Source: Desulfobulbaceae bacterium (GTDB taxonomy: Bacteria; Bacteroidota; Ignavibacteria; Kapaibacteriales; UBA2268). From it: a stretch of 64,000 bases of DNA. The stretch's first letter is position 1. Every line of letters begins with the position of its first letter. The position numbers and the translations under genes were made by a program. Positions 1-64,000 of this stretch are shown piece after piece. Where the stretch lies: the NCBI GenBank assembly GCA_018335795.1, contig JAGXRP010000058.1:11520-75519 (forward strand), written 5' to 3'. A model generated the notes under the pieces. It ran no database searches, was not told the origin of the DNA, and worked only from the letters and a program-made list of their open reading frames with translations.

Positions 1-1
1 T

Positions 2-208
2 GTGTTTTTCAAAGACGGCAAAATGTTTACACCCTCAACACCTCTTTTGGCTGGTACGATGAGGCAGTCATTGTTAAAAAACGGACTAATCCATGAAGTG
101 CCAATCCTATTTGAAGACATTTCTGAATATGATGAATTTATGTTAATTAATTCGATGATGGATTTGGACGAATCCCCCATTTATGATATAAGCCTTATCT
201 CGGTTTAG
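2..208 (+). CDS. 3' end of an unidentified ORF (window-truncated), no recognisable motifs
   Basis: Open frame entering from window edge, 68 codons to stop; no family-level motif recognised. Confidence 0.25.
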   Translation: MFFKDGKMFTPSTPLLAGTMRQSLLKNGLIHEVPILFEDISEYDEFMLINSMMDLDESPIYDISLISV

Positions 209-1046
209 CATTCAAAGGATTGATTCCCAATGAATCGGGGAAAAGTTCCTTCCAAGCAAAATTTACGCGGACGGTGCCAACTTCTGCGGGTGCCACCTGA
301 AAAATATTGAATATCACCGAACCACTATCTAACATAAACAAAAAGTTTTTGAAATTTTCCAATACAGGCTCCGTGCCATTCCGTATCCACGTTGTATCAG
401 CATCCGGCATTTGGGTTGATAACTTATTAAAAGTAAGGTCTGAGAGCCGCTTGAGTAGCGTAGTATCCGCTTGAAGCAAATCCTCGATGAAAATCGTTTC
501 TCCATTCAACAAGTTGAAATTGAGCACTTTGTTGAATCTCAGAATATTATCTGATGGCAAATCAAGTTGCTCGAAATGAAAAATCAACGATGAAATCAGC
601 CTCGAATTATAAGCCAAATCATAATCAATGCTTAATTTGGAGAAAAGTGGAACACTATCATTCTTGTAGCCGGTTTCAGGTGATTGACCACCCAGGAAAA
701 TCTTGAACGATGATATTGAGCCATCAAGAATATTCTTGATTTCAGCATTAAACTGTTTTCTGATACCTTCTCGCTCATAGTGGACTAATTCGGGGAATTG
801 CGCCTCGATAATGTAATTTGGGGTAGCACTTGTATCGGCAAAGGTGCGATGAATGAAAATCAAGGTATCAGACTTTTGGGCTGATATCGAAAGTGAATCC
901 ACATTCTGGAATTGGTCACGGTGCTGTCTTTGTGTTTCGCTACACGATACACAAAGCAAACAAAACGCAAACAATATTAGAAAATTTTGTCCCATAATCA
1001 AGACTAAAATAAGGAAATTTTGAAAAAAACGGATGTTTTTGTGCAA
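195..1046 (-). CDS. Hypothetical secreted/lipoprotein (possible DUF3298/DUF4163-like); alternative start at internal Met (~995)
   Basis: 283-aa ORF with hydrophobic N-terminal signal-like segment MGQNFLILFAFCLLCVSCSE; no catalytic motifs seen. Confidence 0.45.
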   Translation of the reverse strand: MHKNIRFFQNFLILVLIMGQNFLILFAFCLLCVSCSETQRQHRDQFQNVDSLSISAQKSDTLIFIHRTFADTSATPNYIIEAQFPELVHYEREGIRKQFNAEIKNILDGSISSFKIFLGGQSPETGYKNDSVPLFSKLSIDYDLAYNSRLISSLIFHFEQLDLPSDNILRFNKVLNFNLLNGETIFIEDLLQADTTLLKRLSDLTFNKLSTQMPDADTTWIRNGTEPVLENFKNFLFMLDSGSVIFNIFQVAPAEVGTVRVNFAWKELFPDSLGINPLNAKPR

Positions 1047-1156
1047 TTTTGCTTAATAAATTTGGTAAAACAGCTAAATTTAAGTAATTTCGTAAATTAA
1101 TTATTAGTCATATTTTGAAAATTTAATTGAAGATTTAACAGATTTTGAAAAACTAA

Positions 1157-2572
<1,416 letters not shown>

Positions 2573-2595
2573 TTTATTTTTGGCATAATTTTCAA

Positions 2596-2633
2596 AATGG
2601 GCTGTCCACCAAGGGCAGTCCATTTTTTTTTTC
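2596..2633 (+). terminator. Rho-independent terminator downstream of tnaA-like gene
   Basis: TGGGCTGTCC-ACCAA-GGGCAGTCCA imperfect hairpin (one G.U wobble, one bulge) followed by T9-T10. Confidence 0.65.
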
Positions 2634-2660
2634 TGTGGGGTTGGGGGATAGGGGTTAGGG
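2634..2660 (+). other. G-quadruplex-forming motif (four G4-5 tracts) on + strand
   Basis: ctGTGGGGTTGGGGGATAGGGGTTAGGGG: four G-runs with 2-3 nt loops; conspicuous in an AT-rich genome. Confidence 0.5.
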
Positions 2661-2807
2661 GTCTTTACCCCGAAGGGGTAACATGTTTATAGGAAAAAAT
2701 GGGTCTCATGTCTGTGTCTTTACCCCGAAGGGGTAACATATTTATAGGAAAAGGTTCTCCCGTCTCGTGTCTTTACCCCGAAGGGGTAACATGTTTATAG
2801 GAAAAAA
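2661..2807. repeat. Three tandem ~37-bp direct repeats (period 53-55 bp), each containing a CCCC-GAA-GGGG hairpin
   Basis: gtctttaccccgaaggggtaacatgtttataggaaaa at 2661, 2716, 2769 (1 mismatch in copy 2); 16-bp spacers are also similar to each other. Confidence 0.85.
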
Positions 2808-2819
2808 GGTCCCCAACCC

Positions 2820-3974
2820 CTAAACTTCCTTCTTTTCTTTTTTATGAATGTTATGACCACCACGACCCGGTGACCAATTAAAATTTATACTATTTAACTG
2901 TCTGATTTGTTCTTCTGTTAATTGATAATTAAAATGTCCTTTTTTAACTTTCCTTATATAACGCACCCACTCTGATAATTTTCTATTTTCATTCGGAATT
3001 GAAATGTTGCCATTTTCCTCATAAAACTTTTTAAGTAATTTAAAGTTCAATTCCCAATTGTGTTCCTCCCAATGCCATATAAATCCAATTTCATTTAATC
3101 TTCGTTTTTTATCTTCCGGCAATTCACCTCTTTTCGTACGTTGACGATGTACCCAATAATAGAATAATCTGTCTTCGTAATTTACAGGAACATGACAGTG
3201 ACCATACTTATTTTTAAATTCTAACATTTTATTAAAATTTAATTCCCAATCATTCTCGAGAATTGATTCTTTAAGGTTAAAATTAAAATTAATGTTATTG
3301 AGTAATAAAATTTTATCTTTACTCAGCATATTGCGATTATAATACCAAATTTGTTTGCAACACCATCTGTTTAACCGATTCAAACTTTGCCCATTATAGC
3401 CTTGCGTCATATCCCGTTGAACGTAGGCAACACCGTGTTCTTCATAGTAATCTTTCAGCCAACCATACATTTCATCCCATTTATGCCGTTTAATTCCCCA
3501 GTCAAATTCAAGTTCATCAAGAAGTCTAATTCTCTCATCAGAAAGTCTTTTCTTGTGATAGCGCTGTTCTCCGACCCATTTGCCAAGCTTAAAATATTCA
3601 TTATCATATTTTGGAACATTACTATGACCAAATTTATTTTTATAATCTAATAATTCCTCATATCTTCTATGCCAGTAAGTATCAAGTGGTTCAAATAAAA
3701 AACCTGCATCCTGGAGTTGTTTAAATCTCCAGTCTTTCAGCAATCCTCTTCTTGCTTGTACTCTTTGAGTATTTGCCCATCTTGCAATAATTCCTATTTC
3801 GGGAGTAAATCTTGGACTTTCCGGCTCACAAGCTATTCTTTGATGTCCGTTTTTGCGAACAATTTCTTGCCATTTATTTAGTTTTTCTATCCATATTAAA
3901 TCCCATTTTTCATGAAGGGTCAATTCATCAACAGCGTAAACTTTTCGCCTATTTCTTACGACTACTTTAGCCAT
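2820..3974 (-). CDS. Helicase-associated (HA) domain repeat protein (five tandem HA domains), co-operonic with type IIG RM enzyme
   Basis: Five ~65-aa repeats each with W..(F/Y)..L..(F/Y)...GH..VP......LG.WV..QR........L...R...L..(I/L)GF.W signature of PF03457; start codon overlaps stop of upstream gene at 3974. Confidence 0.75.
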   Translation of the reverse strand: MAKVVVRNRRKVYAVDELTLHEKWDLIWIEKLNKWQEIVRKNGHQRIACEPESPRFTPEIGIIARWANTQRVQARRGLLKDWRFKQLQDAGFLFEPLDTYWHRRYEELLDYKNKFGHSNVPKYDNEYFKLGKWVGEQRYHKKRLSDERIRLLDELEFDWGIKRHKWDEMYGWLKDYYEEHGVAYVQRDMTQGYNGQSLNRLNRWCCKQIWYYNRNMLSKDKILLLNNINFNFNLKESILENDWELNFNKMLEFKNKYGHCHVPVNYEDRLFYYWVHRQRTKRGELPEDKKRRLNEIGFIWHWEEHNWELNFKLLKKFYEENGNISIPNENRKLSEWVRYIRKVKKGHFNYQLTEEQIRQLNSINFNWSPGRGGHNIHKKEKKEV

Positions 3975-6900
3975 TATTCTCCCTCCACAATCCTTATTTC
4001 TTCATCGCTCAATTCGTAGAGCTGATAGACGAGTTGGTCTATTGTGCGGTCGGTTTGGTTGATAATTGCTTTGATTTCCTGCGCTTTCGATGTCATTCGG
4101 GTTAGGCGTTCCGACCAGTCTTCTTTGTGTACGCCTTTGAGTTCGATTTTTAGCTTGCGGAGTTCGGCGGTGAAGTCTGCCCAACTGAGTTCGTACCAAT
4201 TTTGCAGTTTGGTGCTTAGTTTTTCGATGCTGAAATCTGCTTTCAGTAGGTCAAGAAATTTATTCTTTACATCCTGCAGCTCTTTATTTTTCTCAAGCAT
4301 AATATCGGCAAGCTCTATGAATGGGACTTGTGCTTCAGGAGATATGTTTGGAATGGGTAATTCTTTACATTGTCCAAGTTTTGCTTTTGGAAAAACATTG
4401 TCGAATTCTGAAAAATTGAATTTAAAGTAATAACCTAATAAAGTTGAATTCAATATTGTAAGAATAAATCTATAATCATAATTTGAATCTTCTGAAATTA
4501 ATTTGCAAACATGAGCAGTATTTTTTGTGGTGTAGTCATCACTTACAAATGTAGCAATAATACCCCTTGTATCAGGTATTTCTCTAATAATTATTCGATC
4601 TCCAATAAAAATATCTTTCTTTCTAGGAGCCGCTAACCATTCACCATATTTAATGTACTCATTCATCCAATCAATTTGATACCTTTTAATATTATTCCCA
4701 GATAGATGTTTCAAATAATCATCAGATATTTTATAATTTGAATTAAATACTTTATTAATTACATCGGATGAGGTTTGTTTTGGAATACCTTTCCCAATCT
4801 CATATTCTTTCAAACCACTATAAAGATTACATATAGAATTTAACTTTATGCTATTTTGATTTACTTTTTCAATTAGCTTTTTTGTTGAGTCATTTTGAAA
4901 TAATTGAAAATCTCCATGTTCTTTGATGTTATCTTGTATAATCTCGGATGATTTAGTAATATTATTATTTATTAGTTCGGATGTCTGAATTATATTATTT
5001 TCAACGTACAACTTTTTAGCTATAATTATTGAATTATCAACCTTAATTCCTTCGAATACTCCCATTGGTAATATTACTAAATCATTAATCGTATGTTCTG
5101 ATAGTATTGATGTTCTAAAATTAACTAATGTTAAATTATTTATCCAAGAGTTTGGAATAATTAACCCAAGAGTTCCATTTAATGATAACAAATCAAATGA
5201 AAGTTTTGTAAATAAAAGGTATAAATCTAATTGATTTTTTTGAAGATTATACTTTAAACTTAAATAATCACTTTGAATTGATATATCTTTATTATCAATA
5301 TTAGTAACATACGGTGGATTGCCAATAACGACATCGAAGCCGCCGGAATATTCTAATTTATCATTTATTTGAGCATCGGCTTGTGCATTATCCTTATTTA
5401 TCAATAAATACAAACGGTCAACTTCATCCATTATAGAATTACACACACCCTCAAAACTGTTCATCACTTCTAAATTATTGAATCTTATAACTTTAATGCC
5501 ATAATGATTTAATATTTCGGAACGGACACTGTCGTATTCAAGCCCCTCATCACTAAAATGCGAATCGCCGTCAATTTCGATTGCCAACTTCACCTCGGCA
5601 ATATAAAAATCAACGATATAATTGTCAATAGTTCTCTGCCTTAAAACTCTGAATTTGAAATCATGCAGAAAGTGATACCAAAGCTTTTTCTCGGGCGCTG
5701 TCATATTTTTCCTCAACTCTTTCGCCCTATCAATGAGTTTCGGATTATACGGCAAATAATATTGCGAATAAAGCAGCCCTCTTTTGATAATCCAATCTTT
5801 CATATGCGCATAAGAATCCCCCTTTAATTCCCCCTTGGAAAGGGGGATTTCGCCCATATCATGATTTAATTCCCCCTTGGGAAGCGGAATTTCGTCCATA
5901 TCTTCATCAAATTCGTCCATATTTTTATTTAATTCCCCCTTGGAAAGGGGGATTTCGCCCATTTCATGATTTAATTCCCCCTTGGGAAGCGGGATTTCGT
6001 CCATATCTTCATCAAATTCGTCCATATTTTGATTTAATTCCCCCTTGGAAAGGGGGTTAGGGGGATATGACTTCTCATCTATTTTGGGATATGCGCCTGA
6101 TTTTGAATTAGAATTATAAGAATCCCCCTTTAATTCCCCCTTGGAAAGGGGGATTTCGCCCATTTCTTGATTTAATTCCCCCTTTTTAAGGGGGTTAGGG
6201 GGATATGACTTCTCATCTATTTTGGGATATGCGCTTAATTTTGAATTCAAATTATAAGAATCCCCCTTTAATTCTCCCTTGGAAAGGGGGATTTCGCCCA
6301 AATAACGATTAAGTTCCCCCTTTTTAAGGGGGTTAGGGGGATATGACTTTTTAACTTTAAACACCTGCGGAAATTCCTTCGCCCAATCAAATGCTTTCTC
6401 GCCTGCTACTTCGGGGTCGTCTATCAGTGAGTTGCCGCATTTGATATTACTTGTGAGCGTGTTTAGTTTTCTGCCTTTTTGTGCAGTCCGCAGCCATAAG
6501 GAAAGTTTTGCGATTTCGACGGATTCTTCATTTATATCCACACCGAATATATTATTTTCGAGTATGTCGGTGGTAATATCGGCAAAAACTAAGCCACCAC
6601 CAAATAGCAATGCCCGCAGTTCATCGAGCTTTCTGTGTTCTTCAATTAAAAATTCGAGCGCCTGATTCAAAAATGCTCCGGAGCCGCAAGCGGGGTCAAG
6701 TATTGTGATGGTAAGTAGCCAGTTGCGATAATTTGTGATTTTTGCGTCGAGTGCAATGATTATGTTTTTATCTTTTTTGGTTCTTTCGATTGCATAATCT
6801 TCGGGGTTGATGCCGAATTGGACGCGTTTTTCAGCACATAATTTACCGACAGTATTTTCAACGATATATTTTGTGATGTATTTGGGAGTATAGTAGATGC

Positions 6901-8017
6901 CGTCTTTTTTGCGTTTGGATTTTTGGGTTTCGACTTTTTCGCCCATGATTTCCGCCTGCACGTTTTCAATTTCACCAAGTGAATGCTCGAAAATATGCCC
7001 GAGAATATTGACATCGACTTCTGTATCGAAATCGTATTGGGATAGTTTCAGGGTATGACTGTATAGGATTTCATCATCAATTGTGATGTTGTCCAAAATT
7101 TCATCTTCAGCGAAAAGCCCGCCATTATAGGCAAAAACCTCCATGTGCTTATTTTTGTATCCGGTGTTCAGGTAGCCGAAATATTTTTTGAATCTGTCGT
7201 AGAGCGGCACGTATTCATCAAGTACATCACGCAGAGTTTCCCAATGATTTATAATTTCCCTGATGGAATTTGGTGGCAGAAGCAGTCGGTCCTCAGCGAA
7301 AAATACGAATAAAAATCGATCGAGAAGTTTTTGCGTCTTCTTGAAAAGCAGAAGTTTGTCGAGCTCGGGATTATTTTTTATCAGATTATTATAAATAGCG
7401 TTGCGGAATTTGGAGTAATCGGCATAAAGCTTTTTGGTAATGTCTTCTTCCTGCAATAGGGAAGATTCCTTGATTTTGAGCGGCACATCATTTAGCAGAT
7501 TATCTTTGCCTAGACAGAGCCACAGCAGAGAAAATTGATTACGCGAAAGATTGAACAAATCAAAATCAATGTAATCAACGGCATTTTGGATATAAAAACG
7601 CAATTTGCCGAAATTTGAAGTGATGACATAAATACATTTTGGATGATGATTTTTGTAGCCGAACGCCTGGGATTCGATAGTGTCAAGGTCGGTAGTGGAG
7701 AGCGATTTCAGTTCGATGACGGCAAGGGCTTCATCACCGCGTAAGATAGCACCGTCGGCTTTGCGGCTGTTGGTGATATTTTTATATTCGGAAATTAGGT
7801 TGTAATCCGGCTCGGGCTGTAGTGTATAGCCCAAAATTTTGACGAATAATTCCCGAAGGAAACCTTCCTGAAATTGTTCTTCTTTGGCAGATTTAATATT
7901 TAGCTGAATCAGCTTATTGCCGAAATATTCCATAAATGCGGAATACTTGACATCAATGAGTGTGGAATCCAACTCATTTAGATATTTTTTCTCAACTGAC
8001 TTTTGAAATAAACTCAT
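3974..8017 (-). CDS. Type IIG restriction-modification fusion enzyme (N-terminal PD-ExK nuclease + Eco57I/MmeI-like gamma-class N6-adenine MTase + TRD) carrying a ~332-aa in-frame insertion
   Basis: N-term ADGAIL...AVIELKS (PD-ExK); MTase motif I ILDPACGSGAFL; NNIFGVDINEESVEIAKLSLWL; CGNSLIDD; FDWAKEFPQVF then insertion then GGFDVVIGNPPYV (motif IV). Confidence 0.75.
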   Translation of the reverse strand: MSLFQKSVEKKYLNELDSTLIDVKYSAFMEYFGNKLIQLNIKSAKEEQFQEGFLRELFVKILGYTLQPEPDYNLISEYKNITNSRKADGAILRGDEALAVIELKSLSTTDLDTIESQAFGYKNHHPKCIYVITSNFGKLRFYIQNAVDYIDFDLFNLSRNQFSLLWLCLGKDNLLNDVPLKIKESSLLQEEDITKKLYADYSKFRNAIYNNLIKNNPELDKLLLFKKTQKLLDRFLFVFFAEDRLLLPPNSIREIINHWETLRDVLDEYVPLYDRFKKYFGYLNTGYKNKHMEVFAYNGGLFAEDEILDNITIDDEILYSHTLKLSQYDFDTEVDVNILGHIFEHSLGEIENVQAEIMGEKVETQKSKRKKDGIYYTPKYITKYIVENTVGKLCAEKRVQFGINPEDYAIERTKKDKNIIIALDAKITNYRNWLLTITILDPACGSGAFLNQALEFLIEEHRKLDELRALLFGGGLVFADITTDILENNIFGVDINEESVEIAKLSLWLRTAQKGRKLNTLTSNIKCGNSLIDDPEVAGEKAFDWAKEFPQVFKVKKSYPPNPLKKGELNRYLGEIPLSKGELKGDSYNLNSKLSAYPKIDEKSYPPNPLKKGELNQEMGEIPLSKGELKGDSYNSNSKSGAYPKIDEKSYPPNPLSKGELNQNMDEFDEDMDEIPLPKGELNHEMGEIPLSKGELNKNMDEFDEDMDEIPLPKGELNHDMGEIPLSKGELKGDSYAHMKDWIIKRGLLYSQYYLPYNPKLIDRAKELRKNMTAPEKKLWYHFLHDFKFRVLRQRTIDNYIVDFYIAEVKLAIEIDGDSHFSDEGLEYDSVRSEILNHYGIKVIRFNNLEVMNSFEGVCNSIMDEVDRLYLLINKDNAQADAQINDKLEYSGGFDVVIGNPPYVTNIDNKDISIQSDYLSLKYNLQKNQLDLYLLFTKLSFDLLSLNGTLGLIIPNSWINNLTLVNFRTSILSEHTINDLVILPMGVFEGIKVDNSIIIAKKLYVENNIIQTSELINNNITKSSEIIQDNIKEHGDFQLFQNDSTKKLIEKVNQNSIKLNSICNLYSGLKEYEIGKGIPKQTSSDVINKVFNSNYKISDDYLKHLSGNNIKRYQIDWMNEYIKYGEWLAAPRKKDIFIGDRIIIREIPDTRGIIATFVSDDYTTKNTAHVCKLISEDSNYDYRFILTILNSTLLGYYFKFNFSEFDNVFPKAKLGQCKELPIPNISPEAQVPFIELADIMLEKNKELQDVKNKFLDLLKADFSIEKLSTKLQNWYELSWADFTAELRKLKIELKGVHKEDWSERLTRMTSKAQEIKAIINQTDRTIDQLVYQLYELSDEEIRIVEGE
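5348..6343 (-). mobile_element. In-frame insertion inside the MTase catalytic domain: complete DUF559 (Vsr-like PD-(D/E)xK endonuclease) unit plus upstream repeat array
   Basis: Inserted segment translates MKDWIIKRGLLYSQYYLPYNPKLIDRAKELRKNMTAPEKKLWYHFLHDFKFRVLRQRTIDNYIVDFYIAEVKLAIEIDGDSHF...GIKVIRFNNLEVMNSFEGV (canonical DUF559 from its own Met). Flanking MTase residues FPQVF and GGFDVVIGNPPY are normally ~10 aa apart in Eco57I-family enzymes. Confidence 0.5.
5805..6343. repeat. Array of nested direct repeats (~138-bp super-unit, 46 codons) built from CCCCC-N7-GGGGG hairpins; in frame within the ORF, encoding PLSKGEL / SYPPNPLKKGEL peptide repeats
   Basis: ttaattcccccttggaaagggggatttcgcccat x5, ttaattcccccttgggaagcgggatttcgtccatatcttcatcaaattcgtccatatt x2, aagggggttagggggatatgactt... 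x3. Confidence 0.85.
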
Positions 8018-8040
8018 ATTTAATTTATGAATATTTTTAT

Positions 8041-8070
8041 TATTAATTTACCCCAAACCCCGAACCCCAA
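8041..8070 (-). other. Canonical G-quadruplex motif on coding strand 24-53 nt upstream of the RM gene start
   Basis: Minus strand reads GGGGTTTTGGGGTTCGGGGTTTGGGG (four G4 tracts, loops 3-4 nt). Confidence 0.5.
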
Positions 8071-8076
8071 AACCCC

Positions 8077-9270
8077 TTACCGCATGTCTTTTAGTACGAT
8101 TTCGATTTCGTGAGCTAATTTTTTGTTGACTTGGTCGAATGTGCCGCTACCGTCAATTTTGACACCATTATGCAATTTCATGTATTTTGAAATTACGGGG
8201 ACTGTTCTTGTTTCGTGGTCTTGCAAACGTTGGATGATTTTTTCGTAATTGGAATCATAGGGTCGGCTGCCATCGGTTTTGCCACGTACATTTAATCTGC
8301 GAATCAATTCTAAGGTAGGGACTTCGATTTCGATTACTTTTGTGATGGACGATGTGTATTTCTTGAGCAATCCGTCCAGAATATATGATTGAACCAATGT
8401 TCTCGGGAATCCTTTGAAAATGAAACCCTTCATGTCCTGCGATTTAGAGATTTTTTCTTCAATCAATTGGACAACTATTTCATCGGGGACTAATTGACCG
8501 ATTTGGTCGGGGTTTAGAGTGCCACTATCATAAAGCTTTTTAATTTGGATTCCGTATTCAGTTTGCATTTCAACTTCGCTTTCTAACATATCGCCGGCTG
8601 AAAGGTATTCGAGACCGAATTTTTCGGCTAATGCTCTGCCTTGGGCGCTACGTCCCGAGCCCGGATAGCCGAATAGAACGACATTGAGCAAGCTCTTGCT
8701 GAGTTCTTCTTTGACGATTTCGGTGATTTGGTCTTTGACACCTTTGATGTCCAAAAGTCCATTGACCTCTTTGTAATTGCCGCGGTCTTTGAAAAATTTG
8801 AGCACGGGCAACGTTTTTTGGTTGTATTCTTGCAATCGTGTTCGGATTACGCTTTCGTTGTCGTCGGAGCGGCTCGAAGATTTTCCTCTGCCGAGAAGCC
8901 TTTTGACGGATTCTTCTTCAGGCACATCAATGCTGATTAGGCAATTTAGCGAGGTGTTGAGCTTGAGCATCAAGCCTTCGAGTATATAGGCTTGGACGTA
9001 GGTACGCGGGAAGCCGTCGAAAAGAAAGCCGTTGAATGAGGTATTTTCGGTGATTGTCTTTTCAATTATTTGGACTATGATTTCGTCAGAAACCAAGCCG
9101 CCGGACGCGATGACGCTTTTAACTTCTTTGCCGATTGGCGTATCGAGTGAGATTTCATTTCGGAGCAAATCGCCTGTCGAAATGTAGAATAAATTGTATT
9201 TCTTAATTAAATACTCTGACTGTGTTCCTTTCCCTGCACCCGGAGGTCCAAATAGTGCTATGTTCAACAT
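8077..9270 (-). CDS. adk: Tandem-duplicated (fused) adenylate kinase; second domain has degenerate P-loop
   Basis: Domain 1: FGPPGAGKGTQ, LFDGFPRT. Domain 2 directly fused: FGYPGSGRSAQG (Walker-A Lys->Arg, GT->SA), FKGFPRT retained; both short-LID type. Confidence 0.85.
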   Translation of the reverse strand: MLNIALFGPPGAGKGTQSEYLIKKYNLFYISTGDLLRNEISLDTPIGKEVKSVIASGGLVSDEIIVQIIEKTITENTSFNGFLFDGFPRTYVQAYILEGLMLKLNTSLNCLISIDVPEEESVKRLLGRGKSSSRSDDNESVIRTRLQEYNQKTLPVLKFFKDRGNYKEVNGLLDIKGVKDQITEIVKEELSKSLLNVVLFGYPGSGRSAQGRALAEKFGLEYLSAGDMLESEVEMQTEYGIQIKKLYDSGTLNPDQIGQLVPDEIVVQLIEEKISKSQDMKGFIFKGFPRTLVQSYILDGLLKKYTSSITKVIEIEVPTLELIRRLNVRGKTDGSRPYDSNYEKIIQRLQDHETRTVPVISKYMKLHNGVKIDGSGTFDQVNKKLAHEIEIVLKDMR

Positions 9271-9356
9271 ATTATAATCTTCGTAAATTTACAAAAGAAT
9301 AATAACGTAAAACTAATGAAATACTTGGTAAATGACAAAATATTAACGCTTTATGA

Positions 9357-9770
9357 CTACATCTTCATCGTCAAAGTCAGTATATTCTGTCCATGTGAAC
9401 GGCGATAAGTAATTGAATCGCAAAGTTTTTTCACAATGAAGATTCCCAAACCACCGACGGTTCGTTCTTCCAATGGTGCTTCGACGTTTGGTGATTCGCG
9501 GTCGAGCGGATTAAATTCGATTCCGCTATCGATAATTACTATTGTCATAGTGTTATTTTCGTATTTGATATATATATCTATTTCGCCACTTTCGTGCTTT
9601 GGGTATCCGTAGTTTATAATGTTTGTGACAAGTTCGTCAAGGCACAAAGACAGATTGTATGCGACTTTTGGAGCTAATTCGGCTTGCTCGGCAAAAGTTT
9701 CTAATTCCGAAGCCAAGGTACGGAGTTCGGAGATTTCGTTTTTCAGTTTTATGTCTAAGTTCAATTTCAT
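9357..9770 (-). CDS. Anti-sigma regulatory factor, HATPase_c Ser-kinase (RsbW/SpoIIAB-like)
   Basis: 137 aa; LDELVTNIINYGY...IDSGIEFNP...GGLGIFIVKKL motifs of GHKL anti-sigma kinases. Confidence 0.7.
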   Translation of the reverse strand: MKLNLDIKLKNEISELRTLASELETFAEQAELAPKVAYNLSLCLDELVTNIINYGYPKHESGEIDIYIKYENNTMTIVIIDSGIEFNPLDRESPNVEAPLEERTVGGLGIFIVKKLCDSITYRRSHGQNILTLTMKM

Positions 9771-9845
9771 ATATCTTTGCTTTGTTAGTCTTGCCGAAAT
9801 AATCTAAATTTGCTTTTGAAATAATACAAATTTAAAAATAACAAA

Positions 9846-10193
9846 TTGGAGTCAGAAATGAATATTGTTTTTTCTAGTGAAAACGAAATTAATATAGCAA
9901 AGTTATCCGGCAGAATTGACACGACAAATTCTGACGAGGTTCAAAGTGAATTGCTCGGCAAAATCAATTCGGGAGCTACGAAATTAGCGATTGATTTCTC
10001 GGAAGTAACTTATATCAGCAGCGCCGGATTGAGAGCTATTCTCGCGTCAGTCAAGGAAATCACGAAGAAAGAAGGCAAACTTGCGATTTTTTCGATGCAA
10101 GACAATATTAAGGATGTTTTCGATATGTCCGGATTTTCGGCAATTATGAATATATTGCCCGATTATAATTCAATAAAAGAATTCATGAAATAA
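9846..10193 (+). CDS. STAS-domain anti-sigma factor antagonist (SpoIIAA/RsbV-like)
   Basis: 115 aa; FSEVTYISSAGLRAIL with phosphorylatable Ser in the DxSxVxxIDSSGL position. Confidence 0.75.
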   Translation: MESEMNIVFSSENEINIAKLSGRIDTTNSDEVQSELLGKINSGATKLAIDFSEVTYISSAGLRAILASVKEITKKEGKLAIFSMQDNIKDVFDMSGFSAIMNILPDYNSIKEFMK

Positions 10194-10204
10194 ATGAGCA
10201 TAAA

Positions 10205-10816
10205 ATGAGTAATATTTATGAATTTGACGGCTACATTCCGGTAATTGACGAATCTGCATTTGTGCATCCGCAAGCGAATGTAACGGGGAATGTTATCATC
10301 GGGAAAAATGTTTATATCGGTCCCGGTGCATCGGTGCGTGGTGATTGGGGACAAATTATCATCGAAGATGATTGCAATGTGCAGGAAAATTGTGTTATTC
10401 ACATGTTCCCGGGAGTCACCGTAGTGCTGGAAAGCAAGGCTCATATTGGTCATGGAGCTATCATTCATGGGGCGCGCATTTGCCGGAATTCGCTGGTTGG
10501 AATGAATGCTGTCGTGATGGACGGAGCTGTCGTCGGAGCTGAATCCATCGTTGGAGCCTTATGTTTTGTTCCCGCAGATATGATTATTCCGGAACGTAAA
10601 ATCGTTGTGGGCAATCCGGCAAAAATCGTGAAAGATATTGTGCCTGATATGGTAGATTGGAAAACAGAAGGCACTGAGCTTTACGTCGGGCTGCCACAAG
10701 ATTGCAGAGATTCTCTTCGCCCTTGTGAGCCGCTGCGGCAAGTGCCGGCGAATCGCCCTCCGATGAAATCGGATTATAAGACTTGGAAGGAATATATTGC
10801 TTCTAAAGGTAAATGA
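10205..10816 (+). CDS. Gamma-carbonic-anhydrase / PaaY-like hexapeptide-repeat (LbH) protein
   Basis: 203 aa; left-handed beta-helix hexapeptide repeats and conserved His ligands (HIGHGAIIHGARI). Confidence 0.7.
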   Translation: MSNIYEFDGYIPVIDESAFVHPQANVTGNVIIGKNVYIGPGASVRGDWGQIIIEDDCNVQENCVIHMFPGVTVVLESKAHIGHGAIIHGARICRNSLVGMNAVVMDGAVVGAESIVGALCFVPADMIIPERKIVVGNPAKIVKDIVPDMVDWKTEGTELYVGLPQDCRDSLRPCEPLRQVPANRPPMKSDYKTWKEYIASKGK

Positions 10817-10841
10817 GATTTGATTGGGAATTATTGGGGAA

Positions 10842-11363
10842 TTAAATCCTAAAAATCATTGCGCCGGGTTTCAAACTTGAAGTGAACATATCCAAGACTT
10901 TGAATTGCTCAATCTGACTGAAATGATGCATAACATTCGAACAAATTATAGCATCAAAATCTGTACCGACGCTTTTAAATGTCAGCAAGTCATGTCGTTT
11001 GAATTGTACTTTGCTGCGTATGATTTCCGAAACTTGATAATGTGCATTATTTTCGCTGAAATACTTGTCTAATATGGCTTCGGGTATATTGAGTAAATTA
11101 TTTTTTGGGTAAATCCCTTTCTCAGCACTTGATTTGAAAGTTCGCAATTCGTCAATATCAGTAGCTATAATTGTGATTTTGTCCGAATATGATTGGAGTC
11201 CGATTGACTCCGCCAATAGTATCGCCATTGTGTATGTACTTTGGCACATTCCGCATCCGGCATCCCAAATCCTTATTTCGGCTTGATTGTTTATTCGGTT
11301 TTTGACATGAGCAACAAGTTCGGAGATTAGCTCAACATTTTTATAAAATTGCGAGAAGGACAT
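10842..11363 (-). CDS. CheR-type SAM-dependent protein methyltransferase catalytic domain only (no N-terminal CheR helical domain)
   Basis: RIWDAGCGMCQSTYTMAI, ATDID, GIY, FDAIICSNVM, LKPGAMIF align with CheR motifs. Confidence 0.65.
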   Translation of the reverse strand: MSFSQFYKNVELISELVAHVKNRINNQAEIRIWDAGCGMCQSTYTMAILLAESIGLQSYSDKITIIATDIDELRTFKSSAEKGIYPKNNLLNIPEAILDKYFSENNAHYQVSEIIRSKVQFKRHDLLTFKSVGTDFDAIICSNVMHHFSQIEQFKVLDMFTSSLKPGAMIFRI

Positions 11364-11366
11364 TTA

Positions 11367-12179
11367 TTATTTACTCCGATTCAGATATGCTGAAATAATC
11401 GAATCAATAATATCAATTCCGTCTGTTAGGGCAGCGGGTCCGGGTTGGAGTATAATTGCCGAATCAATTTCGTGAATTTCATCATTTTTGATTGCATTTA
11501 TTTCCGCCCAACCCTCTCTTTTCAACATGCGTTCACGTTTGAAGGGCTTACCGCACCAAGATGCTATTATTATATCGGGATTTTTCTCGATGATTATGTC
11601 TGTGCTTTCCAAAATTCGGCGTTTAGCATCGAAAAATTTGCGATGATGTGCAAATGGGTCTATCCCACCGCAAAGTTCAATTATTTCGCTCACCCAACAT
11701 ATTCCCGTTATCAGAGGATTATACCATTCTTCAAAATATACAATAGGTTTGGATTGATAATTTTGGGTGCGATTGCTCAAATTTTCGATTTTGCTCATAT
11801 ATTCGCTCACTAGTTTCTCGGCGTCATTTTGTTTGCCCACTATTGCACCGACTTTAAGAATCATGTTCAGGATTCCTTCGATAGACCGATGATTGAATGT
11901 GAATACTTCAATGCCGTTACGGATTAATTCTTCCGCAATTTTTGACTGCAAATCTGACCATGCAAATACTACATCGGGTTTGAGTTTGATTATTTCATCA
12001 ATTTCAGCATCAATATATCTCGCTATAATCGCCTTTGTCAATTTCGCTTCCGGTGGACGAACTGTATATGCAGTAATTCCGACAATACTGTCGTCTGCAC
12101 CGAGTTTGTATAAAGTCTCTGTGGTCTCTTCAGTTAGGCAAACAATTCGTTTTGGCAATGAAGGTTTGAAATCAAGCAT
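11367..12179 (-). CDS. BtuF/FecB-like (TroA-fold, PF01497) binding protein lacking a signal peptide
   Basis: 270 aa; KRIVCLTEETTETLYKLGADDSIVGIT...PDVVFAW typical of cobalamin/siderophore-binding proteins; no hydrophobic N-terminus; 3-nt gap to downstream CheR-like gene. Confidence 0.65.
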   Translation of the reverse strand: MLDFKPSLPKRIVCLTEETTETLYKLGADDSIVGITAYTVRPPEAKLTKAIIARYIDAEIDEIIKLKPDVVFAWSDLQSKIAEELIRNGIEVFTFNHRSIEGILNMILKVGAIVGKQNDAEKLVSEYMSKIENLSNRTQNYQSKPIVYFEEWYNPLITGICWVSEIIELCGGIDPFAHHRKFFDAKRRILESTDIIIEKNPDIIIASWCGKPFKRERMLKREGWAEINAIKNDEIHEIDSAIILQPGPAALTDGIDIIDSIISAYLNRSK

Positions 12180-12200
12180 ACAAAAAAACTCCTGTTAAAA

Positions 12201-14513
12201 TTAGAATGCGTGACCGATACTGAAGTGGAATCGCAAATCCTTTATCGAATCATACTCAGTCCAAATTTTATAATCGGGCAAATTATAGTTTGGTTTGTAT
12301 ATTGGCATTGCAAAATCTAATCTTATAGGTCCTATCGGAGTTTCATATCTTATTCCAAGTCCGGCAGACCAAGCCAATTTAGTGAAATATTCCACAAAGC
12401 TAATTTGCGAAATATCATTATCTCCTTCTGCGAACCAATGATAAGCATTTCCATAATCAAGAAACGTCGTTATTCCAAATTTGGAAATCTGTTCAGCAAG
12501 CACTTCATTAATGCTCTGATAAAATGGGAATGTATATCTGAACTCGATGCTACCTTCTAATAAAACGCGGCTACCAATCAAATTTGAATACAACAAATAG
12601 TCGTTTCTATATGACGAATCTTTAGGATGAAATGAATCGGGTTCATTTCGAGAATAATGCAATTCACGTGAACTCCAACCACGAACACTATTTGCACCAC
12701 CGGCGAAAAATTGACGTTCAAACGGGACATATGAATTTTCAGTATCGAACCTGAATATGACACCCGTCCTAAATTTTGTCGCAAATACAGTGTTATCTGA
12801 CAAAGGTTCGAACATGGAATATGCAGTTTGCAAACGTACAAATCTCGCAATACCTGATACAACGGGATGTGCCAAGAAGAAATTCCAACCATCAACAGAC
12901 CCGTAGAAATAATCACCATTTGTAGGGTTGAAAGGATGATTGCGGCTGTCGCCAATGAGTGTAATCCCAAGCAAATTTGCAGTTGTTAGTTTTAAATCCG
13001 GTTCTTGCAAATAATGGTACAATTGGCTGTAAAAGTCTATCGAACGCTTTATTCTGGCATCTATATTGTCTCCGGATATGTATTTCGCTTGTACTTCCTC
13101 ATAATTAACCAAATTCTGCAATTCAAAGTTGAAATCTATGATAATCTGATTTATATATGTTTCGTTTGTCAAACTTATTGGAATCCTGAAATTTGCAAAC
13201 CAAGCCGAAATATCGAATAACTGTTCGACCGTAAGATACGAATAATAGATTCTGCTTGCACCACCTATTCTCATATTCTCAATTGCCCATATTAGAGGTT
13301 GAGCAAGCCTGATACCTATTTGCCCTTCGTATTCGGCACGTTCGCCGGAAATTATGCTGCTTATGTCTTTGGCTTTCACATTTGCGTAAAAAGTGCCGGA
13401 TTGTGCAGCACCACCCCAATTCCGATGCGATATTGAAGCTTCGGCACCTATATTGGTTAAGTTGTCTATTTGAGTATTATTGACAAACAAACCTACACTC
13501 CATTCCTTTTGTTTGCGGTAATCGGAAGTAACAACCAATGAAAGAGTTGTATCAGTTTGCATTTTGAAAATTGAACTTGTATCTATATTGACGGATGTAA
13601 AAGTACCGAGAGAGTTCAGATTATTGAGTGAACGCTGCACTTTTCGTCTGCTATACCAATCGTTTTCTTTTATGTCCATCTGCAATCGTTTCATTTCCTT
13701 AACCACAATATTCTGATTGTTAAGGCTATCAATATATTCAATTGATTCAATTTTCTGACGCTTCCCTGTAGTGAAAACCGCCGTAACACTGTCAGTAGCA
13801 GTCTCTGTATTTATGGAGACAGGTAATATTTCAAATTTGGAATAGTAATAGCCGGAATTTTGTAAAATGTTAAAAATATTGCCAATTTCACCCAATACCT
13901 TTTCTTCGTTAAAAAATTCATTGCTTTTGACTTGTCTCGCAGCTTCAATTCTTTGTCTTGTTAAAGTGTCTATACTTTCAAGCCCAAGGTACATAACGGT
14001 ATCAATCGTATATCGAGTGCCCTCGTTGATAGTGAAAGTCAAAACATTGATTTTGCTAGCCGAATCGGGTTCGAATCTGTAGCTAATCTCTGCGAAATGG
14101 AAACCGTTTGTGTTGTAGTAACTCCATAATGTTTCGGTGTCCATATTCACGTCTAATTCATTGAAATGGCTGATTTCATGATTATGATTTTTCAAAAAGA
14201 CACCGAGTGAAGTATCGAGAATAGCCGGTGTCCATGGTATTAGTTTAACATTGTCGTAATAATACTCAGCTGTTCTGTGCTGAGGACTCATGTTGGTCTC
14301 TTTCGTATTAATAAGCTCCTTGAGTAAGTTGGAACTGAAAGAATCATTGTTCTCAAACCGGATCTTGTGAATTTCGAATTGCTTTTGAAGACGACGTGAT
14401 GGATATAGCCCGGGCGAAATAAAATTCTCGACAGCAAGTGCTGAAAAATCGGAGTAGAACACCGATATAATCAGGACAAGTACCGCAGATATTGAATATT
14501 TTTTTGAACCCAT
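12201..14513 (-). CDS. Omp85-family outer membrane protein (BamA/TamA-like)
   Basis: 770 aa, N-terminal signal peptide, POTRA-like region, C-terminal beta-barrel ending RFHFSIGHAF (terminal aromatic). Confidence 0.75.
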   Translation of the reverse strand: MGSKKYSISAVLVLIISVFYSDFSALAVENFISPGLYPSRRLQKQFEIHKIRFENNDSFSSNLLKELINTKETNMSPQHRTAEYYYDNVKLIPWTPAILDTSLGVFLKNHNHEISHFNELDVNMDTETLWSYYNTNGFHFAEISYRFEPDSASKINVLTFTINEGTRYTIDTVMYLGLESIDTLTRQRIEAARQVKSNEFFNEEKVLGEIGNIFNILQNSGYYYSKFEILPVSINTETATDSVTAVFTTGKRQKIESIEYIDSLNNQNIVVKEMKRLQMDIKENDWYSRRKVQRSLNNLNSLGTFTSVNIDTSSIFKMQTDTTLSLVVTSDYRKQKEWSVGLFVNNTQIDNLTNIGAEASISHRNWGGAAQSGTFYANVKAKDISSIISGERAEYEGQIGIRLAQPLIWAIENMRIGGASRIYYSYLTVEQLFDISAWFANFRIPISLTNETYINQIIIDFNFELQNLVNYEEVQAKYISGDNIDARIKRSIDFYSQLYHYLQEPDLKLTTANLLGITLIGDSRNHPFNPTNGDYFYGSVDGWNFFLAHPVVSGIARFVRLQTAYSMFEPLSDNTVFATKFRTGVIFRFDTENSYVPFERQFFAGGANSVRGWSSRELHYSRNEPDSFHPKDSSYRNDYLLYSNLIGSRVLLEGSIEFRYTFPFYQSINEVLAEQISKFGITTFLDYGNAYHWFAEGDNDISQISFVEYFTKLAWSAGLGIRYETPIGPIRLDFAMPIYKPNYNLPDYKIWTEYDSIKDLRFHFSIGHAF

Positions 14514-14627
14514 TTCCTACACCATTTTTCAAATGGCACAGACGTTATACTGCTATTAAGGTTTTAAATAAAGAAAAAAGCGAGAAAAAAGAGAAATTTC
14601 TCGCTTAGTTCCGTAATTTCCGAAAAC

Positions 14628-14867
14628 TTAGATATATTGCTCTTCTTCGTCATCGTTATAAAAATACTCTTCAGAATTGAGGTCTTCATACTCAGGCCAT
14701 AAGTCTTCCATACCTTCAATTAGCTCGTCTGTATCATCTAATTCAGCCAAGTTATCCAATACTTCTTGTGGACATCCGGCTCTATTGGCATAATCTATTA
14801 ACTCTTCTTTAGTTGCCGGAAATGGCGCATCTTCTAAGGATATGGCTAATTCAGGTGTCCAAAACAT
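14628..14867 (-). CDS. DUF2795-like small acidic protein
   Basis: 79 aa; PFPATKEELIDYANRAGCPQEVLDNLAEL matches DUF2795 core. Confidence 0.5.
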   Translation of the reverse strand: MFWTPELAISLEDAPFPATKEELIDYANRAGCPQEVLDNLAELDDTDELIEGMEDLWPEYEDLNSEEYFYNDDEEEQYI

Positions 14868-15050
14868 AATGCTCTCCAGTCTTTTGGTTTTAATCGTTTA
14901 ACAATTTTGCAAAATTAGCATATTTTTACTGATTATAACAATACTATTTCGCTTTAGTTACAAAGAATCTCAATTTTATCTTTATATCGTGGGTTCGTTC
15001 ATATTATTTTACTTTATTTTACAAAAGTGAAGATTTAGTAGATAGCACAT

Positions 15051-15734
15051 CTATTCTAACTCGCAATTTTCAGTATAAAATAGCTCTTTGGAAATCAAAT
15101 CGAATGCACAGAGATAGCCCAAATCTTTGACTTGGCGGTGGTAAACGCATCCTCCGTCAAGTCTGATTATGTCGTTGTGAATGCTTTCTTTTATAGCAGA
15201 AATTGGTGTTGGTGTGTGCCCAATTACCATTCTACGCTCACCGATTTTTTCGCGATTTATTTTTGAGGGTCGCGACCATAGCATTGCATGAAAATCTGAG
15301 TATGGGTTTTTGATTTCAAAGTTGAAACCTGCATGTGTGATTGCAAAATCATCTGTCAGATGGAACATTTTCAAATTGAGGAAAAAATCTAAATACTCTT
15401 CGTCAAGGAATCCCGAACTCATGATTTCAAAATCATCCAATGTACTCTGAGCTCCGTTACGGAGCCAATTCCGGAGAGATTTGGGCTGATTGATAGCATC
15501 AATCAGCATTTGCTCATGATTGCCCTTAAGTGTAATTACTTCAAATCCGGCTTTTCGAAGATTCAATATTCTGTCCACAACGGCTTTTGGGTGCGGACCT
15601 CTGTCTATATAATCGCCCAAGAAGATTAATGTATCATCAATGCTGATTTCGCATACATCATCCAATAATTTATTCAATGTATTGGAACATCCATGAACGT
15701 CGCCTATTACAATGCTTCTGCCCGTTTTTATCAT
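15051..15734 (-). CDS. Metallophosphoesterase, Ser/Thr protein phosphatase family (ApaH/PrpE-like)
   Basis: GDVHG, GDYIDRG, GNHE motifs. Confidence 0.75.
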   Translation of the reverse strand: MIKTGRSIVIGDVHGCSNTLNKLLDDVCEISIDDTLIFLGDYIDRGPHPKAVVDRILNLRKAGFEVITLKGNHEQMLIDAINQPKSLRNWLRNGAQSTLDDFEIMSSGFLDEEYLDFFLNLKMFHLTDDFAITHAGFNFEIKNPYSDFHAMLWSRPSKINREKIGERRMVIGHTPTPISAIKESIHNDIIRLDGGCVYHRQVKDLGYLCAFDLISKELFYTENCELE

Positions 15735-17401
15735 TCTTTTACGATTATTTTAGTGAAGACTTGATTTTTCGTTGTTAGCGTCAAATAATATGTTCCGACT
15801 GCTTGATTGCTCAAATTAATTTCTGTAGCTCCGAATATACTCTGTTTCATAATGTTTTTGCCCAAGGCATCGCTGATTGTCATCATTGCGGATTCGATAC
15901 CGCTTATAAATATAATTCCTGTACTCGGGTTTGGATATACTTCAATATGGTCTGATTCAATCAATTCTACTGATGTAACTTTGCAAATATTGTGAATTTC
16001 GGTTGGACTATTGCATCCTATATTGTTATATTGTATAAATGATAATTCAGAAGTTGCCAGGTGCATGCAAACGCTCCAAATATTACATTCGGATAATTTA
16101 GGACACGATTGGATGAATAAAGTATCAATGCTTTGGTAATCAATACTATCCAATCCTGACAAACTTTCAATCTTATCCAAGTTCAACAGACTTATGCTGC
16201 CTCCAACGCTTTTCAAAGACTGAAATGCGTTGAAGTTTTCCAAATTTTTATGGTTCGATAGGTAAAATATACTACCAATAGATCTTAAAGAATCGAGTCC
16301 TGTACAATTTTCTAATGATATGTTATCAGCGAAATAGAGTCCGCCTCCTAATGATTTTAATCTATTGAAAGCGTCAAACTCTTTTAAAGTTGGATTTTCC
16401 CTTATGACAAGATAGCCGTTTATAGATTCAATGTTTCTAAATCCATCAATAGATTGCAGTAATTCATTATTTTCAATTCTCAGGTCTCCGCCAATTGTTT
16501 TTAGATTAGCAAAAGATTTGAATGAAAGCAGACTGTTATTTGTTGCAATTGTAACCCTTCCGCCAATAGATTCTAATCCATCTAATCCTTCTAATGAAGC
16601 TATTTTGAAGTTAAATCGGGATTCGAAAAATCCGCCTATGGTTTTAAGGGATTGAATTCCATCTAGATTTGCAAGATTTAGTGTGATTAATCGAAAATTC
16701 CAATAAATTGATTTGAGCGAATCCAATCCCTTCAAATTTGTTAAAGCCGGGTTTTTATCAATTTCTAATGAACCATTGATATGTTTCAATCCATTTAAAC
16801 CTTCCAACTCTATTAATTCTTTATTATCGGAAATGACAAAGTCGCTTTTGAGCGAATCAATCCCTTCTAATCCTTTCAACGATGAGAGTTTGTTATTTGA
16901 TTTTATCCAAAAATATCCACCGATTCGTTTAAGTGATTTGAATCCTGCAATAGAAATTAAATTGATATTCGAAGTAAGCATTGCATCGCCGTTGATTCTC
17001 TGAAGTTTATCCAAACCATTCAAACTTTCTAACTTTTGATTTCCCAGCAAAAGGAAATTGCCTCCTATCACTTCTAAAGATTCTAAACCTCTCAGGTCTA
17101 TCAATTGTTCTGTATAATCGAAACTTAAATTTCCGCCGATTTTCAATATCTTATTCAAAGGCTCTAAGTTGGTGACTTTTCCTGTTACACGTACATTTCC
17201 TTCAATTTCTGAGCAATTTGGGTAATTGGCAAGAAAATCTTCAACAGACTGTTGTGTATTAAATGTGACACCTTCGGGCAAACACGATTGAGCAAGTGCA
17301 TGACTCGACATCGCCATAATAGACAACATAATGATAAACACGGACATGATTTTAGTCATGACAACCTCATTTCTTAATGATACTTCACACAAAAATAACA
17401 C
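15731..17401 (-). CDS. Leucine-rich-repeat (BspA-like) surface protein with T9SS C-terminal sorting domain
   Basis: Signal peptide; ~20 LRR units (L..I..IGG..); C-terminal VYPNPSTGIIFISG...YYLTLTTKNQ CTD. Confidence 0.7.
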   Translation of the reverse strand: MLFLCEVSLRNEVVMTKIMSVFIIMLSIMAMSSHALAQSCLPEGVTFNTQQSVEDFLANYPNCSEIEGNVRVTGKVTNLEPLNKILKIGGNLSFDYTEQLIDLRGLESLEVIGGNFLLLGNQKLESLNGLDKLQRINGDAMLTSNINLISIAGFKSLKRIGGYFWIKSNNKLSSLKGLEGIDSLKSDFVISDNKELIELEGLNGLKHINGSLEIDKNPALTNLKGLDSLKSIYWNFRLITLNLANLDGIQSLKTIGGFFESRFNFKIASLEGLDGLESIGGRVTIATNNSLLSFKSFANLKTIGGDLRIENNELLQSIDGFRNIESINGYLVIRENPTLKEFDAFNRLKSLGGGLYFADNISLENCTGLDSLRSIGSIFYLSNHKNLENFNAFQSLKSVGGSISLLNLDKIESLSGLDSIDYQSIDTLFIQSCPKLSECNIWSVCMHLATSELSFIQYNNIGCNSPTEIHNICKVTSVELIESDHIEVYPNPSTGIIFISGIESAMMTISDALGKNIMKQSIFGATEINLSNQAVGTYYLTLTTKNQVFTKIIVKE

Positions 17402-17562
17402 TTTTGGTCTTATACCATATTATATAAAGCAATAATCTATCCAAAAATCAAGTTATTCAATCACACATTCAGATTTGTAGCTAAATTCGACATTTTGCAA
17501 ATAAAATAAAAGTATAAGCGTCCAAGCAAATCTTAACCATAATAGGTTAATTTTTATTATTT

Positions 17563-19731
17563 TTGATTATAATGATGGAGATTTTGATGGCAGTTAATGC
17601 AACCGCTTCAAAAATAGATGTTAAAACGACGAAAAACGGGTCAGGTAAAAAATCTGCTTCTGTTACCATGAATTATCAAGACCACGAAATCGAAGTTGAC
17701 TTGTATAGTGCCTTCGACTTTGGCGAATTTGACAAAGAGACAGTCATTGACTGGTACAAACTCAATCACTTAGGCAGAAGATTAGATGACAAAGCTGCTT
17801 TGTATCTGAAAATGGCGAAGGGTTGGTCCTATCATGCACCTTTTGCGGGTCATGATGGTATTCAGCTTGCATTGGGCTTAATGTTTCGCCAAAATCACGA
17901 TTTCTTATTTCCTTATTATCGTGACTTGTTGACATCTTTAGCGGGAGGTATCACGGTAGAAGAAATTATTTTGAATGGGTTGAGCAAAGATACTGATGTA
18001 GCCGGTGGTGGACGCCATATGAGCAATCACTTTGCCAAACCTTCGATTCGTATCCAAAATGTATCTTCTTGCACAGGCAATCACAGCCTTCATGCAGTTG
18101 GCGTCGCTCGTGCCATTAAAAAATATAATGGCGATGAGATAGCATACTATTCAGGTGGCGAATCTGCTACAGCCGAAGGTTACTTCTACGAGGCTATAAG
18201 TGCCGCTAATCTCGATAAATTGCCTGTTGTATTTGTTATTCAAAATAACAAATTCGGTATCTCTGTTCCGCTCCACGAAGTTTCGGGCAACATGGTTGTC
18301 AGCGATAACTTCAAAGGCTTTAAAAACATGAAAATCATCGAATGTGACGGTAGAGACCCATTTGATTGCTATAAAGCTCTCAATTTGGCTGTCGAGCATA
18401 TCCGTGCTGGAAACGGTCCGGCAATGATTCATGCAGATTGCGACAGAATTGGTTCACATTCCAATTCCGACAGGCACGAACTTTACCGTTCGGAAGAAGA
18501 GAGAACATTGCTCAAACGACGCGACCCGTTGATGCAATTCCGTTGGCATTTACTTGACAAACAAATTCTAACGCTAAAAGAAATTGAAGAAATTGAAGAA
18601 AACAACAAGGAGTTGATCTTTGCTGCTGCGGATAAGGCTGAAGCTGCTCCTGATGCAAACGGAAAAAGTTGGGACCAATTTATTATTCCAGAACCATATG
18701 TGAAAATCTCTGATAACACAGAAACTGCTATTAATCCTGATGCTCCGCGAATTCAATTTATAGAAGGTATAAATCATACCTTGAAAGAAGAATTCCACAG
18801 AAATCCTGATACATTCCTATGGGGGCAGGACATCGGCAAGGGTGGCGTTTTCAATGTTGTCAAAGGTATGCCGCAAGAATTTGGCAAAGAACGTGTCTTC
18901 AACGCCGCTATTGCTGAAGATTGTATCGTAGGCACAGCTAATGGATTTACTCGTTACAACGACAAAATCCGCGTTGTGGTAGAAGGTGCTGAATTTGCTG
19001 ATTATTTTTGGCCAGCAATGGAGCAATTAATCGAATGTTCGCATGATTATTGGCGTACTCGTGGGCAATTTTCTCCTAATGTTGTAATTAGAATTGCGAG
19101 TGGTGGCTATATCCAAGGAGGTTTGTATCATTCTCAAAACCTTGAAGGTACTTTAAGCACTATTCCCGGAATTCGTATCGTAATGCCTTCCTTTGCCGAT
19201 GACGCAGTTGGACTTTTGCGTAATGCAATTCGTTCACGCGGGACAACACTATTTTTAGAACCAAAATTTTTGTATAATTTCAAAGCAGCATCAGCGCCTA
19301 CTCCTGACGACGATTTTGTTATTCCCTTTGGGAAAGCGAAAACACGTCGCTCTGGCAGTGATTTAACAATTGTATCATTTGGTACAACTGTTCATCTAAG
19401 CATGATGGCAGCTGAAGAGCTTGCAAATGAAGGGATTTCGGTTGAGGTAATAGACCTTCGTTCGATAATCCCTTGGGATAAAGAAGCTGTACTCGAATCA
19501 GTTAGAAGGACAAATCGTTTGGTAGTAGTTCACGAGGACAAAGTCACAGGTGGATTTGGCGGTGAGATTGTTGCTACTGTTTCAAAAGAAGCATTTCGTT
19601 CATTGGATGCTCCGATTTTGAGAGTAGGGTCAAAGGACGTACCTGTTGGTTTTGCTAAAAGTTATGAAAGTGCAACTTTGCCAAATAAAAATGATGTTGT
19701 CCTTGCAGTTAAGGAGACCTTACAATTTTGA
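17563..19731 (+). CDS. 2-oxoacid dehydrogenase E1 component, fused alpha+beta subunits (TPP-dependent; branched-chain or acetoin type)
   Basis: N-half E1-alpha TPP motif (YYSGGESATAEG...N); C-half transketolase-like beta (FNAAIAEDCIVGTANGF); 722 aa. Confidence 0.8.
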   Translation: MIIMMEILMAVNATASKIDVKTTKNGSGKKSASVTMNYQDHEIEVDLYSAFDFGEFDKETVIDWYKLNHLGRRLDDKAALYLKMAKGWSYHAPFAGHDGIQLALGLMFRQNHDFLFPYYRDLLTSLAGGITVEEIILNGLSKDTDVAGGGRHMSNHFAKPSIRIQNVSSCTGNHSLHAVGVARAIKKYNGDEIAYYSGGESATAEGYFYEAISAANLDKLPVVFVIQNNKFGISVPLHEVSGNMVVSDNFKGFKNMKIIECDGRDPFDCYKALNLAVEHIRAGNGPAMIHADCDRIGSHSNSDRHELYRSEEERTLLKRRDPLMQFRWHLLDKQILTLKEIEEIEENNKELIFAAADKAEAAPDANGKSWDQFIIPEPYVKISDNTETAINPDAPRIQFIEGINHTLKEEFHRNPDTFLWGQDIGKGGVFNVVKGMPQEFGKERVFNAAIAEDCIVGTANGFTRYNDKIRVVVEGAEFADYFWPAMEQLIECSHDYWRTRGQFSPNVVIRIASGGYIQGGLYHSQNLEGTLSTIPGIRIVMPSFADDAVGLLRNAIRSRGTTLFLEPKFLYNFKAASAPTPDDDFVIPFGKAKTRRSGSDLTIVSFGTTVHLSMMAAEELANEGISVEVIDLRSIIPWDKEAVLESVRRTNRLVVVHEDKVTGGFGGEIVATVSKEAFRSLDAPILRVGSKDVPVGFAKSYESATLPNKNDVVLAVKETLQF

Positions 19732-19820
19732 AAATTGTGTGGAATTTAGTTGACAGTGTGAAATATCACACACAAGCATTTTATATAAAGTTTATTTATT
19801 ATATTTGATATGCAGAGAGT

Positions 19821-19849
19821 TGCCGAAATAATAATTGTTTATTCGGCAA
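19821..19849 (+). terminator. 12-bp perfect inverted repeat hairpin downstream of E1 gene (weak terminator candidate; T-run 12 nt downstream)
   Basis: TTGCCGAAATAA-taattg-TTTATTCGGCAA. Confidence 0.3.
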
Positions 19850-19891
19850 ACTTAGCATATTTTTGCGTACTATTGAGCGGGAAAAATTTTT

Positions 19892-19965
19892 GCGCCCGTA
19901 GCTCAATTGGATAGAGTATTGGATTCCGGTTCCAAAGGTTGGGGGTTCGATTCCCTTCGGGCGTG
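19892..19965 (+). tRNA. tRNA-Arg (anticodon CCG)
   Basis: Cloverleaf folded by hand: acceptor GCGCCCG/CGGGCGT, anticodon stem TTGGA/TCCAA, loop TTCCGGT, T-loop GGTTCGATTCC; CCA not encoded. Confidence 0.85.
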
Positions 19966-20005
19966 CAAACTAAGATAGTTATTAACTTATTGTCAGAAAG
20001 GGTAG

Positions 20006-20737
20006 ATGAAAAAGAGAACAGAATTAGACAAAGAAAACTACAAGAATGAAGGCGATTCATCAACTGATGAAGTCTCTGAAAATAGCAACCCGGCGGAAGG
20101 CTTCATTCAAAAATACAGTAAACCAATAATCATTGTATCAATAGTAGTTATCGCCTTAGTGGCTTTGCTTATCTATATGAAGTATCAAGCTGAAGAAAAT
20201 GAAATCAAGGCATCAACCTTGATGACACGTATTGTACCATACTTCCAAGCAGGTGATTTTGAAAAGGCGCTTAATGGCGACCCCGATAAAACCTATTTAG
20301 GAGAAAAAGTAGTGGGACTAAAGCAAATAGCTGATGAATATCAGAGTACTTCCCAAGGGAAGATTGCATCTTTATATGTAGCAACAATATACGCTGATAC
20401 AGCTGATTATGATAACGCTTTGAATTATTTTGAAAAAGCTGCAAAAGCAGATGCCAATATAATAAAAATGGGTGGAATGGCAGGAATTGCTTCTGTACAC
20501 GAACACAAAGGCAACCTAAAAGATGCAGCCCAGAACTACTTGTCTGCATCAGAATTAGCCGAAGATGATAACACTAAATCGCGTTACTCATTTTATGCCG
20601 CTTTATGTTTTGAAAAAACAGGCGATAAAGCCAATGCCGAGAAAATTTTCAGAACTATCATTGAAGAGAATCAGTTAACAGAATTTACACCTTTAGCAAA
20701 GGCGGGGTTGATTAGAATTGGCACGATTATTGAATAA
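20006..20737 (+). CDS. Membrane-anchored TPR-repeat protein (YfgM-like topology)
   Basis: Polar N-terminus, single TM (IIIVSIVVIALVALLIY), then TPR-like helical repeats. Confidence 0.5.
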   Translation: MKKRTELDKENYKNEGDSSTDEVSENSNPAEGFIQKYSKPIIIVSIVVIALVALLIYMKYQAEENEIKASTLMTRIVPYFQAGDFEKALNGDPDKTYLGEKVVGLKQIADEYQSTSQGKIASLYVATIYADTADYDNALNYFEKAAKADANIIKMGGMAGIASVHEHKGNLKDAAQNYLSASELAEDDNTKSRYSFYAALCFEKTGDKANAEKIFRTIIEENQLTEFTPLAKAGLIRIGTIIE

Positions 20738-20837
20738 GTTGATTGGGTTCATACCCGATATTTTTGTTTTTTATAAGATTGAAATAGATGTTAATATATA
20801 ATTTTTTGTACATAAGTATTAAATTTTTGGAGGTATC

Positions 20838-23800
20838 ATGAAACGATTGATTCGTTTGAGTTTTTTGGTGGTACTATTGGGCATCCTGTCATACGGATAC
20901 GCTCAGTCAAACCAAGTTTACGTATCCGGTTCTATTGAGCCGGGTCAAGTAAGGGTTTTCATGAAAGACTCTGTTTACATATTCAATAAGGATTACACTG
21001 TAAACGGAACTCTTATAATAGAACCCGGAACAACACTCTACATGCATCCCAATGGCAGATTGATTGTCGCCGCAGGCGGCAGAGTTTTAGCCGATGGGCT
21101 TGCAAAAGCTTCTTATACTGAAAGACCGGGTGGTTTAAATCCGGTTTTGACATATGAGCCGCTTGGTCACGCCAGCTACGAGTATTTCTTCTACAATGCT
21201 GTTGACCAATACAATGACAACTCTGGTGCTGCTCGCACTATCAGAGTTGAATCACCTAAGGACCCGACGGTCCACATGGATAAGTATAATCATATTTTCC
21301 ATGTATTGTTGAATAAATCAACAAGGCAGATAGTTGATATTGCTGACCCCAGCAGTAGCAATTACCCAAGATTCCGTAATTCTGCGGCTCAAAATAATTC
21401 GAATCACATCGTACTATCGTACGAGCAAGCATTGATGTATCAAGCTGCACGTTTGAATTTTGACCCGGAAACTTACGATCCAAATCTTAAAACTATGCCT
21501 TGGAGAAGAGTTGGCGGTAAAGTCGCTACTATCGCTCCCGCAACGATTAAATTCATCGGTCAAGCATTTGATATGTCCCGTGAATGGGGTCATATTATAG
21601 TTTTACCAGGTGCAAGAGCTGCTTTCTTCAGAAATGTAGAATTTGAATCATTCAAAAAAGATACTACTGTTGATAGAGTTCCGCTTTATCCGGGTGGTGC
21701 TTCAACTGCTCTTAACATGAGAATGAAACAATTAACTAATGGTGCAGGTGGTGCTCTTACTACTTTCTCATCAAGAACTTGGTTGATTGATTGTAAATTT
21801 TCTAATAACATGGCTCGTCTTCGTGGCGGTGCTCTAAACATTTTGTCCTCACCTATCGAACTTGCTTCTACTTTTAACGGAAGCACTCAAGGTTTGGGCT
21901 ATTATCCTGCTACTAAAAACCCACACATAACAAATCCTGATGGTACTCCTTCTATTATTAATACTCAAAATCCAATTTTGAGAATTGATAATGTTGACGA
22001 AAATATGAATTTGGCTGAACCTTGGGGAAGCAATAACGCAACTTATCGTCAAGCTTTTGATGATGGTCGTTTAGCTCTTTTCTTAGGAAGAATGCGTAAC
22101 CTTGAATTTGACAATAACATGGTTCAATTAGCGAATGTTAGAGTTGAAATGCAAGATGGTCGCCAAATTACTCGTGACGTAACTGATGAACCTGCTAACT
22201 ATCCAATGCAAGCAGGCAATCATGCTTATGGTGGTGCGATTTACATTTCGGGTATGCCTGAATATAAAGAAAGACAAATTGAAGTTGCTTTAGGTTTCAA
22301 CAATAGCATTAATATCGGTGGCGAAGTTGTATTCTTTGATACCCCCGATACATTCATTGCAAAAAATAACTCTTCAAGAAACTTCCAACAGTCAATGAAT
22401 TCACATGGTGCTCGCGGTGGTGCTTTATACATTGCAAACTACACTTCTATGATTGTTGCAGGTGAATATACTGAAAATAACACATATGCTAAGTATTTCG
22501 AAGATGACTCATTATTCGGTGTTACTTCTGCAGGTTACTCACAAGGTGGCGCGATTTTCATGGAAAACACTCTTGCAAGACTTCAAGTAAGAGGTGGTCC
22601 TTCTCGTGAAAACGTCAACGAAACTTATTTCACAGGTAACAAATCAGCTGCCGGTGGAGCAATTTTTGTTGATGGTAATACTTCAGCTCATCCTTCACCT
22701 ATCGTTGGTGGTTCGGATGCGAAACTTGAAACAAGAGATTATGGCTTCGATATTAAATTCGAAGGCAATATGGCTTTGACTCATGGCGGTGCAATTCTCA
22801 CTAAGAGAAATATGTCTGTTAATGGCTCAGGTGGTGTTGAAGCAAATGCTTTATTAGGTTATGATGGTAAATATACTGTCAGATTCTGGAATAATACAGC
22901 CGGTTTCTCCGGTGGTGCGATTGACATCAGAATACCTAATGCAATTCCTCCGGTTCCTCCAATTAAGAGAGTTGTTTCTCTTATCCGTGCAGAATTCATT
23001 GGCAACGTTGTCGGTGAAGGTATGGAAGGCGATAACATTACTCAAATTCGTGGTGGTGGTGCAGTTTATTCATTCAATGGCGAATTAAACGTTATCAAAG
23101 GTGTTGACTTTTTGAACAACACTGTATATAATGGTAATGGTGGTGCGGTATCTTTGGTTAATCTGCAAGATGAAGCTTCAAAACGCTATTTCCTTACTGA
23201 CTTAGATGAAATTCATTATCAAAACGGTTTACCTGTTGGCTATCATTCAAATGATGATGCATTTACAGGTGCTGACCAAACTTTCCCGGCTGACGTCAGA
23301 ATGTTAACAAGATTCATTGACAATAAAGTCGTTCTTGATACTGAAAATGAGCTTGTACAAGCTCAAATGGGTACAGGAACAACTCAAGTTGGTCAAGGCA
23401 CTCCTGTTACTACTTTAGATTTGTTAGCAACAAAATGGGTTACTAATACTACCGGTTATGCTGTTGGTATGAATGGTGTAGCTATTAAATTTACAAATAG
23501 CGGTGACAATTGGCAATACTTAAACACAGGTGTTCCATTTAGATTCACTACAGTTGCATTTACTTCAGAAATGGTTGGCTACTTTGGTGGCGACCGTGGT
23601 ATTATCGTTAAAACTATTGACGGTGGTGCTACTTTCCAAATGCTAAATACAAATACTGACAAGAGAATCAATGACGTATTCTTTGTAGGTTCAAACGTTG
23701 GTTATGCAGTTTGTGATGATGGTTACATCTTAAGAACTGTTAATGCCGGCGCTACTTGGTCTGTTACAAAACCTGGTATCCTTGATTTGAAGAGCGTATT

Positions 23801-26800
23801 CTTTGTTTCTACAAATGTCGGTTTCGCAGTTGGTAACAATGCTGAAGTTTTAAGAACTTCTGATGGCGTTACTTGGGAATTTATTGACTTAGCAGGAACA
23901 TACCAAGATTTGAATTCAGTTCATTTTGTTAATTCAAATAAAGGCTTTATCTTAGGTCAAAACGGTACATTCTTAGTAACTGAAAATGCAGGTAATACTT
24001 GGAATTTGGTTGACTTTGGTATCATGAATCACTTGAAAGATATTACTTTCATTGGTCAAACTAACGGCTATATGATTGGTACAGGCGGTTTGGCTTGGAA
24101 ATCAGTTGACGGTGGTACTAATTGGACTCCAATGGTTACTAATACTGAATTGAACTATCATGGACTTAGCTTCCCAACTCCAAATGTTGGTTATATTGTC
24201 GGCGATGCCGGATTGGTATTAAGAACTATGGATGCCGGTGCAAACTGGACTAAAGCTAATCCTACAAATATGAGCTTTACAGACGTAAAACGTTACAACC
24301 TTGATTCATGGTTACCAGAAAATGGTATTGGTCTTGGTGGTGCTCTTTATATTCTTGATAGCGTTTCATCTTCTAAAATTGGAAGAATTGATTCAGTTAA
24401 CTTTAACCGTGTTAGAATTCAAGATAACATGGCTTATTCAGGTTCTGCAATCTATTCAGATAACTATGATTTGAAACTTATCTTAACTCGTTCATTGGTA
24501 ACAGGCAATAATGCTTATTCAATGGTTGGAATGGAACAAAATGTCATCACAGGTGCTCTTTCAAGAGACAACGGTGGTAATATTAACTTTAACGAAGCAT
24601 CATCAGACCTCGTAGGTACTACGATTTATGGTGAAGTTCAAGGTCCATTGCCCGCTTATACATATTCAGAAGCCGCAAATAGTATTTACAACAATAATGC
24701 AAGATTCTTGATTAGATTGCCTGATGCACCGAATTCAAAAGGTATATTGGCAGGTACTACAGGTCTTGGTTATGGTGGTACTGATACATTACGCGGTAAC
24801 TTCTGGGGTGCTACTGAAGCAAATGTTCATTTTACTTTGCCTCATATGCAACAAAATCCTCAATTTGCAAGAATGGAAACTTTCTTCGTTTCAGGCGATG
24901 GCAATACTTGGTTACAATTCTTATACCCTGAATTGATTAATCCAAATCCTGCTGACCCAAGACAAAAAGGTCCATTTGAATCAATTGCAAGAGGCGACGT
25001 TATGTACGTTCCTATAGTATTGAAAAATGAAGCCGGAACACAAAATACACATGACGCAATGAGTATTCCTGAAAAATTACTCATGTCAGGTCACGTTTAT
25101 GATTTATACGACAAAAACACTGACATTAAAACTGCTGATTATTCAAACAGAAGAATGAGCCCAATTGAAGACTTTGCTGTAGGTATTCCACCTAAGTTAA
25201 GAACTTTCGATAACGTTAACCAACCTTCATATGGTAAGGTAATCAAACGTTGGACTCGCGATCCATTTATTGCAGAAGCAAGAGATGAATCAAACAACTT
25301 GAAATATCCTGGTATTGCTGCACTTCTTACAGAATTCAAACCTGATATGAATGGTGTAAACTATCATCCAATCGGTTATCCTCTGTATCTTGAAGCAAGA
25401 GCTAACTATGAAGATTTAACAAGAAGAAGCAATCATGACCCGAGATTATTGAACCATACAGTTTACTTTGTAATCAACTTGAATACAGGTGACTATGTTC
25501 GTGCTAATCTCGAACAAGTAAGTGAAAATGCTCCTCATAGAGAAACTTTCAGAGCTACAATCGAAATGATTCCTGACTCTTCAGAAAGACGCGACCCAAC
25601 TTGGAGACGTTCTTCAGAAGGTTTGGCTAACTTAGGTTCAGGTCCTGAATTGTTAAAGAGACTATACTTAGACCCATATGATGAAGATTTCGGTGTCCTC
25701 CAAGGTCGTCGTTATACAGCACAAACTCACAGATTACTCGGTAGAGTTCCTGATTTATTCAGCAACCGCCCGGGTATGCCTGCATCAAACTTAATTGGTT
25801 CAGAATCAAGAACTACTTACTTTGGTGGCGAAAGATATCGTTCATTACCGGTAAGAGTTGGTGACTCAGTACAAATCGTTTCAAGAACTATTCTCTGGAG
25901 AGAAGGCGTTCATGAAGCAGCTTTGAAAGGAACTGCATTCAGAATCGTAGAATCAACAGTACCTCCTGTATTTACAGGCGATATCGTGAAATTACAAACT
26001 GACACTATTTTCAAAATGCTTCCATCTTATGATAACCCTGATGTTAAAGAAGAAGTTGTTATTACTGAATTCTTAAACAAAGTGTTTGTTACTGAAGATA
26101 GACCTTATCCTGTTGATTTCCGTACTTATAGCGGATTAGACGTCGAAGGCGACCCTGCTATGGAAATTGCTGGTGGACGTGGAAGAGACTCAATCTTAAA
26201 TATTACTGCAGTTGACACTAATAGATTCTGGGATCCAAGATTTTTGGAAGATCCGGCTAACTATTCACAATTAGGCTATAGAATTGAGCTTGAACCAAAT
26301 TCAGGTTTAAAACATTGGTTAGTTGTTAATAGAAAATCAGCTTCGTCACCAGTAAAAGATGGTGCGTATGGTTACTTAGAATTAGCAGGTCGTCCAATCA
26401 ATCCGTTCGTAGTACCAGGCGGAGAATGGGTCAGAGTTTACTCTGATAATTATCCTCCTCATTACAGAACGCTTGATTCATTGTTAGCTTTCCAACCGCC
26501 GTTAGATGCAGATGTGATTGCACAATATATCGAATCATTCCCTGCATATATGCATGCTGAAATGTACGATATTGCAAATGCAAGATACTTGCAACAAGAT
26601 ACAATTAACGTAGGTCCAAGATATACTAATTCATACCAATTCCATATCTTTGTTGTTGATAGCGTCCCCAGATTCTTGGAAGATGGAGATGGCGGTATTG
26701 AAACAATCTACAGAATTGATAAACCAAATGAAGTATATGTAGATTACGTACCTTCAGTATATCCTTGTGGAACTGATAGAGAAGATAGATTGCTTGCAAA

Positions 26801-28868
26801 CTTAACTGATAAGCTTAGATTCCAAATTGATATAAATACTGACGACGAATTAGAAGACCATTCTCCTGCAGCTGCAGGTTGGGATTTCCGTTATGGTAGA
26901 ACATCTTATGGATATATAAGCAAGGCTATACGCATGAACCCGGCAGATTCAGCCATATTTGATGAAATTGAATATGAAGGTGACTTTGAATGGGTAGAAG
27001 GCGTTTACTTAGTTCAATCAAGACCTCAATGGATGGATGCTAAATATATGTATCTATACGACAGTGAAACTGATTCAGATGCTTTTGGTACTGATTTCAC
27101 TGCTTTTGGTAAGATCAATATCAGAATTCCTGCAGACGAAGCATTAGAAATGATTACGCCTGATCCTCAATATCATGGCGCATTCCATACTGATACTATA
27201 TTCACAATCGTAGTTAATGACGGTCATAGTGGTATTGCCTCAAAACAATATAATGTAATGATAAATATTGTTCCGACTATCGTAACAAATTCGTTACCTG
27301 CTGCTATTGAAGATAGAGATTACAATCCAACTTTGTTAGATCAAACTCGTAGAATTGTAGTTACTGATCCTAACTTCGGACAAAAACATACTTACAAGTT
27401 GATTTATGTTAATACTCCTGAAAATTCAATTCCAATTGACCCTTGCTTTGAAGATGCAGGAAATATTGATTTGACTGATAAGAAGACGACTCCACTTTGG
27501 TTGAAAATTAATCCAAATACAGGCGTATTGTATGGAACTCCAAGAGTAAAAGATGCACCTAAAGATGTATTAGTTACTGTAGTTGTAACAGACGAAAACG
27601 GGCTTTCAACTTATGCTCAAATTCCTCTTACAGTCCAAGGTGTTTCTCATAATCCTTACATAACCGGTGTCCCTGAAGTAGATTGTATTTATCCAAATCT
27701 ACCATGGAGTACTAAGATGACTATATATGATATTGACTTACTAAGAACTAATCCTGCTGAAACAATAACAATTAAATTATTGAATTCTGAAGGCTTACCA
27801 TTGCAAGGATTTACAGTAACTCCAAGTACCTACTCAGGTAATGGGACTACTGATAATTTTGAAATTACAATTTCAAAAACAGGCAATATTCAACCTGATG
27901 CAGATGGTAAAGTTACTATAAAAGTTATTGTTGAAGATATATTTGGTAATAAGTTTGAAAAAATCTTCAAGTTGCACGTATCACTCGAAACTAACTTCAT
28001 TGCTTCGGTAAGAGTAGAAAACGTTAATGGTGCATACCAAGATTTGACTTTTGGTACTTCAAGCATACCCGGTACTTCGACAGGCGATGGAAACGATGGT
28101 GAATATGTTGGTAAACTTGACGCAGAACTTTGCGAATATGAATTACCACCTGTCCCATTTGCTGACGTATTTGACTCAAGATGGGAAATTGCAAACAGAC
28201 AGGGTGTTCATACAAACATCTTCCCAACTGCAATTAGCAACAATAATAGAGTATATATTTATAAAGCTAAATTCCAAGCAGGCGGTCTCGCAGGCGGAAC
28301 ATCAGCACTATATCCTGTTAAGATTTCTTGGGACCCGAACCAAATCCCTGCTCTCAATGATGTTACTAAGAATCCTGCGGGTTCTTCATGGCACTTAAGA
28401 GACAGATTCTCTGATGGTAATCTCTTTACTTTCAATATGAGAGACCCAATGCAAAACTATTACACAAGTTCCGTTCAATTCGCAATGATTGATGGTAAAG
28501 CTGTTGTAACTGTGACTGACAATGCTATTGATGGTTTTGTAATTATGCACGACTGGACTAACTCTGTTATAGAAGTTAATCCTAATGCAAGCGCAACTCG
28601 TATCGTTAGCGTTTCACCTAATCCGGTCAACGAAAACACTACAATCGAATTCGAATTGCTTAATAGCGGTAATGTAACCATTCAATTGGTTGACCTTATC
28701 GGTAATGAGTTGATGACACTTACTAACGATGTTATGACAAGCGGTACATACCAAATTAATTGGGATGGTAATTTAACTGACGGTAACAAAATCTCAAGCG
28801 GTCAATACATGCTTAGATTAGTTTCAGGTAAAGCTACCAGCGTTTATCCGATTGTAATAGTTAAATAA
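20838..28868 (+). CDS. Giant (2676 aa) T9SS cargo: polymorphic-membrane-protein-like beta-helix repeats + Ycf48/BNR-like beta-propeller + C-terminal sorting domain
   Basis: Signal peptide; repeated GGA(I/L/V)(Y/F) Pmp-type motifs; seven blades of G..(N/T)W...(D/N) propeller (~res 870-1110); C-terminal NPVNENTTIEF...GQYMLRLVSG CTD. Confidence 0.75.
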   Translation: MKRLIRLSFLVVLLGILSYGYAQSNQVYVSGSIEPGQVRVFMKDSVYIFNKDYTVNGTLIIEPGTTLYMHPNGRLIVAAGGRVLADGLAKASYTERPGGLNPVLTYEPLGHASYEYFFYNAVDQYNDNSGAARTIRVESPKDPTVHMDKYNHIFHVLLNKSTRQIVDIADPSSSNYPRFRNSAAQNNSNHIVLSYEQALMYQAARLNFDPETYDPNLKTMPWRRVGGKVATIAPATIKFIGQAFDMSREWGHIIVLPGARAAFFRNVEFESFKKDTTVDRVPLYPGGASTALNMRMKQLTNGAGGALTTFSSRTWLIDCKFSNNMARLRGGALNILSSPIELASTFNGSTQGLGYYPATKNPHITNPDGTPSIINTQNPILRIDNVDENMNLAEPWGSNNATYRQAFDDGRLALFLGRMRNLEFDNNMVQLANVRVEMQDGRQITRDVTDEPANYPMQAGNHAYGGAIYISGMPEYKERQIEVALGFNNSINIGGEVVFFDTPDTFIAKNNSSRNFQQSMNSHGARGGALYIANYTSMIVAGEYTENNTYAKYFEDDSLFGVTSAGYSQGGAIFMENTLARLQVRGGPSRENVNETYFTGNKSAAGGAIFVDGNTSAHPSPIVGGSDAKLETRDYGFDIKFEGNMALTHGGAILTKRNMSVNGSGGVEANALLGYDGKYTVRFWNNTAGFSGGAIDIRIPNAIPPVPPIKRVVSLIRAEFIGNVVGEGMEGDNITQIRGGGAVYSFNGELNVIKGVDFLNNTVYNGNGGAVSLVNLQDEASKRYFLTDLDEIHYQNGLPVGYHSNDDAFTGADQTFPADVRMLTRFIDNKVVLDTENELVQAQMGTGTTQVGQGTPVTTLDLLATKWVTNTTGYAVGMNGVAIKFTNSGDNWQYLNTGVPFRFTTVAFTSEMVGYFGGDRGIIVKTIDGGATFQMLNTNTDKRINDVFFVGSNVGYAVCDDGYILRTVNAGATWSVTKPGILDLKSVFFVSTNVGFAVGNNAEVLRTSDGVTWEFIDLAGTYQDLNSVHFVNSNKGFILGQNGTFLVTENAGNTWNLVDFGIMNHLKDITFIGQTNGYMIGTGGLAWKSVDGGTNWTPMVTNTELNYHGLSFPTPNVGYIVGDAGLVLRTMDAGANWTKANPTNMSFTDVKRYNLDSWLPENGIGLGGALYILDSVSSSKIGRIDSVNFNRVRIQDNMAYSGSAIYSDNYDLKLILTRSLVTGNNAYSMVGMEQNVITGALSRDNGGNINFNEASSDLVGTTIYGEVQGPLPAYTYSEAANSIYNNNARFLIRLPDAPNSKGILAGTTGLGYGGTDTLRGNFWGATEANVHFTLPHMQQNPQFARMETFFVSGDGNTWLQFLYPELINPNPADPRQKGPFESIARGDVMYVPIVLKNEAGTQNTHDAMSIPEKLLMSGHVYDLYDKNTDIKTADYSNRRMSPIEDFAVGIPPKLRTFDNVNQPSYGKVIKRWTRDPFIAEARDESNNLKYPGIAALLTEFKPDMNGVNYHPIGYPLYLEARANYEDLTRRSNHDPRLLNHTVYFVINLNTGDYVRANLEQVSENAPHRETFRATIEMIPDSSERRDPTWRRSSEGLANLGSGPELLKRLYLDPYDEDFGVLQGRRYTAQTHRLLGRVPDLFSNRPGMPASNLIGSESRTTYFGGERYRSLPVRVGDSVQIVSRTILWREGVHEAALKGTAFRIVESTVPPVFTGDIVKLQTDTIFKMLPSYDNPDVKEEVVITEFLNKVFVTEDRPYPVDFRTYSGLDVEGDPAMEIAGGRGRDSILNITAVDTNRFWDPRFLEDPANYSQLGYRIELEPNSGLKHWLVVNRKSASSPVKDGAYGYLELAGRPINPFVVPGGEWVRVYSDNYPPHYRTLDSLLAFQPPLDADVIAQYIESFPAYMHAEMYDIANARYLQQDTINVGPRYTNSYQFHIFVVDSVPRFLEDGDGGIETIYRIDKPNEVYVDYVPSVYPCGTDREDRLLANLTDKLRFQIDINTDDELEDHSPAAAGWDFRYGRTSYGYISKAIRMNPADSAIFDEIEYEGDFEWVEGVYLVQSRPQWMDAKYMYLYDSETDSDAFGTDFTAFGKINIRIPADEALEMITPDPQYHGAFHTDTIFTIVVNDGHSGIASKQYNVMINIVPTIVTNSLPAAIEDRDYNPTLLDQTRRIVVTDPNFGQKHTYKLIYVNTPENSIPIDPCFEDAGNIDLTDKKTTPLWLKINPNTGVLYGTPRVKDAPKDVLVTVVVTDENGLSTYAQIPLTVQGVSHNPYITGVPEVDCIYPNLPWSTKMTIYDIDLLRTNPAETITIKLLNSEGLPLQGFTVTPSTYSGNGTTDNFEITISKTGNIQPDADGKVTIKVIVEDIFGNKFEKIFKLHVSLETNFIASVRVENVNGAYQDLTFGTSSIPGTSTGDGNDGEYVGKLDAELCEYELPPVPFADVFDSRWEIANRQGVHTNIFPTAISNNNRVYIYKAKFQAGGLAGGTSALYPVKISWDPNQIPALNDVTKNPAGSSWHLRDRFSDGNLFTFNMRDPMQNYYTSSVQFAMIDGKAVVTVTDNAIDGFVIMHDWTNSVIEVNPNASATRIVSVSPNPVNENTTIEFELLNSGNVTIQLVDLIGNELMTLTNDVMTSGTYQINWDGNLTDGNKISSGQYMLRLVSGKATSVYPIVIVK

Positions 28869-28951
28869 TTCAATTATTGAGCAGGCTTCTCTTTTGAGGA
28901 GCTTGCTCAAAATTAAACATTGAAAATAAATATAAAAAATAGGAGATAATC

Positions 28952-30880
28952 ATGAAAAAATTTCTATTGAGTGCGATAATGATGACAGTAATTGCTGTTG
29001 TCGTCAATCTGCCTCAAACAGCAATTGCTCAGGTGTTCGGTGAATTCAATAGCATCACATTGGTCGAAAATAAACCATATGATGAATTTTCTGATGGAAC
29101 TTTAATACCTGCCAGTGCGTTCTCGTTAGGTCCAAACTTTAACGAAACAAACAAGAAAGATGGATACTATCGTGTTAATCTCGGATTCGATTTCGAGTTT
29201 AACGGAGAAATATTTAACCAAGCGTGGATTTCAGTGAATGGGTATATTACCTTGTCACCTCCTCCATTCTTGCCATCACCAAATCCACAAGCTCTATTTT
29301 TGGATGCAAATAGCTATCCAACTAACGTAATTGCTCCATTTTGGGGTGACCACTATTATAGAGATGAAACAGACTTCTTCACAAACGGATATGTTGTTTC
29401 AGGAATTTCTTACAAAACTATTTCTGAATTTGACGAAGATGGCAAAGAAAGAAAAGTTTTTATCGTACAATGGAAAGATTTAAATATCAATTATATACTT
29501 GACGGTGACCCTGTCAAATCAAGCGTTGGTAATTTCCAAGTTAGATTATACGAGTCATACGATGAATATTCAAAACAAGGCGATATCGAATTTGCATATG
29601 GTTCCATCGGACCACGCAATCGTCCTGATATAACTGACACACGCGTTATCACACGCGGCGCTGTCGCGGGTATCAAAGGCGAAGGCAAAATCGTTGGCGA
29701 AGGTGCAGACTTTTTGAACGGTTTGTTTTTTGATAGAGATCTTCAATTGGCAAGCACAAGAACTGACGTTACTCAAAATTGGCAACCTTCAACCGGTTCC
29801 GACAAGAGAATCCTCTTTACTGCAAGCATCAGATTTAATGTTGCAGAATGGTGGGGCGATGGTGACGTTGACTTTTCAAAAGCAGTTGGTAACAAGCATT
29901 ACAATATGCCACAAAGTAGATTTGTAACTGTTAACGATGTTAGATTAATTATGAAATCCGTTGCTACCGGTATTCCTTTGGATCCCGTAAGACGTCGTGC
30001 AGCTTACCACGCTGATGTAAACCATAATGGTAGATATTATTACAATACTTCTGGCGATAAAGTTAATATAACTAGAAGAAGCAAAGTATTTACTGATGAT
30101 TTGCCAAATGAAATCAGTTCTATTAAGCAAGTTCTTTTTGAAGCAAACGAATATGATGCAGCTTGGATTTTGCGTTATATTGGTGCAAGGATCGTTGAAT
30201 TGCCTTGGTTGATTGATACTTCAGTTAACTATGGTAAATTAGCTGCTGAAGAACATGCTAACCATATTAAGTTAGGAAATATTACTAATTTAGGTAATGG
30301 TACAATTCAAGTTCCTGTCTATTTGAATGGAACTTTGAATAACGCGCTTGGTATCAAATTTAATGTAAATGCCGAAATCCTTGATGTAATCAAATACGAG
30401 ACGGAAGCGTCAAATATTATGGTTATGTCCAATGCTAATACTGTAGTTATATCTGGTGATGGCAAATTCTCAAATACTGACCCCGTTGTTATTCTTACCT
30501 TAAGATTAAACGATGCAGCTTTGAATTTAACAAATATCAGATTTAACGATAATGTCGTTGGCGACTTAAGCCTTGTTGTTAATAAAGTTGAAACAAGTGA
30601 TGCTACGGTTCTTACATTATCGAATACTCCAAATCCATTTGCCGAAAATACACTTATCAATGTTAATATTGCCCAATCAGGCAACTATTCGCTAAACGTA
30701 TATGATTTGCAAGGCAATTTGGTAAAAGAAATCTTTAACGCTGACTTGACAGCTGATGTTCATTCATACTTGTGGAATGGCTCTGATATAAATGGCAACA
30801 GTGTTGCTAACGGAGTCTATATCTACAAATTGCGTGGAAACGGTATTAATGTCTCAGAAACAATGATTTTAAACAGATAA
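28952..30880 (+). CDS. Secreted protein with T9SS C-terminal sorting domain
   Basis: Signal peptide; C-terminal NPFAENTLINV...GVYIYKL CTD. Confidence 0.65.
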   Translation: MKKFLLSAIMMTVIAVVVNLPQTAIAQVFGEFNSITLVENKPYDEFSDGTLIPASAFSLGPNFNETNKKDGYYRVNLGFDFEFNGEIFNQAWISVNGYITLSPPPFLPSPNPQALFLDANSYPTNVIAPFWGDHYYRDETDFFTNGYVVSGISYKTISEFDEDGKERKVFIVQWKDLNINYILDGDPVKSSVGNFQVRLYESYDEYSKQGDIEFAYGSIGPRNRPDITDTRVITRGAVAGIKGEGKIVGEGADFLNGLFFDRDLQLASTRTDVTQNWQPSTGSDKRILFTASIRFNVAEWWGDGDVDFSKAVGNKHYNMPQSRFVTVNDVRLIMKSVATGIPLDPVRRRAAYHADVNHNGRYYYNTSGDKVNITRRSKVFTDDLPNEISSIKQVLFEANEYDAAWILRYIGARIVELPWLIDTSVNYGKLAAEEHANHIKLGNITNLGNGTIQVPVYLNGTLNNALGIKFNVNAEILDVIKYETEASNIMVMSNANTVVISGDGKFSNTDPVVILTLRLNDAALNLTNIRFNDNVVGDLSLVVNKVETSDATVLTLSNTPNPFAENTLINVNIAQSGNYSLNVYDLQGNLVKEIFNADLTADVHSYLWNGSDINGNSVANGVYIYKLRGNGINVSETMILNR

Positions 30881-30881
30881 A

Positions 30882-32087
30882 ATGAAGAATCGTTTTACGA
30901 TATATATGATGTTGTTACTGTTGCCGATGATTACCATCGGCAACAGTAGCTCATTATTTTCGCAAAATGAAATTAAACCTGCACTTACTAACTTTTATAA
31001 TACAAGACTTTGTGGAACCGAACGTAACAAAGAGATTTTGATATTGATAGAAATTGGTAGTGTTAGTCTTAAGGACTCATTGTACGGATTTGATTTTTCT
31101 GTTGCTTATGACCCAAGCATGATTAAGTTTGAAACTCCAATTTATATTAATACATTGTCCGAATTTTTTGAATGGAAAGACATAAGTTTTGGATTGGATT
31201 ATGGAAAAGTAAAAGGCTATGCTTTAGCTAATTTGCCTTTTGGCGGTAATAAGCCTTTGATTGGTTTTCTGGGTAAATATATACACGACTGTGACGTGGC
31301 AACTCCACTTGTTTTGGAATATCTTGAATTTACGGATGACTTCAAAAAAAGTGTAATTGCATCTGATACTCTTTGGGTAAAGCCTAATATAGTTGAAAAT
31401 CCTGACTATTTTTACAACATCTCTCTTGAAGAAGAAGTATTTGTTTTTGAAAAAGAAGATACTAAATTATTCAGAGCCGAAATTGAATATGTATCAAACG
31501 CCAGTAGTGAAGAATTGGGGTTTGAAATTAGGGTTGATACGGATAATTACTTGATTGAGTCAATCCAACCTATAAATTCTTCATTTGAGATTTTGGAGCA
31601 AAATGTCTTGCAAAATGGATTGAATCTTAAAGTGAAACTGAATATTGAGCTTACTGATAATATTGAATTTTCAATATTATTGCGTGAACTTAGAAAAGAT
31701 TCCAACCAAACTTACAAGCTGGATGTAGTACCTTTACAATTGAGCGAATGTAATTGCGTTTCAATGTATAATGGTGATTTTGTTGAAATAAAAACTGTAA
31801 TAGATGGTCAAGATACCACTGTTTCAGCAATAGATGACAAATATTACTCAAATCATATACAAGTATTGACTGATGATGTTTATATTACTATAGACAATCA
31901 ATCAGCAACGACTATGAAAGCAGTGCATTTATTCAATTATGAAGGTAAATTGGTGAAATCATTTACTGACATAGCTCAGAAGAGATATAGCATTGATAAA
32001 AGCAATCTGACTCCCGGTGTATATTTTTTAAATATACTTATGTCAGATTTGGAATTTGTAAAAAAAACAGTTTTAATATACAATTAG
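30882..32087 (+). CDS. Hypothetical secreted protein, probable T9SS CTD
   Basis: Signal peptide; C-terminal ...LTPGVYFLNI... CTD-like. Confidence 0.5.
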   Translation: MKNRFTIYMMLLLLPMITIGNSSSLFSQNEIKPALTNFYNTRLCGTERNKEILILIEIGSVSLKDSLYGFDFSVAYDPSMIKFETPIYINTLSEFFEWKDISFGLDYGKVKGYALANLPFGGNKPLIGFLGKYIHDCDVATPLVLEYLEFTDDFKKSVIASDTLWVKPNIVENPDYFYNISLEEEVFVFEKEDTKLFRAEIEYVSNASSEELGFEIRVDTDNYLIESIQPINSSFEILEQNVLQNGLNLKVKLNIELTDNIEFSILLRELRKDSNQTYKLDVVPLQLSECNCVSMYNGDFVEIKTVIDGQDTTVSAIDDKYYSNHIQVLTDDVYITIDNQSATTMKAVHLFNYEGKLVKSFTDIAQKRYSIDKSNLTPGVYFLNILMSDLEFVKKTVLIYN

Positions 32088-32103
32088 TTAATTTTCAATT
32101 ATT

Positions 32104-35100
32104 ATGGGGGTTATTATGAAACTCTTACTACGTTTAGGTAAAATCAGAAATGCCTTTTTACTGTCTCTGGTTATTGGTTTTATAGCCTTGACTATTACTG
32201 ATTCTTACTCACAATCTAACCGTCCTGAGATACCGAAATTGAGTTTAATGGGACAAGACGAATCCTATGACACTGATTTCTATCCGGATGGAAGAATTTG
32301 GGTTCCGCCAACCACAACTGGCGCACGAGAATTTTTAGTACCTGTGTTTATCACAAACAACTGGTATAGCTATACTAACGCACAAGGCGTTGCATTGTAT
32401 TCGGTGAATCCGATTACAAGTTTTGAGTTTTCGATTTTCTATAATGGTGAAGCAGTTCGCGCGATTGGCGTCGAAAAGGCACATCCATCATTTGTAAATG
32501 ATTTGGATTATGAACCTTTAGCAAGCACCTTCGAAATAAAAACCGATGACTTCGAAGACGATTATTATTGGTACTACATCAACCCGAATAAATGGAATGA
32601 TGCACGTGACAATGAAAATGGACGTAGGATAAATATTACAGGCGCTTCTGCTAAATATCTTCCTAACACTGATAGACAATTCAAAGAATACAAAGTTATG
32701 TTGTATGTAAGATTTAGAGTTATTGCAACAAGCAAACCCGGAGACCCTGGTTTCCAATTGTTACAAACATCACCTATGTACATTGACAACAGAAAAGTCA
32801 AATACAACGAGATGGATGTTGCTACAGATTTAGCATGGCAACATATGACAGACTATGATATAAATAACTATCGTAATCTTTACAATCGCGTTTTGATAGG
32901 TCCAAACAGAGGTAGATTAGATGGCAATTTGTTTGTTCCCGAATCATACTTAGATGGGTTGAACAATGCTCCAATTTCCGAAGATGATAACAATATACTT
33001 CTTCCGGGTCCATTACAAGATGATGCGATGTGGAAATCCGAACCTGTACTTCCGGGTGTAATTACATTGAAGATTTCTGATGCGGTGCCTAAATTTAGAG
33101 TAGCATCAGTTACAGATGATGAATATGAGTCATTCGATAATGGCAGTCTTTACTATTTGCCTCAGGTTGTCACAGTTGATGATAATTCACCTGAAGTGAT
33201 TGGTATAGCTAGAATTAAAATCACTAACAGTACAACCAAATCAAGACTTAATAATATTCGTATCGAAACTGATAACGATTGGTTAAGATTGAATACAGAT
33301 GAGCTTAATCAAAATAGAACTCTACGTACTAGACCTCGTGACGCTAATGCAAAATGGCTTGATAATGGGATTTTAGGTTTTGAATTAGATCCTATACTCA
33401 AAACTACACAAGACGATGGTGATATTTTCTTAAGAATATCGGCTGACCCAAAAAGATTGACAAATAAAGGTGATGAACCTTGGGGACTTCATGAAGGTTT
33501 TGTAACTATCCATTCCGATTATTCAATCGTAAGTCCGGTAAGGGTTAGAGTATTATTCTACTTCTTGGCAAATCCGTTTGAACCTTCATTAACTAAGACT
33601 TCTCCTGGTGGTATTAACCTAAAAGTTACTAATTCTCAAGGTGCAGCAGGTACGTCTTTAAATATGGTATTCGGTACTGGCAATAGAGCTACTGACGGTG
33701 TTGATTTACTTTATGGTGAAAGAGCTTATACATTTCCTTTGTCAGCATCTAACTTTGATGTTCGTTTCTTCCCATTCCCTGCTAATCCTGCAATTCCTTA
33801 TGGTTTTGGAGATTTTGCACCTAACGTAAATGGACCAAGAACTATTTCACGTGACATCAGAAATCACAATATGCCTGATAGTATTAACTCTTATATTTAT
33901 CTTGCTCGTTTCAACAATGCTGCTGCGGATTATCCGATTATTGTTGAATGGGATACTCGTGACTTCCCCGATGGAGCACAATTGTTTATTCGTTCGGTTC
34001 TTCAAGGTGAATTGTTACCGGCTACTGATATGAGATCGGCTACTTCTACAGGCGATTTTACACGTGCGTTTACAATTCAAGACCCAAGAGTCAAAGAATT
34101 TAGAATTGAATATACTTTACCAAGTGCTATTGATTTTCTTGATTCAGAAGGCAATCCTATCATCAAATATGGTTGGAATTTGCTTTCGATGCCTTTGAAA
34201 CCAACTAACAGCAAATGGGATGTCGTTTACAAAAACGCAATTAATATCCCTTATGCTTTTGTTAATACTCAATATCAACCAAGAGAAATTTTGAAATTTG
34301 GTGAAGGATATTTTGTAAAATATCCCAAAACTGTTGATACAAAATTTGCAGGTGCTTTTGTTACCCAAATTGGTGCTCCTGTTGATCAAATTCGTGTATT
34401 TGGTGGCGACGCTCCAGATCCGGGTGACCAACAATACAGAGGTGGTTGGAATCTAATTGGTGCTCTTTCGGTAGAAACAAGCACTGATGGAATATTATTC
34501 ACTCCAACACCTGACGGTTCTTTACCTAATACTGATTATACGAAACGTTATGATGTTTGGGGTTACAGAACTGACTTAGGCTACCATGCAGTTTCTATTT
34601 TAACTCCCGGCTTTGGATATTGGATTAAAACTTCAGGCGATGGTTTCCTTAGATTGATTGAAACACCAAATAATAAAGTAATCGGTGGTAGTTCAGCTCA
34701 ATTAACAAAACAAAACATTCTTGACAAATCACAAATGATTAGTGTTCGTGATAATGCACAGAAATCTACTCAATTATACATATCGAATAATTCCAATTTG
34801 GAAGTTGACAATTTTGAATTGCCACCAACTCCTCCGTTAGGTCTGTTTGATGTTAGATTTAAAGATAATAGTTACTTGACCAATGCATTGGAAAATGTAA
34901 TAACTCTTCAAGGTGCTACATATCCGGTATCATTCACAGTTAACAACGCAGAAACTAATTTGACATTTATTGACCCTGTAACAGGAGAGGTTTATGGTAC
35001 AATCGAAGCCGGTAAATCAGGTTCGGTCCAAATTAGAAATCTTCCGTTTAACTCTGTGAAAATCATGAAGCCAACAAGTAGTGATATCAGTTCATTTGAA

Positions 35101-35349
35101 TTTAGTACTTATCCTAATCCTGCTACTCATAATGCTACAATGACTATTAATTTACCTGAAAGCGGTAACGTCGTTGTTGGATTATATGATGCATTAGGTA
35201 ATCAAGTTGCTGTTTTATTGAACCAAGAAATTGCTGCCGGTCAATACATTCACAATGTTGATTTGACTGCTTATGCTTCAGGAAGCTACACTTTGAAAAT
35301 TGTAGCAGGTCAATTTAGCACAGCTGCCAAATTGAACATCGTGAAATAA
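32104..35349 (+). CDS. Large secreted protein (1081 aa) with T9SS C-terminal sorting domain
   Basis: TM/signal N-terminus; C-terminal YPNPATHNATMTINLPESGNVVVGLYDALGNQV...GSYTLKIV. Confidence 0.65.
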   Translation: MGVIMKLLLRLGKIRNAFLLSLVIGFIALTITDSYSQSNRPEIPKLSLMGQDESYDTDFYPDGRIWVPPTTTGAREFLVPVFITNNWYSYTNAQGVALYSVNPITSFEFSIFYNGEAVRAIGVEKAHPSFVNDLDYEPLASTFEIKTDDFEDDYYWYYINPNKWNDARDNENGRRINITGASAKYLPNTDRQFKEYKVMLYVRFRVIATSKPGDPGFQLLQTSPMYIDNRKVKYNEMDVATDLAWQHMTDYDINNYRNLYNRVLIGPNRGRLDGNLFVPESYLDGLNNAPISEDDNNILLPGPLQDDAMWKSEPVLPGVITLKISDAVPKFRVASVTDDEYESFDNGSLYYLPQVVTVDDNSPEVIGIARIKITNSTTKSRLNNIRIETDNDWLRLNTDELNQNRTLRTRPRDANAKWLDNGILGFELDPILKTTQDDGDIFLRISADPKRLTNKGDEPWGLHEGFVTIHSDYSIVSPVRVRVLFYFLANPFEPSLTKTSPGGINLKVTNSQGAAGTSLNMVFGTGNRATDGVDLLYGERAYTFPLSASNFDVRFFPFPANPAIPYGFGDFAPNVNGPRTISRDIRNHNMPDSINSYIYLARFNNAAADYPIIVEWDTRDFPDGAQLFIRSVLQGELLPATDMRSATSTGDFTRAFTIQDPRVKEFRIEYTLPSAIDFLDSEGNPIIKYGWNLLSMPLKPTNSKWDVVYKNAINIPYAFVNTQYQPREILKFGEGYFVKYPKTVDTKFAGAFVTQIGAPVDQIRVFGGDAPDPGDQQYRGGWNLIGALSVETSTDGILFTPTPDGSLPNTDYTKRYDVWGYRTDLGYHAVSILTPGFGYWIKTSGDGFLRLIETPNNKVIGGSSAQLTKQNILDKSQMISVRDNAQKSTQLYISNNSNLEVDNFELPPTPPLGLFDVRFKDNSYLTNALENVITLQGATYPVSFTVNNAETNLTFIDPVTGEVYGTIEAGKSGSVQIRNLPFNSVKIMKPTSSDISSFEFSTYPNPATHNATMTINLPESGNVVVGLYDALGNQVAVLLNQEIAAGQYIHNVDLTAYASGSYTLKIVAGQFSTAAKLNIVK

Positions 35350-35371
35350 TAAGTATTCATGCTTTTAATAT

Positions 35372-35406
35372 GGGCAACCGGATTTATCCTGTTGCCCTTT
35401 TATTTT
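35372..35406 (+). terminator. Rho-independent terminator
   Basis: GGGCAAC-cggatttatcct-GTTGCCC followed by TTTTATTTT. Confidence 0.7.
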
Positions 35407-35411
35407 AAATA

Positions 35412-36188
35412 TTGGAATTGGATATGAAAAAGTATATTATCTTAATCTTACTATTCATATTATTAGCTGAAAATTTGAAATCTCAAGTTCATTCAGTTAC
35501 TAATTTGAACATTACGAACGACCGTGGAGCTAAACTCAGTTGGAATTACGGGTTTGGTGCATCGCATATGGCAACCGACGGAGTTGATAAAGAATTAGGC
35601 GAATTTGATTTGCCGCCTGCTCCACCCGAGGGTTTATATGTGTATTTTGAATATATCTACAACAGAGATGGAATGGATGAAATCATTTCCACTAATATGG
35701 ACATTAAGGCTGTTCCTGATGAAGAACATTTTTATATTAAGCATAAATTGAATATAAAATGGGGATTTTCTAAGGAAGTTTATATAAAATGGAATAATCT
35801 TTCTTTTTCGGCACATGTTGATTCTGTCTTTATCAAAGACCCATTTGATGGGCAATTCATCAAAGCTGATATGAAGCAAAAGGATTCGATTTTACTCCGG
35901 AATAGTGCATTTACCGTCTTCTACATTCATGTTTATTATTCTAAAAATCCTGCAAGTATCGTTGATGGTTATGAAAATCTAAAAGACTATCAAGTATTTC
36001 CTAATCCTGTTGATGATATTTTATCTATAGGAAAAAAGGATTTTAACGATTTAATCGTTTACTCAAGTGATGGCAGAATGATTGCACGTTTTGAGAAGAA
36101 TGAATTGATTTCACTCAAACATCTACAAACAGGAATTTATTTTTATTTAATTGATGGTATTCATTACGGAAAATTTATAAAACAATAA
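35412..36188 (+). CDS. Small secreted protein with T9SS CTD
   Basis: Signal peptide; C-terminal FPNPVDDILSI...GIYFYLI. Confidence 0.55.
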   Translation: MELDMKKYIILILLFILLAENLKSQVHSVTNLNITNDRGAKLSWNYGFGASHMATDGVDKELGEFDLPPAPPEGLYVYFEYIYNRDGMDEIISTNMDIKAVPDEEHFYIKHKLNIKWGFSKEVYIKWNNLSFSAHVDSVFIKDPFDGQFIKADMKQKDSILLRNSAFTVFYIHVYYSKNPASIVDGYENLKDYQVFPNPVDDILSIGKKDFNDLIVYSSDGRMIARFEKNELISLKHLQTGIYFYLIDGIHYGKFIKQ

Positions 36189-36194
36189 GTCCAA

Positions 36195-37268
36195 ATGGCT
36201 GACAAAACCGAAGAAACTAAGACAAAACCAAAGGATATCTCGGGCATTCCGATTGCTTCTGAACCGATTGCAAAGAAAAAGAAAGGCTACGGGAACCGTG
36301 AAAATGCTCCAAATAATAATGCCGATAAAGACATTCTAATGTCTGTAGTTATTCCATTATTAGACGAAGAAGAGTCTTTGCCTGAATTATCTACTATGCT
36401 CGAATCTGAATTACGCAAAATAGCCGGGAGTAGATGGGAAGTCATTTTTATTGATGATGGCTCTAAAGATAAATCTTTCGCGGTTATCAAGGAAATTAAC
36501 GCTCGAAACAAGAGATTCAAATGCATCAGATTCAGACGCAATTATGGCAAATCTGCCGCTCTTGCTGTTGGTTTCAGACAGGCCCGCGGCAAATATGTCG
36601 CAACTATGGATGCCGATTTGCAAGACGACCCTAAGGAACTTGTGAATTTGCTTAATAAAATGAAGGAAGGCTACGATTTAGTGTCGGGTTGGAAAAAGAA
36701 ACGTTACGACCCAATATCTAAAACAATACCTTCTAAGTTTTTTAATTTTGTCACTTCGATTGCAAGTGGAATCAAATTGCACGACTTTAATTGTGGCTTG
36801 AAATTATATAGGCGTGAAGTTGTCAAAACGGTCAATGTTTATGGCGAAATGCACCGTTACATTCCCGCATTAGCACATTGGGAAGGTTTCAAGGTCACAG
36901 AATTGCCCGTTAGTCATCACCCCAGGCAATATGGCAAAACAAAATTCGGTTTGTCGAGATTTGTCAACGGTTTTTTAGATTTGCTGACTGTCTTGCTTAC
37001 TACTCGATATATGAAGCGACCACTTCATTTCTTCGGAGCTACAGGCTCTTTGATTGCGATGCTTGGGCTTTGTATCAATATATATTTGACAATTGAATGG
37101 GTCTTGGGCAATACTTATCTTAGTAATCGTCCATTGGCTTTGTTTGGAATCGGTATGATAATTGTAGGTGTTCAATTCATATCAATAGGCTTGATTGCGG
37201 AAATAATAACCAAAGGTATGAACGAATCTCAGTCAATTAACTATAGTATTAAAGAAAAAATTTTATAA
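36195..37268 (+). CDS. GT2 polyprenyl-phosphate glycosyltransferase (ArnC/GtrB/DPM1-like) with C-terminal TM helices; true start probably internal Met at ~36339
   Basis: VVIPLLDEEESL, FIDDGSKD, NYGKSAALAVG, DADLQDDP motifs; two C-terminal TM segments. Confidence 0.8.
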   Translation: MADKTEETKTKPKDISGIPIASEPIAKKKKGYGNRENAPNNNADKDILMSVVIPLLDEEESLPELSTMLESELRKIAGSRWEVIFIDDGSKDKSFAVIKEINARNKRFKCIRFRRNYGKSAALAVGFRQARGKYVATMDADLQDDPKELVNLLNKMKEGYDLVSGWKKKRYDPISKTIPSKFFNFVTSIASGIKLHDFNCGLKLYRREVVKTVNVYGEMHRYIPALAHWEGFKVTELPVSHHPRQYGKTKFGLSRFVNGFLDLLTVLLTTRYMKRPLHFFGATGSLIAMLGLCINIYLTIEWVLGNTYLSNRPLALFGIGMIIVGVQFISIGLIAEIITKGMNESQSINYSIKEKIL

Positions 37269-37335
37269 GTGTAACAAACTGCAATTTTGATTGTCTATAC
37301 TTAATATATAGAACAAATACTTAAAAAGGGGAAAA

Positions 37336-38079
37336 ATGTTAAAAAACATACTCACACTAATCGCAATACTTTTATTGACGGTCTCAATTTCTGAGGCGCA
37401 ATTCCCAAGCGGATTAAAAATTGCGACCGGATTGACAACCACTTCGCTTTTGGGTGATAACCCTGCAAAACTGCCGATGGTGCCGATGACTGATGAGGAA
37501 GATGCAGTTACAGGTGGTGCTTTAACTCATGCTCAACCGGGATTTGAATTTAGGTTAATTATGCCTGTTGATGATGAACAAACATATTATGTCCCATTAA
37601 GTTTTGAATACGCTTTCTTTACAGGTCGTGAACGTATAAATACAAGTCAATTTATTGTGGATATCTGGACTCATTCTTTAGATGTAATTAGCTTAAGTAC
37701 CGGATTGAACATGAATTTCTATAAGATGGACTTTGCAAATGCTCAAATTTATGCCGGAATTGAAGGGCGTGTTTCTTTCATCGGTAATATTGATACTCGT
37801 GCAGAACGTGATTATCTTGAAAATTTACTTGAGGATGAAACATGGATTGTGCCTCCGAAAGAAAATGCGACCAGAATTGGCGGAACTCTTAGATTAGGTG
37901 TAGAAGGGAAACTACGTGATGTATTTCACGTTAATGCAGGTTTTGCTTTTTCTGCAATGAATTTAATTGGAAAAGATAATGAAAGAGGCGAGTTATTTAC
38001 ACCTATTAAAGTTTTGGAAGTTAAAGAATCTACAGTGACTACATTCCAAGTATTTATTCTTCTTCAATTTAATATTTAA
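37336..38079 (+). CDS. Putative outer-membrane beta-barrel protein
   Basis: Signal peptide; alternating amphipathic strands; C-terminal ...FQVFILLQFNI. Confidence 0.4.
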   Translation: MLKNILTLIAILLLTVSISEAQFPSGLKIATGLTTTSLLGDNPAKLPMVPMTDEEDAVTGGALTHAQPGFEFRLIMPVDDEQTYYVPLSFEYAFFTGRERINTSQFIVDIWTHSLDVISLSTGLNMNFYKMDFANAQIYAGIEGRVSFIGNIDTRAERDYLENLLEDETWIVPPKENATRIGGTLRLGVEGKLRDVFHVNAGFAFSAMNLIGKDNERGELFTPIKVLEVKESTVTTFQVFILLQFNI

Positions 38080-38081
38080 AA

Positions 38082-39158
38082 ATGAATTTGACAATTTACA
38101 AAAGTGATTGTAAGCATTTCCTTGGCTACATTCCTTGCAAACCCCACAAACTCTACGGTGTTCATTGTGACGAATGCGAACACTATTCAAAAGTCGAAGG
38201 AAATATACTCATAATCAAACTCGGAGCAATTGGCGACGTAATTCGCACTACTCCTTTATTGCACAGATTATGGGCTGAATTCCCCAATCATCGTATTTGG
38301 TGGCTCACTTACAGCCCCGATATTATTCCGGCTTCTGTGGACAGAGTGCTGAACTTTGATGCGGAATCTGTCGAAATTTTGAAATCGATTAAATTTGATT
38401 TATTAATCAATTTGGATAAGGACTTGCAGGCTTGTGCTCTTGCTTCATCTGTCCAATCTACCGTCAAACGCGGCTTCATTATGGGTAATGCTGTCCCGGC
38501 ACCAATTGATGAATTAGCACAAGGTAAATTCCTCACAGGACTTTTCGATGACGTCAGTAAAGCAAATACCAAGTCCTACTTAGAAGAAATATTCGAAATA
38601 TGCGGCTGGAAGTTCGCTGGTGAAGAGTATATCATGGATTGCGACCCAACAGTCAAATGGGAATTGCACAACCAAGGTAAGCCCGTTATCGGCTTAAATA
38701 CGGGCTGTGGAGCCCGCTGGGTTTCGCGATTGTGGTCTGATGCTAATTGGGTCGCTCTCATCGAAAAACTTCAAGATGCAGGGTATTTCCCATTATTACT
38801 TGGCGGCAAGCAAGAACACGAAAAGAACGAATTCTTTGCTTCAAAAACTAATTGTGCCTATCTCGGATATTTTTCTTTGCCGAATTTCATTTCCTTAGTC
38901 AACCATTGCGATACGGTCGTTTCGGCGGTGACTATGGGCATGCACATTGCTATGGGGCTCAAAAAGAACCTCGTTTTGATGAATAATATTTTCAATCCCG
39001 CTGAATTCGAATTATACGGTAGAGGCGAAATCGTTATGCCCTCGAAGCCTTGCGAATGTTATTTCAGCCCGAAATGTAAAAATACTGAATATTTTTGCAT
39101 GGATTATTTATCCGTTGATGCCATATTTCAAGCCGTCCGCCGTACTATTAACTCCTAA
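38082..39158 (+). CDS. GT9 glycosyltransferase (LPS heptosyltransferase family) with Cys-rich N-terminal extension
   Basis: ILIIKLGAIGDVIRTTPL signature of GT9; C-terminal donor-binding region. Confidence 0.7.
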   Translation: MNLTIYKSDCKHFLGYIPCKPHKLYGVHCDECEHYSKVEGNILIIKLGAIGDVIRTTPLLHRLWAEFPNHRIWWLTYSPDIIPASVDRVLNFDAESVEILKSIKFDLLINLDKDLQACALASSVQSTVKRGFIMGNAVPAPIDELAQGKFLTGLFDDVSKANTKSYLEEIFEICGWKFAGEEYIMDCDPTVKWELHNQGKPVIGLNTGCGARWVSRLWSDANWVALIEKLQDAGYFPLLLGGKQEHEKNEFFASKTNCAYLGYFSLPNFISLVNHCDTVVSAVTMGMHIAMGLKKNLVLMNNIFNPAEFELYGRGEIVMPSKPCECYFSPKCKNTEYFCMDYLSVDAIFQAVRRTINS

Positions 39159-39186
39159 AAGCTCTAAATAACATAATTGGATTTTA

Positions 39187-40614
39187 ATGCCTTCTAAAAG
39201 AAAAAAAGATATAATCATAAGGGATTTGAGCATCGAAGCGATCGGATTCGAAGGTGTCGCTGTTGGGCGACACGAAGAAATCGTTTGTTTTGTCAAGGGT
39301 GCTGTTCCCGGTGATGTGATTGATGCTAAAGTCAAACGCAAAAAGAAAAAATATTACGAATGTCGCGTGGAGCAAATCCACGAATTTTCAGCTGATAGGG
39401 TCGAACCACCATGCAGTCATTTTGGTGTTTGCGGAGGATGCACTTGGCAACAACTTGATTATGACAAACAACTGTTTTGGAAACGCCGTAATATTGAGGA
39501 TTTATTCCGCAGAATAGCAAAAATCGAAGTTGGTGAATATTTACCTTATCTATTCTCCGAATACAAGTACGGCTATCGTAACAAAATGGAATTTTCCTTT
39601 TCGGCTAACAGATGGCTTACTGATGAGGAAATCGCAAAGGATGATGAAATTTCCGACAAATATTTCGCTTTGGGCTTGCATTTACCCGGTAGATTTGATA
39701 AAATTCTGAATATCGAAAATTGCTATTTGCAACAAAATGCTGCAAATATTATATTAAATGAGGTAAGAACGCAAGGTTATGCTGTCGGTATGAGCGCCTA
39801 TCACGTCACAAAACACCATGGTTTCCTGCGACATCTTACAATTCGTTATTCATTAGCACAAGATGCTTTCATGGTAATTTTGACTACGGCTGAAATTACA
39901 AATGATTCCGAAATGAAGTTTGTGAATGATATCTGCCGGCGTTTAATCGAAATCATCCCCAATATGAAATCTTTTGTTCATGCTCTCAATATTTCTCATA
40001 ATGCTGTAATGATAGATTCCTACAAGATTCTTCATGGTGATGAATATCTTGTAGAATCAGTTTGTGGTGTGGATTTCCGAATCTCACCATTTTCATTTTT
40101 CCAAACAAATTCATATATGCTGAATCCTTTCATCGGCAAAATCGTCGAATCGGCTGCAATTCGCCCCGACGATATTGTTTGGGATTTATATTGCGGAACA
40201 GGCTCAATTTCATTGCCGGCATCAAAATCGGCAAAATCAGTTTTTGGCTTGGAATTATCCGAATCATCTATTGCAGACGCTAAAGCTAATGCGGAATTCA
40301 ACGGAATTGAAAATTGCGTCTTCTCGGTAATTGATTTACATGGCAAAAATGCGACTGAGTCTATTTCTCAATTGCCGTCGCCGGATGTTATCATCGTTGA
40401 CCCGCCACGAGCCGGAATAGCACAAAATATTATCGATATTTTGCTCAACAGCGATTGCAGAAGAATTGTTTATGTAAGTTGCAATCCCGCGACTCAAGCT
40501 CGAGACTGTGCCTTGCTAACAGAAAAATACAAAGTAACTTCAATTTTGCCTGTTGATATGTTTCCTCAAACTTATCATATTGAATCAATCGCAATTTTAG
40601 ACCGAATTCAATGA
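39187..40614 (+). CDS. rlmD: 23S rRNA (uracil-C5)-methyltransferase RlmD (TRAM + 4Fe-4S + SAM MTase)
   Basis: TRAM domain; CSHFGVCGGCTWQ cluster; FFQTN; DLYCGTGSISL. Confidence 0.8.
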   Translation: MPSKRKKDIIIRDLSIEAIGFEGVAVGRHEEIVCFVKGAVPGDVIDAKVKRKKKKYYECRVEQIHEFSADRVEPPCSHFGVCGGCTWQQLDYDKQLFWKRRNIEDLFRRIAKIEVGEYLPYLFSEYKYGYRNKMEFSFSANRWLTDEEIAKDDEISDKYFALGLHLPGRFDKILNIENCYLQQNAANIILNEVRTQGYAVGMSAYHVTKHHGFLRHLTIRYSLAQDAFMVILTTAEITNDSEMKFVNDICRRLIEIIPNMKSFVHALNISHNAVMIDSYKILHGDEYLVESVCGVDFRISPFSFFQTNSYMLNPFIGKIVESAAIRPDDIVWDLYCGTGSISLPASKSAKSVFGLELSESSIADAKANAEFNGIENCVFSVIDLHGKNATESISQLPSPDVIIVDPPRAGIAQNIIDILLNSDCRRIVYVSCNPATQARDCALLTEKYKVTSILPVDMFPQTYHIESIAILDRIQ

Positions 40615-41282
40615 AAGGGCTAAGCAAATATAATTTCAATGTTTCGGAAATCTTCTATTCGATTCAAGGTGAAGGCACCCGCGCCGGCTTGCCATGTGTT
40701 TTCGTTCGATTGCAAGGATGCAGATTGCGATGTTCGTGGTGCGATACTCCTTATGCTCTCGAAATTAATCAAACTGAAACTTTGATGAACGGTGCTGAAA
40801 TTATTGAGAAAATCAAATCTTATGATTGCCATTTTGTCGAATTCACCGGTGGTGAACCTTTTGAACAAGCTGAAATTCATCAAGTGATGAAACATTTAGT
40901 TGACTTAGGATTTGTAGTAGCAGTTGAAACTTCGGGCTATATTGATTTGGCGTTTGCAGACAAGAGAATTATCAAAATATTAGATGTCAAATGCCCGGGT
41001 TCGGGGATGTCTAAGAAAAATAAATACGAAAATTTCGAATATTTGACTAAAATTGATGAAGTTAAATTCGTGATTGCCGATAGGGCAGACTATGACTTTG
41101 CAAAAGGTATTTGTGACAAATATTCACTCGGAAGCAAATGCGATTCAATTCTATTTTCGCCTGTTTTTGGCAAATTGGATAATTTACAATTAGCTGAATG
41201 GATTTTGGCAGACCGATTAAATGTCAGGATGCAAGTTCAGATGCACAAATACATTTGGCATCCCGATAAACGTGGCGTTTAG
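40611..41282 (+). CDS. queE: 7-carboxy-7-deazaguanine synthase (radical SAM)
   Basis: IFYSIQGEGTRAGLPCVFVRLQGCRLRCSWCDTPYA; overlaps rlmD stop by 4 nt. Confidence 0.85.
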   Translation: MKGLSKYNFNVSEIFYSIQGEGTRAGLPCVFVRLQGCRLRCSWCDTPYALEINQTETLMNGAEIIEKIKSYDCHFVEFTGGEPFEQAEIHQVMKHLVDLGFVVAVETSGYIDLAFADKRIIKILDVKCPGSGMSKKNKYENFEYLTKIDEVKFVIADRADYDFAKGICDKYSLGSKCDSILFSPVFGKLDNLQLAEWILADRLNVRMQVQMHKYIWHPDKRGV

Positions 41283-41284
41283 AC

Positions 41285-42100
41285 TTATTTATGGATTCTT
41301 CGTATTTTTAGTACTTCCAAAAACATTTTGAGCGAATCCGTAATCGGATTCACTTTGCTTCGCTCATCATTGTACCACTCTACTGGCAATTCTTTAATCT
41401 TGAATTGAAATTTCGTGGCAAGGTATAAAATTTCAACATCGAACCCAAAGCCATCAATTTTCGTTAGTGGAAATATAGCTTGAACTGATAGTTTCGAAAA
41501 ACCTTTGAAACCGCATTGTGTATCGTTAATGCCTTTGAAAACGAGCATCTGGACTATTTTGTTAAAGGTTTTACCCATGAATTCACGGTAAAATGGCTGG
41601 TGTTTCCTAATCAAATCACTTTCGATGGCACGGCTGCCAATACAAACATCATAACCATTGCTTAGCTCGTTCAAAATTCTTGAAGTTTCATAAATCGGAG
41701 TTGATAAGTCGGCATCCGAAAATAGGCAATATTCCCCGTTTGCTTCAAGCATTCCACGTCGAACGGCCGCTCCCTTGCCCATATTTTGGGGTTGGCATAG
41801 CAATCTAACCTGCGGGAATTTAGCACAAATTTCAGTCGTCTTGTCATTTGAACCGTCATCAACCACGATTATTTCCGTTGAATAATCTTGTTCCGCAAAA
41901 TACTCAATAACCGTTTTTAGTGTCATCCCAATACGGTATTCCTCGTTGTAGGCCGGTATTACGAAACTTAAGTCAACGCTCATTTGGTTCTTTTCCATAT
42001 TAATATATATAAAAGGCAAATATAGTAATAATTTCTTGCTCGGTCTAAAAAATAAATATGGCTGTTCACGATATTCGTCAGAGAACAGCCACATCTTCAA
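41285..42100 (-). CDS. GT2 glycosyltransferase (dolichyl/polyprenyl-phosphate hexose synthase-like); likely start at internal Met (~41996)
   Basis: FVIPAYNEE, VVDDGSND, DADLSTP motifs. Confidence 0.75.
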   Translation of the reverse strand: MKMWLFSDEYREQPYLFFRPSKKLLLYLPFIYINMEKNQMSVDLSFVIPAYNEEYRIGMTLKTVIEYFAEQDYSTEIIVVDDGSNDKTTEICAKFPQVRLLCQPQNMGKGAAVRRGMLEANGEYCLFSDADLSTPIYETSRILNELSNGYDVCIGSRAIESDLIRKHQPFYREFMGKTFNKIVQMLVFKGINDTQCGFKGFSKLSVQAIFPLTKIDGFGFDVEILYLATKFQFKIKELPVEWYNDERSKVNPITDSLKMFLEVLKIRRIHK

Positions 42101-42115
42101 ATACTAAGCCTCAAA

Positions 42116-45100
42116 TCAAAAATCCAATAAGTCTGGTGTGCTGTCTGGAGTCCCTTGTTGCAATTCCATTAGTTTTGCTCTTAGGGCTTGGTTTCGATAT
42201 TGGTCTTCGATTTTATCCGGGGAAAGATTTTGAATCATCTTTTCCACAGTATCTATTGCGGCTTCTTTGCCTTTGTTGTCAAGCACATTTTTTACTGTCA
42301 TTTCATCGTTAAATCGGAATACTTCTATTAGATTGTAACGGATTTGGTCACGTTCTTGTTGGCTCAAATTAACGTCTCCTCTGGAAATAATACCTTCCAT
42401 GTATGCCCCAAGTCTATTCATAATCTCTATAGCATTATTGTACTCGCCTTTGAGTTCGTACATATAAGCTGCTGCTTGGTGTGGACCTATGCGTCGTCCA
42501 AGAGCTTCGAAATAGAAAACATTCGGATTTAGATATGGTTTGTTGATTAATTCCATCGAAGTAGCTATACACAAATCAGCATATTTGAAAGCTTGTTCTT
42601 TCTTTCCGGCTGTTTCGTACATTTTGGCTATACGCATTTCAAAATCTAGTTCCATTGGGAATTGTTCTGTCGAAATTAACTCGTCCATTTTGTCTAAGAT
42701 GGCGATAGCTTTTTCGGGTTGATTTTGATTTTGTAACATATAAGATGCATAAGTCAAATAGAGACTGCGATATGTATTCATCAATCTGCGATGCACTTCA
42801 TCATAATAGATACTCGGGTCATTCAAATTACGCATTTTGAATCCATATGCAAAATCAGTACTGTAATTATCACTATTGTCAACGTTCATCAAGCATTTTT
42901 CCATGACTTCTGTATCCATCGAAATTGAATTGCTTGCATTTTGGGGCACAGGGCAAATTCGCATCGCCATTCCTTCGTAACGGAAGAATGGTTCTAAACC
43001 TGAGTAAGCATCAGGACCCACTGTATTTGAGAAATAAACAGGACGTTCAAATCTTGTATTTTGCAAAATATTCAAAATAAGTTTGTCTTGGACTCTGAAA
43101 AGGAAAACTTCTTTGCCTTCCATTTGAGTGTAACTTTTGCCTGTCCATTTAAATCTGAAATGTCCATCTGCGAGAATTGCAGGGTCGTTAGTATATTTTT
43201 CGAGTATTTCACGTTTCACGGGAATTGCAACATTTATTGCCTCTCCAAAATCATACGACAGAGCTTTTGGGTCTGCTTCATCTTCAACCTGCAAACTATC
43301 GTCAGCAAAGGTTAATGGAATTTTTTCAGTTCCCCATGGTTGGCGGTTTTTCAATTGGTCAACGTACCATAATGTATTTCCAAGGCTAAGATTCACTACT
43401 CTAACATCACGACGCACACCAACAACATCTTGTATAAACCACAATGGGAATGTATCGTTATCGCCATTTGTAAATAAAATGGCATTTGGTTCAACGCTTT
43501 GCAAAATGTTGTAAGAATAATCAAATGGTAAATAATTTCCTGCACGACTATGAATTTTCCATCCGCCGATTGCCATATTGACCGGAACTAATAATAATGA
43601 GAGAATAAGCACGGGGACAGCAATGGCTGTAGTAATTTTGCTTTTGCCGAGCGATTCTTTCAAACTAAATGCTCCCATACCTATCCAAATACACCAGACA
43701 AAGAATGAGCCTGCATAGAAATAATCTCGTTCACGCGGTTGAGGGTCTTGTTGATTTTGGGCTAATGCCGTCAATACACCCATCAATAAAAACATTATAA
43801 GATAAACGAATGCCATTTTCGGGTCTTTCTTGAAATGGAACAGAAGACCGATTAGCCCGAATAGTAGCGGCAATGCAAAAAATCGAATAGGGAATTGGTC
43901 TGCATAGCCGGATTTGTAGTTCATCGTTTGAATGTCTTGGTCTGATTCGTTTGAGAACCATGCCGTTCGAGCGTCTTGAACGTCGCTCTTCCTACCTATG
44001 AAGTTCCAACCGAAATATCGCCAATACATATGATTCATCTGGTACTTTACCAAATAGTTGATTTCGCCCGATGAATTCACTTTTGTCCATTCATTTGTAC
44101 CTATTGCCGTTCCGTCTTTTCTGCGAGCTTCCCCTCTTGAAGGTGGAAACCATTCGCCGTAAATATAATTGCCTTGGTCGTCGCGGCTGGTGTAATTGCG
44201 AACAAACATATCGTCGGTTTGGTATCTACGAGGCCATGTCGGTGCGTCGCCATATTGTTCTCGACCAAGATACGAAGTCAATCTTGTCATATCTTTGGGT
44301 TCGTTTTCATTCATCGGTGGGTTAGCATTTGAGCGGAGCAATATTTGCGTATATGTAGAATACCCAAATATCATCAACAAAAATGCGCTTGCTACAAGAT
44401 TTAACCAATTTATTTTTTTCTTCCAACCGTAGAATAATGCATAAGCCGCAGCCACAACTGAGCCAATTGCTACTATTTGCAGGAATAACGAGTTCTCGAT
44501 TGCATATTCACGAGCTTGCGACCTTCCGGCTGTATGACCTGCTAAAAATGCCGGAATCCATTTTACAATGATAGGATAAATTAAGTAGAAGACTAATACT
44601 GCAATTACACCCATTAGTAGAAATGAGCCAATACTGAATTTGTACTTACGATAGTAAACTACCATTGCAATCGAGAATACCGTCAAAATACTGAGCAAGT
44701 GGACCCCGATTGATAGACCTATCAAATACGCTATCAGCAATAAGTATCGCTCGTTGCCGGGCTCGTTGTATTTCTCGTTCCAAATCATCATTAGCCAGAC
44801 GATAGCTGCCACAAATGTCAGAGACGTGGCATAAACTTCGGATTCGACGGAGTTGAACCACATCGTATCGCTGAAGGTCAAAGCGGCTGCAGCTAAGAAG
44901 GCAGAGCCGTAAACAGCTATAGCTTCGCCGATATTTTCTGCTTTTTTGTAGAAATTATTAATCACCTTTACAGTAATTAAATACATAAACAGTACTGTGA
45001 AAGCACTTGAAAATACTGCTGCAAGGTTGACTTTCCAGCCCGGGTCGCCAAAAGGAATCAAAGTATGGAATACATTGCCTATGAGCAAAAATGCAGGTGC

Positions 45101-45256
45101 TCCCGGAGGATGTGGAACTTGTTGCCAGATAGCAGCGGCAGAAAATTCACCGCAATCCCAAAATGGCACTGTCGGTTGTACTGTCATCAGATATACGATT
45201 GCTGCAAGTGTAAATGACGCAACCGCAAATATCCTGTGAAGGGTTTTCATATCCAT
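42116..45256 (-). CDS. DUF2723 polytopic membrane protein (GT-C-fold glycosyltransferase-like) with C-terminal TPR repeats
   Basis: 1046 aa; ~11 TM N-terminal half beginning VQPTVPFWDCGEF; C-terminal TPR-like helical repeats. Confidence 0.7.
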   Translation of the reverse strand: MDMKTLHRIFAVASFTLAAIVYLMTVQPTVPFWDCGEFSAAAIWQQVPHPPGAPAFLLIGNVFHTLIPFGDPGWKVNLAAVFSSAFTVLFMYLITVKVINNFYKKAENIGEAIAVYGSAFLAAAALTFSDTMWFNSVESEVYATSLTFVAAIVWLMMIWNEKYNEPGNERYLLLIAYLIGLSIGVHLLSILTVFSIAMVVYYRKYKFSIGSFLLMGVIAVLVFYLIYPIIVKWIPAFLAGHTAGRSQAREYAIENSLFLQIVAIGSVVAAAYALFYGWKKKINWLNLVASAFLLMIFGYSTYTQILLRSNANPPMNENEPKDMTRLTSYLGREQYGDAPTWPRRYQTDDMFVRNYTSRDDQGNYIYGEWFPPSRGEARRKDGTAIGTNEWTKVNSSGEINYLVKYQMNHMYWRYFGWNFIGRKSDVQDARTAWFSNESDQDIQTMNYKSGYADQFPIRFFALPLLFGLIGLLFHFKKDPKMAFVYLIMFLLMGVLTALAQNQQDPQPRERDYFYAGSFFVWCIWIGMGAFSLKESLGKSKITTAIAVPVLILSLLLVPVNMAIGGWKIHSRAGNYLPFDYSYNILQSVEPNAILFTNGDNDTFPLWFIQDVVGVRRDVRVVNLSLGNTLWYVDQLKNRQPWGTEKIPLTFADDSLQVEDEADPKALSYDFGEAINVAIPVKREILEKYTNDPAILADGHFRFKWTGKSYTQMEGKEVFLFRVQDKLILNILQNTRFERPVYFSNTVGPDAYSGLEPFFRYEGMAMRICPVPQNASNSISMDTEVMEKCLMNVDNSDNYSTDFAYGFKMRNLNDPSIYYDEVHRRLMNTYRSLYLTYASYMLQNQNQPEKAIAILDKMDELISTEQFPMELDFEMRIAKMYETAGKKEQAFKYADLCIATSMELINKPYLNPNVFYFEALGRRIGPHQAAAYMYELKGEYNNAIEIMNRLGAYMEGIISRGDVNLSQQERDQIRYNLIEVFRFNDEMTVKNVLDNKGKEAAIDTVEKMIQNLSPDKIEDQYRNQALRAKLMELQQGTPDSTPDLLDF

Positions 45257-45412
45257 CTAAAAATCCAAATTTATCGTTAAAAATTACTTTCTGTACAAAT
45301 ATGTAAAATCATAGACTTTAAATATAATTAATCTGTGTCTTATAGCAAAAGAGAATCGTAATTCTCACTTCTTTTTTCGTAAGATTTATACCATTCTAAC
45401 GTCATTATATTC

Positions 45413-46057
45413 ATGAAGATGTCAATATATATTATTTTCCTTGTTTTTGTGACTCTAAATTCGTGCAATGCCGAAAAAAACCCACAAAAAACTGAGGTTA
45501 AAGGTGGCAAAATGTCTTACGACAAATTAGATTCCGTAACTTTAGGCGGTGGATGCTTTTGGTGCGTCGAAGCTGTTTTCCAACGTCTTGATGGTGTAGA
45601 AAAAGTTATGTCGGGGTATTCAGGCGGTAAAATTGAAAACCCGACTTATAAACAAATCACCACAGGTACTACAGGTCATGCTGAAGTTATCAGAATATTC
45701 TATAATCCCGAAATTATCGGTTTCGAGGAATTACTCGAAGTATTTTGGATGACTCACGACCCAACCACTCTAAACAGACAGGGTGCAGATGTCGGTACTC
45801 AATATCGCTCTGTTATCTTTTATCATAATGAATCGCAGCAGGAAATTGCCGAAAGATACAAAAAGCAACTTAACGACGCTGAAACTTTCGATTCACCCAT
45901 TGTGACCGAAATTAGTCCCATGATAAATTTCTACGAAGCCGAAGATTATCACCAAAATTATTATAACGAAAATGGCAATCAACCATACTGCTCCTTTGTC
46001 ATTACACCAAAGATTCAGAAATTGGAAAAACTATTCAAGCACAAGCTAAAGGATTAG
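45413..46057 (+). CDS. msrA: Peptide methionine sulfoxide reductase MsrA (with signal/lipoprotein leader)
   Basis: GGGCFWCVEAVF active-site motif. Confidence 0.85.
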   Translation: MKMSIYIIFLVFVTLNSCNAEKNPQKTEVKGGKMSYDKLDSVTLGGGCFWCVEAVFQRLDGVEKVMSGYSGGKIENPTYKQITTGTTGHAEVIRIFYNPEIIGFEELLEVFWMTHDPTTLNRQGADVGTQYRSVIFYHNESQQEIAERYKKQLNDAETFDSPIVTEISPMINFYEAEDYHQNYYNENGNQPYCSFVITPKIQKLEKLFKHKLKD

Positions 46058-47655
46058 TCTTGATTGTTTAGGTTTGACTTCTTAAATTGAGATAGAATAT
46101 CTACACCAGTCGCATTTTCAATCATTTCGCTCAAGTTCACAACTGCTCCCGGAATTTGATTAACTACTCGAGACATTGGAGTCGAATCAGAATTGCCCGA
46201 GTCAATGATGCTGATTTTGTCAATCTTCACGTCTTTCACAGTGCTTACTAATTGGCTGATGATATCCGGCAACATATTGAGCATGAATATTTTATCGCCT
46301 TGTTCTTTTGCTGATAAATAAGCTGCAATTTTTTGGTTGATTACATGTATTGTTGCATCGCCATCAGCCAAAATGCTCGATGCTTTACCCTTTGCTTCCA
46401 ATTCCATAGCTTCCATCTTAGCTTTAGCAGGTTCTATAACATCTGCCATGAGTCTTTTTTTCTGGAGTATAATTCGTTCTTCTTCAAGCTCTTGCTCAAA
46501 TTTCACTTTCGCTTTGTGACCTGCGACAACGGCTTCTTGCTCTTTTACAACAGCAGTTTTTTCGAGTTCGGCTTTTTTGATACGATATTGATTGTTCTCT
46601 ATTTCGATTTGTTGGTCGGCTTGGGCACGTGTAATTTTAACATTTTGGTCAGTACTGATTTGAGCTTGTTCGATATTGAGTTTAGCACTTGCTCTCGCTT
46701 TTTCTGAGCGCTCGCGAGATAACGCTTCGGCTTCTTCAGAGGCTGCTTTCTTATTTGCTTCGGCAATGTAAATGTTTTGTGCGGTTAAAATCTGAGCTTG
46801 CTCAATTTCCAATTTCGCTTTTGCTTTCGCAATTTCGGCTCTTTCGCCACTTTGGGCTTGCGCTTCGAAAGTTACGGCATCTTTCATAGCTTGTGCAATT
46901 GCAATGTTTTGTTGCGACTCTATTTGAGCTTTTTCGATGTTTTGTTTGGCAATAGCTTTAGCTTTTTCGGAACGTTCCAATGAAGTGGCTTCGGCTTCGC
47001 TTGATTCTGCCATTTGTTCAGCTTCGATTTTCTTGGCACGAGCAATCACTTCTGCCGTTTTACCACGACCGATTGAATTCAAATAATCGTTATCATCAGA
47101 AATATTTGTGATTTTTAATGTGTCAAGTTGCAGACCAAGTTTTTGAAGGTCTATTTCGGCTTCGTCCATCAAACTTTCCGCAAATTTCAATCTATCTTCG
47201 TTGACTTCTTCCGGAGTCAGTGATGCCAATATTCCACGTAAGTTCCCTTCGAGAGTATCTTTGGCAATTGCATGAATTTCACTGTCACTGCGAGTCAAAA
47301 ATCTTTCGACAGCATTGCCGAATGCAGGTTCCGAAGAAGCGATTTTAATATTTGCAATTGCTTCTACACGCAAGGGGATACCGCCTTTTGAGTAGGCATT
47401 GCTAACTTGAAGTTCAATAGGAATTGTTTCGAGAGACATACGTGTTGCTTTTTCGAGCAATGGAATTTTGAAAGTTCTTCCGCCACGAATCGCCCGATAG
47501 CCTACAGTTTCGCCAGTTTCGATTTTACGTTTCCTGCCCGAAAGTATGATTACTTCGTTCGGGTGAGCAATTAACAGCATTCTGCTTATCATAAAAAGTA
47601 TTGTGACTATGGAAACTGCACCAATCGCAACTAAAGTTAAAATTAATTCAAGCAT
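46054..47655 (-). CDS. Flotillin-like SPFH/band-7 protein (YqiK-like) with long Ala/Glu-rich coiled coil
   Basis: N-terminal TM + SPFH domain; ~6 degenerate repeats of AxxEAEALSRERSEKAxAxAKxNIExAQI. Confidence 0.8.
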   Translation of the reverse strand: MLELILTLVAIGAVSIVTILFMISRMLLIAHPNEVIILSGRKRKIETGETVGYRAIRGGRTFKIPLLEKATRMSLETIPIELQVSNAYSKGGIPLRVEAIANIKIASSEPAFGNAVERFLTRSDSEIHAIAKDTLEGNLRGILASLTPEEVNEDRLKFAESLMDEAEIDLQKLGLQLDTLKITNISDDNDYLNSIGRGKTAEVIARAKKIEAEQMAESSEAEATSLERSEKAKAIAKQNIEKAQIESQQNIAIAQAMKDAVTFEAQAQSGERAEIAKAKAKLEIEQAQILTAQNIYIAEANKKAASEEAEALSRERSEKARASAKLNIEQAQISTDQNVKITRAQADQQIEIENNQYRIKKAELEKTAVVKEQEAVVAGHKAKVKFEQELEEERIILQKKRLMADVIEPAKAKMEAMELEAKGKASSILADGDATIHVINQKIAAYLSAKEQGDKIFMLNMLPDIISQLVSTVKDVKIDKISIIDSGNSDSTPMSRVVNQIPGAVVNLSEMIENATGVDILSQFKKSNLNNQD

Positions 47656-47673
47656 TGTTTATCCTTAAAATAT

Positions 47674-48255
47674 TTATAAATCTGATTTAGTGATTATCGC
47701 ATCATTGCCGGAGAAATCAATCACAAGGATTGTCTCGCCGATTTTCAATTCATCTTCATCTGAGGCTTCGGATACAATTGCAGTCAGTTCTATCGTCCCG
47801 GATGATGTGCTTATCAATACTTTTCCACGTTTATTTTTTGTAGCTGGCAATACTACTTTGCCTACTCTGCCGGCAAGGCTTCTGATAGAAATTGATTCAC
47901 CGGACTCTGAATTTTTGATATATTTCATAAAAGCAAATCCAAATCCGGCAGAAAACACGCCCATCGTCATTGACGACAGAAAAGTGACAATAGAGTTGGT
48001 GTCGAGCCAACTCAAAACTGAGCCGGTCAATCCGAAAAATGTCAGGAAGAAGATGATATTTCTGATACTAAAAAACTGAGCTGCTTCAGCCATCAAGCCG
48101 TGCGAGGGAATATCACCATGTCCCAAGTCACCGGTGTCATGGCTCAAATCCGTATCATGAGAGACATCCGACGAATCGCTGTCTGAACCCGAAAATAGGG
48201 TGAATCCGAGAAATATACCGCCAAATATCAAAGCTGCCAAGTATATTGCGAGCAT
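47674..48255 (-). CDS. NfeD-like membrane protein (YqiJ-like) with C-terminal OB-fold
   Basis: TM helices + C-terminal GRVGKVVLPATKNKRGKVLI...IGETILV beta-barrel motif; adjacent to flotillin. Confidence 0.65.
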   Translation of the reverse strand: MLAIYLAALIFGGIFLGFTLFSGSDSDSSDVSHDTDLSHDTGDLGHGDIPSHGLMAEAAQFFSIRNIIFFLTFFGLTGSVLSWLDTNSIVTFLSSMTMGVFSAGFGFAFMKYIKNSESGESISIRSLAGRVGKVVLPATKNKRGKVLISTSSGTIELTAIVSEASDEDELKIGETILVIDFSGNDAIITKSDL

Positions 48256-48308
48256 AAGTATTCAACCGATTGTTTTTTTATAATTGCTAATTTAAGAAAA
48301 AAAATGAT

Positions 48309-48599
48309 TTATCCGACATAATGAGATATAAATTCTTTTAATTCTGCAAGAGGACTAATGTCATCGCCCTCTGGTAAAATGACCATAAAGTGGTCGTCAC
48401 TTTCGTTGCCCTTCATGGTGTATTTTCCACGTACTATTACTCTGAATGCAGGTTTGTTCATTTCTGTGATATACACGAGTTTGCCTAATTTTGCCAAATA
48501 ATCAATAAAATTCTTGTTGATTGTATCGTTCAAATAAGCTGAATGAACGTTGCGACCTTCGAGGCACCCTTCCTCATATTCAAAATACATTACTTTCAT
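48309..48599 (-). CDS. Hypothetical 96-aa protein, translationally coupled to upstream class-V aminotransferase
   Basis: ORF overlaps upstream gene stop by 4 nt; no recognised motif. Confidence 0.4.
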   Translation of the reverse strand: MKVMYFEYEEGCLEGRNVHSAYLNDTINKNFIDYLAKLGKLVYITEMNKPAFRVIVRGKYTMKGNESDDHFMVILPEGDDISPLAELKEFISHYVG

Positions 48600-49795
48600 A
48601 TCAATTTTTCTTCGTTATAGGCAATAGCTTTAATTGCATTGATTGTATAATCAACCTCTTCATCGGTTGTGAAATAGGATGGGCTGATTCTGACTGCTCC
48701 GAGAGGCTCAGTTCCGATATATTTTCGTATAACGGGTGAACACATCAAGCCGGACCGTGCGATTATATCATAATTTGTCTCGAGCCAGTAATGCGTTTCT
48801 TCCGGTGGCAATTGTCCGATATTAAAACTCAAAAGTGTGCCACTATTGTTTATGCTCGAATAATACAGCCTTATTCCGCGATAGCCTGAAATGGAATCAA
48901 CGATTTTTTTGATTATAGTATCTTTTCTTTCGTGAATTTTATCAATTCCGGTAGCCATTATCCACTCAATTCCCGCATTTAGCGATATAATCCCGGGAAT
49001 GTTCAGTGTACCGGATTCGTACTTATATGGTAGCTCATGTGGTTGGCTCAGCGAATCGCTCTTGAATCCTGTTCCGCCAAATTTGAGAGGCTCGGGATTT
49101 TGGTCTTTCCGTATGAACAATCCGCCGCACCCTTGCAAACCATACAATGATTTATGACCTGTAAATGCAAAATAGTGGCAGTTCAATTTCTGCAAGTCAA
49201 TTGGGATTACACCAGCTGTTTGCGAGCCGTCTATAACTAAGATGCAATCATGTCGTTCGGCAATTTCCGAGATAGCTTGAATATCAGTCATTGCACCGGT
49301 GATATTGGAGCAATGATTGATGGCAATCATGTTTGTGTCTGCTTTGATAGCTTTTTCTATATCATTAAGCGAAACATTTCCAAACTCATCACAAGCAACA
49401 ATTGTTAATTCAATTCCATAAACTTGCTTAAGCTTGTCTAAAGGTCTATATACTGAATTATGCTCGATAGCTGTAGTCACAATGTGGCATTTTTCTTTAA
49501 TTGAGCCGAGAATTGCCAAATTTAGTGCTTCTGTGCTGCCAGATGTAAATACGAGATTATGTGATTCCGAGCCGTTGAAGAAATCTGAAATCAGTTTCCT
49601 TGTGCTACTTACAATCGAGCCTTTGCTTTTGTCTATACCACTTCTGCCGTAATTTCCGGGTAATGCTTGCAAATGTTCATTAATTGCATTTGTCACCTCA
49701 AGTGGCTTTGGAAAACTAGTCGAACCGTTATTAAGATAGATTTTCATATGTGTCTTTGTTACTATTATACCAAAATACGATATTTTATTGGACAT
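48596..49795 (-). CDS. Class-V aminotransferase (cysteine desulfurase/selenocysteine lyase-like); probable start at internal Met17
   Basis: PLP-Lys motif FTGHKSLYGLQGCGGLFI; candidate catalytic Cys in ARSGLMCSP. Confidence 0.75.
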   Translation of the reverse strand: MSNKISYFGIIVTKTHMKIYLNNGSTSFPKPLEVTNAINEHLQALPGNYGRSGIDKSKGSIVSSTRKLISDFFNGSESHNLVFTSGSTEALNLAILGSIKEKCHIVTTAIEHNSVYRPLDKLKQVYGIELTIVACDEFGNVSLNDIEKAIKADTNMIAINHCSNITGAMTDIQAISEIAERHDCILVIDGSQTAGVIPIDLQKLNCHYFAFTGHKSLYGLQGCGGLFIRKDQNPEPLKFGGTGFKSDSLSQPHELPYKYESGTLNIPGIISLNAGIEWIMATGIDKIHERKDTIIKKIVDSISGYRGIRLYYSSINNSGTLLSFNIGQLPPEETHYWLETNYDIIARSGLMCSPVIRKYIGTEPLGAVRISPSYFTTDEEVDYTINAIKAIAYNEEKLI

Positions 49796-49858
49796 GATTT
49801 AGATAATTTTATTATTTTGGCACGGTAATTACGGCTCATACGTTAAAACAAAATATAT

Positions 49859-50863
49859 ATGGAAAATTCTAAAACAGACAGGCAATTATATTACAAATTA
49901 ACTGACCACAACCTTGGTCAGTATTTGATATTTTTGATAATATTTTCAATCATTCAATTCTTTGCTTTCCATGGAACTTTGAAAATAATGGAAGAAAATG
50001 TAATAGAAAAATATCTCGAAGGAAAAGTTTATAATTCTGGTCAGCCTATTAGTATCTTGAAAGATAGCCGTAGCACCGATAAAACTACATCTTACTATTC
50101 TTCTTGGGCAATTGATATATATATTGGCACTCCACAAGAATCGCGATATTGGTTCAACCCGACTTTATCGCTAATTTTACCAATCTCCTTATTTTCAGTA
50201 TGGGTCACTTTGATAATCTCTTCATTTATGCCGACAAGTTTAGGGCTAATTCGGCATAAAATTGAGCGAGAAATCATTCACGTACTTGATACTATTCACT
50301 ATAAAATCCATGGTTTTTATTCAACTGATGAAAACCGAGAATTGATGAATGAAATAAAAACCGCAGATACTCGAGCAGCGCATGATTTTGCCGAAAGGTG
50401 GAATATTCTTCACGAAGATATTGCTTCGCTCCAAAAAGTATTGTTTTGGTTGCATGGAAGTCTAAGTTACAAATTATTTCACCCATGGAGCGGACTTAAA
50501 TTCTACCTCAGATTTTATTTTACTGAAAAATATAGTAATGTAATTTTAGGCTTAGTATATATTGGTGCAGCAGTACTGATCATTATAATTGGTATGAGAG
50601 GGCTAAAATTCATTCCTTCGACTCAGCCTTCGCTTGTTTTTTTCGCTCTCGGGCTGGAATTTTCCGTTTTGCTAACATACGCATTTTCGGTCATGTACAG
50701 CAGAAGCGATAACGAGACCGAACAAGATAAGAACAAAGAGAATCATTATTCCGGCAACTATATACTATCGGACGAATTTGGCAATTCGAAGGAAATTGAA
50801 AATTTGCTCCGAGCTTATATTAGGTCGCCGAAACCCGAAAAAATATCAGAAAAAAGAGAATAG
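49859..50863 (+). CDS. Hypothetical integral membrane protein
   Basis: Multiple hydrophobic segments; no motifs. Confidence 0.4.
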   Translation: MENSKTDRQLYYKLTDHNLGQYLIFLIIFSIIQFFAFHGTLKIMEENVIEKYLEGKVYNSGQPISILKDSRSTDKTTSYYSSWAIDIYIGTPQESRYWFNPTLSLILPISLFSVWVTLIISSFMPTSLGLIRHKIEREIIHVLDTIHYKIHGFYSTDENRELMNEIKTADTRAAHDFAERWNILHEDIASLQKVLFWLHGSLSYKLFHPWSGLKFYLRFYFTEKYSNVILGLVYIGAAVLIIIIGMRGLKFIPSTQPSLVFFALGLEFSVLLTYAFSVMYSRSDNETEQDKNKENHYSGNYILSDEFGNSKEIENLLRAYIRSPKPEKISEKRE

Positions 50864-50872
50864 GCATTATAT

Positions 50873-51619
50873 ATGACAGACCAATTCCCCGGTGATTATG
50901 ATTGCATGGTTATCGGTGCGCATCCTGACGATGCAGAGTTATGTTGTGGCGGCACAATTGCCAAGATGACATCGGAAGGTAAAAAAGTTGTACTTGTGGA
51001 TTGCACTAAAGGTGAAATGGGTACTCGCGGCAGTGATGAACTACGTCTTCGCGAGGCTCAAGATGCGGCTAAGATACTCGGCGTCTATAACAGAATCAAT
51101 CTCGGATTTCGCGACGGATTCATAAAGATTGATGAAGAGCATCTTTACGCTATGGTTAAAACTATTCGGAAGTATCGTCCTAAAATTATTCTTGTGCACC
51201 CTTGGTTCGAACGGCATCCCGACCACGAAAATATGCACAGACTATTTCGTGATGCAATGTTCAAAAGTGGCTTACGCAAATTCGCAACTGAAGATGAAGG
51301 CAATGTGCAGGAAATTTTCCGTACTCGCCGAATTTTTTGCTACCAACAAGCCTATCAATTACCGCGTCTGCCAGACTTTTTCGTGGACATTTCTGATGTT
51401 CATGAGATTAAAATTCAGGCTATAAAAGCGTTTTCGTCACAGGTGTTTGTGCCCGGACAGTACGAAAACGAACCACGAACACGATTATCAAGCCCAGAAT
51501 TTATGGAGGAATTAATCGCCCGTGCTCGATATTTCGGTGGATTATGCGGAGTAAAATATGCCGAACCTTTCGTATCGGTAGAGCCGATTCTTCTCCGAAG
51601 TATGTCACGCTTTTTGTGA
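50873..51619 (+). CDS. bshB1: PIG-L/LmbE-family deacetylase, BshB1-like (bacillithiol biosynthesis N-acetylglucosaminylmalate deacetylase)
   Basis: VIGAHPDDAELCCGGTIAK...DCTKGEMGTRG matches BshB1 N-terminal metal-binding motif. Confidence 0.6.
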   Translation: MTDQFPGDYDCMVIGAHPDDAELCCGGTIAKMTSEGKKVVLVDCTKGEMGTRGSDELRLREAQDAAKILGVYNRINLGFRDGFIKIDEEHLYAMVKTIRKYRPKIILVHPWFERHPDHENMHRLFRDAMFKSGLRKFATEDEGNVQEIFRTRRIFCYQQAYQLPRLPDFFVDISDVHEIKIQAIKAFSSQVFVPGQYENEPRTRLSSPEFMEELIARARYFGGLCGVKYAEPFVSVEPILLRSMSRFL

Positions 51620-51741
51620 GAGCAGTTAATAAGCAGTTGTTAAGTAATTCTTAATAACTGAATCAATACCATTTCCCGACAAAAGATTTAAAATAGCAAT
51701 CTCTTTTTTTTACATTTCTAAATGTTTTAATAATCCCTCCC

Positions 51742-51779
51742 CAAAAAAAAATAGCTACCCTTTCGGAGTAGCTATTTTG
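51742..51779 (-). terminator. Hairpin flanked by A9 and T4: rho-independent terminator for the minus-strand lipoprotein gene (possibly bidirectional)
   Basis: A9-TAGCTACCCTTTCGGAGTAGCTA-TTTT. Confidence 0.55.
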
Positions 51780-51800
51780 TAAACTTGTATAAAAATGCGA

Positions 51801-52463
51801 TTACATGCTTTCGACTCTGACGCTATTCAAAAATGATTTGAAAGTGTCAATTTCCTTACTTAAAATAGATTTTGGTCCGAAGACTTTGAAATAATAAGGT
51901 CCTTCCGATGATGGAACAATTGCAGCAAGAACCATATAATCAGGCGTAGGAACAAATTCTTGTGCCATTGGGAAAGGCTTCAAATTATATGTCCCTTCCA
52001 AAATCACGAAATCTGTCTTGCCATCTTTCATTTTGATTACAGACGAATTATCGAGTTTGTTGAATTCATTTTTCCAACGTTCTATATTATCGGCTGCCAA
52101 ATCTTGTTCTCCGAAGAAGAATCCTGTAACTTTAAGCGAATTATCCGCTTTCAAGGCATACTGCACGACTCTCATTGAAGATGATGGAGCTTCGCGAATC
52201 CAAGTGCTCGGAGCTGTGAAAGTCAAGTTTGATAATTTCAAAGATGGGTCTTCTGGGTCGAAATCAGGGTCGCCTGTTGCTAATTGGTCGAGCATCATAG
52301 TATGGTCGGGCATAACACCAAGATGTGGGTCAACATTGGTCATTTCTGCATTTGGGTCTGTTTCTGCTTCTTTCTCCTTTTCACCACAAGAAATGATTAA
52401 GGCGATTGTTGCAAATAAAATCAGTAAATTTTTCATATTTATCCTCAAAAATATATTACTCAA
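51801..52463 (-). CDS. Hypothetical lipoprotein
   Basis: Signal peptide with lipobox-like LIISCG. Confidence 0.5.
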   Translation of the reverse strand: MSNIFLRINMKNLLILFATIALIISCGEKEKEAETDPNAEMTNVDPHLGVMPDHTMMLDQLATGDPDFDPEDPSLKLSNLTFTAPSTWIREAPSSSMRVVQYALKADNSLKVTGFFFGEQDLAADNIERWKNEFNKLDNSSVIKMKDGKTDFVILEGTYNLKPFPMAQEFVPTPDYMVLAAIVPSSEGPYYFKVFGPKSILSKEIDTFKSFLNSVRVESM

Positions 52464-52490
52464 AAAGACTATTAACGTTTTTACAATTTA

Positions 52491-55400
52491 TTATTTTGAT
52501 TCATCAGGAGCAGGAGGTACTGTAATTTTTTTAACCGGATTTAACTTAAGTTCCTCAAGCAATATTTCAATCGCTTTATCAAGCGATGGGTCTATACCTT
52601 TTGCTGTTAGCTCCGGGCGGTCAACAACTTCGATGTCGGGTTCGACGCCGTAATTCTCGATTATCCAATTCCCGTCTGGGTCCATGATTCTGAAAGTTGG
52701 GATGTTCAAAAACCCGCCGTCAACGAAAGCAGGATTTCCTGATATGCCGATTAATCCGCCCCATGTTCGAGTTCCGATTAATTTGCCAAGTCCTAATGAT
52801 TTGAAATAATAGGGGAATGCATCACCACCTGAACTCGAATAACCATTAATCAAACATGCTTTCGGACCCTTGTGCGAAAATGTCGGGTCGGGCAATGGGT
52901 CTAATCCGCGTCTCGCCCAATAATTCAATACGCGACGTTCGAGTAGTTTTATCATCATGCTTGGGATAAATCCACCACCATTCCATCGGTCGTCAAATAT
53001 TAAAGCGTCTTTGTCCACCTGTGGATAGAACCAACGATAAAGCTCGCGATTACCTTCAATATGAGTGTTTGGCAACCAAATATAACCAATTTTGCCACCG
53101 GATTTTTCAGCTACATATTCACGATTTTTAGTAACCCAATCCAAAAAGCGAAGTTCGGATTCGGAATTGATTGTCTTTATTTTGTATTCCCGTGCTCCGG
53201 CTTTGTCAGGCTTGTTGTTTACTTGGATTGTAATTACCTGTCCTGCTTTATTTTGCAAATATTTGTAAGGATTCTCTTTTGTAGAGATTTCTTCGCCATC
53301 AATACTGATTAAATATTCACCCTTTTTGACATCAACGCCTATTTCGGTAAGCGGTGAACGCCAAACTTCGTGCCAGTTTTCTCCTGTGAAAATTTTCTCG
53401 ATTTTGTAATATTTACTGCCATCATTTGCAAATTCGCAACCCAACATTCCGCCTTCGAATCTCTCGACTTGAGCTTCATCGCCTGAATTGACATAAGTAT
53501 GACCTGCATTGACTTCGCCGATTAATTCGCCCAAGATAAAGTCCAAATCATTTCGATGAGACACTGAAGGCAATAATTGCTCGTATTTTTTACGCATTTG
53601 TTCCCAATCATAACCGTGCATATTTGGGTCGTAGAACCAATCTCTCATCAATCTCCATGCATCTGCGTAAATCTGATTCCATTCTGCTTGCGGTTCGATT
53701 CGCAATATCATGCCGTCGAAATTAAGTTTACCGTCATCGGCTTTTTGACCCGGGCTATTTTTGCAAATTCCCCAAGTGCCACCTGATAAATAAAGTATCG
53801 TTGAACCATCAGCGGAGATTTCGTAAGTTTGAATGCTTGATATGATTTCACTTTCTTTGTTTTCGGATAAATCATATTGCATCAGTGAAGAATTTTTCTG
53901 ATAATATAATTTTCCCTTTGAGAACGATAAATTCCCGTATCCTGCATTTGCGAGTGGCAGACTTTGGATTCGGCGAGCAAAATTCTCTTGCTTGATTTTA
54001 ACTACGACAGGAGTGTCAGCTTTTTTGTCATCTTCTTTTTTCTCATCTTCATCAATTTTATATTCTATTACTGCCGGAATGCCATCGTCAAGAGCGGCAT
54101 AATAGATTTTAGTTGGATTAGTATAAAAATAATCAAATTCGTAGCCGGAAAAAGTCATGTTGAAATCACGATTGGACAAAAAGAACATGTATTTACCGTC
54201 ATCAGAAAATACAGGGTCGTAATTATTGGCAAATCCGTCTGTAAGCATAAATGTTTTGTTTTGGTCGAGAGAGTAAACGTAAATTTGTGTCAGGAAGTTT
54301 TCGCTTTCCTTTACATATACAATCCATTTGCTATCGGGCGACCAACGATAGAAAGTCATGTCTGTATAGAGTCCATGGTCAACATCAGTAATTTTGCCAC
54401 TTGACATATCTATCCATCTGAGCATTTGGTCTTTATCGCCGAAAGCCATTTTCTTGCTGTCGGGAGACCATGTGGGGGCGAATCGCCAACGAATTGAATT
54501 TTTTGTTATTTGCTTGGGTTTTTCCGAGCCATCATTATTAATTGTGTAAAGTTCGTATTCTCCTGTAGCATCTGAATAGTATGCAATCGTTTTACCATCC
54601 GGTGAACATGTAGGATAAATTTCCCTTACTCCTGAAGTTTTCGTCAAATTATAAGTTTCGCCGATTTTTGCCGGAACGGAAAATAAATCCCCGCGTGCAT
54701 CAAAAACTGCTCGTTTGCCATTTGCAGATATTGAAGCAGATTGAATATTGCTTTTTACATTTTTAAAGTATGGAACTGATAATCCGCCGTCATTTGCAAT
54801 GTTGATTGTCAAGGCTTGGGTTGCTTTTGTTTCGGGATTGAGTTTCCAAATCCTGCCACCGCATTGATAAACAATTCCTCCGGGACCGCTTGAGGGCCAT
54901 AAAACGTCAAAATCTTCATGATTTGTGATTTTTTCGGTAGATTTCGTTTTAGTATCATAAGCAAATAAGTTAAGCGTATAATCTCTGTCGGAAGTGAAAT
55001 AAACTTTGTCGCCATGCCAGACGGGCATATTATCTGTCATTGTATGTTTGGTGATTTGCTCTGCAGTTACATTTTTTATATCATAAATCCAAACATCTTG
55101 AGCTCTGCCACCGCGATAACGCTTCCAAGTACGCCATTCTCGTGCGATAGGTGTGAATGCCAATTTTGAACCGTCAGGAGAGTAGTCTGCATATCCGCCC
55201 TCGATTAATGGCAAGGGAGTTTCCAAACCACCATTAAAAGGGACTGTATAGTATTTCCCGTTACGTTCGCTCCAAGGAGTGCGATTGGCGATGAATAAAA
55301 TATTTTTTCCGTCGGGTGTCCAACCTAGAACTTGATTATCGTAACCGCCTCTCGGTGGCATTACACCCACATCATTGTAATAAGTAAGTTGAGTAGGCAT

Positions 55401-55682
55401 TCCACCCTCAGCAGGTATTACATAAACTTGGCGAGTCCCTGTATATTCTGCCGAGAAGGCAATCCATTTCCCATCGGGCGAGAATTTCGGGAATAGTTCT
55501 TTACCCTTATGTGAAGTTAATTGGCGGGCTGTACCTCCGGTCGAAGAGCTAATATAAATATCACCACCGTATACAAAGGCTATTTTGTCGTTATGAATAT
55601 CAGGGAATCTCAACATCCTTGTACCGGCTAAAACAGTAGCGGGTATAAGCATCAACACTATCAATGCAAGGCGCAATTTCAT
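52491..55682 (-). CDS. Tricorn-protease-like protein (beta-propellers/PD40 repeats + PDZ + S41 peptidase)
   Basis: 1063 aa; TolB/PD40-like propeller repeats N-terminal; C-terminal S41 region (GYIWLPNTH, NGGGFIP). Confidence 0.75.
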   Translation of the reverse strand: MKLRLALIVLMLIPATVLAGTRMLRFPDIHNDKIAFVYGGDIYISSSTGGTARQLTSHKGKELFPKFSPDGKWIAFSAEYTGTRQVYVIPAEGGMPTQLTYYNDVGVMPPRGGYDNQVLGWTPDGKNILFIANRTPWSERNGKYYTVPFNGGLETPLPLIEGGYADYSPDGSKLAFTPIAREWRTWKRYRGGRAQDVWIYDIKNVTAEQITKHTMTDNMPVWHGDKVYFTSDRDYTLNLFAYDTKTKSTEKITNHEDFDVLWPSSGPGGIVYQCGGRIWKLNPETKATQALTINIANDGGLSVPYFKNVKSNIQSASISANGKRAVFDARGDLFSVPAKIGETYNLTKTSGVREIYPTCSPDGKTIAYYSDATGEYELYTINNDGSEKPKQITKNSIRWRFAPTWSPDSKKMAFGDKDQMLRWIDMSSGKITDVDHGLYTDMTFYRWSPDSKWIVYVKESENFLTQIYVYSLDQNKTFMLTDGFANNYDPVFSDDGKYMFFLSNRDFNMTFSGYEFDYFYTNPTKIYYAALDDGIPAVIEYKIDEDEKKEDDKKADTPVVVKIKQENFARRIQSLPLANAGYGNLSFSKGKLYYQKNSSLMQYDLSENKESEIISSIQTYEISADGSTILYLSGGTWGICKNSPGQKADDGKLNFDGMILRIEPQAEWNQIYADAWRLMRDWFYDPNMHGYDWEQMRKKYEQLLPSVSHRNDLDFILGELIGEVNAGHTYVNSGDEAQVERFEGGMLGCEFANDGSKYYKIEKIFTGENWHEVWRSPLTEIGVDVKKGEYLISIDGEEISTKENPYKYLQNKAGQVITIQVNNKPDKAGAREYKIKTINSESELRFLDWVTKNREYVAEKSGGKIGYIWLPNTHIEGNRELYRWFYPQVDKDALIFDDRWNGGGFIPSMMIKLLERRVLNYWARRGLDPLPDPTFSHKGPKACLINGYSSSGGDAFPYYFKSLGLGKLIGTRTWGGLIGISGNPAFVDGGFLNIPTFRIMDPDGNWIIENYGVEPDIEVVDRPELTAKGIDPSLDKAIEILLEELKLNPVKKITVPPAPDESK

Positions 55683-55941
55683 TAATCTTTCCTAATTTAT
55701 TTTTTTTGCAAATTTTTCAATTACAATTTTAAGCATTTTCATCCACATAAGCAATTATTGCTTACGTAATTCGTAGAGAACATTTATGTGTATATCGTTA
55801 ATTTTTTTTAATAATGAGATTTTATTTGCAAAAATCAAAAATTGTGTTTATTTTAGTATATTAGAATAAGAGTTTTAAGTGTAACTAAATTCTATTTAAA
55901 TATGGTATTGTAATTATAATTACGGTATTGTTTATAACAAT

Positions 55942-58900
55942 TTGAAAATAACATTCTTTATTTTAATAGGGGTTTTTATGAAAATTATGAAACTTTTGGT
56001 TTTGGTAGTAATGTTCTTGCTACCTGCGGTTTTATTTAGTCAAAATCCGGTACACTTTACTTTTACAAGTGTAACGGGTAATAATATGACAGTTGTCGTG
56101 CCTTTAGCGGTTAACCCGACTATCAGCGGAGTACCATTATCAGCGGGTGATGAAATTGGTGTTTATACTCCCAATGGACTTTGCGTAGGTGCAACTGTAT
56201 GGACAGGTACAAACAATCGTTCAATAACTGTTTGGGGCGACAATGACCAAACTGCGGTAGTTGACGGAATGGTTGCCGGTCAAGCTGTACATTTTAGAAT
56301 TTGGGATAAATCAGAAGATATTGAATATTCAGTCGTTACGGCTACATGGGTCGGCGGCGGAACTCGTACATACTCAGCTGGTTCTTTTTCTCCAAACGTA
56401 GCAACACTTCAGGCTTTCTCAGTTCCTGCTCAGCCAAATATCACAGCTCCTGCAGATAATTCTGTTGGAAATGCATTGAGTGGTAATATTGTATGGGATG
56501 CTGCGAGCGGAGCAGACGATTATGACGTTGTATTATCGGCAAACAGTAATTTTTCAAGCCCAATTATAAACTCAAACACGACTAACACAAGCTTAGCTTA
56601 CTCAGGTTTGAATTTTAATACAATGTATTACGTACGCGTAAGAGGAAATAATGACGTTGGTGCAGGTGCATGGGACGAAGTTTCCTGGAAAACTAAATTA
56701 GGTCAAGTTACACTTATTAGCCCGGCTAATGGCGCTACAGGTTTGATGGAAAGCGGTACTTTATCTTGGAACTCAGTTTCCGGTGCTGCCAACTATGACC
56801 TTACAATTGCTACAGATGCAGGATTTACAAATGTTGTGGTCAGCACAAATGTTGCAGGTACTTCATATAACTATTCAAACTTTAACAATTATCAGACTTA
56901 TTACTGGAAAGTTCAAGCTAAAGACGGCTCCAACACAGGCGATGTGTCAGCTACTAGAAACTTCAGAATAAGAGTGGGAAGCCCCGTAATCACAGCTCCG
57001 GCTAACGGTTCGACAGGATTAGCTTTAAATGGCAATGCTGCGTGGACTGCTGTTACCGGCGCTACAAAATATCGTATGCAAATTGCAACTGACGCAGCAT
57101 TTGCGAACGTTATTCAAGAAGTAAATAATATCACTCTTACAAACCAAAATTATACAGGTTTGAGCAACTATACTAATTATTTCATTAGAGTATTTGCAGG
57201 TGATGCTGATGGCGAAGGAATTGTTTCGGCTACTGTTACATTTAGAACTATACTTGGTATCCCGACTAACCTTACTCCTGCAAACGGTTCTTTTGCTCGT
57301 CCTTTGGCAGGCAATTTGACATGGAGTGCTGTAACTGGTGCTACTACTTATAATGTTCAAATTTCTACCAATGCTACATTTACAAATATCATAGTTGATG
57401 CCAATAATGCAACTACAACTTATGCTTATGCAGGTTTGAATAACAACACTCAATATTTCTGGAGAGTTAGAGCCGGCGAAGGTGGTGGTGTTTTCAATTC
57501 ATTCTCTGCTCATACAAGTTTCACTACTTTGTTAGGTCAAGTTGTATTGAATACTCCTGCTAATAATGCTACCGGTGTTTCGCCTTTGAGTGGAACCTTT
57601 ACTTGGACTGCATTATCGGGCGCTACAAATTATCGCATTCAAGTTGCAACAGATGTTAATTTCGCTAACATTGTTATCAACCAAGACGGTATTGCAGCTA
57701 CCAATTTCAATTATACAAACTTGAATAGTGTTACAACTTATTTCTGGAGAGTAATTGGTTATAATGCAAACGATGCAGGACAAAATTCTGCAGTATTCCA
57801 ATTCTTGACTTCTCTTGGCAAAGTTGCACTTGTTGCACCTGCTAATAATGCAGTCGGCGTTGAATTGAACGGCGTGAATTTCTCTTGGACTTCTGTGAAT
57901 GGTGCTGAATCATACAGACTTCAAATTTCAGAACAAGCTGACTTCTCAGCTTTTGTTGTCAACACTGGCGGAATTGCAGGAACTTCAACTGTAATTAATG
58001 GCTTAATGTACAACAAAACATACTATTGGAGAGCAAATGCTCAAAATACTAATAATGGAGAAGGTCCTGTAAGTGATTCACGTTCATTCCAAACGAAAGT
58101 CGCTGCTCCGACTTTGCTTACTCCGGTTAATAATGAAACGGATGTAATTCTTGATGGTCAAATGACTTGGACAGCTGTCACAGGCGCTGATTCATACCAA
58201 GTTCAAGTTTCATTGGTTAACAATTTCTCTTCAACAGTTATTAGCGCTACTAACGCTACTACGACTTATAATTATTCCGGTTTGGAAAATAACAAACAAC
58301 ATTTCTGGAGGGTAAGAGGAATCAAAAACGGAGGTTTCGGTGATTGGTCATCTGTATTTACTTTCGAAACTATGAGCCTCGCAGCTCCTGTACTTTTATC
58401 ACCGGTTAATGGAAAATTGAATCAATTTCTTGACGTAACTTTCACATGGGAAGCCGTTACTGATGCAACAGGTTATAACTTCCGTTTAGCATCTGATGCC
58501 GGATTTACTAATATCGTTGCTTCAGGTAATAACTTAGGCACTACATCATTCAACGTTACAGGGTTATTCAAAGACAGAAAATACTATTGGCAAGTCCAAA
58601 CAGTCGGTTTGCAAGGTGTTTCAAACTGGTCAACTGCATTCAATTTCACAACAATCAAAGCTCCAATCGTTTCAGGTCCGAATGCTGTTTGCCAAAGCAG
58701 CCAAGGAATGTATTCGACAGAATTCTTCGATTTCATTGATTATCAATGGACTGTCACAGGCGGTACTATCGTTGGTCCTTCGACACTATCAACGGTTACT
58801 GTCAACTGGGGAACAAATGCTTCCGGTACTGTTAAAGTTACTCGTAGTTCTGCTGAATGGGGTACTTATACAGACAACGCAACAATGAATGTATCATTGA

Positions 58901-59979
58901 CTCCAATTGCCTCGATTGCCGTTGGTATTGATGCTGAACATTATTACGAAGGCAACGCTTGTATGAACGAAACAATTAAATTTACAGGAACTACAAGCAG
59001 TGAAAATCCTGTAGTTTGGAGTTGGAATATGGGCGACGGTACTATGAAATCAGGCAAAATCGTATCGCACGTTTATGCAACTCCGGGTGATTATACTGTC
59101 ACTCTTACTGTTACAAACGGTGTGTTCTGCGAACGTGGCGAAGAAACTTACGACATTGAAGTTCGCGATGATTGCCCGCTAACTATACTCAGAGATGCTG
59201 AACTTGAATCATGTAAAGAAACTTCACCTACATTCCAAAGTGTAGTATTTGGGGGTTCGGGAGATTATTCATTTATTTGGGCTCCTGCAGCTGACTTCGT
59301 TAATGCAACAGTCCTTAATGCAACTCTCAAAAGAGCAGTTTTCTCGAAAGAATATAAACTTACAATATTTGACAACGAAAGCGACGAAACATTAGTTACT
59401 TATCCTTATCTTAAAGTATTGGCTTCACCAAGTGCATCTTTAAGTAAAGGATTTGTTGTCGTCAAGGGAATGGGCTCGATTGATTTGACTGACCCTTCAA
59501 TTTTAGTTGTTTCCGTTTCAGGTGGTCAAGCTCCTTATATTCACAGATGGGTTGATGCAAATGGTCAAGAAGTTGACCCGACCAACGTTAATCCTCCGGT
59601 AGGCTCGACTTCATATTATTTGACTATAATTGACGATAATGGATGTTTGTCTGTCGAAAAAAGATTCATCGTATTCCGTTCAGCTTCGAAAGATGCTATT
59701 CCTGAAGATGTCGTTGCCGGTGTTTCAGGTACAGGTTACATGTTCACTTATCCGAACCCTGTTGTTGACAATATGAATATCATTGCCGAATTTGACGAAC
59801 AATCATACACTACTTTAAGAGTTATGAATTTGTTAGGAGAAGAAGTTCTTTATATTAATCTTGGTTCGATGAAGAGTATCGAAACTGAAATCAGCCTTCG
59901 TCATTTGACTAAAGGATTCTACAACTTAGTTGTCGAAACTGAAAATAATACTTTCGTTAAGCCATTCATCAAAGAATAG
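55942..59979 (+). CDS. Secreted protein with ~11 tandem FN3-like repeats, PKD domain and T9SS CTD
   Basis: Repeats with W(T/S)AV(T/S)GA..Y..Q(I/V)ATD..F.N; PKD (WSWNMGDGT...GDYTVTLTVTN); C-terminal YPNPVVDNMNI...FYNLVVE. Confidence 0.7.
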   Translation: MKITFFILIGVFMKIMKLLVLVVMFLLPAVLFSQNPVHFTFTSVTGNNMTVVVPLAVNPTISGVPLSAGDEIGVYTPNGLCVGATVWTGTNNRSITVWGDNDQTAVVDGMVAGQAVHFRIWDKSEDIEYSVVTATWVGGGTRTYSAGSFSPNVATLQAFSVPAQPNITAPADNSVGNALSGNIVWDAASGADDYDVVLSANSNFSSPIINSNTTNTSLAYSGLNFNTMYYVRVRGNNDVGAGAWDEVSWKTKLGQVTLISPANGATGLMESGTLSWNSVSGAANYDLTIATDAGFTNVVVSTNVAGTSYNYSNFNNYQTYYWKVQAKDGSNTGDVSATRNFRIRVGSPVITAPANGSTGLALNGNAAWTAVTGATKYRMQIATDAAFANVIQEVNNITLTNQNYTGLSNYTNYFIRVFAGDADGEGIVSATVTFRTILGIPTNLTPANGSFARPLAGNLTWSAVTGATTYNVQISTNATFTNIIVDANNATTTYAYAGLNNNTQYFWRVRAGEGGGVFNSFSAHTSFTTLLGQVVLNTPANNATGVSPLSGTFTWTALSGATNYRIQVATDVNFANIVINQDGIAATNFNYTNLNSVTTYFWRVIGYNANDAGQNSAVFQFLTSLGKVALVAPANNAVGVELNGVNFSWTSVNGAESYRLQISEQADFSAFVVNTGGIAGTSTVINGLMYNKTYYWRANAQNTNNGEGPVSDSRSFQTKVAAPTLLTPVNNETDVILDGQMTWTAVTGADSYQVQVSLVNNFSSTVISATNATTTYNYSGLENNKQHFWRVRGIKNGGFGDWSSVFTFETMSLAAPVLLSPVNGKLNQFLDVTFTWEAVTDATGYNFRLASDAGFTNIVASGNNLGTTSFNVTGLFKDRKYYWQVQTVGLQGVSNWSTAFNFTTIKAPIVSGPNAVCQSSQGMYSTEFFDFIDYQWTVTGGTIVGPSTLSTVTVNWGTNASGTVKVTRSSAEWGTYTDNATMNVSLTPIASIAVGIDAEHYYEGNACMNETIKFTGTTSSENPVVWSWNMGDGTMKSGKIVSHVYATPGDYTVTLTVTNGVFCERGEETYDIEVRDDCPLTILRDAELESCKETSPTFQSVVFGGSGDYSFIWAPAADFVNATVLNATLKRAVFSKEYKLTIFDNESDETLVTYPYLKVLASPSASLSKGFVVVKGMGSIDLTDPSILVVSVSGGQAPYIHRWVDANGQEVDPTNVNPPVGSTSYYLTIIDDNGCLSVEKRFIVFRSASKDAIPEDVVAGVSGTGYMFTYPNPVVDNMNIIAEFDEQSYTTLRVMNLLGEEVLYINLGSMKSIETEISLRHLTKGFYNLVVETENNTFVKPFIKE

Positions 59980-60002
59980 TTTAGAATTTTAATTTAATAT
60001 AA

Positions 60003-60038
60003 CTGCACCTTTTTAATTGAAGGTGCAGTTTTTTTATT
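60003..60038 (+). terminator. Rho-independent terminator
   Basis: CTGCACC-ttttttaattgaa-GGTGCAG + T7ATTT. Confidence 0.7.
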
Positions 60039-60160
60039 TATAAGCTCAAACACAATATTTGATGTTATTTCGTTTCTTTATACTTAATAATTGGACTTTT
60101 GTCCTGATTTTTAGTTACCTTTGCAGACTTTAGAAAATTGCATTTGGAATAAAATAGAAA

Positions 60161-61858
60161 ATGAAACAAACTGAATTTTTTGTACCTACTCTGAAAGAGA
60201 CGCCTGCTGACGCAACGATTCCGTCGCACCAACTGATGCTACGTGCAGGCTTAGTGCGTCCTTTGGCTTCCGGGATATTCTCCTTCCTGCCAATGGGATT
60301 CCGCGTTCTGAACAAAGTGATTAACATCATTAGAGATGAAATGAATGCAATCGGAGGGCAGGAGTTTTTGCTTCCGGCACTCAACCCGATTGAAATTTGG
60401 GAACAAACCGGCAGAGTCGAGGCTATGGGTGATGTCATGTTCCATATTAAGAACAGGGAAGGGCTCGTATTAGCTCCCACTCACGAGGAAATTATCACTT
60501 ACCATGCTCGCCAACACGTAAAATCATATCGCGACATGCCACAAATTTGGTATCAAATTCAAACTAAATTCCGCAACGAACCTCGTCCAAAATCCGGTGT
60601 TCTTCGCGGCAGACAGTTCATCATGAAAGATGCTTACTCTCTCGATACTACTTGGGAAGGATTGGATGCAAGCTATGATAAGCATTACGAAGCATATAAG
60701 GCAATTTTCAACAAATGCAAGATTAAATTCTTCGATGTTGGTGCTTCGAGCGGTGCAATGGGTGGCAGCAAATCCCAAGAATTTATGGTCGAATCCGATT
60801 CCGGCGAGGACACTTGCGCAATCAGCGATGCGGGTTACGCTGCAAATATAGAAGTAGCGACTTCCAATCTACCACCTGTTGGCAGAATTGACCAAGATTT
60901 GCCGCTCGAAAAATTTGCTACTCCAAATGCCAAAACAATTGATGATTTGATTGAACAATTCAATATACCCGAACATCGTTGTGCCAAATCTGTTGTTTAT
61001 ATGGCTGACGAATCGCCTGTATTGATTTTTATGCGTGGCAATGATGAATTGAACGAATCCAAATTGCAATCTGTTCTTGGCACTGCAAACGTCCGCCCGG
61101 CTGTTTCCGAAGAGTTAATTCAATTCACAGGTGCAGACCACGGTTCGATTGGTCCGATTAATCTCAAATCAAAAATTAAAATTATTGCCGATAATTTGCT
61201 CAAAGATGCCAGTGGAATGGTCAGTGGTGCAAATGAAGACGGCTACCATTACAAAAACATAGATTTTGTTCGCGATACCACAATTATGGATTACCACGAT
61301 TTGCGAACCGTTCAAGCGGGCGAACCATGCCCCATCAGTGGTCAACCATTGAGAGTTGTAAAAGCTATCGAATTAGGACATATTTTCAAACTCGGCACAA
61401 AATATTCTGTGGCTTTGGGCGCAAACTATCTTGATTCCGAAGGCAAAGAACACCCAATTATCATGGGTAGCTATGGCATAGGCGTTGAAAGGGTTATGGC
61501 ATGCTATATTGAGCAACATCACGATGAAAAAGGTATAATCTGGTCATCGCCATTAACTCCTTTCCACGTTCATTTGATTGGCATCAACGAACCGAAATTC
61601 CCCGAAGTCAAGGCTGCTGCCGAAGGAATTTATTCCGATTTGGTAAAAGCAGGATTTGATGTGCTATATGACGACCGCGACGAATCACCCGGAATTAAGT
61701 TCAACGACGCAGATTTGATTGGTTTACCGATTCAAATCATCGTTGGCAACAAGAATCTAAAAGATGGCAATATCGAAATTAAAGACCGCCAGACAGGCGA
61801 CAGGAAATCTATTTCGATTAGTAATGTTATAACGGAAATACAAGAATTTTATAAATAA
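60161..61858 (+). CDS. proS: Prolyl-tRNA synthetase
   Basis: 565 aa; class II aaRS motifs and full-length ProS conservation. Confidence 0.9.
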   Translation: MKQTEFFVPTLKETPADATIPSHQLMLRAGLVRPLASGIFSFLPMGFRVLNKVINIIRDEMNAIGGQEFLLPALNPIEIWEQTGRVEAMGDVMFHIKNREGLVLAPTHEEIITYHARQHVKSYRDMPQIWYQIQTKFRNEPRPKSGVLRGRQFIMKDAYSLDTTWEGLDASYDKHYEAYKAIFNKCKIKFFDVGASSGAMGGSKSQEFMVESDSGEDTCAISDAGYAANIEVATSNLPPVGRIDQDLPLEKFATPNAKTIDDLIEQFNIPEHRCAKSVVYMADESPVLIFMRGNDELNESKLQSVLGTANVRPAVSEELIQFTGADHGSIGPINLKSKIKIIADNLLKDASGMVSGANEDGYHYKNIDFVRDTTIMDYHDLRTVQAGEPCPISGQPLRVVKAIELGHIFKLGTKYSVALGANYLDSEGKEHPIIMGSYGIGVERVMACYIEQHHDEKGIIWSSPLTPFHVHLIGINEPKFPEVKAAAEGIYSDLVKAGFDVLYDDRDESPGIKFNDADLIGLPIQIIVGNKNLKDGNIEIKDRQTGDRKSISISNVITEIQEFYK

Positions 61859-61899
61859 TAGTAGGGGAGATTGTCAGCACAATTTCCCCTTATGATAAT

Positions 61900-62730
61900 A
61901 TGACAAAGAAAGTTGACCTACATATGCACACCTATTACTCCGACGGAGCTTTGTCTCCGGAGGAGCTATTGGTTAAGGCACAATCAGTCGGACTTTCCGT
62001 AATCAGTATTACTGACCACGATACACTTGACGGGTGCATCAATGCTATGAGTCTTGCACCCAAATATGGAATTGAGATTATTACAGGCTGCGAGTTCAGT
62101 TGTAACGACGCCGAGCGCGAATTTCACGTACTCGGCTATAACGTTGACCCCGACAATAAGCACCTCAAATTCCATCTTCATAACTTCCGTAATGCCAGAC
62201 TTGTGCGCGCCAAGCAAATACACAAGAAATTGCGCAACATGGGTATGATGATTGATTTTGACGACATTTTAATCAAGGCTGACCAAGCGCCAATCACCCG
62301 TCCGCACATCGCTCAGATATTGCTCGAAAAAGGCTATGTAGAGACTTTACGACAGGCTTTTGATAAATTTATAGGCGACAGCGGACCTGCATTCCACCCC
62401 AAAGCAGTATTTCCGGTGAGCCAGGCTATAAAATTGATTAACCAGGCAAATGGCGTCGCAGTGTTGGCGCATCCGGCAAATTTTGTTGACCAGCCGACAC
62501 TCTACAAGATGATTCAAAGCGGTTTGGACGGCATCGAGGTCATTCACCCGATGCATAACCAATCCCAACGCGAATTCTACCGCTCGATAGCAGCACAATA
62601 TTGGCTACTCGAAACGGGCGGCTCCGACTTCCACGGCAACCGCGAACAAGACGAACTCAACTTCGGCAACTTCTACATTCCCTATTCAATCGTCGAATCC
62701 ATCAAATACCACACCGGGCAGTTGTATTAG
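61900..62730 (+). CDS. PHP-domain metal-dependent phosphoesterase (TrpH/YciV-like)
   Basis: VDLHMHTYYSDG, ITDHDT motifs. Confidence 0.75.
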   Translation: MTKKVDLHMHTYYSDGALSPEELLVKAQSVGLSVISITDHDTLDGCINAMSLAPKYGIEIITGCEFSCNDAEREFHVLGYNVDPDNKHLKFHLHNFRNARLVRAKQIHKKLRNMGMMIDFDDILIKADQAPITRPHIAQILLEKGYVETLRQAFDKFIGDSGPAFHPKAVFPVSQAIKLINQANGVAVLAHPANFVDQPTLYKMIQSGLDGIEVIHPMHNQSQREFYRSIAAQYWLLETGGSDFHGNREQDELNFGNFYIPYSIVESIKYHTGQLY

Positions 62731-62799
62731 GGGAGGTGGGAGTGACAATTGAATTACCATTAAAAAGGCACTAGCTTTATATCGCGCTAGCAGTTTATT

Positions 62800-63531
62800 T
62801 TATATTTCCTTTTCCAATGTTTCCCCTGAAAACTCGTAATGAAGTAATATCAGTCTAAACTCCTTTCCAATTTTTGTGTGTAGTGCAGACTTAAGATTGT
62901 TTAATTCAATTATTAACGCTGAATCATTCCAAAAATCTTTACTCAATGGTAAACTTAACATATACTTACTATCCTTCTTTTCAACCCTTACTGCATGTTG
63001 GACAACATCATTAAAATACTCGAAATCAGCTAAAATTTGCCCTATACTTTGTAAGTCCTGTTCAACAATGTCACCTTTGTCATAAAAAATTTCGTGTTTT
63101 AGATTTCCATATTCAATTTTTTCGCCCGGGAAAGCAGGTTCTGAGTATGCAAATATGAAAACTATAATAACAGTAAATATCATTCCAATAATTGTAATAC
63201 CTGCTACATTCCAATTTGACATTTTATTTTCAGGGGCAACAATTTTGTCATTAATTGTATCAGATAGATACCTATTATATATCAAGTAAACAATTCCGGT
63301 ATATAAGGATGTAAATAGAATATTTGGAAGTTTATCAGATATTTCATCAGGAATCTGCATCATTCCATAAAACAACACAATTGTAAACACGAAAGTCAAA
63401 ATTAATGACATTGAAGCCTTGCTATCATCACCAATTCTTTTGAAGTTTATATAAATCAAAATACCCGGGGGAATTGGTCCTCCGAAAAAAGTTGCGGCAT
63501 ATATCTGCTTAGCAGTATAAAATTTTTCCAT
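62800..63531 (-). CDS. Hypothetical membrane protein
   Basis: Three to four TM segments; no motifs. Confidence 0.4.
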   Translation of the reverse strand: MEKFYTAKQIYAATFFGGPIPPGILIYINFKRIGDDSKASMSLILTFVFTIVLFYGMMQIPDEISDKLPNILFTSLYTGIVYLIYNRYLSDTINDKIVAPENKMSNWNVAGITIIGMIFTVIIVFIFAYSEPAFPGEKIEYGNLKHEIFYDKGDIVEQDLQSIGQILADFEYFNDVVQHAVRVEKKDSKYMLSLPLSKDFWNDSALIIELNNLKSALHTKIGKEFRLILLHYEFSGETLEKEI

Positions 63532-63540
63532 AATGTTTAG

Positions 63541-63717
63541 TTATTTCAATATTACTTTATAATTTACTGGAGTAGTACATATTTTTGTCAATTCTCCTTT
63601 TATTTTCAAAATTTTACCTTTATCTTTTTCTTCATCATATTCATAAACACGGTATAAGAAGTAACTATCCTTTTCAAGTATACTTTTTTCTAATTCGTTT
63701 CTAGTAATAAAGAAGGT
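63541..63717 (-). pseudogene. 3' fragment (59 codons) of a gene with DUF3883-like C-terminus, truncated by IS insertion
   Basis: Translates TFFITRNELEKSILEKDSYFLYRVYEYDEEKDKGKILKIKGELTKICTTPVNYKVILK*; open frame abuts the IS3 left terminal repeat at 63718. Confidence 0.35.
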
Positions 63718-64000
63718 TGAAATGACCTTCCCCTAATAGAGTGGACATTAGGAAAAGAGATGAAAACTAGTTAGATTTGAGAAAAACGGAGGTCAAAAAT
63801 GGAAAAAGTAAAAAGAACATACGACAAAGAATTTAAAATAAATACTGTAAAACTGATATTAAGCAAACAAAAGCGAATATCGGAATTATCAAGAGAACTT
63901 GGTATAAACGAAAATACCTTGCATCTCTGGAAGCAACGGTATTTGAAAGATGCTGAAGGTGCATTCCCCGGTAAAGGACACCAAAGCCCTATAGATTCAG
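63718..64000 (+). mobile_element. IS3-family insertion sequence, left end (continues beyond window)
   Basis: Terminal TGAAATGACCTTCCCCTAATAGAGTGGACA (IS3-type IR: TG...TGGACA) followed 80 bp later by orfA. Confidence 0.6.
63799..64000 (+). CDS. IS3-family transposase OrfA (HTH), 5' partial
   Basis: MEKVKRTYDKEFKINTVKLILSKQKRISELSRELGINENTLHLWKQRYLKDAEGAFPGKGH: classic IS3/IS911 OrfA. Confidence 0.7.
   Translation, partial: MEKVKRTYDKEFKINTVKLILSKQKRISELSRELGINENTLHLWKQRYLKDAEGAFPGKGHQSPIDS

Follow-up and report, generated by a model that had tools for sequence, protein, structure and literature searches.

An open reading frame (ORF) on the minus strand of the 64-kb stretch of DNA analyzed here (referred to as the window) encodes two adenylate kinase domains in tandem (Table 1). 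Adenylate kinase (Adk) has long served textbooks as a model of how enzymes catalyze and how their domains move; in bacteria it normally exists as a single essential domain. The original prediction of one 397-aa ORF comprising two Adk domains was borne out: the reading frame is uninterrupted, two stretches of the protein match the Pfam family ADK (PF00406; E = 7e-85, 283 bits in total) and the two halves are 38% identical over their full length (E = 8e-45). A stop codon or frameshift at the domain junction, named at the time as the possible undoing of this prediction, was looked for and is not present in the ORF. The Pfam search of the protein revealed no domains other than those of the ADK/AAA type, and no second adk or other ADK-like sequence was found within the window. 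Public databases contain an exact match, MBS4000822.1, which is labelled "adenylate kinase."

An AlphaFold2 model, based on an alignment of 125 sequences, exhibits two confident Adk folds (mean pLDDT 85.3). The pLDDT values of domain 2 are mostly between 85 and 95 and are lower at an insertion of eight residues, which alignment revealed to be specific to a subgroup of Kapabacteria with 397-aa proteins and to be missing in relatives of 389 aa. In the model, the last helix of domain 1 (residues 175-191) is joined almost directly to the first strand of domain 2 (residues 195-201), and family members throughout the alignment share the sequence of this linker region, ELSK[SRK]L[FL]N[IV]V. The pTM value is 0.58, so the predicted orientation of the domains relative to each other is not confident. 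Comparison of each half alone with ordinary Adks of the PDB yielded target-normalised TM-scores of about 0.9, and the only two-domain matches in the structural comparison were 9fqr_G8 and 9fqr_Xf, both multi-AK proteins of the bovine sperm axoneme.

Table 1. Features of the tandem adenylate kinase locus (window coordinates; aa, residues of the 397-aa protein).
Feature	Position	Strand	Remarks
Tandem adenylate kinase ORF, complete	8077..9270	minus	397 aa, ATG start, stop codon 8077-8079
Domain 1, canonical short-LID adenylate kinase, aa 1-190	8701..9270	minus	NF001381 and catalytic residues
P-loop of domain 1, GPPGAGKGT, aa 8-16	9223..9249	minus	
Linker SKSL, aa 191-194	8689..8700	minus	last helix of domain 1 to first strand of domain 2
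Domain 2, diverged adenylate kinase fold ("R-type"), aa 195-397	8080..8688	minus	Pfam ADK
Degenerate P-loop of domain 2, GYPGSGRSA, aa 201-209	8644..8670	minus	
Arg207 (codon CGT), domain 2	8650-8652	minus	position of the catalytic Lys (E. coli K13)
Glu230, domain 2	8581..8583	minus	position of the AMP-phosphate-binding Arg36
NMP-site motif of domain 2, FIFKGFPRT, aa 283-291	8398..8424	minus	Arg88 equivalent retained
Lys286, domain 2	8413-8415	minus	position of the Mg2+-anchoring Asp84
Insertion of 8 residues, about aa 250-257	8500..8523	minus	within SGTLNPDQIG, NMP-binding subdomain of domain 2
HATPase_c_2 (RsbW-like) gene	9357..9770	minus	upstream, co-directional, 86 bp from the adk start; Pfam

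Family size, classes and selection

Homologues were searched in a collection of 5.8 billion proteins, from which the best 120 matches were taken. All of these are double ADKs with a length of 387-412 aa (315-316 aa in two partial sequences) and an identity of 67-97%. In addition, a genome scan of one genome per GTDB species, with patterns derived from the domain 2 alignment, covered 185,579 species-representative genomes and identified at least 579 loci that could be confirmed; the best 80 of these loci were retained. Conservation of the fusion in related genomes, which had been proposed as a check, was thereby confirmed, and at every kept locus (the best 80 of at least 579) whose contig permits the comparison, domain 1 is located directly upstream of domain 2 and in frame. 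The description of such fusions as uncommon in bacteria is correct only in relative terms; they are not rare and constitute a large family spanning several phyla. The hosts include Bacteroidota (Bacteroidales, among them the cultured genera Labilibaculum, Ancylomarina, and Carboxylicivirga), Ignavibacteriota/Kapabacteria, Verrucomicrobiota together with Kiritimatiellae, Spirochaetota, and Acidobacteriota, as well as Krumholzibacteriia, Fermentibacteraceae, and one metagenome-assembled genome (MAG) of the Oligoflexales. The member from Labilibaculum filiforme is deposited as WP_101261874.1 (A0A2N3HVX1).

Three classes can be distinguished by the P-loop of domain 2. Among the best 80 of the at least 579 loci, 52 (plus three counted as partial) are R-type with GYPGSGRGS, 22 (plus one partial) are K-type with GxPGSGKGT, and two are C-type with GYPGAGCGT. 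The R-type was defined here as an ADK-ADK protein encoded by a single ORF (about 385-400 aa) whose second P-loop contains GYPGxGR and which also carries the motif FIFKG[FY]PRT. The window protein carries all of these features and falls within the R-type clade in the trees of both domains, beside a Kapaibacterium sequence (L012).

In neighbor-joining (NJ) trees, the domain 1 sequences form one clade and the domain 2 sequences another, and the two trees are congruent. Monophyly of domain 2 was recovered in 100 of 100 bootstraps after the addition of 35 stand-alone Adks. Domains 1 and 2 were grouped with each other by the NJ tree, although strict joint monophyly was obtained in only 7 of 100 bootstraps. 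The K-type and the R-type (including the C-type) are reciprocally monophyletic in both halves, which indicates that a single ancient fusion probably preceded the split. Judging from these alignments and trees, the family is an old and conserved group of bacterial two-domain adenylate kinases.

The two halves are conserved to a similar degree, with a mean top-residue frequency of 0.845 for domain 2 vs. 0.884 for domain 1. Across 20 sequence pairs, dN/dS ratios (Nei-Gojobori, with synonymous sites mostly saturated) ranged from 0.02 to 0.21 in domain 2 and from 0.00 to 0.22 in domain 1. Relative to the closest relative (97% amino acid identity), domain 1 exhibits a dN of 0, and domain 2 a dN of 0.039 at a dS of 0.66. 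These values point to strong purifying selection on domain 2, similar to that on domain 1, and the scenario of a recent, inactive duplicate, which had been raised against the original prediction, fails. The degenerate second P-loop, with its Arg in 120 of 120 database homologues and 52 of 52 genome-derived R-type proteins (among the best 80 of at least 579 loci), is a fixed feature under selection.

Active-site residues of the two domains

Canonical short-LID Adks of bacteria (EC 2.7.4.3; e.g., Thermus thermophilus 3cm0, M. tuberculosis 2cdn, and the short E. coli variant 8pvw) are among the closest known systems. Residues were numbered via alignment to 8pvw and are given as positions of E. 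coli Adk. Domain 1 matches these enzymes fully with regard to its sequence, its catalytic residues, and the fold predicted for it, and 3cm0 and 8pvw, both short-LID Adks from bacteria, are its best sequence matches in the PDB. It possesses counterparts of K13, R36, D84, R88, Q92, R119, R123, R156, D158, D159, and R167, and these eleven positions are invariant in 76 of 76 family members among the best 80 of the at least 579 loci. Domain 2 resembles canonical Adks in its fold and in both nucleotide pockets. In contrast to these enzymes, the window protein contains two domains per chain, the second of which lacks K13, R36, D84, and D159 and has a LID that is longer by two residues than that of short-LID Adks.

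Both P-loops read as originally described, including the Arg in place of Lys in the second. Domain 1 alone scores 214.3 bits on the NCBIfam model NF001381 (adenylate kinase equivalog, cut-off 187) and domain 2 scores 156.2 bits, so only domain 1 qualifies as an adenylate kinase in this test. Similarly, the P-loop feature GxxGxGK is found with its Lys in domain 1 and is interrupted by Arg in domain 2. The PROSITE signature PS00113, which we take to be [LIVMFYWCA]-[LIVMFYW](2)-D-G-[FYI]-P-R-x(3)-[NQ] and which includes Asp84, is matched by domain 1 with FLFDGFPRTYVQ, whereas the corresponding sequence of domain 2, FIFKGFPRTLVQ, contains Lys where Asp is expected. The GFPRT motif that had been reported for domain 2 is indeed present in both halves, but the substitution of the preceding Asp (D84) by Lys286 had been overlooked. 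Of the catalytic arginines R36, R88, R123, R156, and R167 (list from PMC11313852), domain 1 contains five out of five. R88, R123, and R167 are retained in domain 2, R36 is replaced by Glu, and the equivalent of R156 is ambiguous in the window protein (SRPYD) and missing in most R-type proteins (CMPYD).

These substitutions recur throughout the family. Arg occupies the K13 position of domain 2 in 52 of 52 genome-derived R-type proteins (among the best 80 of at least 579 loci) and is found in the second P-loop of all 120 best database homologues. At the position of R36, the 52 R-type proteins most often carry an acidic residue (Asp in 22, Glu in 21), and Lys is found in four; Arg is present in 21 of 22 K-type proteins. 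Intermediate states occur as well: basal R-type proteins carry Lys in place of R36, and the C-type retains R36 and carries Cys at the K13 position. The D84 position of domain 2 is Lys in the R-, K-, and C-types, an observation to which the genome scan contributes with a bias, as its pattern included GFIFKG, and with which the unbiased protein search agrees; all 125 aligned homologues carry Lys286. Across R-type domains 2, the positions of D33 and D159 vary or have lost their Asp; in the window protein, Asp227 still occupies the D33 position and a Ser is aligned with D159. The window protein is also unusual in that its second P-loop continues with Ser-Ala after the Arg, where the family exhibits Gly-Ser/Thr. 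Its domain 2 lacks hydroxyl residues at the positions of T15 (RSA) and T31 (SAGD), both of which are rare changes family-wide.

Other positions of domain 2 are strictly maintained. The P-loop glycines, R88, Q92, R119, R123, R167, and D158 are invariant across the family, and conservation within domain 2 peaks exactly at the columns that contact nucleotides (P-loop glycines, R290, Q294, R325, R329, and R348). Mutants with a Lys-to-Arg exchange in the Walker-A motif usually retain nucleotide binding and lose turnover. For E. coli Adk, kcat was reported to decrease from 305 s-1 in the wild type to 0.06 s-1 for K13Q and to 19 s-1 for R36A (PMC5028032). The variant D84A showed a kcat of 1.8 s-1 compared to a wild-type value of 330 s-1 and lost the ordered Mg2+, in line with the described role of Asp84 in Mg2+ anchoring (PMC11313852). 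The exchanges of D84 for Lys and R36 for Glu and the altered LID, all of which had gone unnoticed in the original prediction, carry at least as much weight as the replacement of the P-loop Lys by Arg.

Genomic context and related systems

The genomic context of the tandem genes differs between the classes. The hpt-adk-obg arrangement is the usual position of adk in Bacteroidetes. Among the best 80 of at least 579 loci, hpt is located immediately upstream of the K-type gene in 16 of 22 cases, 13 of which also have obg downstream, whereas neither gene adjoins any of the 52 R-type genes. Three of the hpt-adjoining K-type loci have an extra stand-alone adk next door. The window gene is likewise found outside this slot, its neighbors being the RsbW-like gene and an RM gene. 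The order of RsbW-like HATPase_c_2 gene and adk, with a divergent STAS gene also upstream, is shared with the three closest relatives (L081, L083, and L084) and is missing in other R-type lineages, and the downstream side is variable even within this group of four. A scan for promoters and terminators detected nothing beyond the expectation from shuffled sequences, and the stretch separating the RsbW-like gene from adk yielded no terminator.

No operon or partner gene is conserved among the R-type loci compared; their neighbors are specific to individual lineages, with a Lentimicrobiaceae-like group having atpA-atpG-ferritin and Kapabacteria having STAS/RsbW-like genes. Genes for ATP synthase adjoin the R-type gene in two separate lineages. 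Both an R-type and a K-type gene are present on one Marinifilum chromosome and in one MAG of the Bacteroidales, and thus the R-type can exist as an additional paralog. R-type proteins of different phyla share 75-80% identity, compared to 52% between R- and K-type within one genome, which points to a probable horizontal spread between phyla under strong constraint. Mis-binning of single MAG contigs is not the whole explanation, since the best 80 of the at least 579 loci include ten from Verrucomicrobiota, four from Acidobacteriota, and three from Spirochaetota.

A connection to defense systems or phages was rejected. The matches to PADLOC are short and confined to the P-loop, with E-values of at least 4e-4. 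The PHROGs family phrog_255 ("exonuclease") matched only residues 3-189 of domain 1 (49 bits, E = 7.5e-13), PHROGs contained nothing specific for domain 2, and no confirmed match was found among the viral contigs of IMG/VR.

The closest known systems also include the K-type tandem Adks of Bacteroidales (e.g., WP_125031550.1 of Ancylomarina euxinus and the Marinifilum locus L062), which form the sister clade in both trees. They share the two-domain layout, the length of about 389 aa, the linker, and the exchange of D84 for Lys in domain 2 with the window protein. They differ from it in that their domain 2 retains Lys13, Arg36, and the LID Arg and that their genes are situated between hpt and obg; the identity between R- and K-type is about 52%. 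A different bacterial tandem Adk of 401 aa from a high-GC organism (P0278) also contains two ADK domains, and its length of about 400 aa is comparable. Unlike the window protein, it carries GxPGAGKGT and [LV]LDGYPR in both halves and represents a separate duplication without degeneration.

Several AK domains per polypeptide are also known from the eukaryotic AK5, AK8, AK9, and axonemal or radial-spoke AKs. AK8 contains two and AK9 four catalytic domains, and these proteins are anchored in the radial spokes of flagella (PMC12680740). AK8 and AK9 are the nearest described analogs. The window protein differs from these eukaryotic proteins by its one degenerate domain, the lack of docking domains, its bacterial host, and an identity of only about 18%, and the bacterial tandem Adks look like the result of an independent origin. 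A search of a representative library is dominated by eukaryote-like multi-AK proteins because matches were ranked by summed score, and it conveys little on family size. A full-text search of the literature yielded no paper that describes tandem Adks from bacteria or this degenerate domain. The family is already deposited under the name "adenylate kinase," an annotation which conceals both the double architecture and the degenerate domain, and no paper describing this architecture was found.

Interpretation of the second domain

The interpretation to which we assign an even or marginally better chance, based on residue conservation, is that domain 1 is a working kinase and that domain 2 is a nucleotide-binding, catalytically crippled regulatory or pseudo-kinase module. 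Nucleotide binding by domain 2 is suggested by the conservation of its pocket residues, and impaired catalysis by the simultaneous loss of three or four catalytic groups together with the charge reversal at R36; in combination, these two properties would be those of a regulatory or sensing pseudo-kinase module. Of the roles initially considered for domain 2, the catalytic substitutions favor this one, but not an altered specificity, as the AMP-specificity residue Gln92 is invariant. In this model, domain 1 would act as the ATP:AMP phosphotransferase, while domain 2 would still bind adenine nucleotides, with very poor or no phosphate transfer, and would serve as a nucleotide-sensing module in cis. 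Ligand-driven opening and closing of domain 2 would be coupled to domain 1 via the rigid helix-to-strand junction. The family would have descended from one ancient fusion, after which the K-type branch would have become the housekeeping adk of some Bacteroidales and the R-type branch would have degenerated stepwise and been transferred horizontally between phyla. As K-type domains 2 possess K13, R36, R88, R123, and R167, domain 2 may originally, in the ancestor, have had activity.

R-type genes have no conserved neighbors suggestive of a regulatory circuit, which counts against a regulatory role, as does the low pTM of the model against a coupling of the domains.

The main rival explanation, which we regard as unlikely but to be taken seriously, holds that both domains are active and that domain 2 is rewired, with Arg207 in the P-loop and Lys286 neutralizing charge in the place of Lys13 and/or Mg2+. 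Such a domain might be independent of Mg2+ or tuned to another donor or acceptor. An Arg is still capable of phosphate binding, and with Lys286 as a stand-in for Lys13 or Mg2+ there might be residual or unconventional activity. Several observations are in agreement with this proposal: both nucleotide pockets are invariant (R88, Q92, R119, R123, R167, and the P-loop glycines), the exchange of D84 for Lys is shared without exception by the R-, K-, and C-types and resembles a designed replacement rather than decay, the K-type sister with K13, R36, and the LID Arg occupies the housekeeping slot, and purifying selection is as strong as expected for a working enzyme. However, R-type domains have lost K13, R36, D84, and usually R156 together, and the corresponding single losses in E. 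coli each reduce kcat 16- to 5000-fold. Moreover, an acidic residue at the R36 position would repel the phosphate of AMP, and Cys in place of K13 is tolerated in a related clade. To our knowledge, there is no precedent for a Mg2+-independent Adk, and none was found in the literature search. A rewired, active domain would fit the invariance of Lys286 and the nearly intact K-type site, but the R-type only poorly.

Distinctly less probable is a purely structural or scaffolding domain 2 that has lost nucleotide binding and contributes to stability, oligomerization, or the docking of a partner. The loss of catalytic residues would be expected in this case, the window copy additionally lacks the hydroxyl groups of T15 and T31, and the neighboring ATP synthase genes could hint at docking. 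Yet it is the nucleotide-contacting columns that are the most conserved in domain 2, which is difficult to explain without a ligand, and a partner gene is conserved nowhere among the R-type loci compared.

A more far-reaching variant of the sensor concept, to which we give a similarly low probability, regards domain 2 as a new Adk-fold nucleotide sensor that has become electropositive by the exchange of D84 for Lys and the loss of D33/D159 and that allosterically gates the fused Adk, with Lys84 taking the place of Mg2+ in the K-type. Its ligands could be Mg2+-free or highly charged, e.g., free ADP/ATP, diadenosine polyphosphates, or (p)ppGpp/(p)ppApp, and Lys84 could turn the K-type into a metal-independent phosphotransferase. 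If this were true, a portable "energy-charge governor" would be what lies behind the strong conservation and the distribution across phyla.

Irrespective of these alternatives, the family represents a natural "mutant" in which K13R, R36D/E, and D84K are combined in a second Adk domain that is fixed under strong purifying selection and appears to have been exchanged between phyla. The graded series of K-type, basal R-type, C-type, and crown R-type illustrates how an enzyme domain may become something else. Returning to the favored interpretation, a domain 2 that senses nucleotides would constitute a simple bacterial pseudo-enzyme regulating its catalytic twin, and it might reveal a readout of the adenylate energy charge or of free Mg2+.

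The possibility that an assembly error or a frameshift created the fusion, or that domain 2 is a recent duplicate turning into a pseudogene, had to be considered a priori and a few database entries resemble stand-alone halves, but it is negligible given that hundreds of assemblies, made independently and representing several phyla, contain the in-frame double architecture, that dN/dS is far below 1, and that those halves which were checked do not hold up as such.

A search with domain 2 alone returned many proteins of 190-230 aa. Three candidates for a stand-alone domain 2 were inspected: P0211 is a miscalled gene start inside an intact fusion (L085), L017 is an intact fusion that was missed by the P-loop pattern, and L033 owes its appearance to a single in-frame stop in a contig with a coverage of only 1.9x. 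The matches to domain 2 also include a K-type-like protein of 202 aa (P0266).

Host assignment of the tandem Adk

The exact protein encoded by the tandem adk gene of the window (8077-9270) has been deposited as MBS4000822.1, with a source labelled 'Desulfobulbaceae bacterium' MAG. Since a 97% relative is labelled Kapabacteria, the protein adjoins Kapaibacterium in the tree and several Por_Secre_tail (T9SS) proteins are encoded elsewhere in the window, this label probably reflects a binning error. A giant ORF of the window ends in a C-terminal T9SS sorting tail and also has BNR/Sortilin-like, Chlam_PMP, He_PIG and FlgD_ig domains.

Genomic neighbourhood of R-type genes

The RsbW-like, STAS and hexapeptide-repeat genes occupy the same positions beside the tandem adk gene in each of the three close relatives (L081, L083 and L084) and are absent beside the R-type genes (those with Arg at the domain-2 P-loop Lys position) of other lineages. 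Partner-switching kinases respond to ATP/ADP, and a functional link at this locus is therefore conceivable. Genes of the F1Fo ATP synthase adjoin R-type tandem adk genes in two separate lineages: in a Lentimicrobiaceae-like group (L002, L007 and L015), atpA-atpG-ferritin is located upstream and co-directional, and in the Kapabacteria relative L081 the arrangement is convergent. This adjacency could be due to chance.

The restriction-methylase region is variable, as the 97%-identical relative L084 carries just a 490-aa N6_Mtase/Eco57I/TaqI_C gene at the equivalent position. In the window, the ORF contains repeats with periods of 42, 63, 105 and 138 bp, which encode the peptides ...IPLSKGELKGDSY / SYPPNPLKKGELN..., and it overlaps by 1 bp with the HA-repeat gene directly downstream.

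Features of the window and of related loci (positions in each locus's own coordinates)
Locus	Feature	Position	Strand
Window	Five Helicase-associated (HA, PF03457) repeats, 384-aa protein	2820-3974	-
Window	Eco57I/MmeI-type restriction-methylase ORF, 1347 aa	3974-8017	-
Window	In-frame tandem DNA repeats in this ORF, block upstream of DUF559	5823-6349	-
Window	DUF559 (Vsr-like endonuclease) domain nested in this ORF	aa 762-866	
Window	RsbW-like HATPase_c_2 gene	9357-9770	-
Window	STAS (anti-sigma antagonist) gene, divergent	9846-10193	+
Window	Hexapeptide-repeat gene	10205-10816	+
Window	Giant ORF, 2676 aa	20838-28868	+
L081	ATP-synthase genes and R-type tandem adk	7445-13194	
L063	hpt/K-type adk/stand-alone adk/obg	9428-11228	
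L073	hpt/K-type adk/stand-alone adk/obg	5006-6946	
L079	hpt/K-type adk/stand-alone adk/obg	9416-11103	
L054	Cys-type tandem Adk (Krumholzibacteriia MAG)	9428-10597	
L057	Cys-type tandem Adk (unclassified bacterial MAG)	2179-3348	

Other arrangements of Adk domains

At three Bacteroidales loci (L063, L073 and L079), hpt is followed by a tandem adk gene of the K-type sister clade, which has Lys at the domain-2 P-loop position, then by a stand-alone 194-aa adk gene and obg, so that three ADK domains occur in succession. Two Cys-type proteins (L054 and L057) nest among basal R-type proteins in the tree; their domain 2 reads GYPGAGCGT, with Cys at the P-loop Lys position, and retains Arg36. A further tandem Adk of 401 aa from a high-GC organism (database protein P0278), both halves of which are canonical (GxPGAGKGT, [LV]LDGYPR), appears to represent an independent bacterial duplication.

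What the first reader, a model, noticed from the sequence alone, without database searches (positions are those of the whole stretch)
20838..36188. Fifteen-kb run of five co-directional T9SS cargo genes headed by a 2676-aa Pmp-like / Ycf48-like chimeric giant
Five consecutive + strand genes (2676, 642, 401, 1081 and 258 aa) all have signal peptides and end in type-IX secretion C-terminal sorting domains, with short intergenic gaps (1-83 nt). The first combines chlamydial polymorphic-membrane-protein-type GGA(I/L/V) beta-helix repeats with a seven-bladed Ycf48/BNR-like beta-propeller. The others have no recognisable catalytic domains. It looks like a dedicated surface-structure or adhesin operon of unknown function. 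A polyprenyl-phosphate GT2 gene follows immediately.
Basis: partly seen in the sequence, partly recalled or inferred. Interest (0 to 1): 0.55.

Follow-up and report, generated by a model that had tools for sequence, protein, structure and literature searches.

The report
Conserved Kapabacteria T9SS surface-protein operon
Five neighbouring genes for secreted, non-enzymatic surface proteins, plus three envelope genes after them, are kept in the same order in about 70 related uncultured species, which points to one undescribed multi-protein cell-surface structure with built-in RNA hairpins between its genes.

Summary
Five co-directional ORFs (2676, 642, 401, 1081 and 254-258 aa) carry signal peptides. 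All five end in a type-A T9SS sorting domain that scores above the TIGR04183 cut-off.

The genes are not scattered or strain-variable. The order YfgM-like TPR, g1-g5, ArnC-like GT2, probable small outer-membrane beta-barrel, GT9 recurs in about 70 of 80 species-level Kapabacteria MAGs, at only 24-60% protein identity.

- **g1:** a PMP-repeat beta-helix giant. Its Ycf48-like seven-bladed propeller is an optional insert, absent in 15 of 69 orthologues.
- **g2:** the AlphaFold model shows a weakly NIDO-like domain, a dockerin-like helical segment, a cohesin-fold module and the CTD.
- **g4:** the AlphaFold model is an all-beta chain of sandwich domains.
- **g1, g4 and g5:** share a ~150-aa module found in no other ORF searched.
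- **Catalytic domains:** none was found in any of the five.

New here: structure-conserved stem-loops follow g1, g2 (inside the g3 signal-peptide codons, with covariation) and g4 (terminator-like). They split the block into g1-g4 and g5-GT2-OMP-GT9.

Best reading is a lineage-specific, stoichiometry-tuned, T9SS-displayed multi-protein surface assembly. Its function and partners are unproven. Interest is moderate.

The parts
20006..20737 (+). TPR gene: a YfgM-like inner-membrane-anchored periplasmic TPR protein (243 aa). It is the conserved first gene of the syntenic block and probably has its own transcript.
   Evidence: PF09976 TPR_21 hit at 1.7e-8 and one TM helix at residues 33-51. It lies directly upstream of g1 in 68 loci. 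A hairpin plus T-run follows at 20742-20759 in the window, but that hairpin is not conserved.
20838..28868 (+). g1: a 2676-aa T9SS cargo. Order of parts: signal peptide, PMP-repeat beta-helix (~250-850 and ~1150-1340), inserted seven-bladed Ycf48/BNR-like propeller (~860-1145), an 800-aa conserved region with no known family (1340-2150), a He_PIG Ig domain (~2207-2266), the shared module (2388-2568) and a type-A CTD (2593-2676).
28877..28910 (+). Conserved intercistronic stem-loop after g1. It has a 15-bp stem and a 4-nt loop, with no U-tract.
   Evidence: MFE -25.8 kcal/mol, z -5.7. The region after the g1 stop has z<-2 in 99% of 69 loci, and the arm sequences differ between loci.
28952..30880 (+). 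g2: a 642-aa T9SS cargo and the best-conserved of the five. Parts: a weakly NIDO-like beta domain (~30-295), a dockerin-like helical segment with two invariant Asp/Asn-rich loops (~300-420), a cohesin-fold module (~440-545) and a type-A CTD.
30882..32087 (+). g3: a 401-aa T9SS cargo that evolves fast. It has four (nearly) invariant cysteines and no known passenger fold. Its start lies 1 nt after the g2 stop, which implies translational coupling.
30914..30950 (+). Conserved stem-loop inside the g3 signal-peptide codons (16-bp stem, 5-nt loop), about 32 nt after the g3 start codon.
   Evidence: z -7.4 in the window. 97% of 66 loci have z<-2, against 8-28% at the 5' ends of seven control genes. 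All 8 alifold pairs carry compensatory changes. 93% of cells are paired, with 101 double-change cells against 31 shuffled, 0 of 500. The covariance model hits almost only this site in 1.64 Mb.
32104..35349 (+). g4: a 1081-aa T9SS cargo built as an all-beta chain of sandwich domains. It carries the shared module at 496-670, the short ELPPxPP..FDxRF motif again at ~905-925, and a type-A CTD at 1003-1078.
   Evidence: AF2 model with pLDDT 86.8. Foldseek gives only generic multi-Ig matches at TM ~0.1. The family has 121 full-length members at 31-88% identity. hhalign results are.
35372..35406 (+). Terminator-like element after g4: the hairpin GGGCAAC...GUUGCCC (35372-35397) followed by UUUUAUUUU.
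   Evidence: The region after the g4 stop has z<-2 in 97% of 67 loci. The median stem is 13 bp, and 64% of loci have at least 6 T in the 10-nt tail.
35424..36188 (+). g5: a 254-aa T9SS cargo made of a signal peptide, the shared module (30-184) and a type-A CTD (195-258). It is the first gene of the probable second transcription unit.
   Evidence: A positional orthologue is present in every locus that has both g4 and GT2.
36195..37268 (+). GT2: a polyprenyl-phosphate glycosyltransferase of the ArnC/PgfS/GtrB type with two C-terminal TM helices. It starts 6 nt after g5.
   Evidence: PF00535 at 9.6e-32. NF007986 scores 197 bits, below the equivalog cut-off.
37336..38079 (+). unk247: a lineage-specific 247-aa protein with a signal peptide. 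It is probably a small outer-membrane beta-barrel.
   Evidence: Weak OMP_b-brl and OMP_b-brl_2 hits in 7-8 of 49 orthologues. No PDB relative was found. The family is confined to the same MAG lineage.
38082..39158 (+). GT9: a heptosyltransferase-like glycosyltransferase that starts 2 nt after unk247. It is the last gene of the conserved block in most genomes.
   Evidence: PF01075 at 6e-12, with TIGR02193/02195 below cut-off. It is present next to unk247 in 53 loci and absent there in one divergent clade.

Best explanation
The locus is a core, lineage-specific cell-envelope module of Kapabacteria-type Bacteroidota. It encodes five structural proteins that are displayed together on the cell surface.

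**Shown**
- Each protein has a Sec signal peptide and a type-A T9SS sorting domain.
- None has a detectable catalytic domain.
- g1 is a long PMP-repeat beta-helix with an optional lectin-like propeller.
- g2 has a cohesin fold next to a dockerin-like segment.
- g4 is a string of beta-sandwich domains.
- g1, g4 and g5 share a private ~150-aa module. In g1 and g5 it sits directly before the CTD.
- Gene order and content are fixed across about 70 species.

**Inferred**
- After Sec export, the T9SS translocates the five proteins.
- A PorU-type sortase then removes the CTD and links each protein to an LPS-type anchor.
- On the surface they assemble into one hetero-oligomeric structure, either an adhesive fibre or a coat. 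g1 would be the long outward element. g2 would be a connector through its cohesin and dockerin-like parts. The shared module would be the common base.
- The second unit (g5-GT2-OMP-GT9) supplies or modifies the glycolipid or outer-membrane anchor.

**Expression pattern**
The conserved stem-loops after g1 and g2 and the terminator-like hairpin after g4 set a descending expression gradient: g1 >= g2 >= g3, g4 > read-through. This is the pattern seen in operons that make a major structural subunit followed by minor or accessory ones.
For: - **Sorting signals:** CTD and signal peptides on all five.
- **Synteny:** strict TPR-g1-g2-g3-g4-g5-GT2-unk247-GT9 order in about 70 of 80 species-level genomes at 24-60% identity. 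The outer neighbours (PDH E1, RlmD) vary.
- **Packing:** median gaps are -1 to 95 nt.
- **Retained in a small genome:** the locus is kept in the 2.66-Mb closed Ch6 genome (L041; PMC7509429).
- **Folds:** confident AF2 models of g2 and g4 are all-beta or structural, with cohesin matches from two methods.
- **Shared module:** hhalign probability is 98-99%. It is found in no other ORF of the window or of 1.6 Mb of loci.
- **Purifying selection:** g2 has about 50 invariant residues across the lineage. That argues for purifying selection on specific contacts, and against diversifying selection on a variable adhesin.
- **Hairpins:** they occur after g1, g2 and g4 only, conserved in 92-99% of loci, and the g3-site hairpin shows covariation.
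Against: - No experiment and no proteomic or transcript data exist for any member.
- Physical interaction between the five proteins is inferred from co-conservation only.
- Pfam Cohesin and Dockerin HMMs do not hit g2. The dockerin-like reading rests on motifs and helices alone.
- g3 and g5 were not modelled, and 800 aa of g1 (1340-2150) have no assignable fold. An enzymatic domain could be hidden there.
- T9SS machinery genes were not seen in this window, so their presence in the genome is assumed from the many CTD proteins.
- PDH E1 is also syntenic in many genomes, which shows that some conservation of order here is not functional.
- GT9 is not adjacent in one clade.
Confidence: 0.5

Rival explanations
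1. The five are independent T9SS cargo proteins, separate adhesins or binding proteins that do not form one complex. They stay together only because they share regulation, or because gene order in this lineage is generally conservative.
For: PDH E1 and RlmD, which have unrelated functions, are also syntenic in many genomes. Other unrelated CTD cargo genes lie elsewhere in the window (15731-17401 and 55942-59979). No interaction has been shown.
Against: The outer neighbours do break away in subsets of genomes, while the five cargo genes never do. g2 and g3 are translationally coupled, with a median gap of -1 nt. Three of the five share a module found nowhere else. The graded hairpin pattern is typical of subunit stoichiometry control.
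Confidence: 0.2
2. The proteins form a two-dimensional S-layer-type lattice, as TfsA and TfsB (T9SS-exported, glycosylated) do in Tannerella. g4 and/or g1 would be the lattice subunits, and the downstream glycosyltransferases would glycosylate or anchor them.
Against: The structural matches are generic (TM ~0.1). Five different proteins, including a 2676-aa beta-helix, are more than known S-layers need. No S-layer family HMM hits. No expression-level data exist.
Confidence: 0.15
3. The locus is a surface polysaccharide-binding or degrading system. The g1 right-handed beta-helix would act as a lyase or hydrolase, and its BNR propeller as a glycan-binding or GH74-like unit. The other proteins would be accessory binders held together cellulosome-style by cohesin and dockerin.
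For: Beta-helix and BNR/Sortilin-type propellers occur in carbohydrate-active enzymes. There is a weak NF045728 'F510_1955 glycosylhydrolase' hit (38 bits against a cut-off of 175). g2 has a cohesin fold.
Against: No CAZyme, lyase or peptidase family reaches threshold in any of the five. The propeller is absent from 15 of 69 orthologues. No SusC/D, transporter or sugar-catabolic genes lie in the conserved block.
Confidence: 0.08
4. The proteins are lineage-specific parts of the secretion or attachment machinery itself, analogues of PorU and PorZ. Those are CTD-bearing and are held by the outer-membrane barrels PorV and PorQ. Here unk247 would be the barrel partner.
For: PorU and PorZ appear among the structural matches of g2 and g4. 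A small probable OM barrel is encoded in the block. The locus is core and single-copy among the loci retrieved.
Against: The PorU matches cover only the CTD/Ig part. There is no C25 peptidase domain, no PorZ-type double propeller and no PorP/SprF or PorV family hit for unk247. The families are restricted to one class, whereas T9SS core parts are phylum-wide.
Confidence: 0.05

Closest known systems
T9SS type-A CTD cargo anchored to the cell surface (Porphyromonas gingivalis gingipains and other CTD proteins; Tannerella forsythia TfsA/TfsB S-layer)
   Same: Both have an N-terminal signal peptide and a C-terminal TIGR04183/PF18962 beta-sandwich sorting domain. Surface display is expected after sortase cleavage. 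Glycosyltransferase and LPS-type genes are relevant to anchoring.
   Different: Here five cargo genes form one fixed, class-wide block with private domain families, a shared pre-CTD module, cohesin and dockerin-like parts and conserved intercistronic hairpins. I found no described cargo set with this organisation.
Flavobacterium johnsoniae sprC-sprD-sprB-sprF operon (giant T9SS adhesin plus accessory proteins plus a dedicated outer-membrane barrel)
   Same: Both combine a giant repetitive T9SS-exported surface protein with smaller accessory proteins and an outer-membrane beta-barrel gene. This comparison comes from my own knowledge of the literature and was not tested against those sequences.
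   Different: SprB uses a type-B CTD and a PorP/SprF-family barrel. Here all the CTDs are type A, and unk247 hits no PorP/SprF model. Kapabacteria genomes carry flagellar genes (PMC6338057), so a gliding role is not needed.
Chlamydial polymorphic membrane proteins (Pmp autotransporter adhesins)
   Same: The GGA(I/L/V) repeat beta-helix passenger is present: 11 motifs and PF02415 at 51 bits.
   Different: There is no autotransporter beta-barrel or PMP middle domain. Export is by a T9SS CTD. The protein is three times longer and carries an inserted propeller and Ig modules.
Cohesin-dockerin assemblies (clostridial cellulosomes and the non-cellulosomal cohesins of Clostridium perfringens GH84C and Archaeoglobus)
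   Different: Neither the Pfam Cohesin nor the Dockerin HMM hits. No dockerin-bearing enzymes were identified. The host is Gram-negative, and anchoring is by T9SS rather than sortase or SLH.
Intercistronic stem-loops that set differential expression within operons (for example hairpins after the major-subunit gene in fimbrial operons, the puf operon, and REP elements in malEFG)
   Same: Stable hairpins sit directly after selected cistrons of a polycistronic structural operon. Structure is conserved while sequence drifts.
   Different: One of the three lies inside the next gene's signal-peptide codons, because g2 and g3 abut. Only the last one has a U-tract. No 3'-end or half-life data exist. 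The comparison is from general knowledge.

Membership tests
T9SS type-A cargo | C-terminal sorting domain matching TIGR04183 / PF18962 at the extreme C-terminus | tested here: met
   All five score above the TIGR04183 cut-off of 23 bits (25.7, 31.7, 24.4, 31.6, 29.1). 46 of 49 g2 orthologues hit PF18962. PDB profile hits go to solved CTDs.
T9SS type-A cargo | N-terminal Sec signal peptide | tested here: met
   All five have hydrophobic N-termini ending AQ/SQ. No dedicated predictor was available.
T9SS type-A cargo | Host encodes the T9SS machinery (PorK/L/M/N, SprA/Sov, PorV, PorU) | not tested
   None of these genes lies in the 64-kb window. Whole genomes were not scanned.
T9SS type-A cargo | CTD is cleaved and the protein is linked to anionic LPS | not testable with these tools
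   Needs proteomics or biochemistry.
T9SS type-B cargo / SprB-SprF type system | TIGR04131 / CHU_C type-B CTD with a PorP/SprF-family partner barrel | tested here: not met
   There is no TIGR04131 hit at E<=0.01. CHU_C hits are weaker than the type-A hits. unk247 hits no PorP/SprF model.
Chlamydial Pmp autotransporters | GGA(I/L/V)/FxxN repeat beta-helix | tested here: met
   There are 11 GGA[ILV] motifs against 0.58 expected. PF02415 scores 51.2 bits on residues 250-800. TIGR01376 scores 19.2 bits against a cut-off of 15.
Chlamydial Pmp autotransporters | C-terminal autotransporter beta-barrel and PMP middle domain | tested here: not met
   No such Pfam family appears among the hits to g1 or its segments. 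The C-terminus is a T9SS CTD.
Ycf48/HCF136 photosystem II assembly factor | Seven-bladed BNR-type propeller matching PF14870 | tested here: met
   PF14870 scores 86.8 bits against a cut-off of 27. Seven blade repeats can be read in residues ~860-1145.
Ycf48/HCF136 photosystem II assembly factor | Equivalog-level similarity (NF010237) and a stand-alone ~330-aa protein in a phototroph | tested here: not met
   NF010237 scores 93.9 bits against a cut-off of 326. The domain is an insert in a 2676-aa protein and is absent from 15 of 69 orthologues.
Cohesin module | Nine-stranded jelly-roll cohesin fold | tested here: met
Cohesin module | Sequence match to the Pfam Cohesin model | tested here: not met
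   No Cohesin hit in g2 or in 49 orthologues at E<=0.1.
Dockerin module | Duplicated calcium-binding loop-helix matching the Pfam Dockerin model, with a demonstrated cohesin partner | tested here: inconclusive
   There is no Dockerin HMM hit. g2 has invariant D303-G-D305..D329 and D355-V-N-H358-G-R361..D402 loops with helices at 327-339 and 400-410. Binding cannot be tested here.
NIDO domain (PF06119) | Match to PF06119 above the gathering score | tested here: inconclusive
Intrinsic (Rho-independent) terminator | GC-rich stem-loop followed directly by a U-tract | tested here: met
   This applies to the hairpin after g4 only. In the window it spans 35372-35397 and is followed by UUUUAUUUU. 64% of 67 loci have at least 6 T in the 10-nt tail.
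Intrinsic (Rho-independent) terminator | U-tract after the hairpins that follow g1 and g2 | tested here: not met
   Mean T content of the tails is 3.2 and 2.6 of 10. Only 1% and 8% of loci have at least 6 T.

The most novel reading that the evidence does not exclude
The block encodes a previously unknown kind of T9SS-built surface organelle that defines the Kapabacteria lineage. It would be a hetero-oligomeric fibre or coat assembled through a cohesin/dockerin-like connector (g2) and a private base module shared by g1, g4 and g5. A dedicated glycolipid or outer-membrane barrel made by the co-transcribed g5-GT2-OMP-GT9 unit would anchor it. A conserved set of intercistronic RNA hairpins would fix its subunit ratios, one of them embedded in signal-peptide codons where it may also gate termination-reinitiation from g2 to g3.
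Probability: 0.3. Interest if true: 0.7.

Novelty: new variant of a known kind. Interest (0 to 1): 0.5.

Why it matters
Kapabacteria are widespread, uncultured Bacteroidota found in aquifers, hot-spring mats, bioreactors and lakes. Their cell biology is unknown.

The locus occupies about 19 kb, and even the 2.66-Mb closed genome keeps it. Its gene order is fixed across the class. That makes it likely to encode a central feature of the cell surface, for attachment, a protective coat, or contact with partners or prey.

It also offers several things worth following up:
- new domain families: the shared module, the g4 family and a bacterial NIDO-like domain;
- a Gram-negative, T9SS-linked use of a cohesin fold;
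- a clean natural example of structure-conserved hairpins placed after selected cistrons, including one written into signal-peptide codons.

All of these can be tested with Term-seq or metatranscriptomes and with multimer modelling.

Tried and rejected
- **Cohesin-like g3 and g4 N-termini.** On first reading I thought these looked cohesin-like. hhalign of the sub-alignments against the g2 cohesin module gave under 40% probability, so I dropped the idea.
- **Promoter scans.** The sigma-70 scan of the region found no more sites than shuffles (89 against 74.9 +/- 8.8). The Bacteroidia-type -7 motif TAnnTTTG is not enriched upstream of any gene of the block. Promoters therefore remain unassigned.
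- **PDB profile searches.** Searches with g2 and g3 matched only CTD/FlgD-type Ig domains. The search with unk247 matched nothing.
- **Fold search of g4.** It gave only generic multi-beta-sandwich matches at TM ~0.1. No specific homologue can be claimed.
- **AFDB search.** The afdb50 library was not available, so the g2 N-domain was compared only with PDB folds.
- **Profile search of 1.84 billion representatives with g2.** It found roughly 80 full-length family clusters. A few giant proteins carry the N-domain elsewhere, but none has a name or annotation.
- **Literature.** Searches on Kapabacteria + T9SS, T9SS + cohesin/dockerin, bacterial NIDO, and Ignavibacteria + T9SS found no description of this locus.
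- **Hairpins after g1 and g2 as canonical terminators.** Rejected, because there is no conserved U-tract.
- **g3 hairpin as a by-product of signal-peptide coding.** Rejected. The signal-peptide codons of g1, g2, g4, g5 and unk247 show no such structure.
- **Gliding-adhesin (SprB-like) membership.** Rejected on CTD type and barrel family.


Full report
**1. Observation**

The gaps between them are 83, 1, 16 and 62 nt. For the fifth gene the likely start is ATG 35424, which gives 254 aa. This matches the public gene call on the same contig.

All five end in a type-A T9SS sorting domain. TIGR04183 scores 25.7, 31.7, 24.4, 31.6 and 29.1 bits against a cut-off of 23. PF18962 hits all five. All five begin with a hydrophobic signal-peptide-like segment that ends in Gln. 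That fits the Gln-after-cleavage habit reported for Bacteroidetes and Ignavibacterium (PMC5837995).

The next gene is a GT2 that scores best against ArnC and PgfS, which are polyprenyl-phosphate glycosyltransferases. It has two C-terminal TM helices.

**2. Source and phyletic spread**

The window is a metagenome contig (Logan SRR26856455). Its closest named relative is "Ignavibacteriae bacterium HGW-Ignavibacteriae-1", at 77-96% protein identity. More distant relatives are MAGs labelled Kapabacteria or Kapaibacterium, or carrying inconsistent labels. NCBI places Kapaibacterium in Bacteroidota.

- g4 defines a sharply bounded family. It has 121 clusters, nearly all full length, at 31-88% identity, and nothing beyond that.
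- The g2 family has roughly 80 full-length clusters at the 50% identity level among 1.84 billion representatives.
- The unk247 family is confined to the same lineage.

**3. Synteny, the main result**

I took three distant g4 homologues on long contigs and 80 species-level genomes retrieved with a g2 profile. In that scan 194 stretches encoded a relative, and the best 80 were kept.

tblastn of the window's proteins shows the same order in essentially every locus long enough to show it: TPR, g1, g2, g3, g4, g5, GT2, unk247, GT9. Typical identities to the window are 42-62% for g1, 36-61% for g2, 23-33% for g3, 30-56% for g4 and 24-36% for g5.

tblastn missed g5 in 24 loci. In each of those a positional ORF of 247-282 aa matches the g5 HMM at 1e-28 to 1e-76.

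The outer neighbours vary. PDH E1 upstream and RlmD/QueE downstream are present only in subsets of genomes. GT9 is not adjacent in one divergent clade.

The block is a core locus, not a strain-variable one. The closed 2.66-Mb Ch6 genome keeps it (L041; PMC7509429). Median gaps within the block are -1 to 95 nt.

**4. The proteins**

*g1.*
- It has 11 GGA[ILV] motifs against 0.58 expected.
- PF02415 scores 51 bits on residues 250-800.
- PF14870 scores 86.8 bits, and seven blades can be read at ~860-1145.
- It also carries a He_PIG Ig domain and the CTD.
- Residues 1340-2150 hit nothing, yet they are among the best-conserved parts.
- The propeller is an insert. It is absent from 15 of 69 orthologues, which are 2334-2486 aa long.
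- g1 is not a Pmp autotransporter, because it has no barrel. It is not a Ycf48 orthologue either, because NF010237 scores 94 bits against a cut-off of 326.

*g2.*
- This is the most conserved cargo, with about 50 invariant residues across 82 sequences.
- The AF2 model has pLDDT 85.1. It shows a beta domain (30-295), a helical segment (300-420), a beta-sandwich (440-545) and the CTD.
- The helical segment carries two invariant Asp/Asn-rich loops that resemble dockerin calcium loops. No Dockerin or Cohesin HMM hits.

*g4.*
- The AF2 model has pLDDT 86.8. It is an all-beta chain of sandwich domains.
- Matches are only generic multi-Ig proteins: hydin/ASH proteins, alpha-2-macroglobulins, an archaeal S-layer protein, PorU and GhpA, all at TM ~0.1.

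*g3 and g5.*
- g3 is poorly conserved, apart from four (nearly) invariant cysteines and a few other residues.
- g5 is small.

*Shared module.*
- hhalign links g4 496-670, g5 ~22-180 and g1 2385-2575 at 98-99% probability.
- In g1 and g5 the module sits directly before the CTD.
- HMMs of the module hit no other ORF in the window or in 1.6 Mb of related loci. That includes the two other CTD cargo genes of the window.
- A weak link to the g2 N-domain exists: hhalign gives 81%, and some g2 orthologues hit the g4 module HMM at 1e-7 to 1e-9.

**5. The trailing genes**

- GT2 is an ArnC/PgfS-type enzyme with TM helices.
- unk247 has a signal peptide and weak OMP beta-barrel hits in 7-8 of 49 orthologues, so it is probably a small outer-membrane barrel.
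- GT9 is heptosyltransferase-like.
- The upstream TPR protein is YfgM-like, with one TM helix and a TPR_21 hit.

**6. Unexpected finding: conserved stem-loops**

A terminator scan flagged a 16-bp hairpin at 30914-30950, inside the g3 signal-peptide codons. I followed it across the orthologous loci.

*The g3 site.*
- The +10..+90 nt stretch of g3 has median MFE -28.3 kcal/mol and median z -5.5. 97% of 66 loci have z<-2.
- The same stretch of g1, g2, g4, g5, GT2, unk247 and GT9 has median z -0.3 to -1.4.
- Median stem length is 13 bp, against 8-9 bp in the controls.
- The arms and the encoded peptides differ between lineages.
- RNAalifold finds 8 pairs, all with compensatory changes.
- A covariance model finds almost only this site in 1.64 Mb. 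That includes five loci that were not in the training set.
- On the model-fitted alignment 93% of cells pair. There are 101 double-change cells against 31 in shuffles (0 of 500). The covariation score is 0.675, against 0.02-0.16 when the partners are slid. The caveat is that this alignment is fitted to the model.

*All stop codons in the block.*
- Strong conserved structure appears after g1 (99% of loci with z<-2), after g2 (92%, the same g3 site) and after g4 (97%).
- It does not appear after TPR, g3, g5, GT2, unk247 or GT9 (5-23%).
- In the window the hairpins lie at 28877-28910, 30914-30950 and 35372-35397.
- Only the one after g4 has a U-tract, UUUUAUUUU in the window. 64% of loci have at least 6 T in the 10-nt tail. 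The figures after g1 and g2 are 1% and 8%.
- Rfam has no family at these sites.

*Reading (inference).*
- g1-g4 form one unit that ends at a terminator. It holds two internal hairpins that act as 3'-end stabilisers, processing sites or partial attenuators.
- g5-GT2-unk247-GT9 form a second, tightly packed unit, or a read-through tail.
- The g3 hairpin lies about 32 nt past a start codon that abuts the g2 stop. It could instead, or also, modulate termination-reinitiation or early elongation of g3.

**7. Mechanism**

The best-supported explanation is a lineage-specific surface assembly displayed by the T9SS.

The following are shown:
- signal peptides and CTDs on all five proteins;
- no detectable catalytic domain in any of them;
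- structural folds in g1, g2 and g4;
- a private module shared by g1, g4 and g5;
- obligate co-occurrence in a fixed order;
- hairpin placement consistent with graded subunit expression.

The following are inferred from established T9SS biology: translocation by the T9SS, CTD removal by a PorU-type sortase, and linkage to an LPS-type anchor.

The following are inferred from co-conservation and domain content only: hetero-oligomeric assembly, the connector role of g2, the base role of the shared module, and an anchor-building role for GT2/OMP/GT9.

Rivals are given with estimates in their own section: independent cargo, an S-layer lattice, a glycan-degrading system, and machinery components.

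**8. Comparison and novelty**

- The proteins meet the sequence criteria tested for T9SS type-A cargo: the signal peptide and the CTD.
- g1 works like a Pmp passenger but fails Pmp membership.
- Its propeller is Ycf48-like in fold only.
- g2 has a cohesin fold but fails the sequence models.
- The organisation loosely recalls sprCDBF (giant adhesin, accessories and a barrel), but it fails the type-B CTD and PorP/SprF tests.
- I found no paper that describes this locus.

I rate it a new variant of a known kind, with new domain families and an unusual, well-supported set of intercistronic RNA structures.

**9. Verdict**

Function is unknown experimentally. Interest is moderate (0.5): it gives a solid, testable lead into the surface biology of an uncultured class, plus a neat RNA-structure case. 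It is not yet tied to a long-standing open question.

Noticed in passing
window 28877-28910, 30914-30950, 35372-35406 (and the same positions in loci L002-L084): Three structure-conserved stem-loops follow g1, g2 and g4 only. The second lies inside the g3 signal-peptide codons and shows compensatory changes. The third is terminator-like. None matches an Rfam family.
   Followed up: yes
window 23400-24270 (g1 residues ~860-1145): The Ycf48/BNR-like seven-bladed propeller is an optional insert in the g1 beta-helix. 15 of 69 orthologues lack it, while the rest of g1 aligns end to end.
   Followed up: yes
window 41285-42100 (-) and 42116-45256 (-): A DPM1-like GT2 sits next to a 1046-aa TMEM260-like (DUF2723) GT-C protein O-mannosyltransferase homologue. 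This is a candidate periplasmic protein-O-mannosylation pair, 3 kb from the cargo block. It is adjacent in this genome's own contig, but in three more distant relatives the downstream genes differ.
   Followed up: partly
window 19892-19966 (+): tRNA-Arg(CCG) lies between the PDH E1 gene and the TPR gene. It marks a transcription-unit boundary upstream of the block.
   Followed up: partly
window 17563-19731 (+): A single 722-aa ORF fuses the E1 alpha and E1 beta subunits of a 2-oxoacid (pyruvate-type) dehydrogenase. It is syntenic with the block in many but not all relatives.
   Followed up: partly
window 2820-8017 (-): A 1347-aa MmeI/Eco57I-type restriction-modification fusion carries an inserted DUF559 endonuclease-like domain. 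Next to it is a protein with four helicase-associated (HA) domains. The stretch has low GC (0.33 at 4001-6000), so it is probably a mobile defence islet.
   Followed up: no
window 15731-17401 (-) and 55942-59979 (+): Two further type-A CTD cargo genes are present. One has Receptor-L/LRR domains. The other is 1345 aa with FN3, PKD and SusE-like domains. Both lack the module shared by g1, g4 and g5.
   Followed up: partly
window 8077-9270 (-): A 397-aa ORF contains two complete adenylate-kinase domains in tandem.
   Followed up: no
g2 orthologues P0248, P0283, P0291, P0296, P0298, P0303: Some members of the g2 family carry an insertion of 80-220 aa after about residue 359, between the two dockerin-like loops. 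This gives lengths of 726-866 aa.
   Followed up: no
window 52491-55682 (-): A 1063-aa Tricorn-type protease has PD40 propeller, Tricorn C1, PDZ and S41 domains.
   Followed up: no
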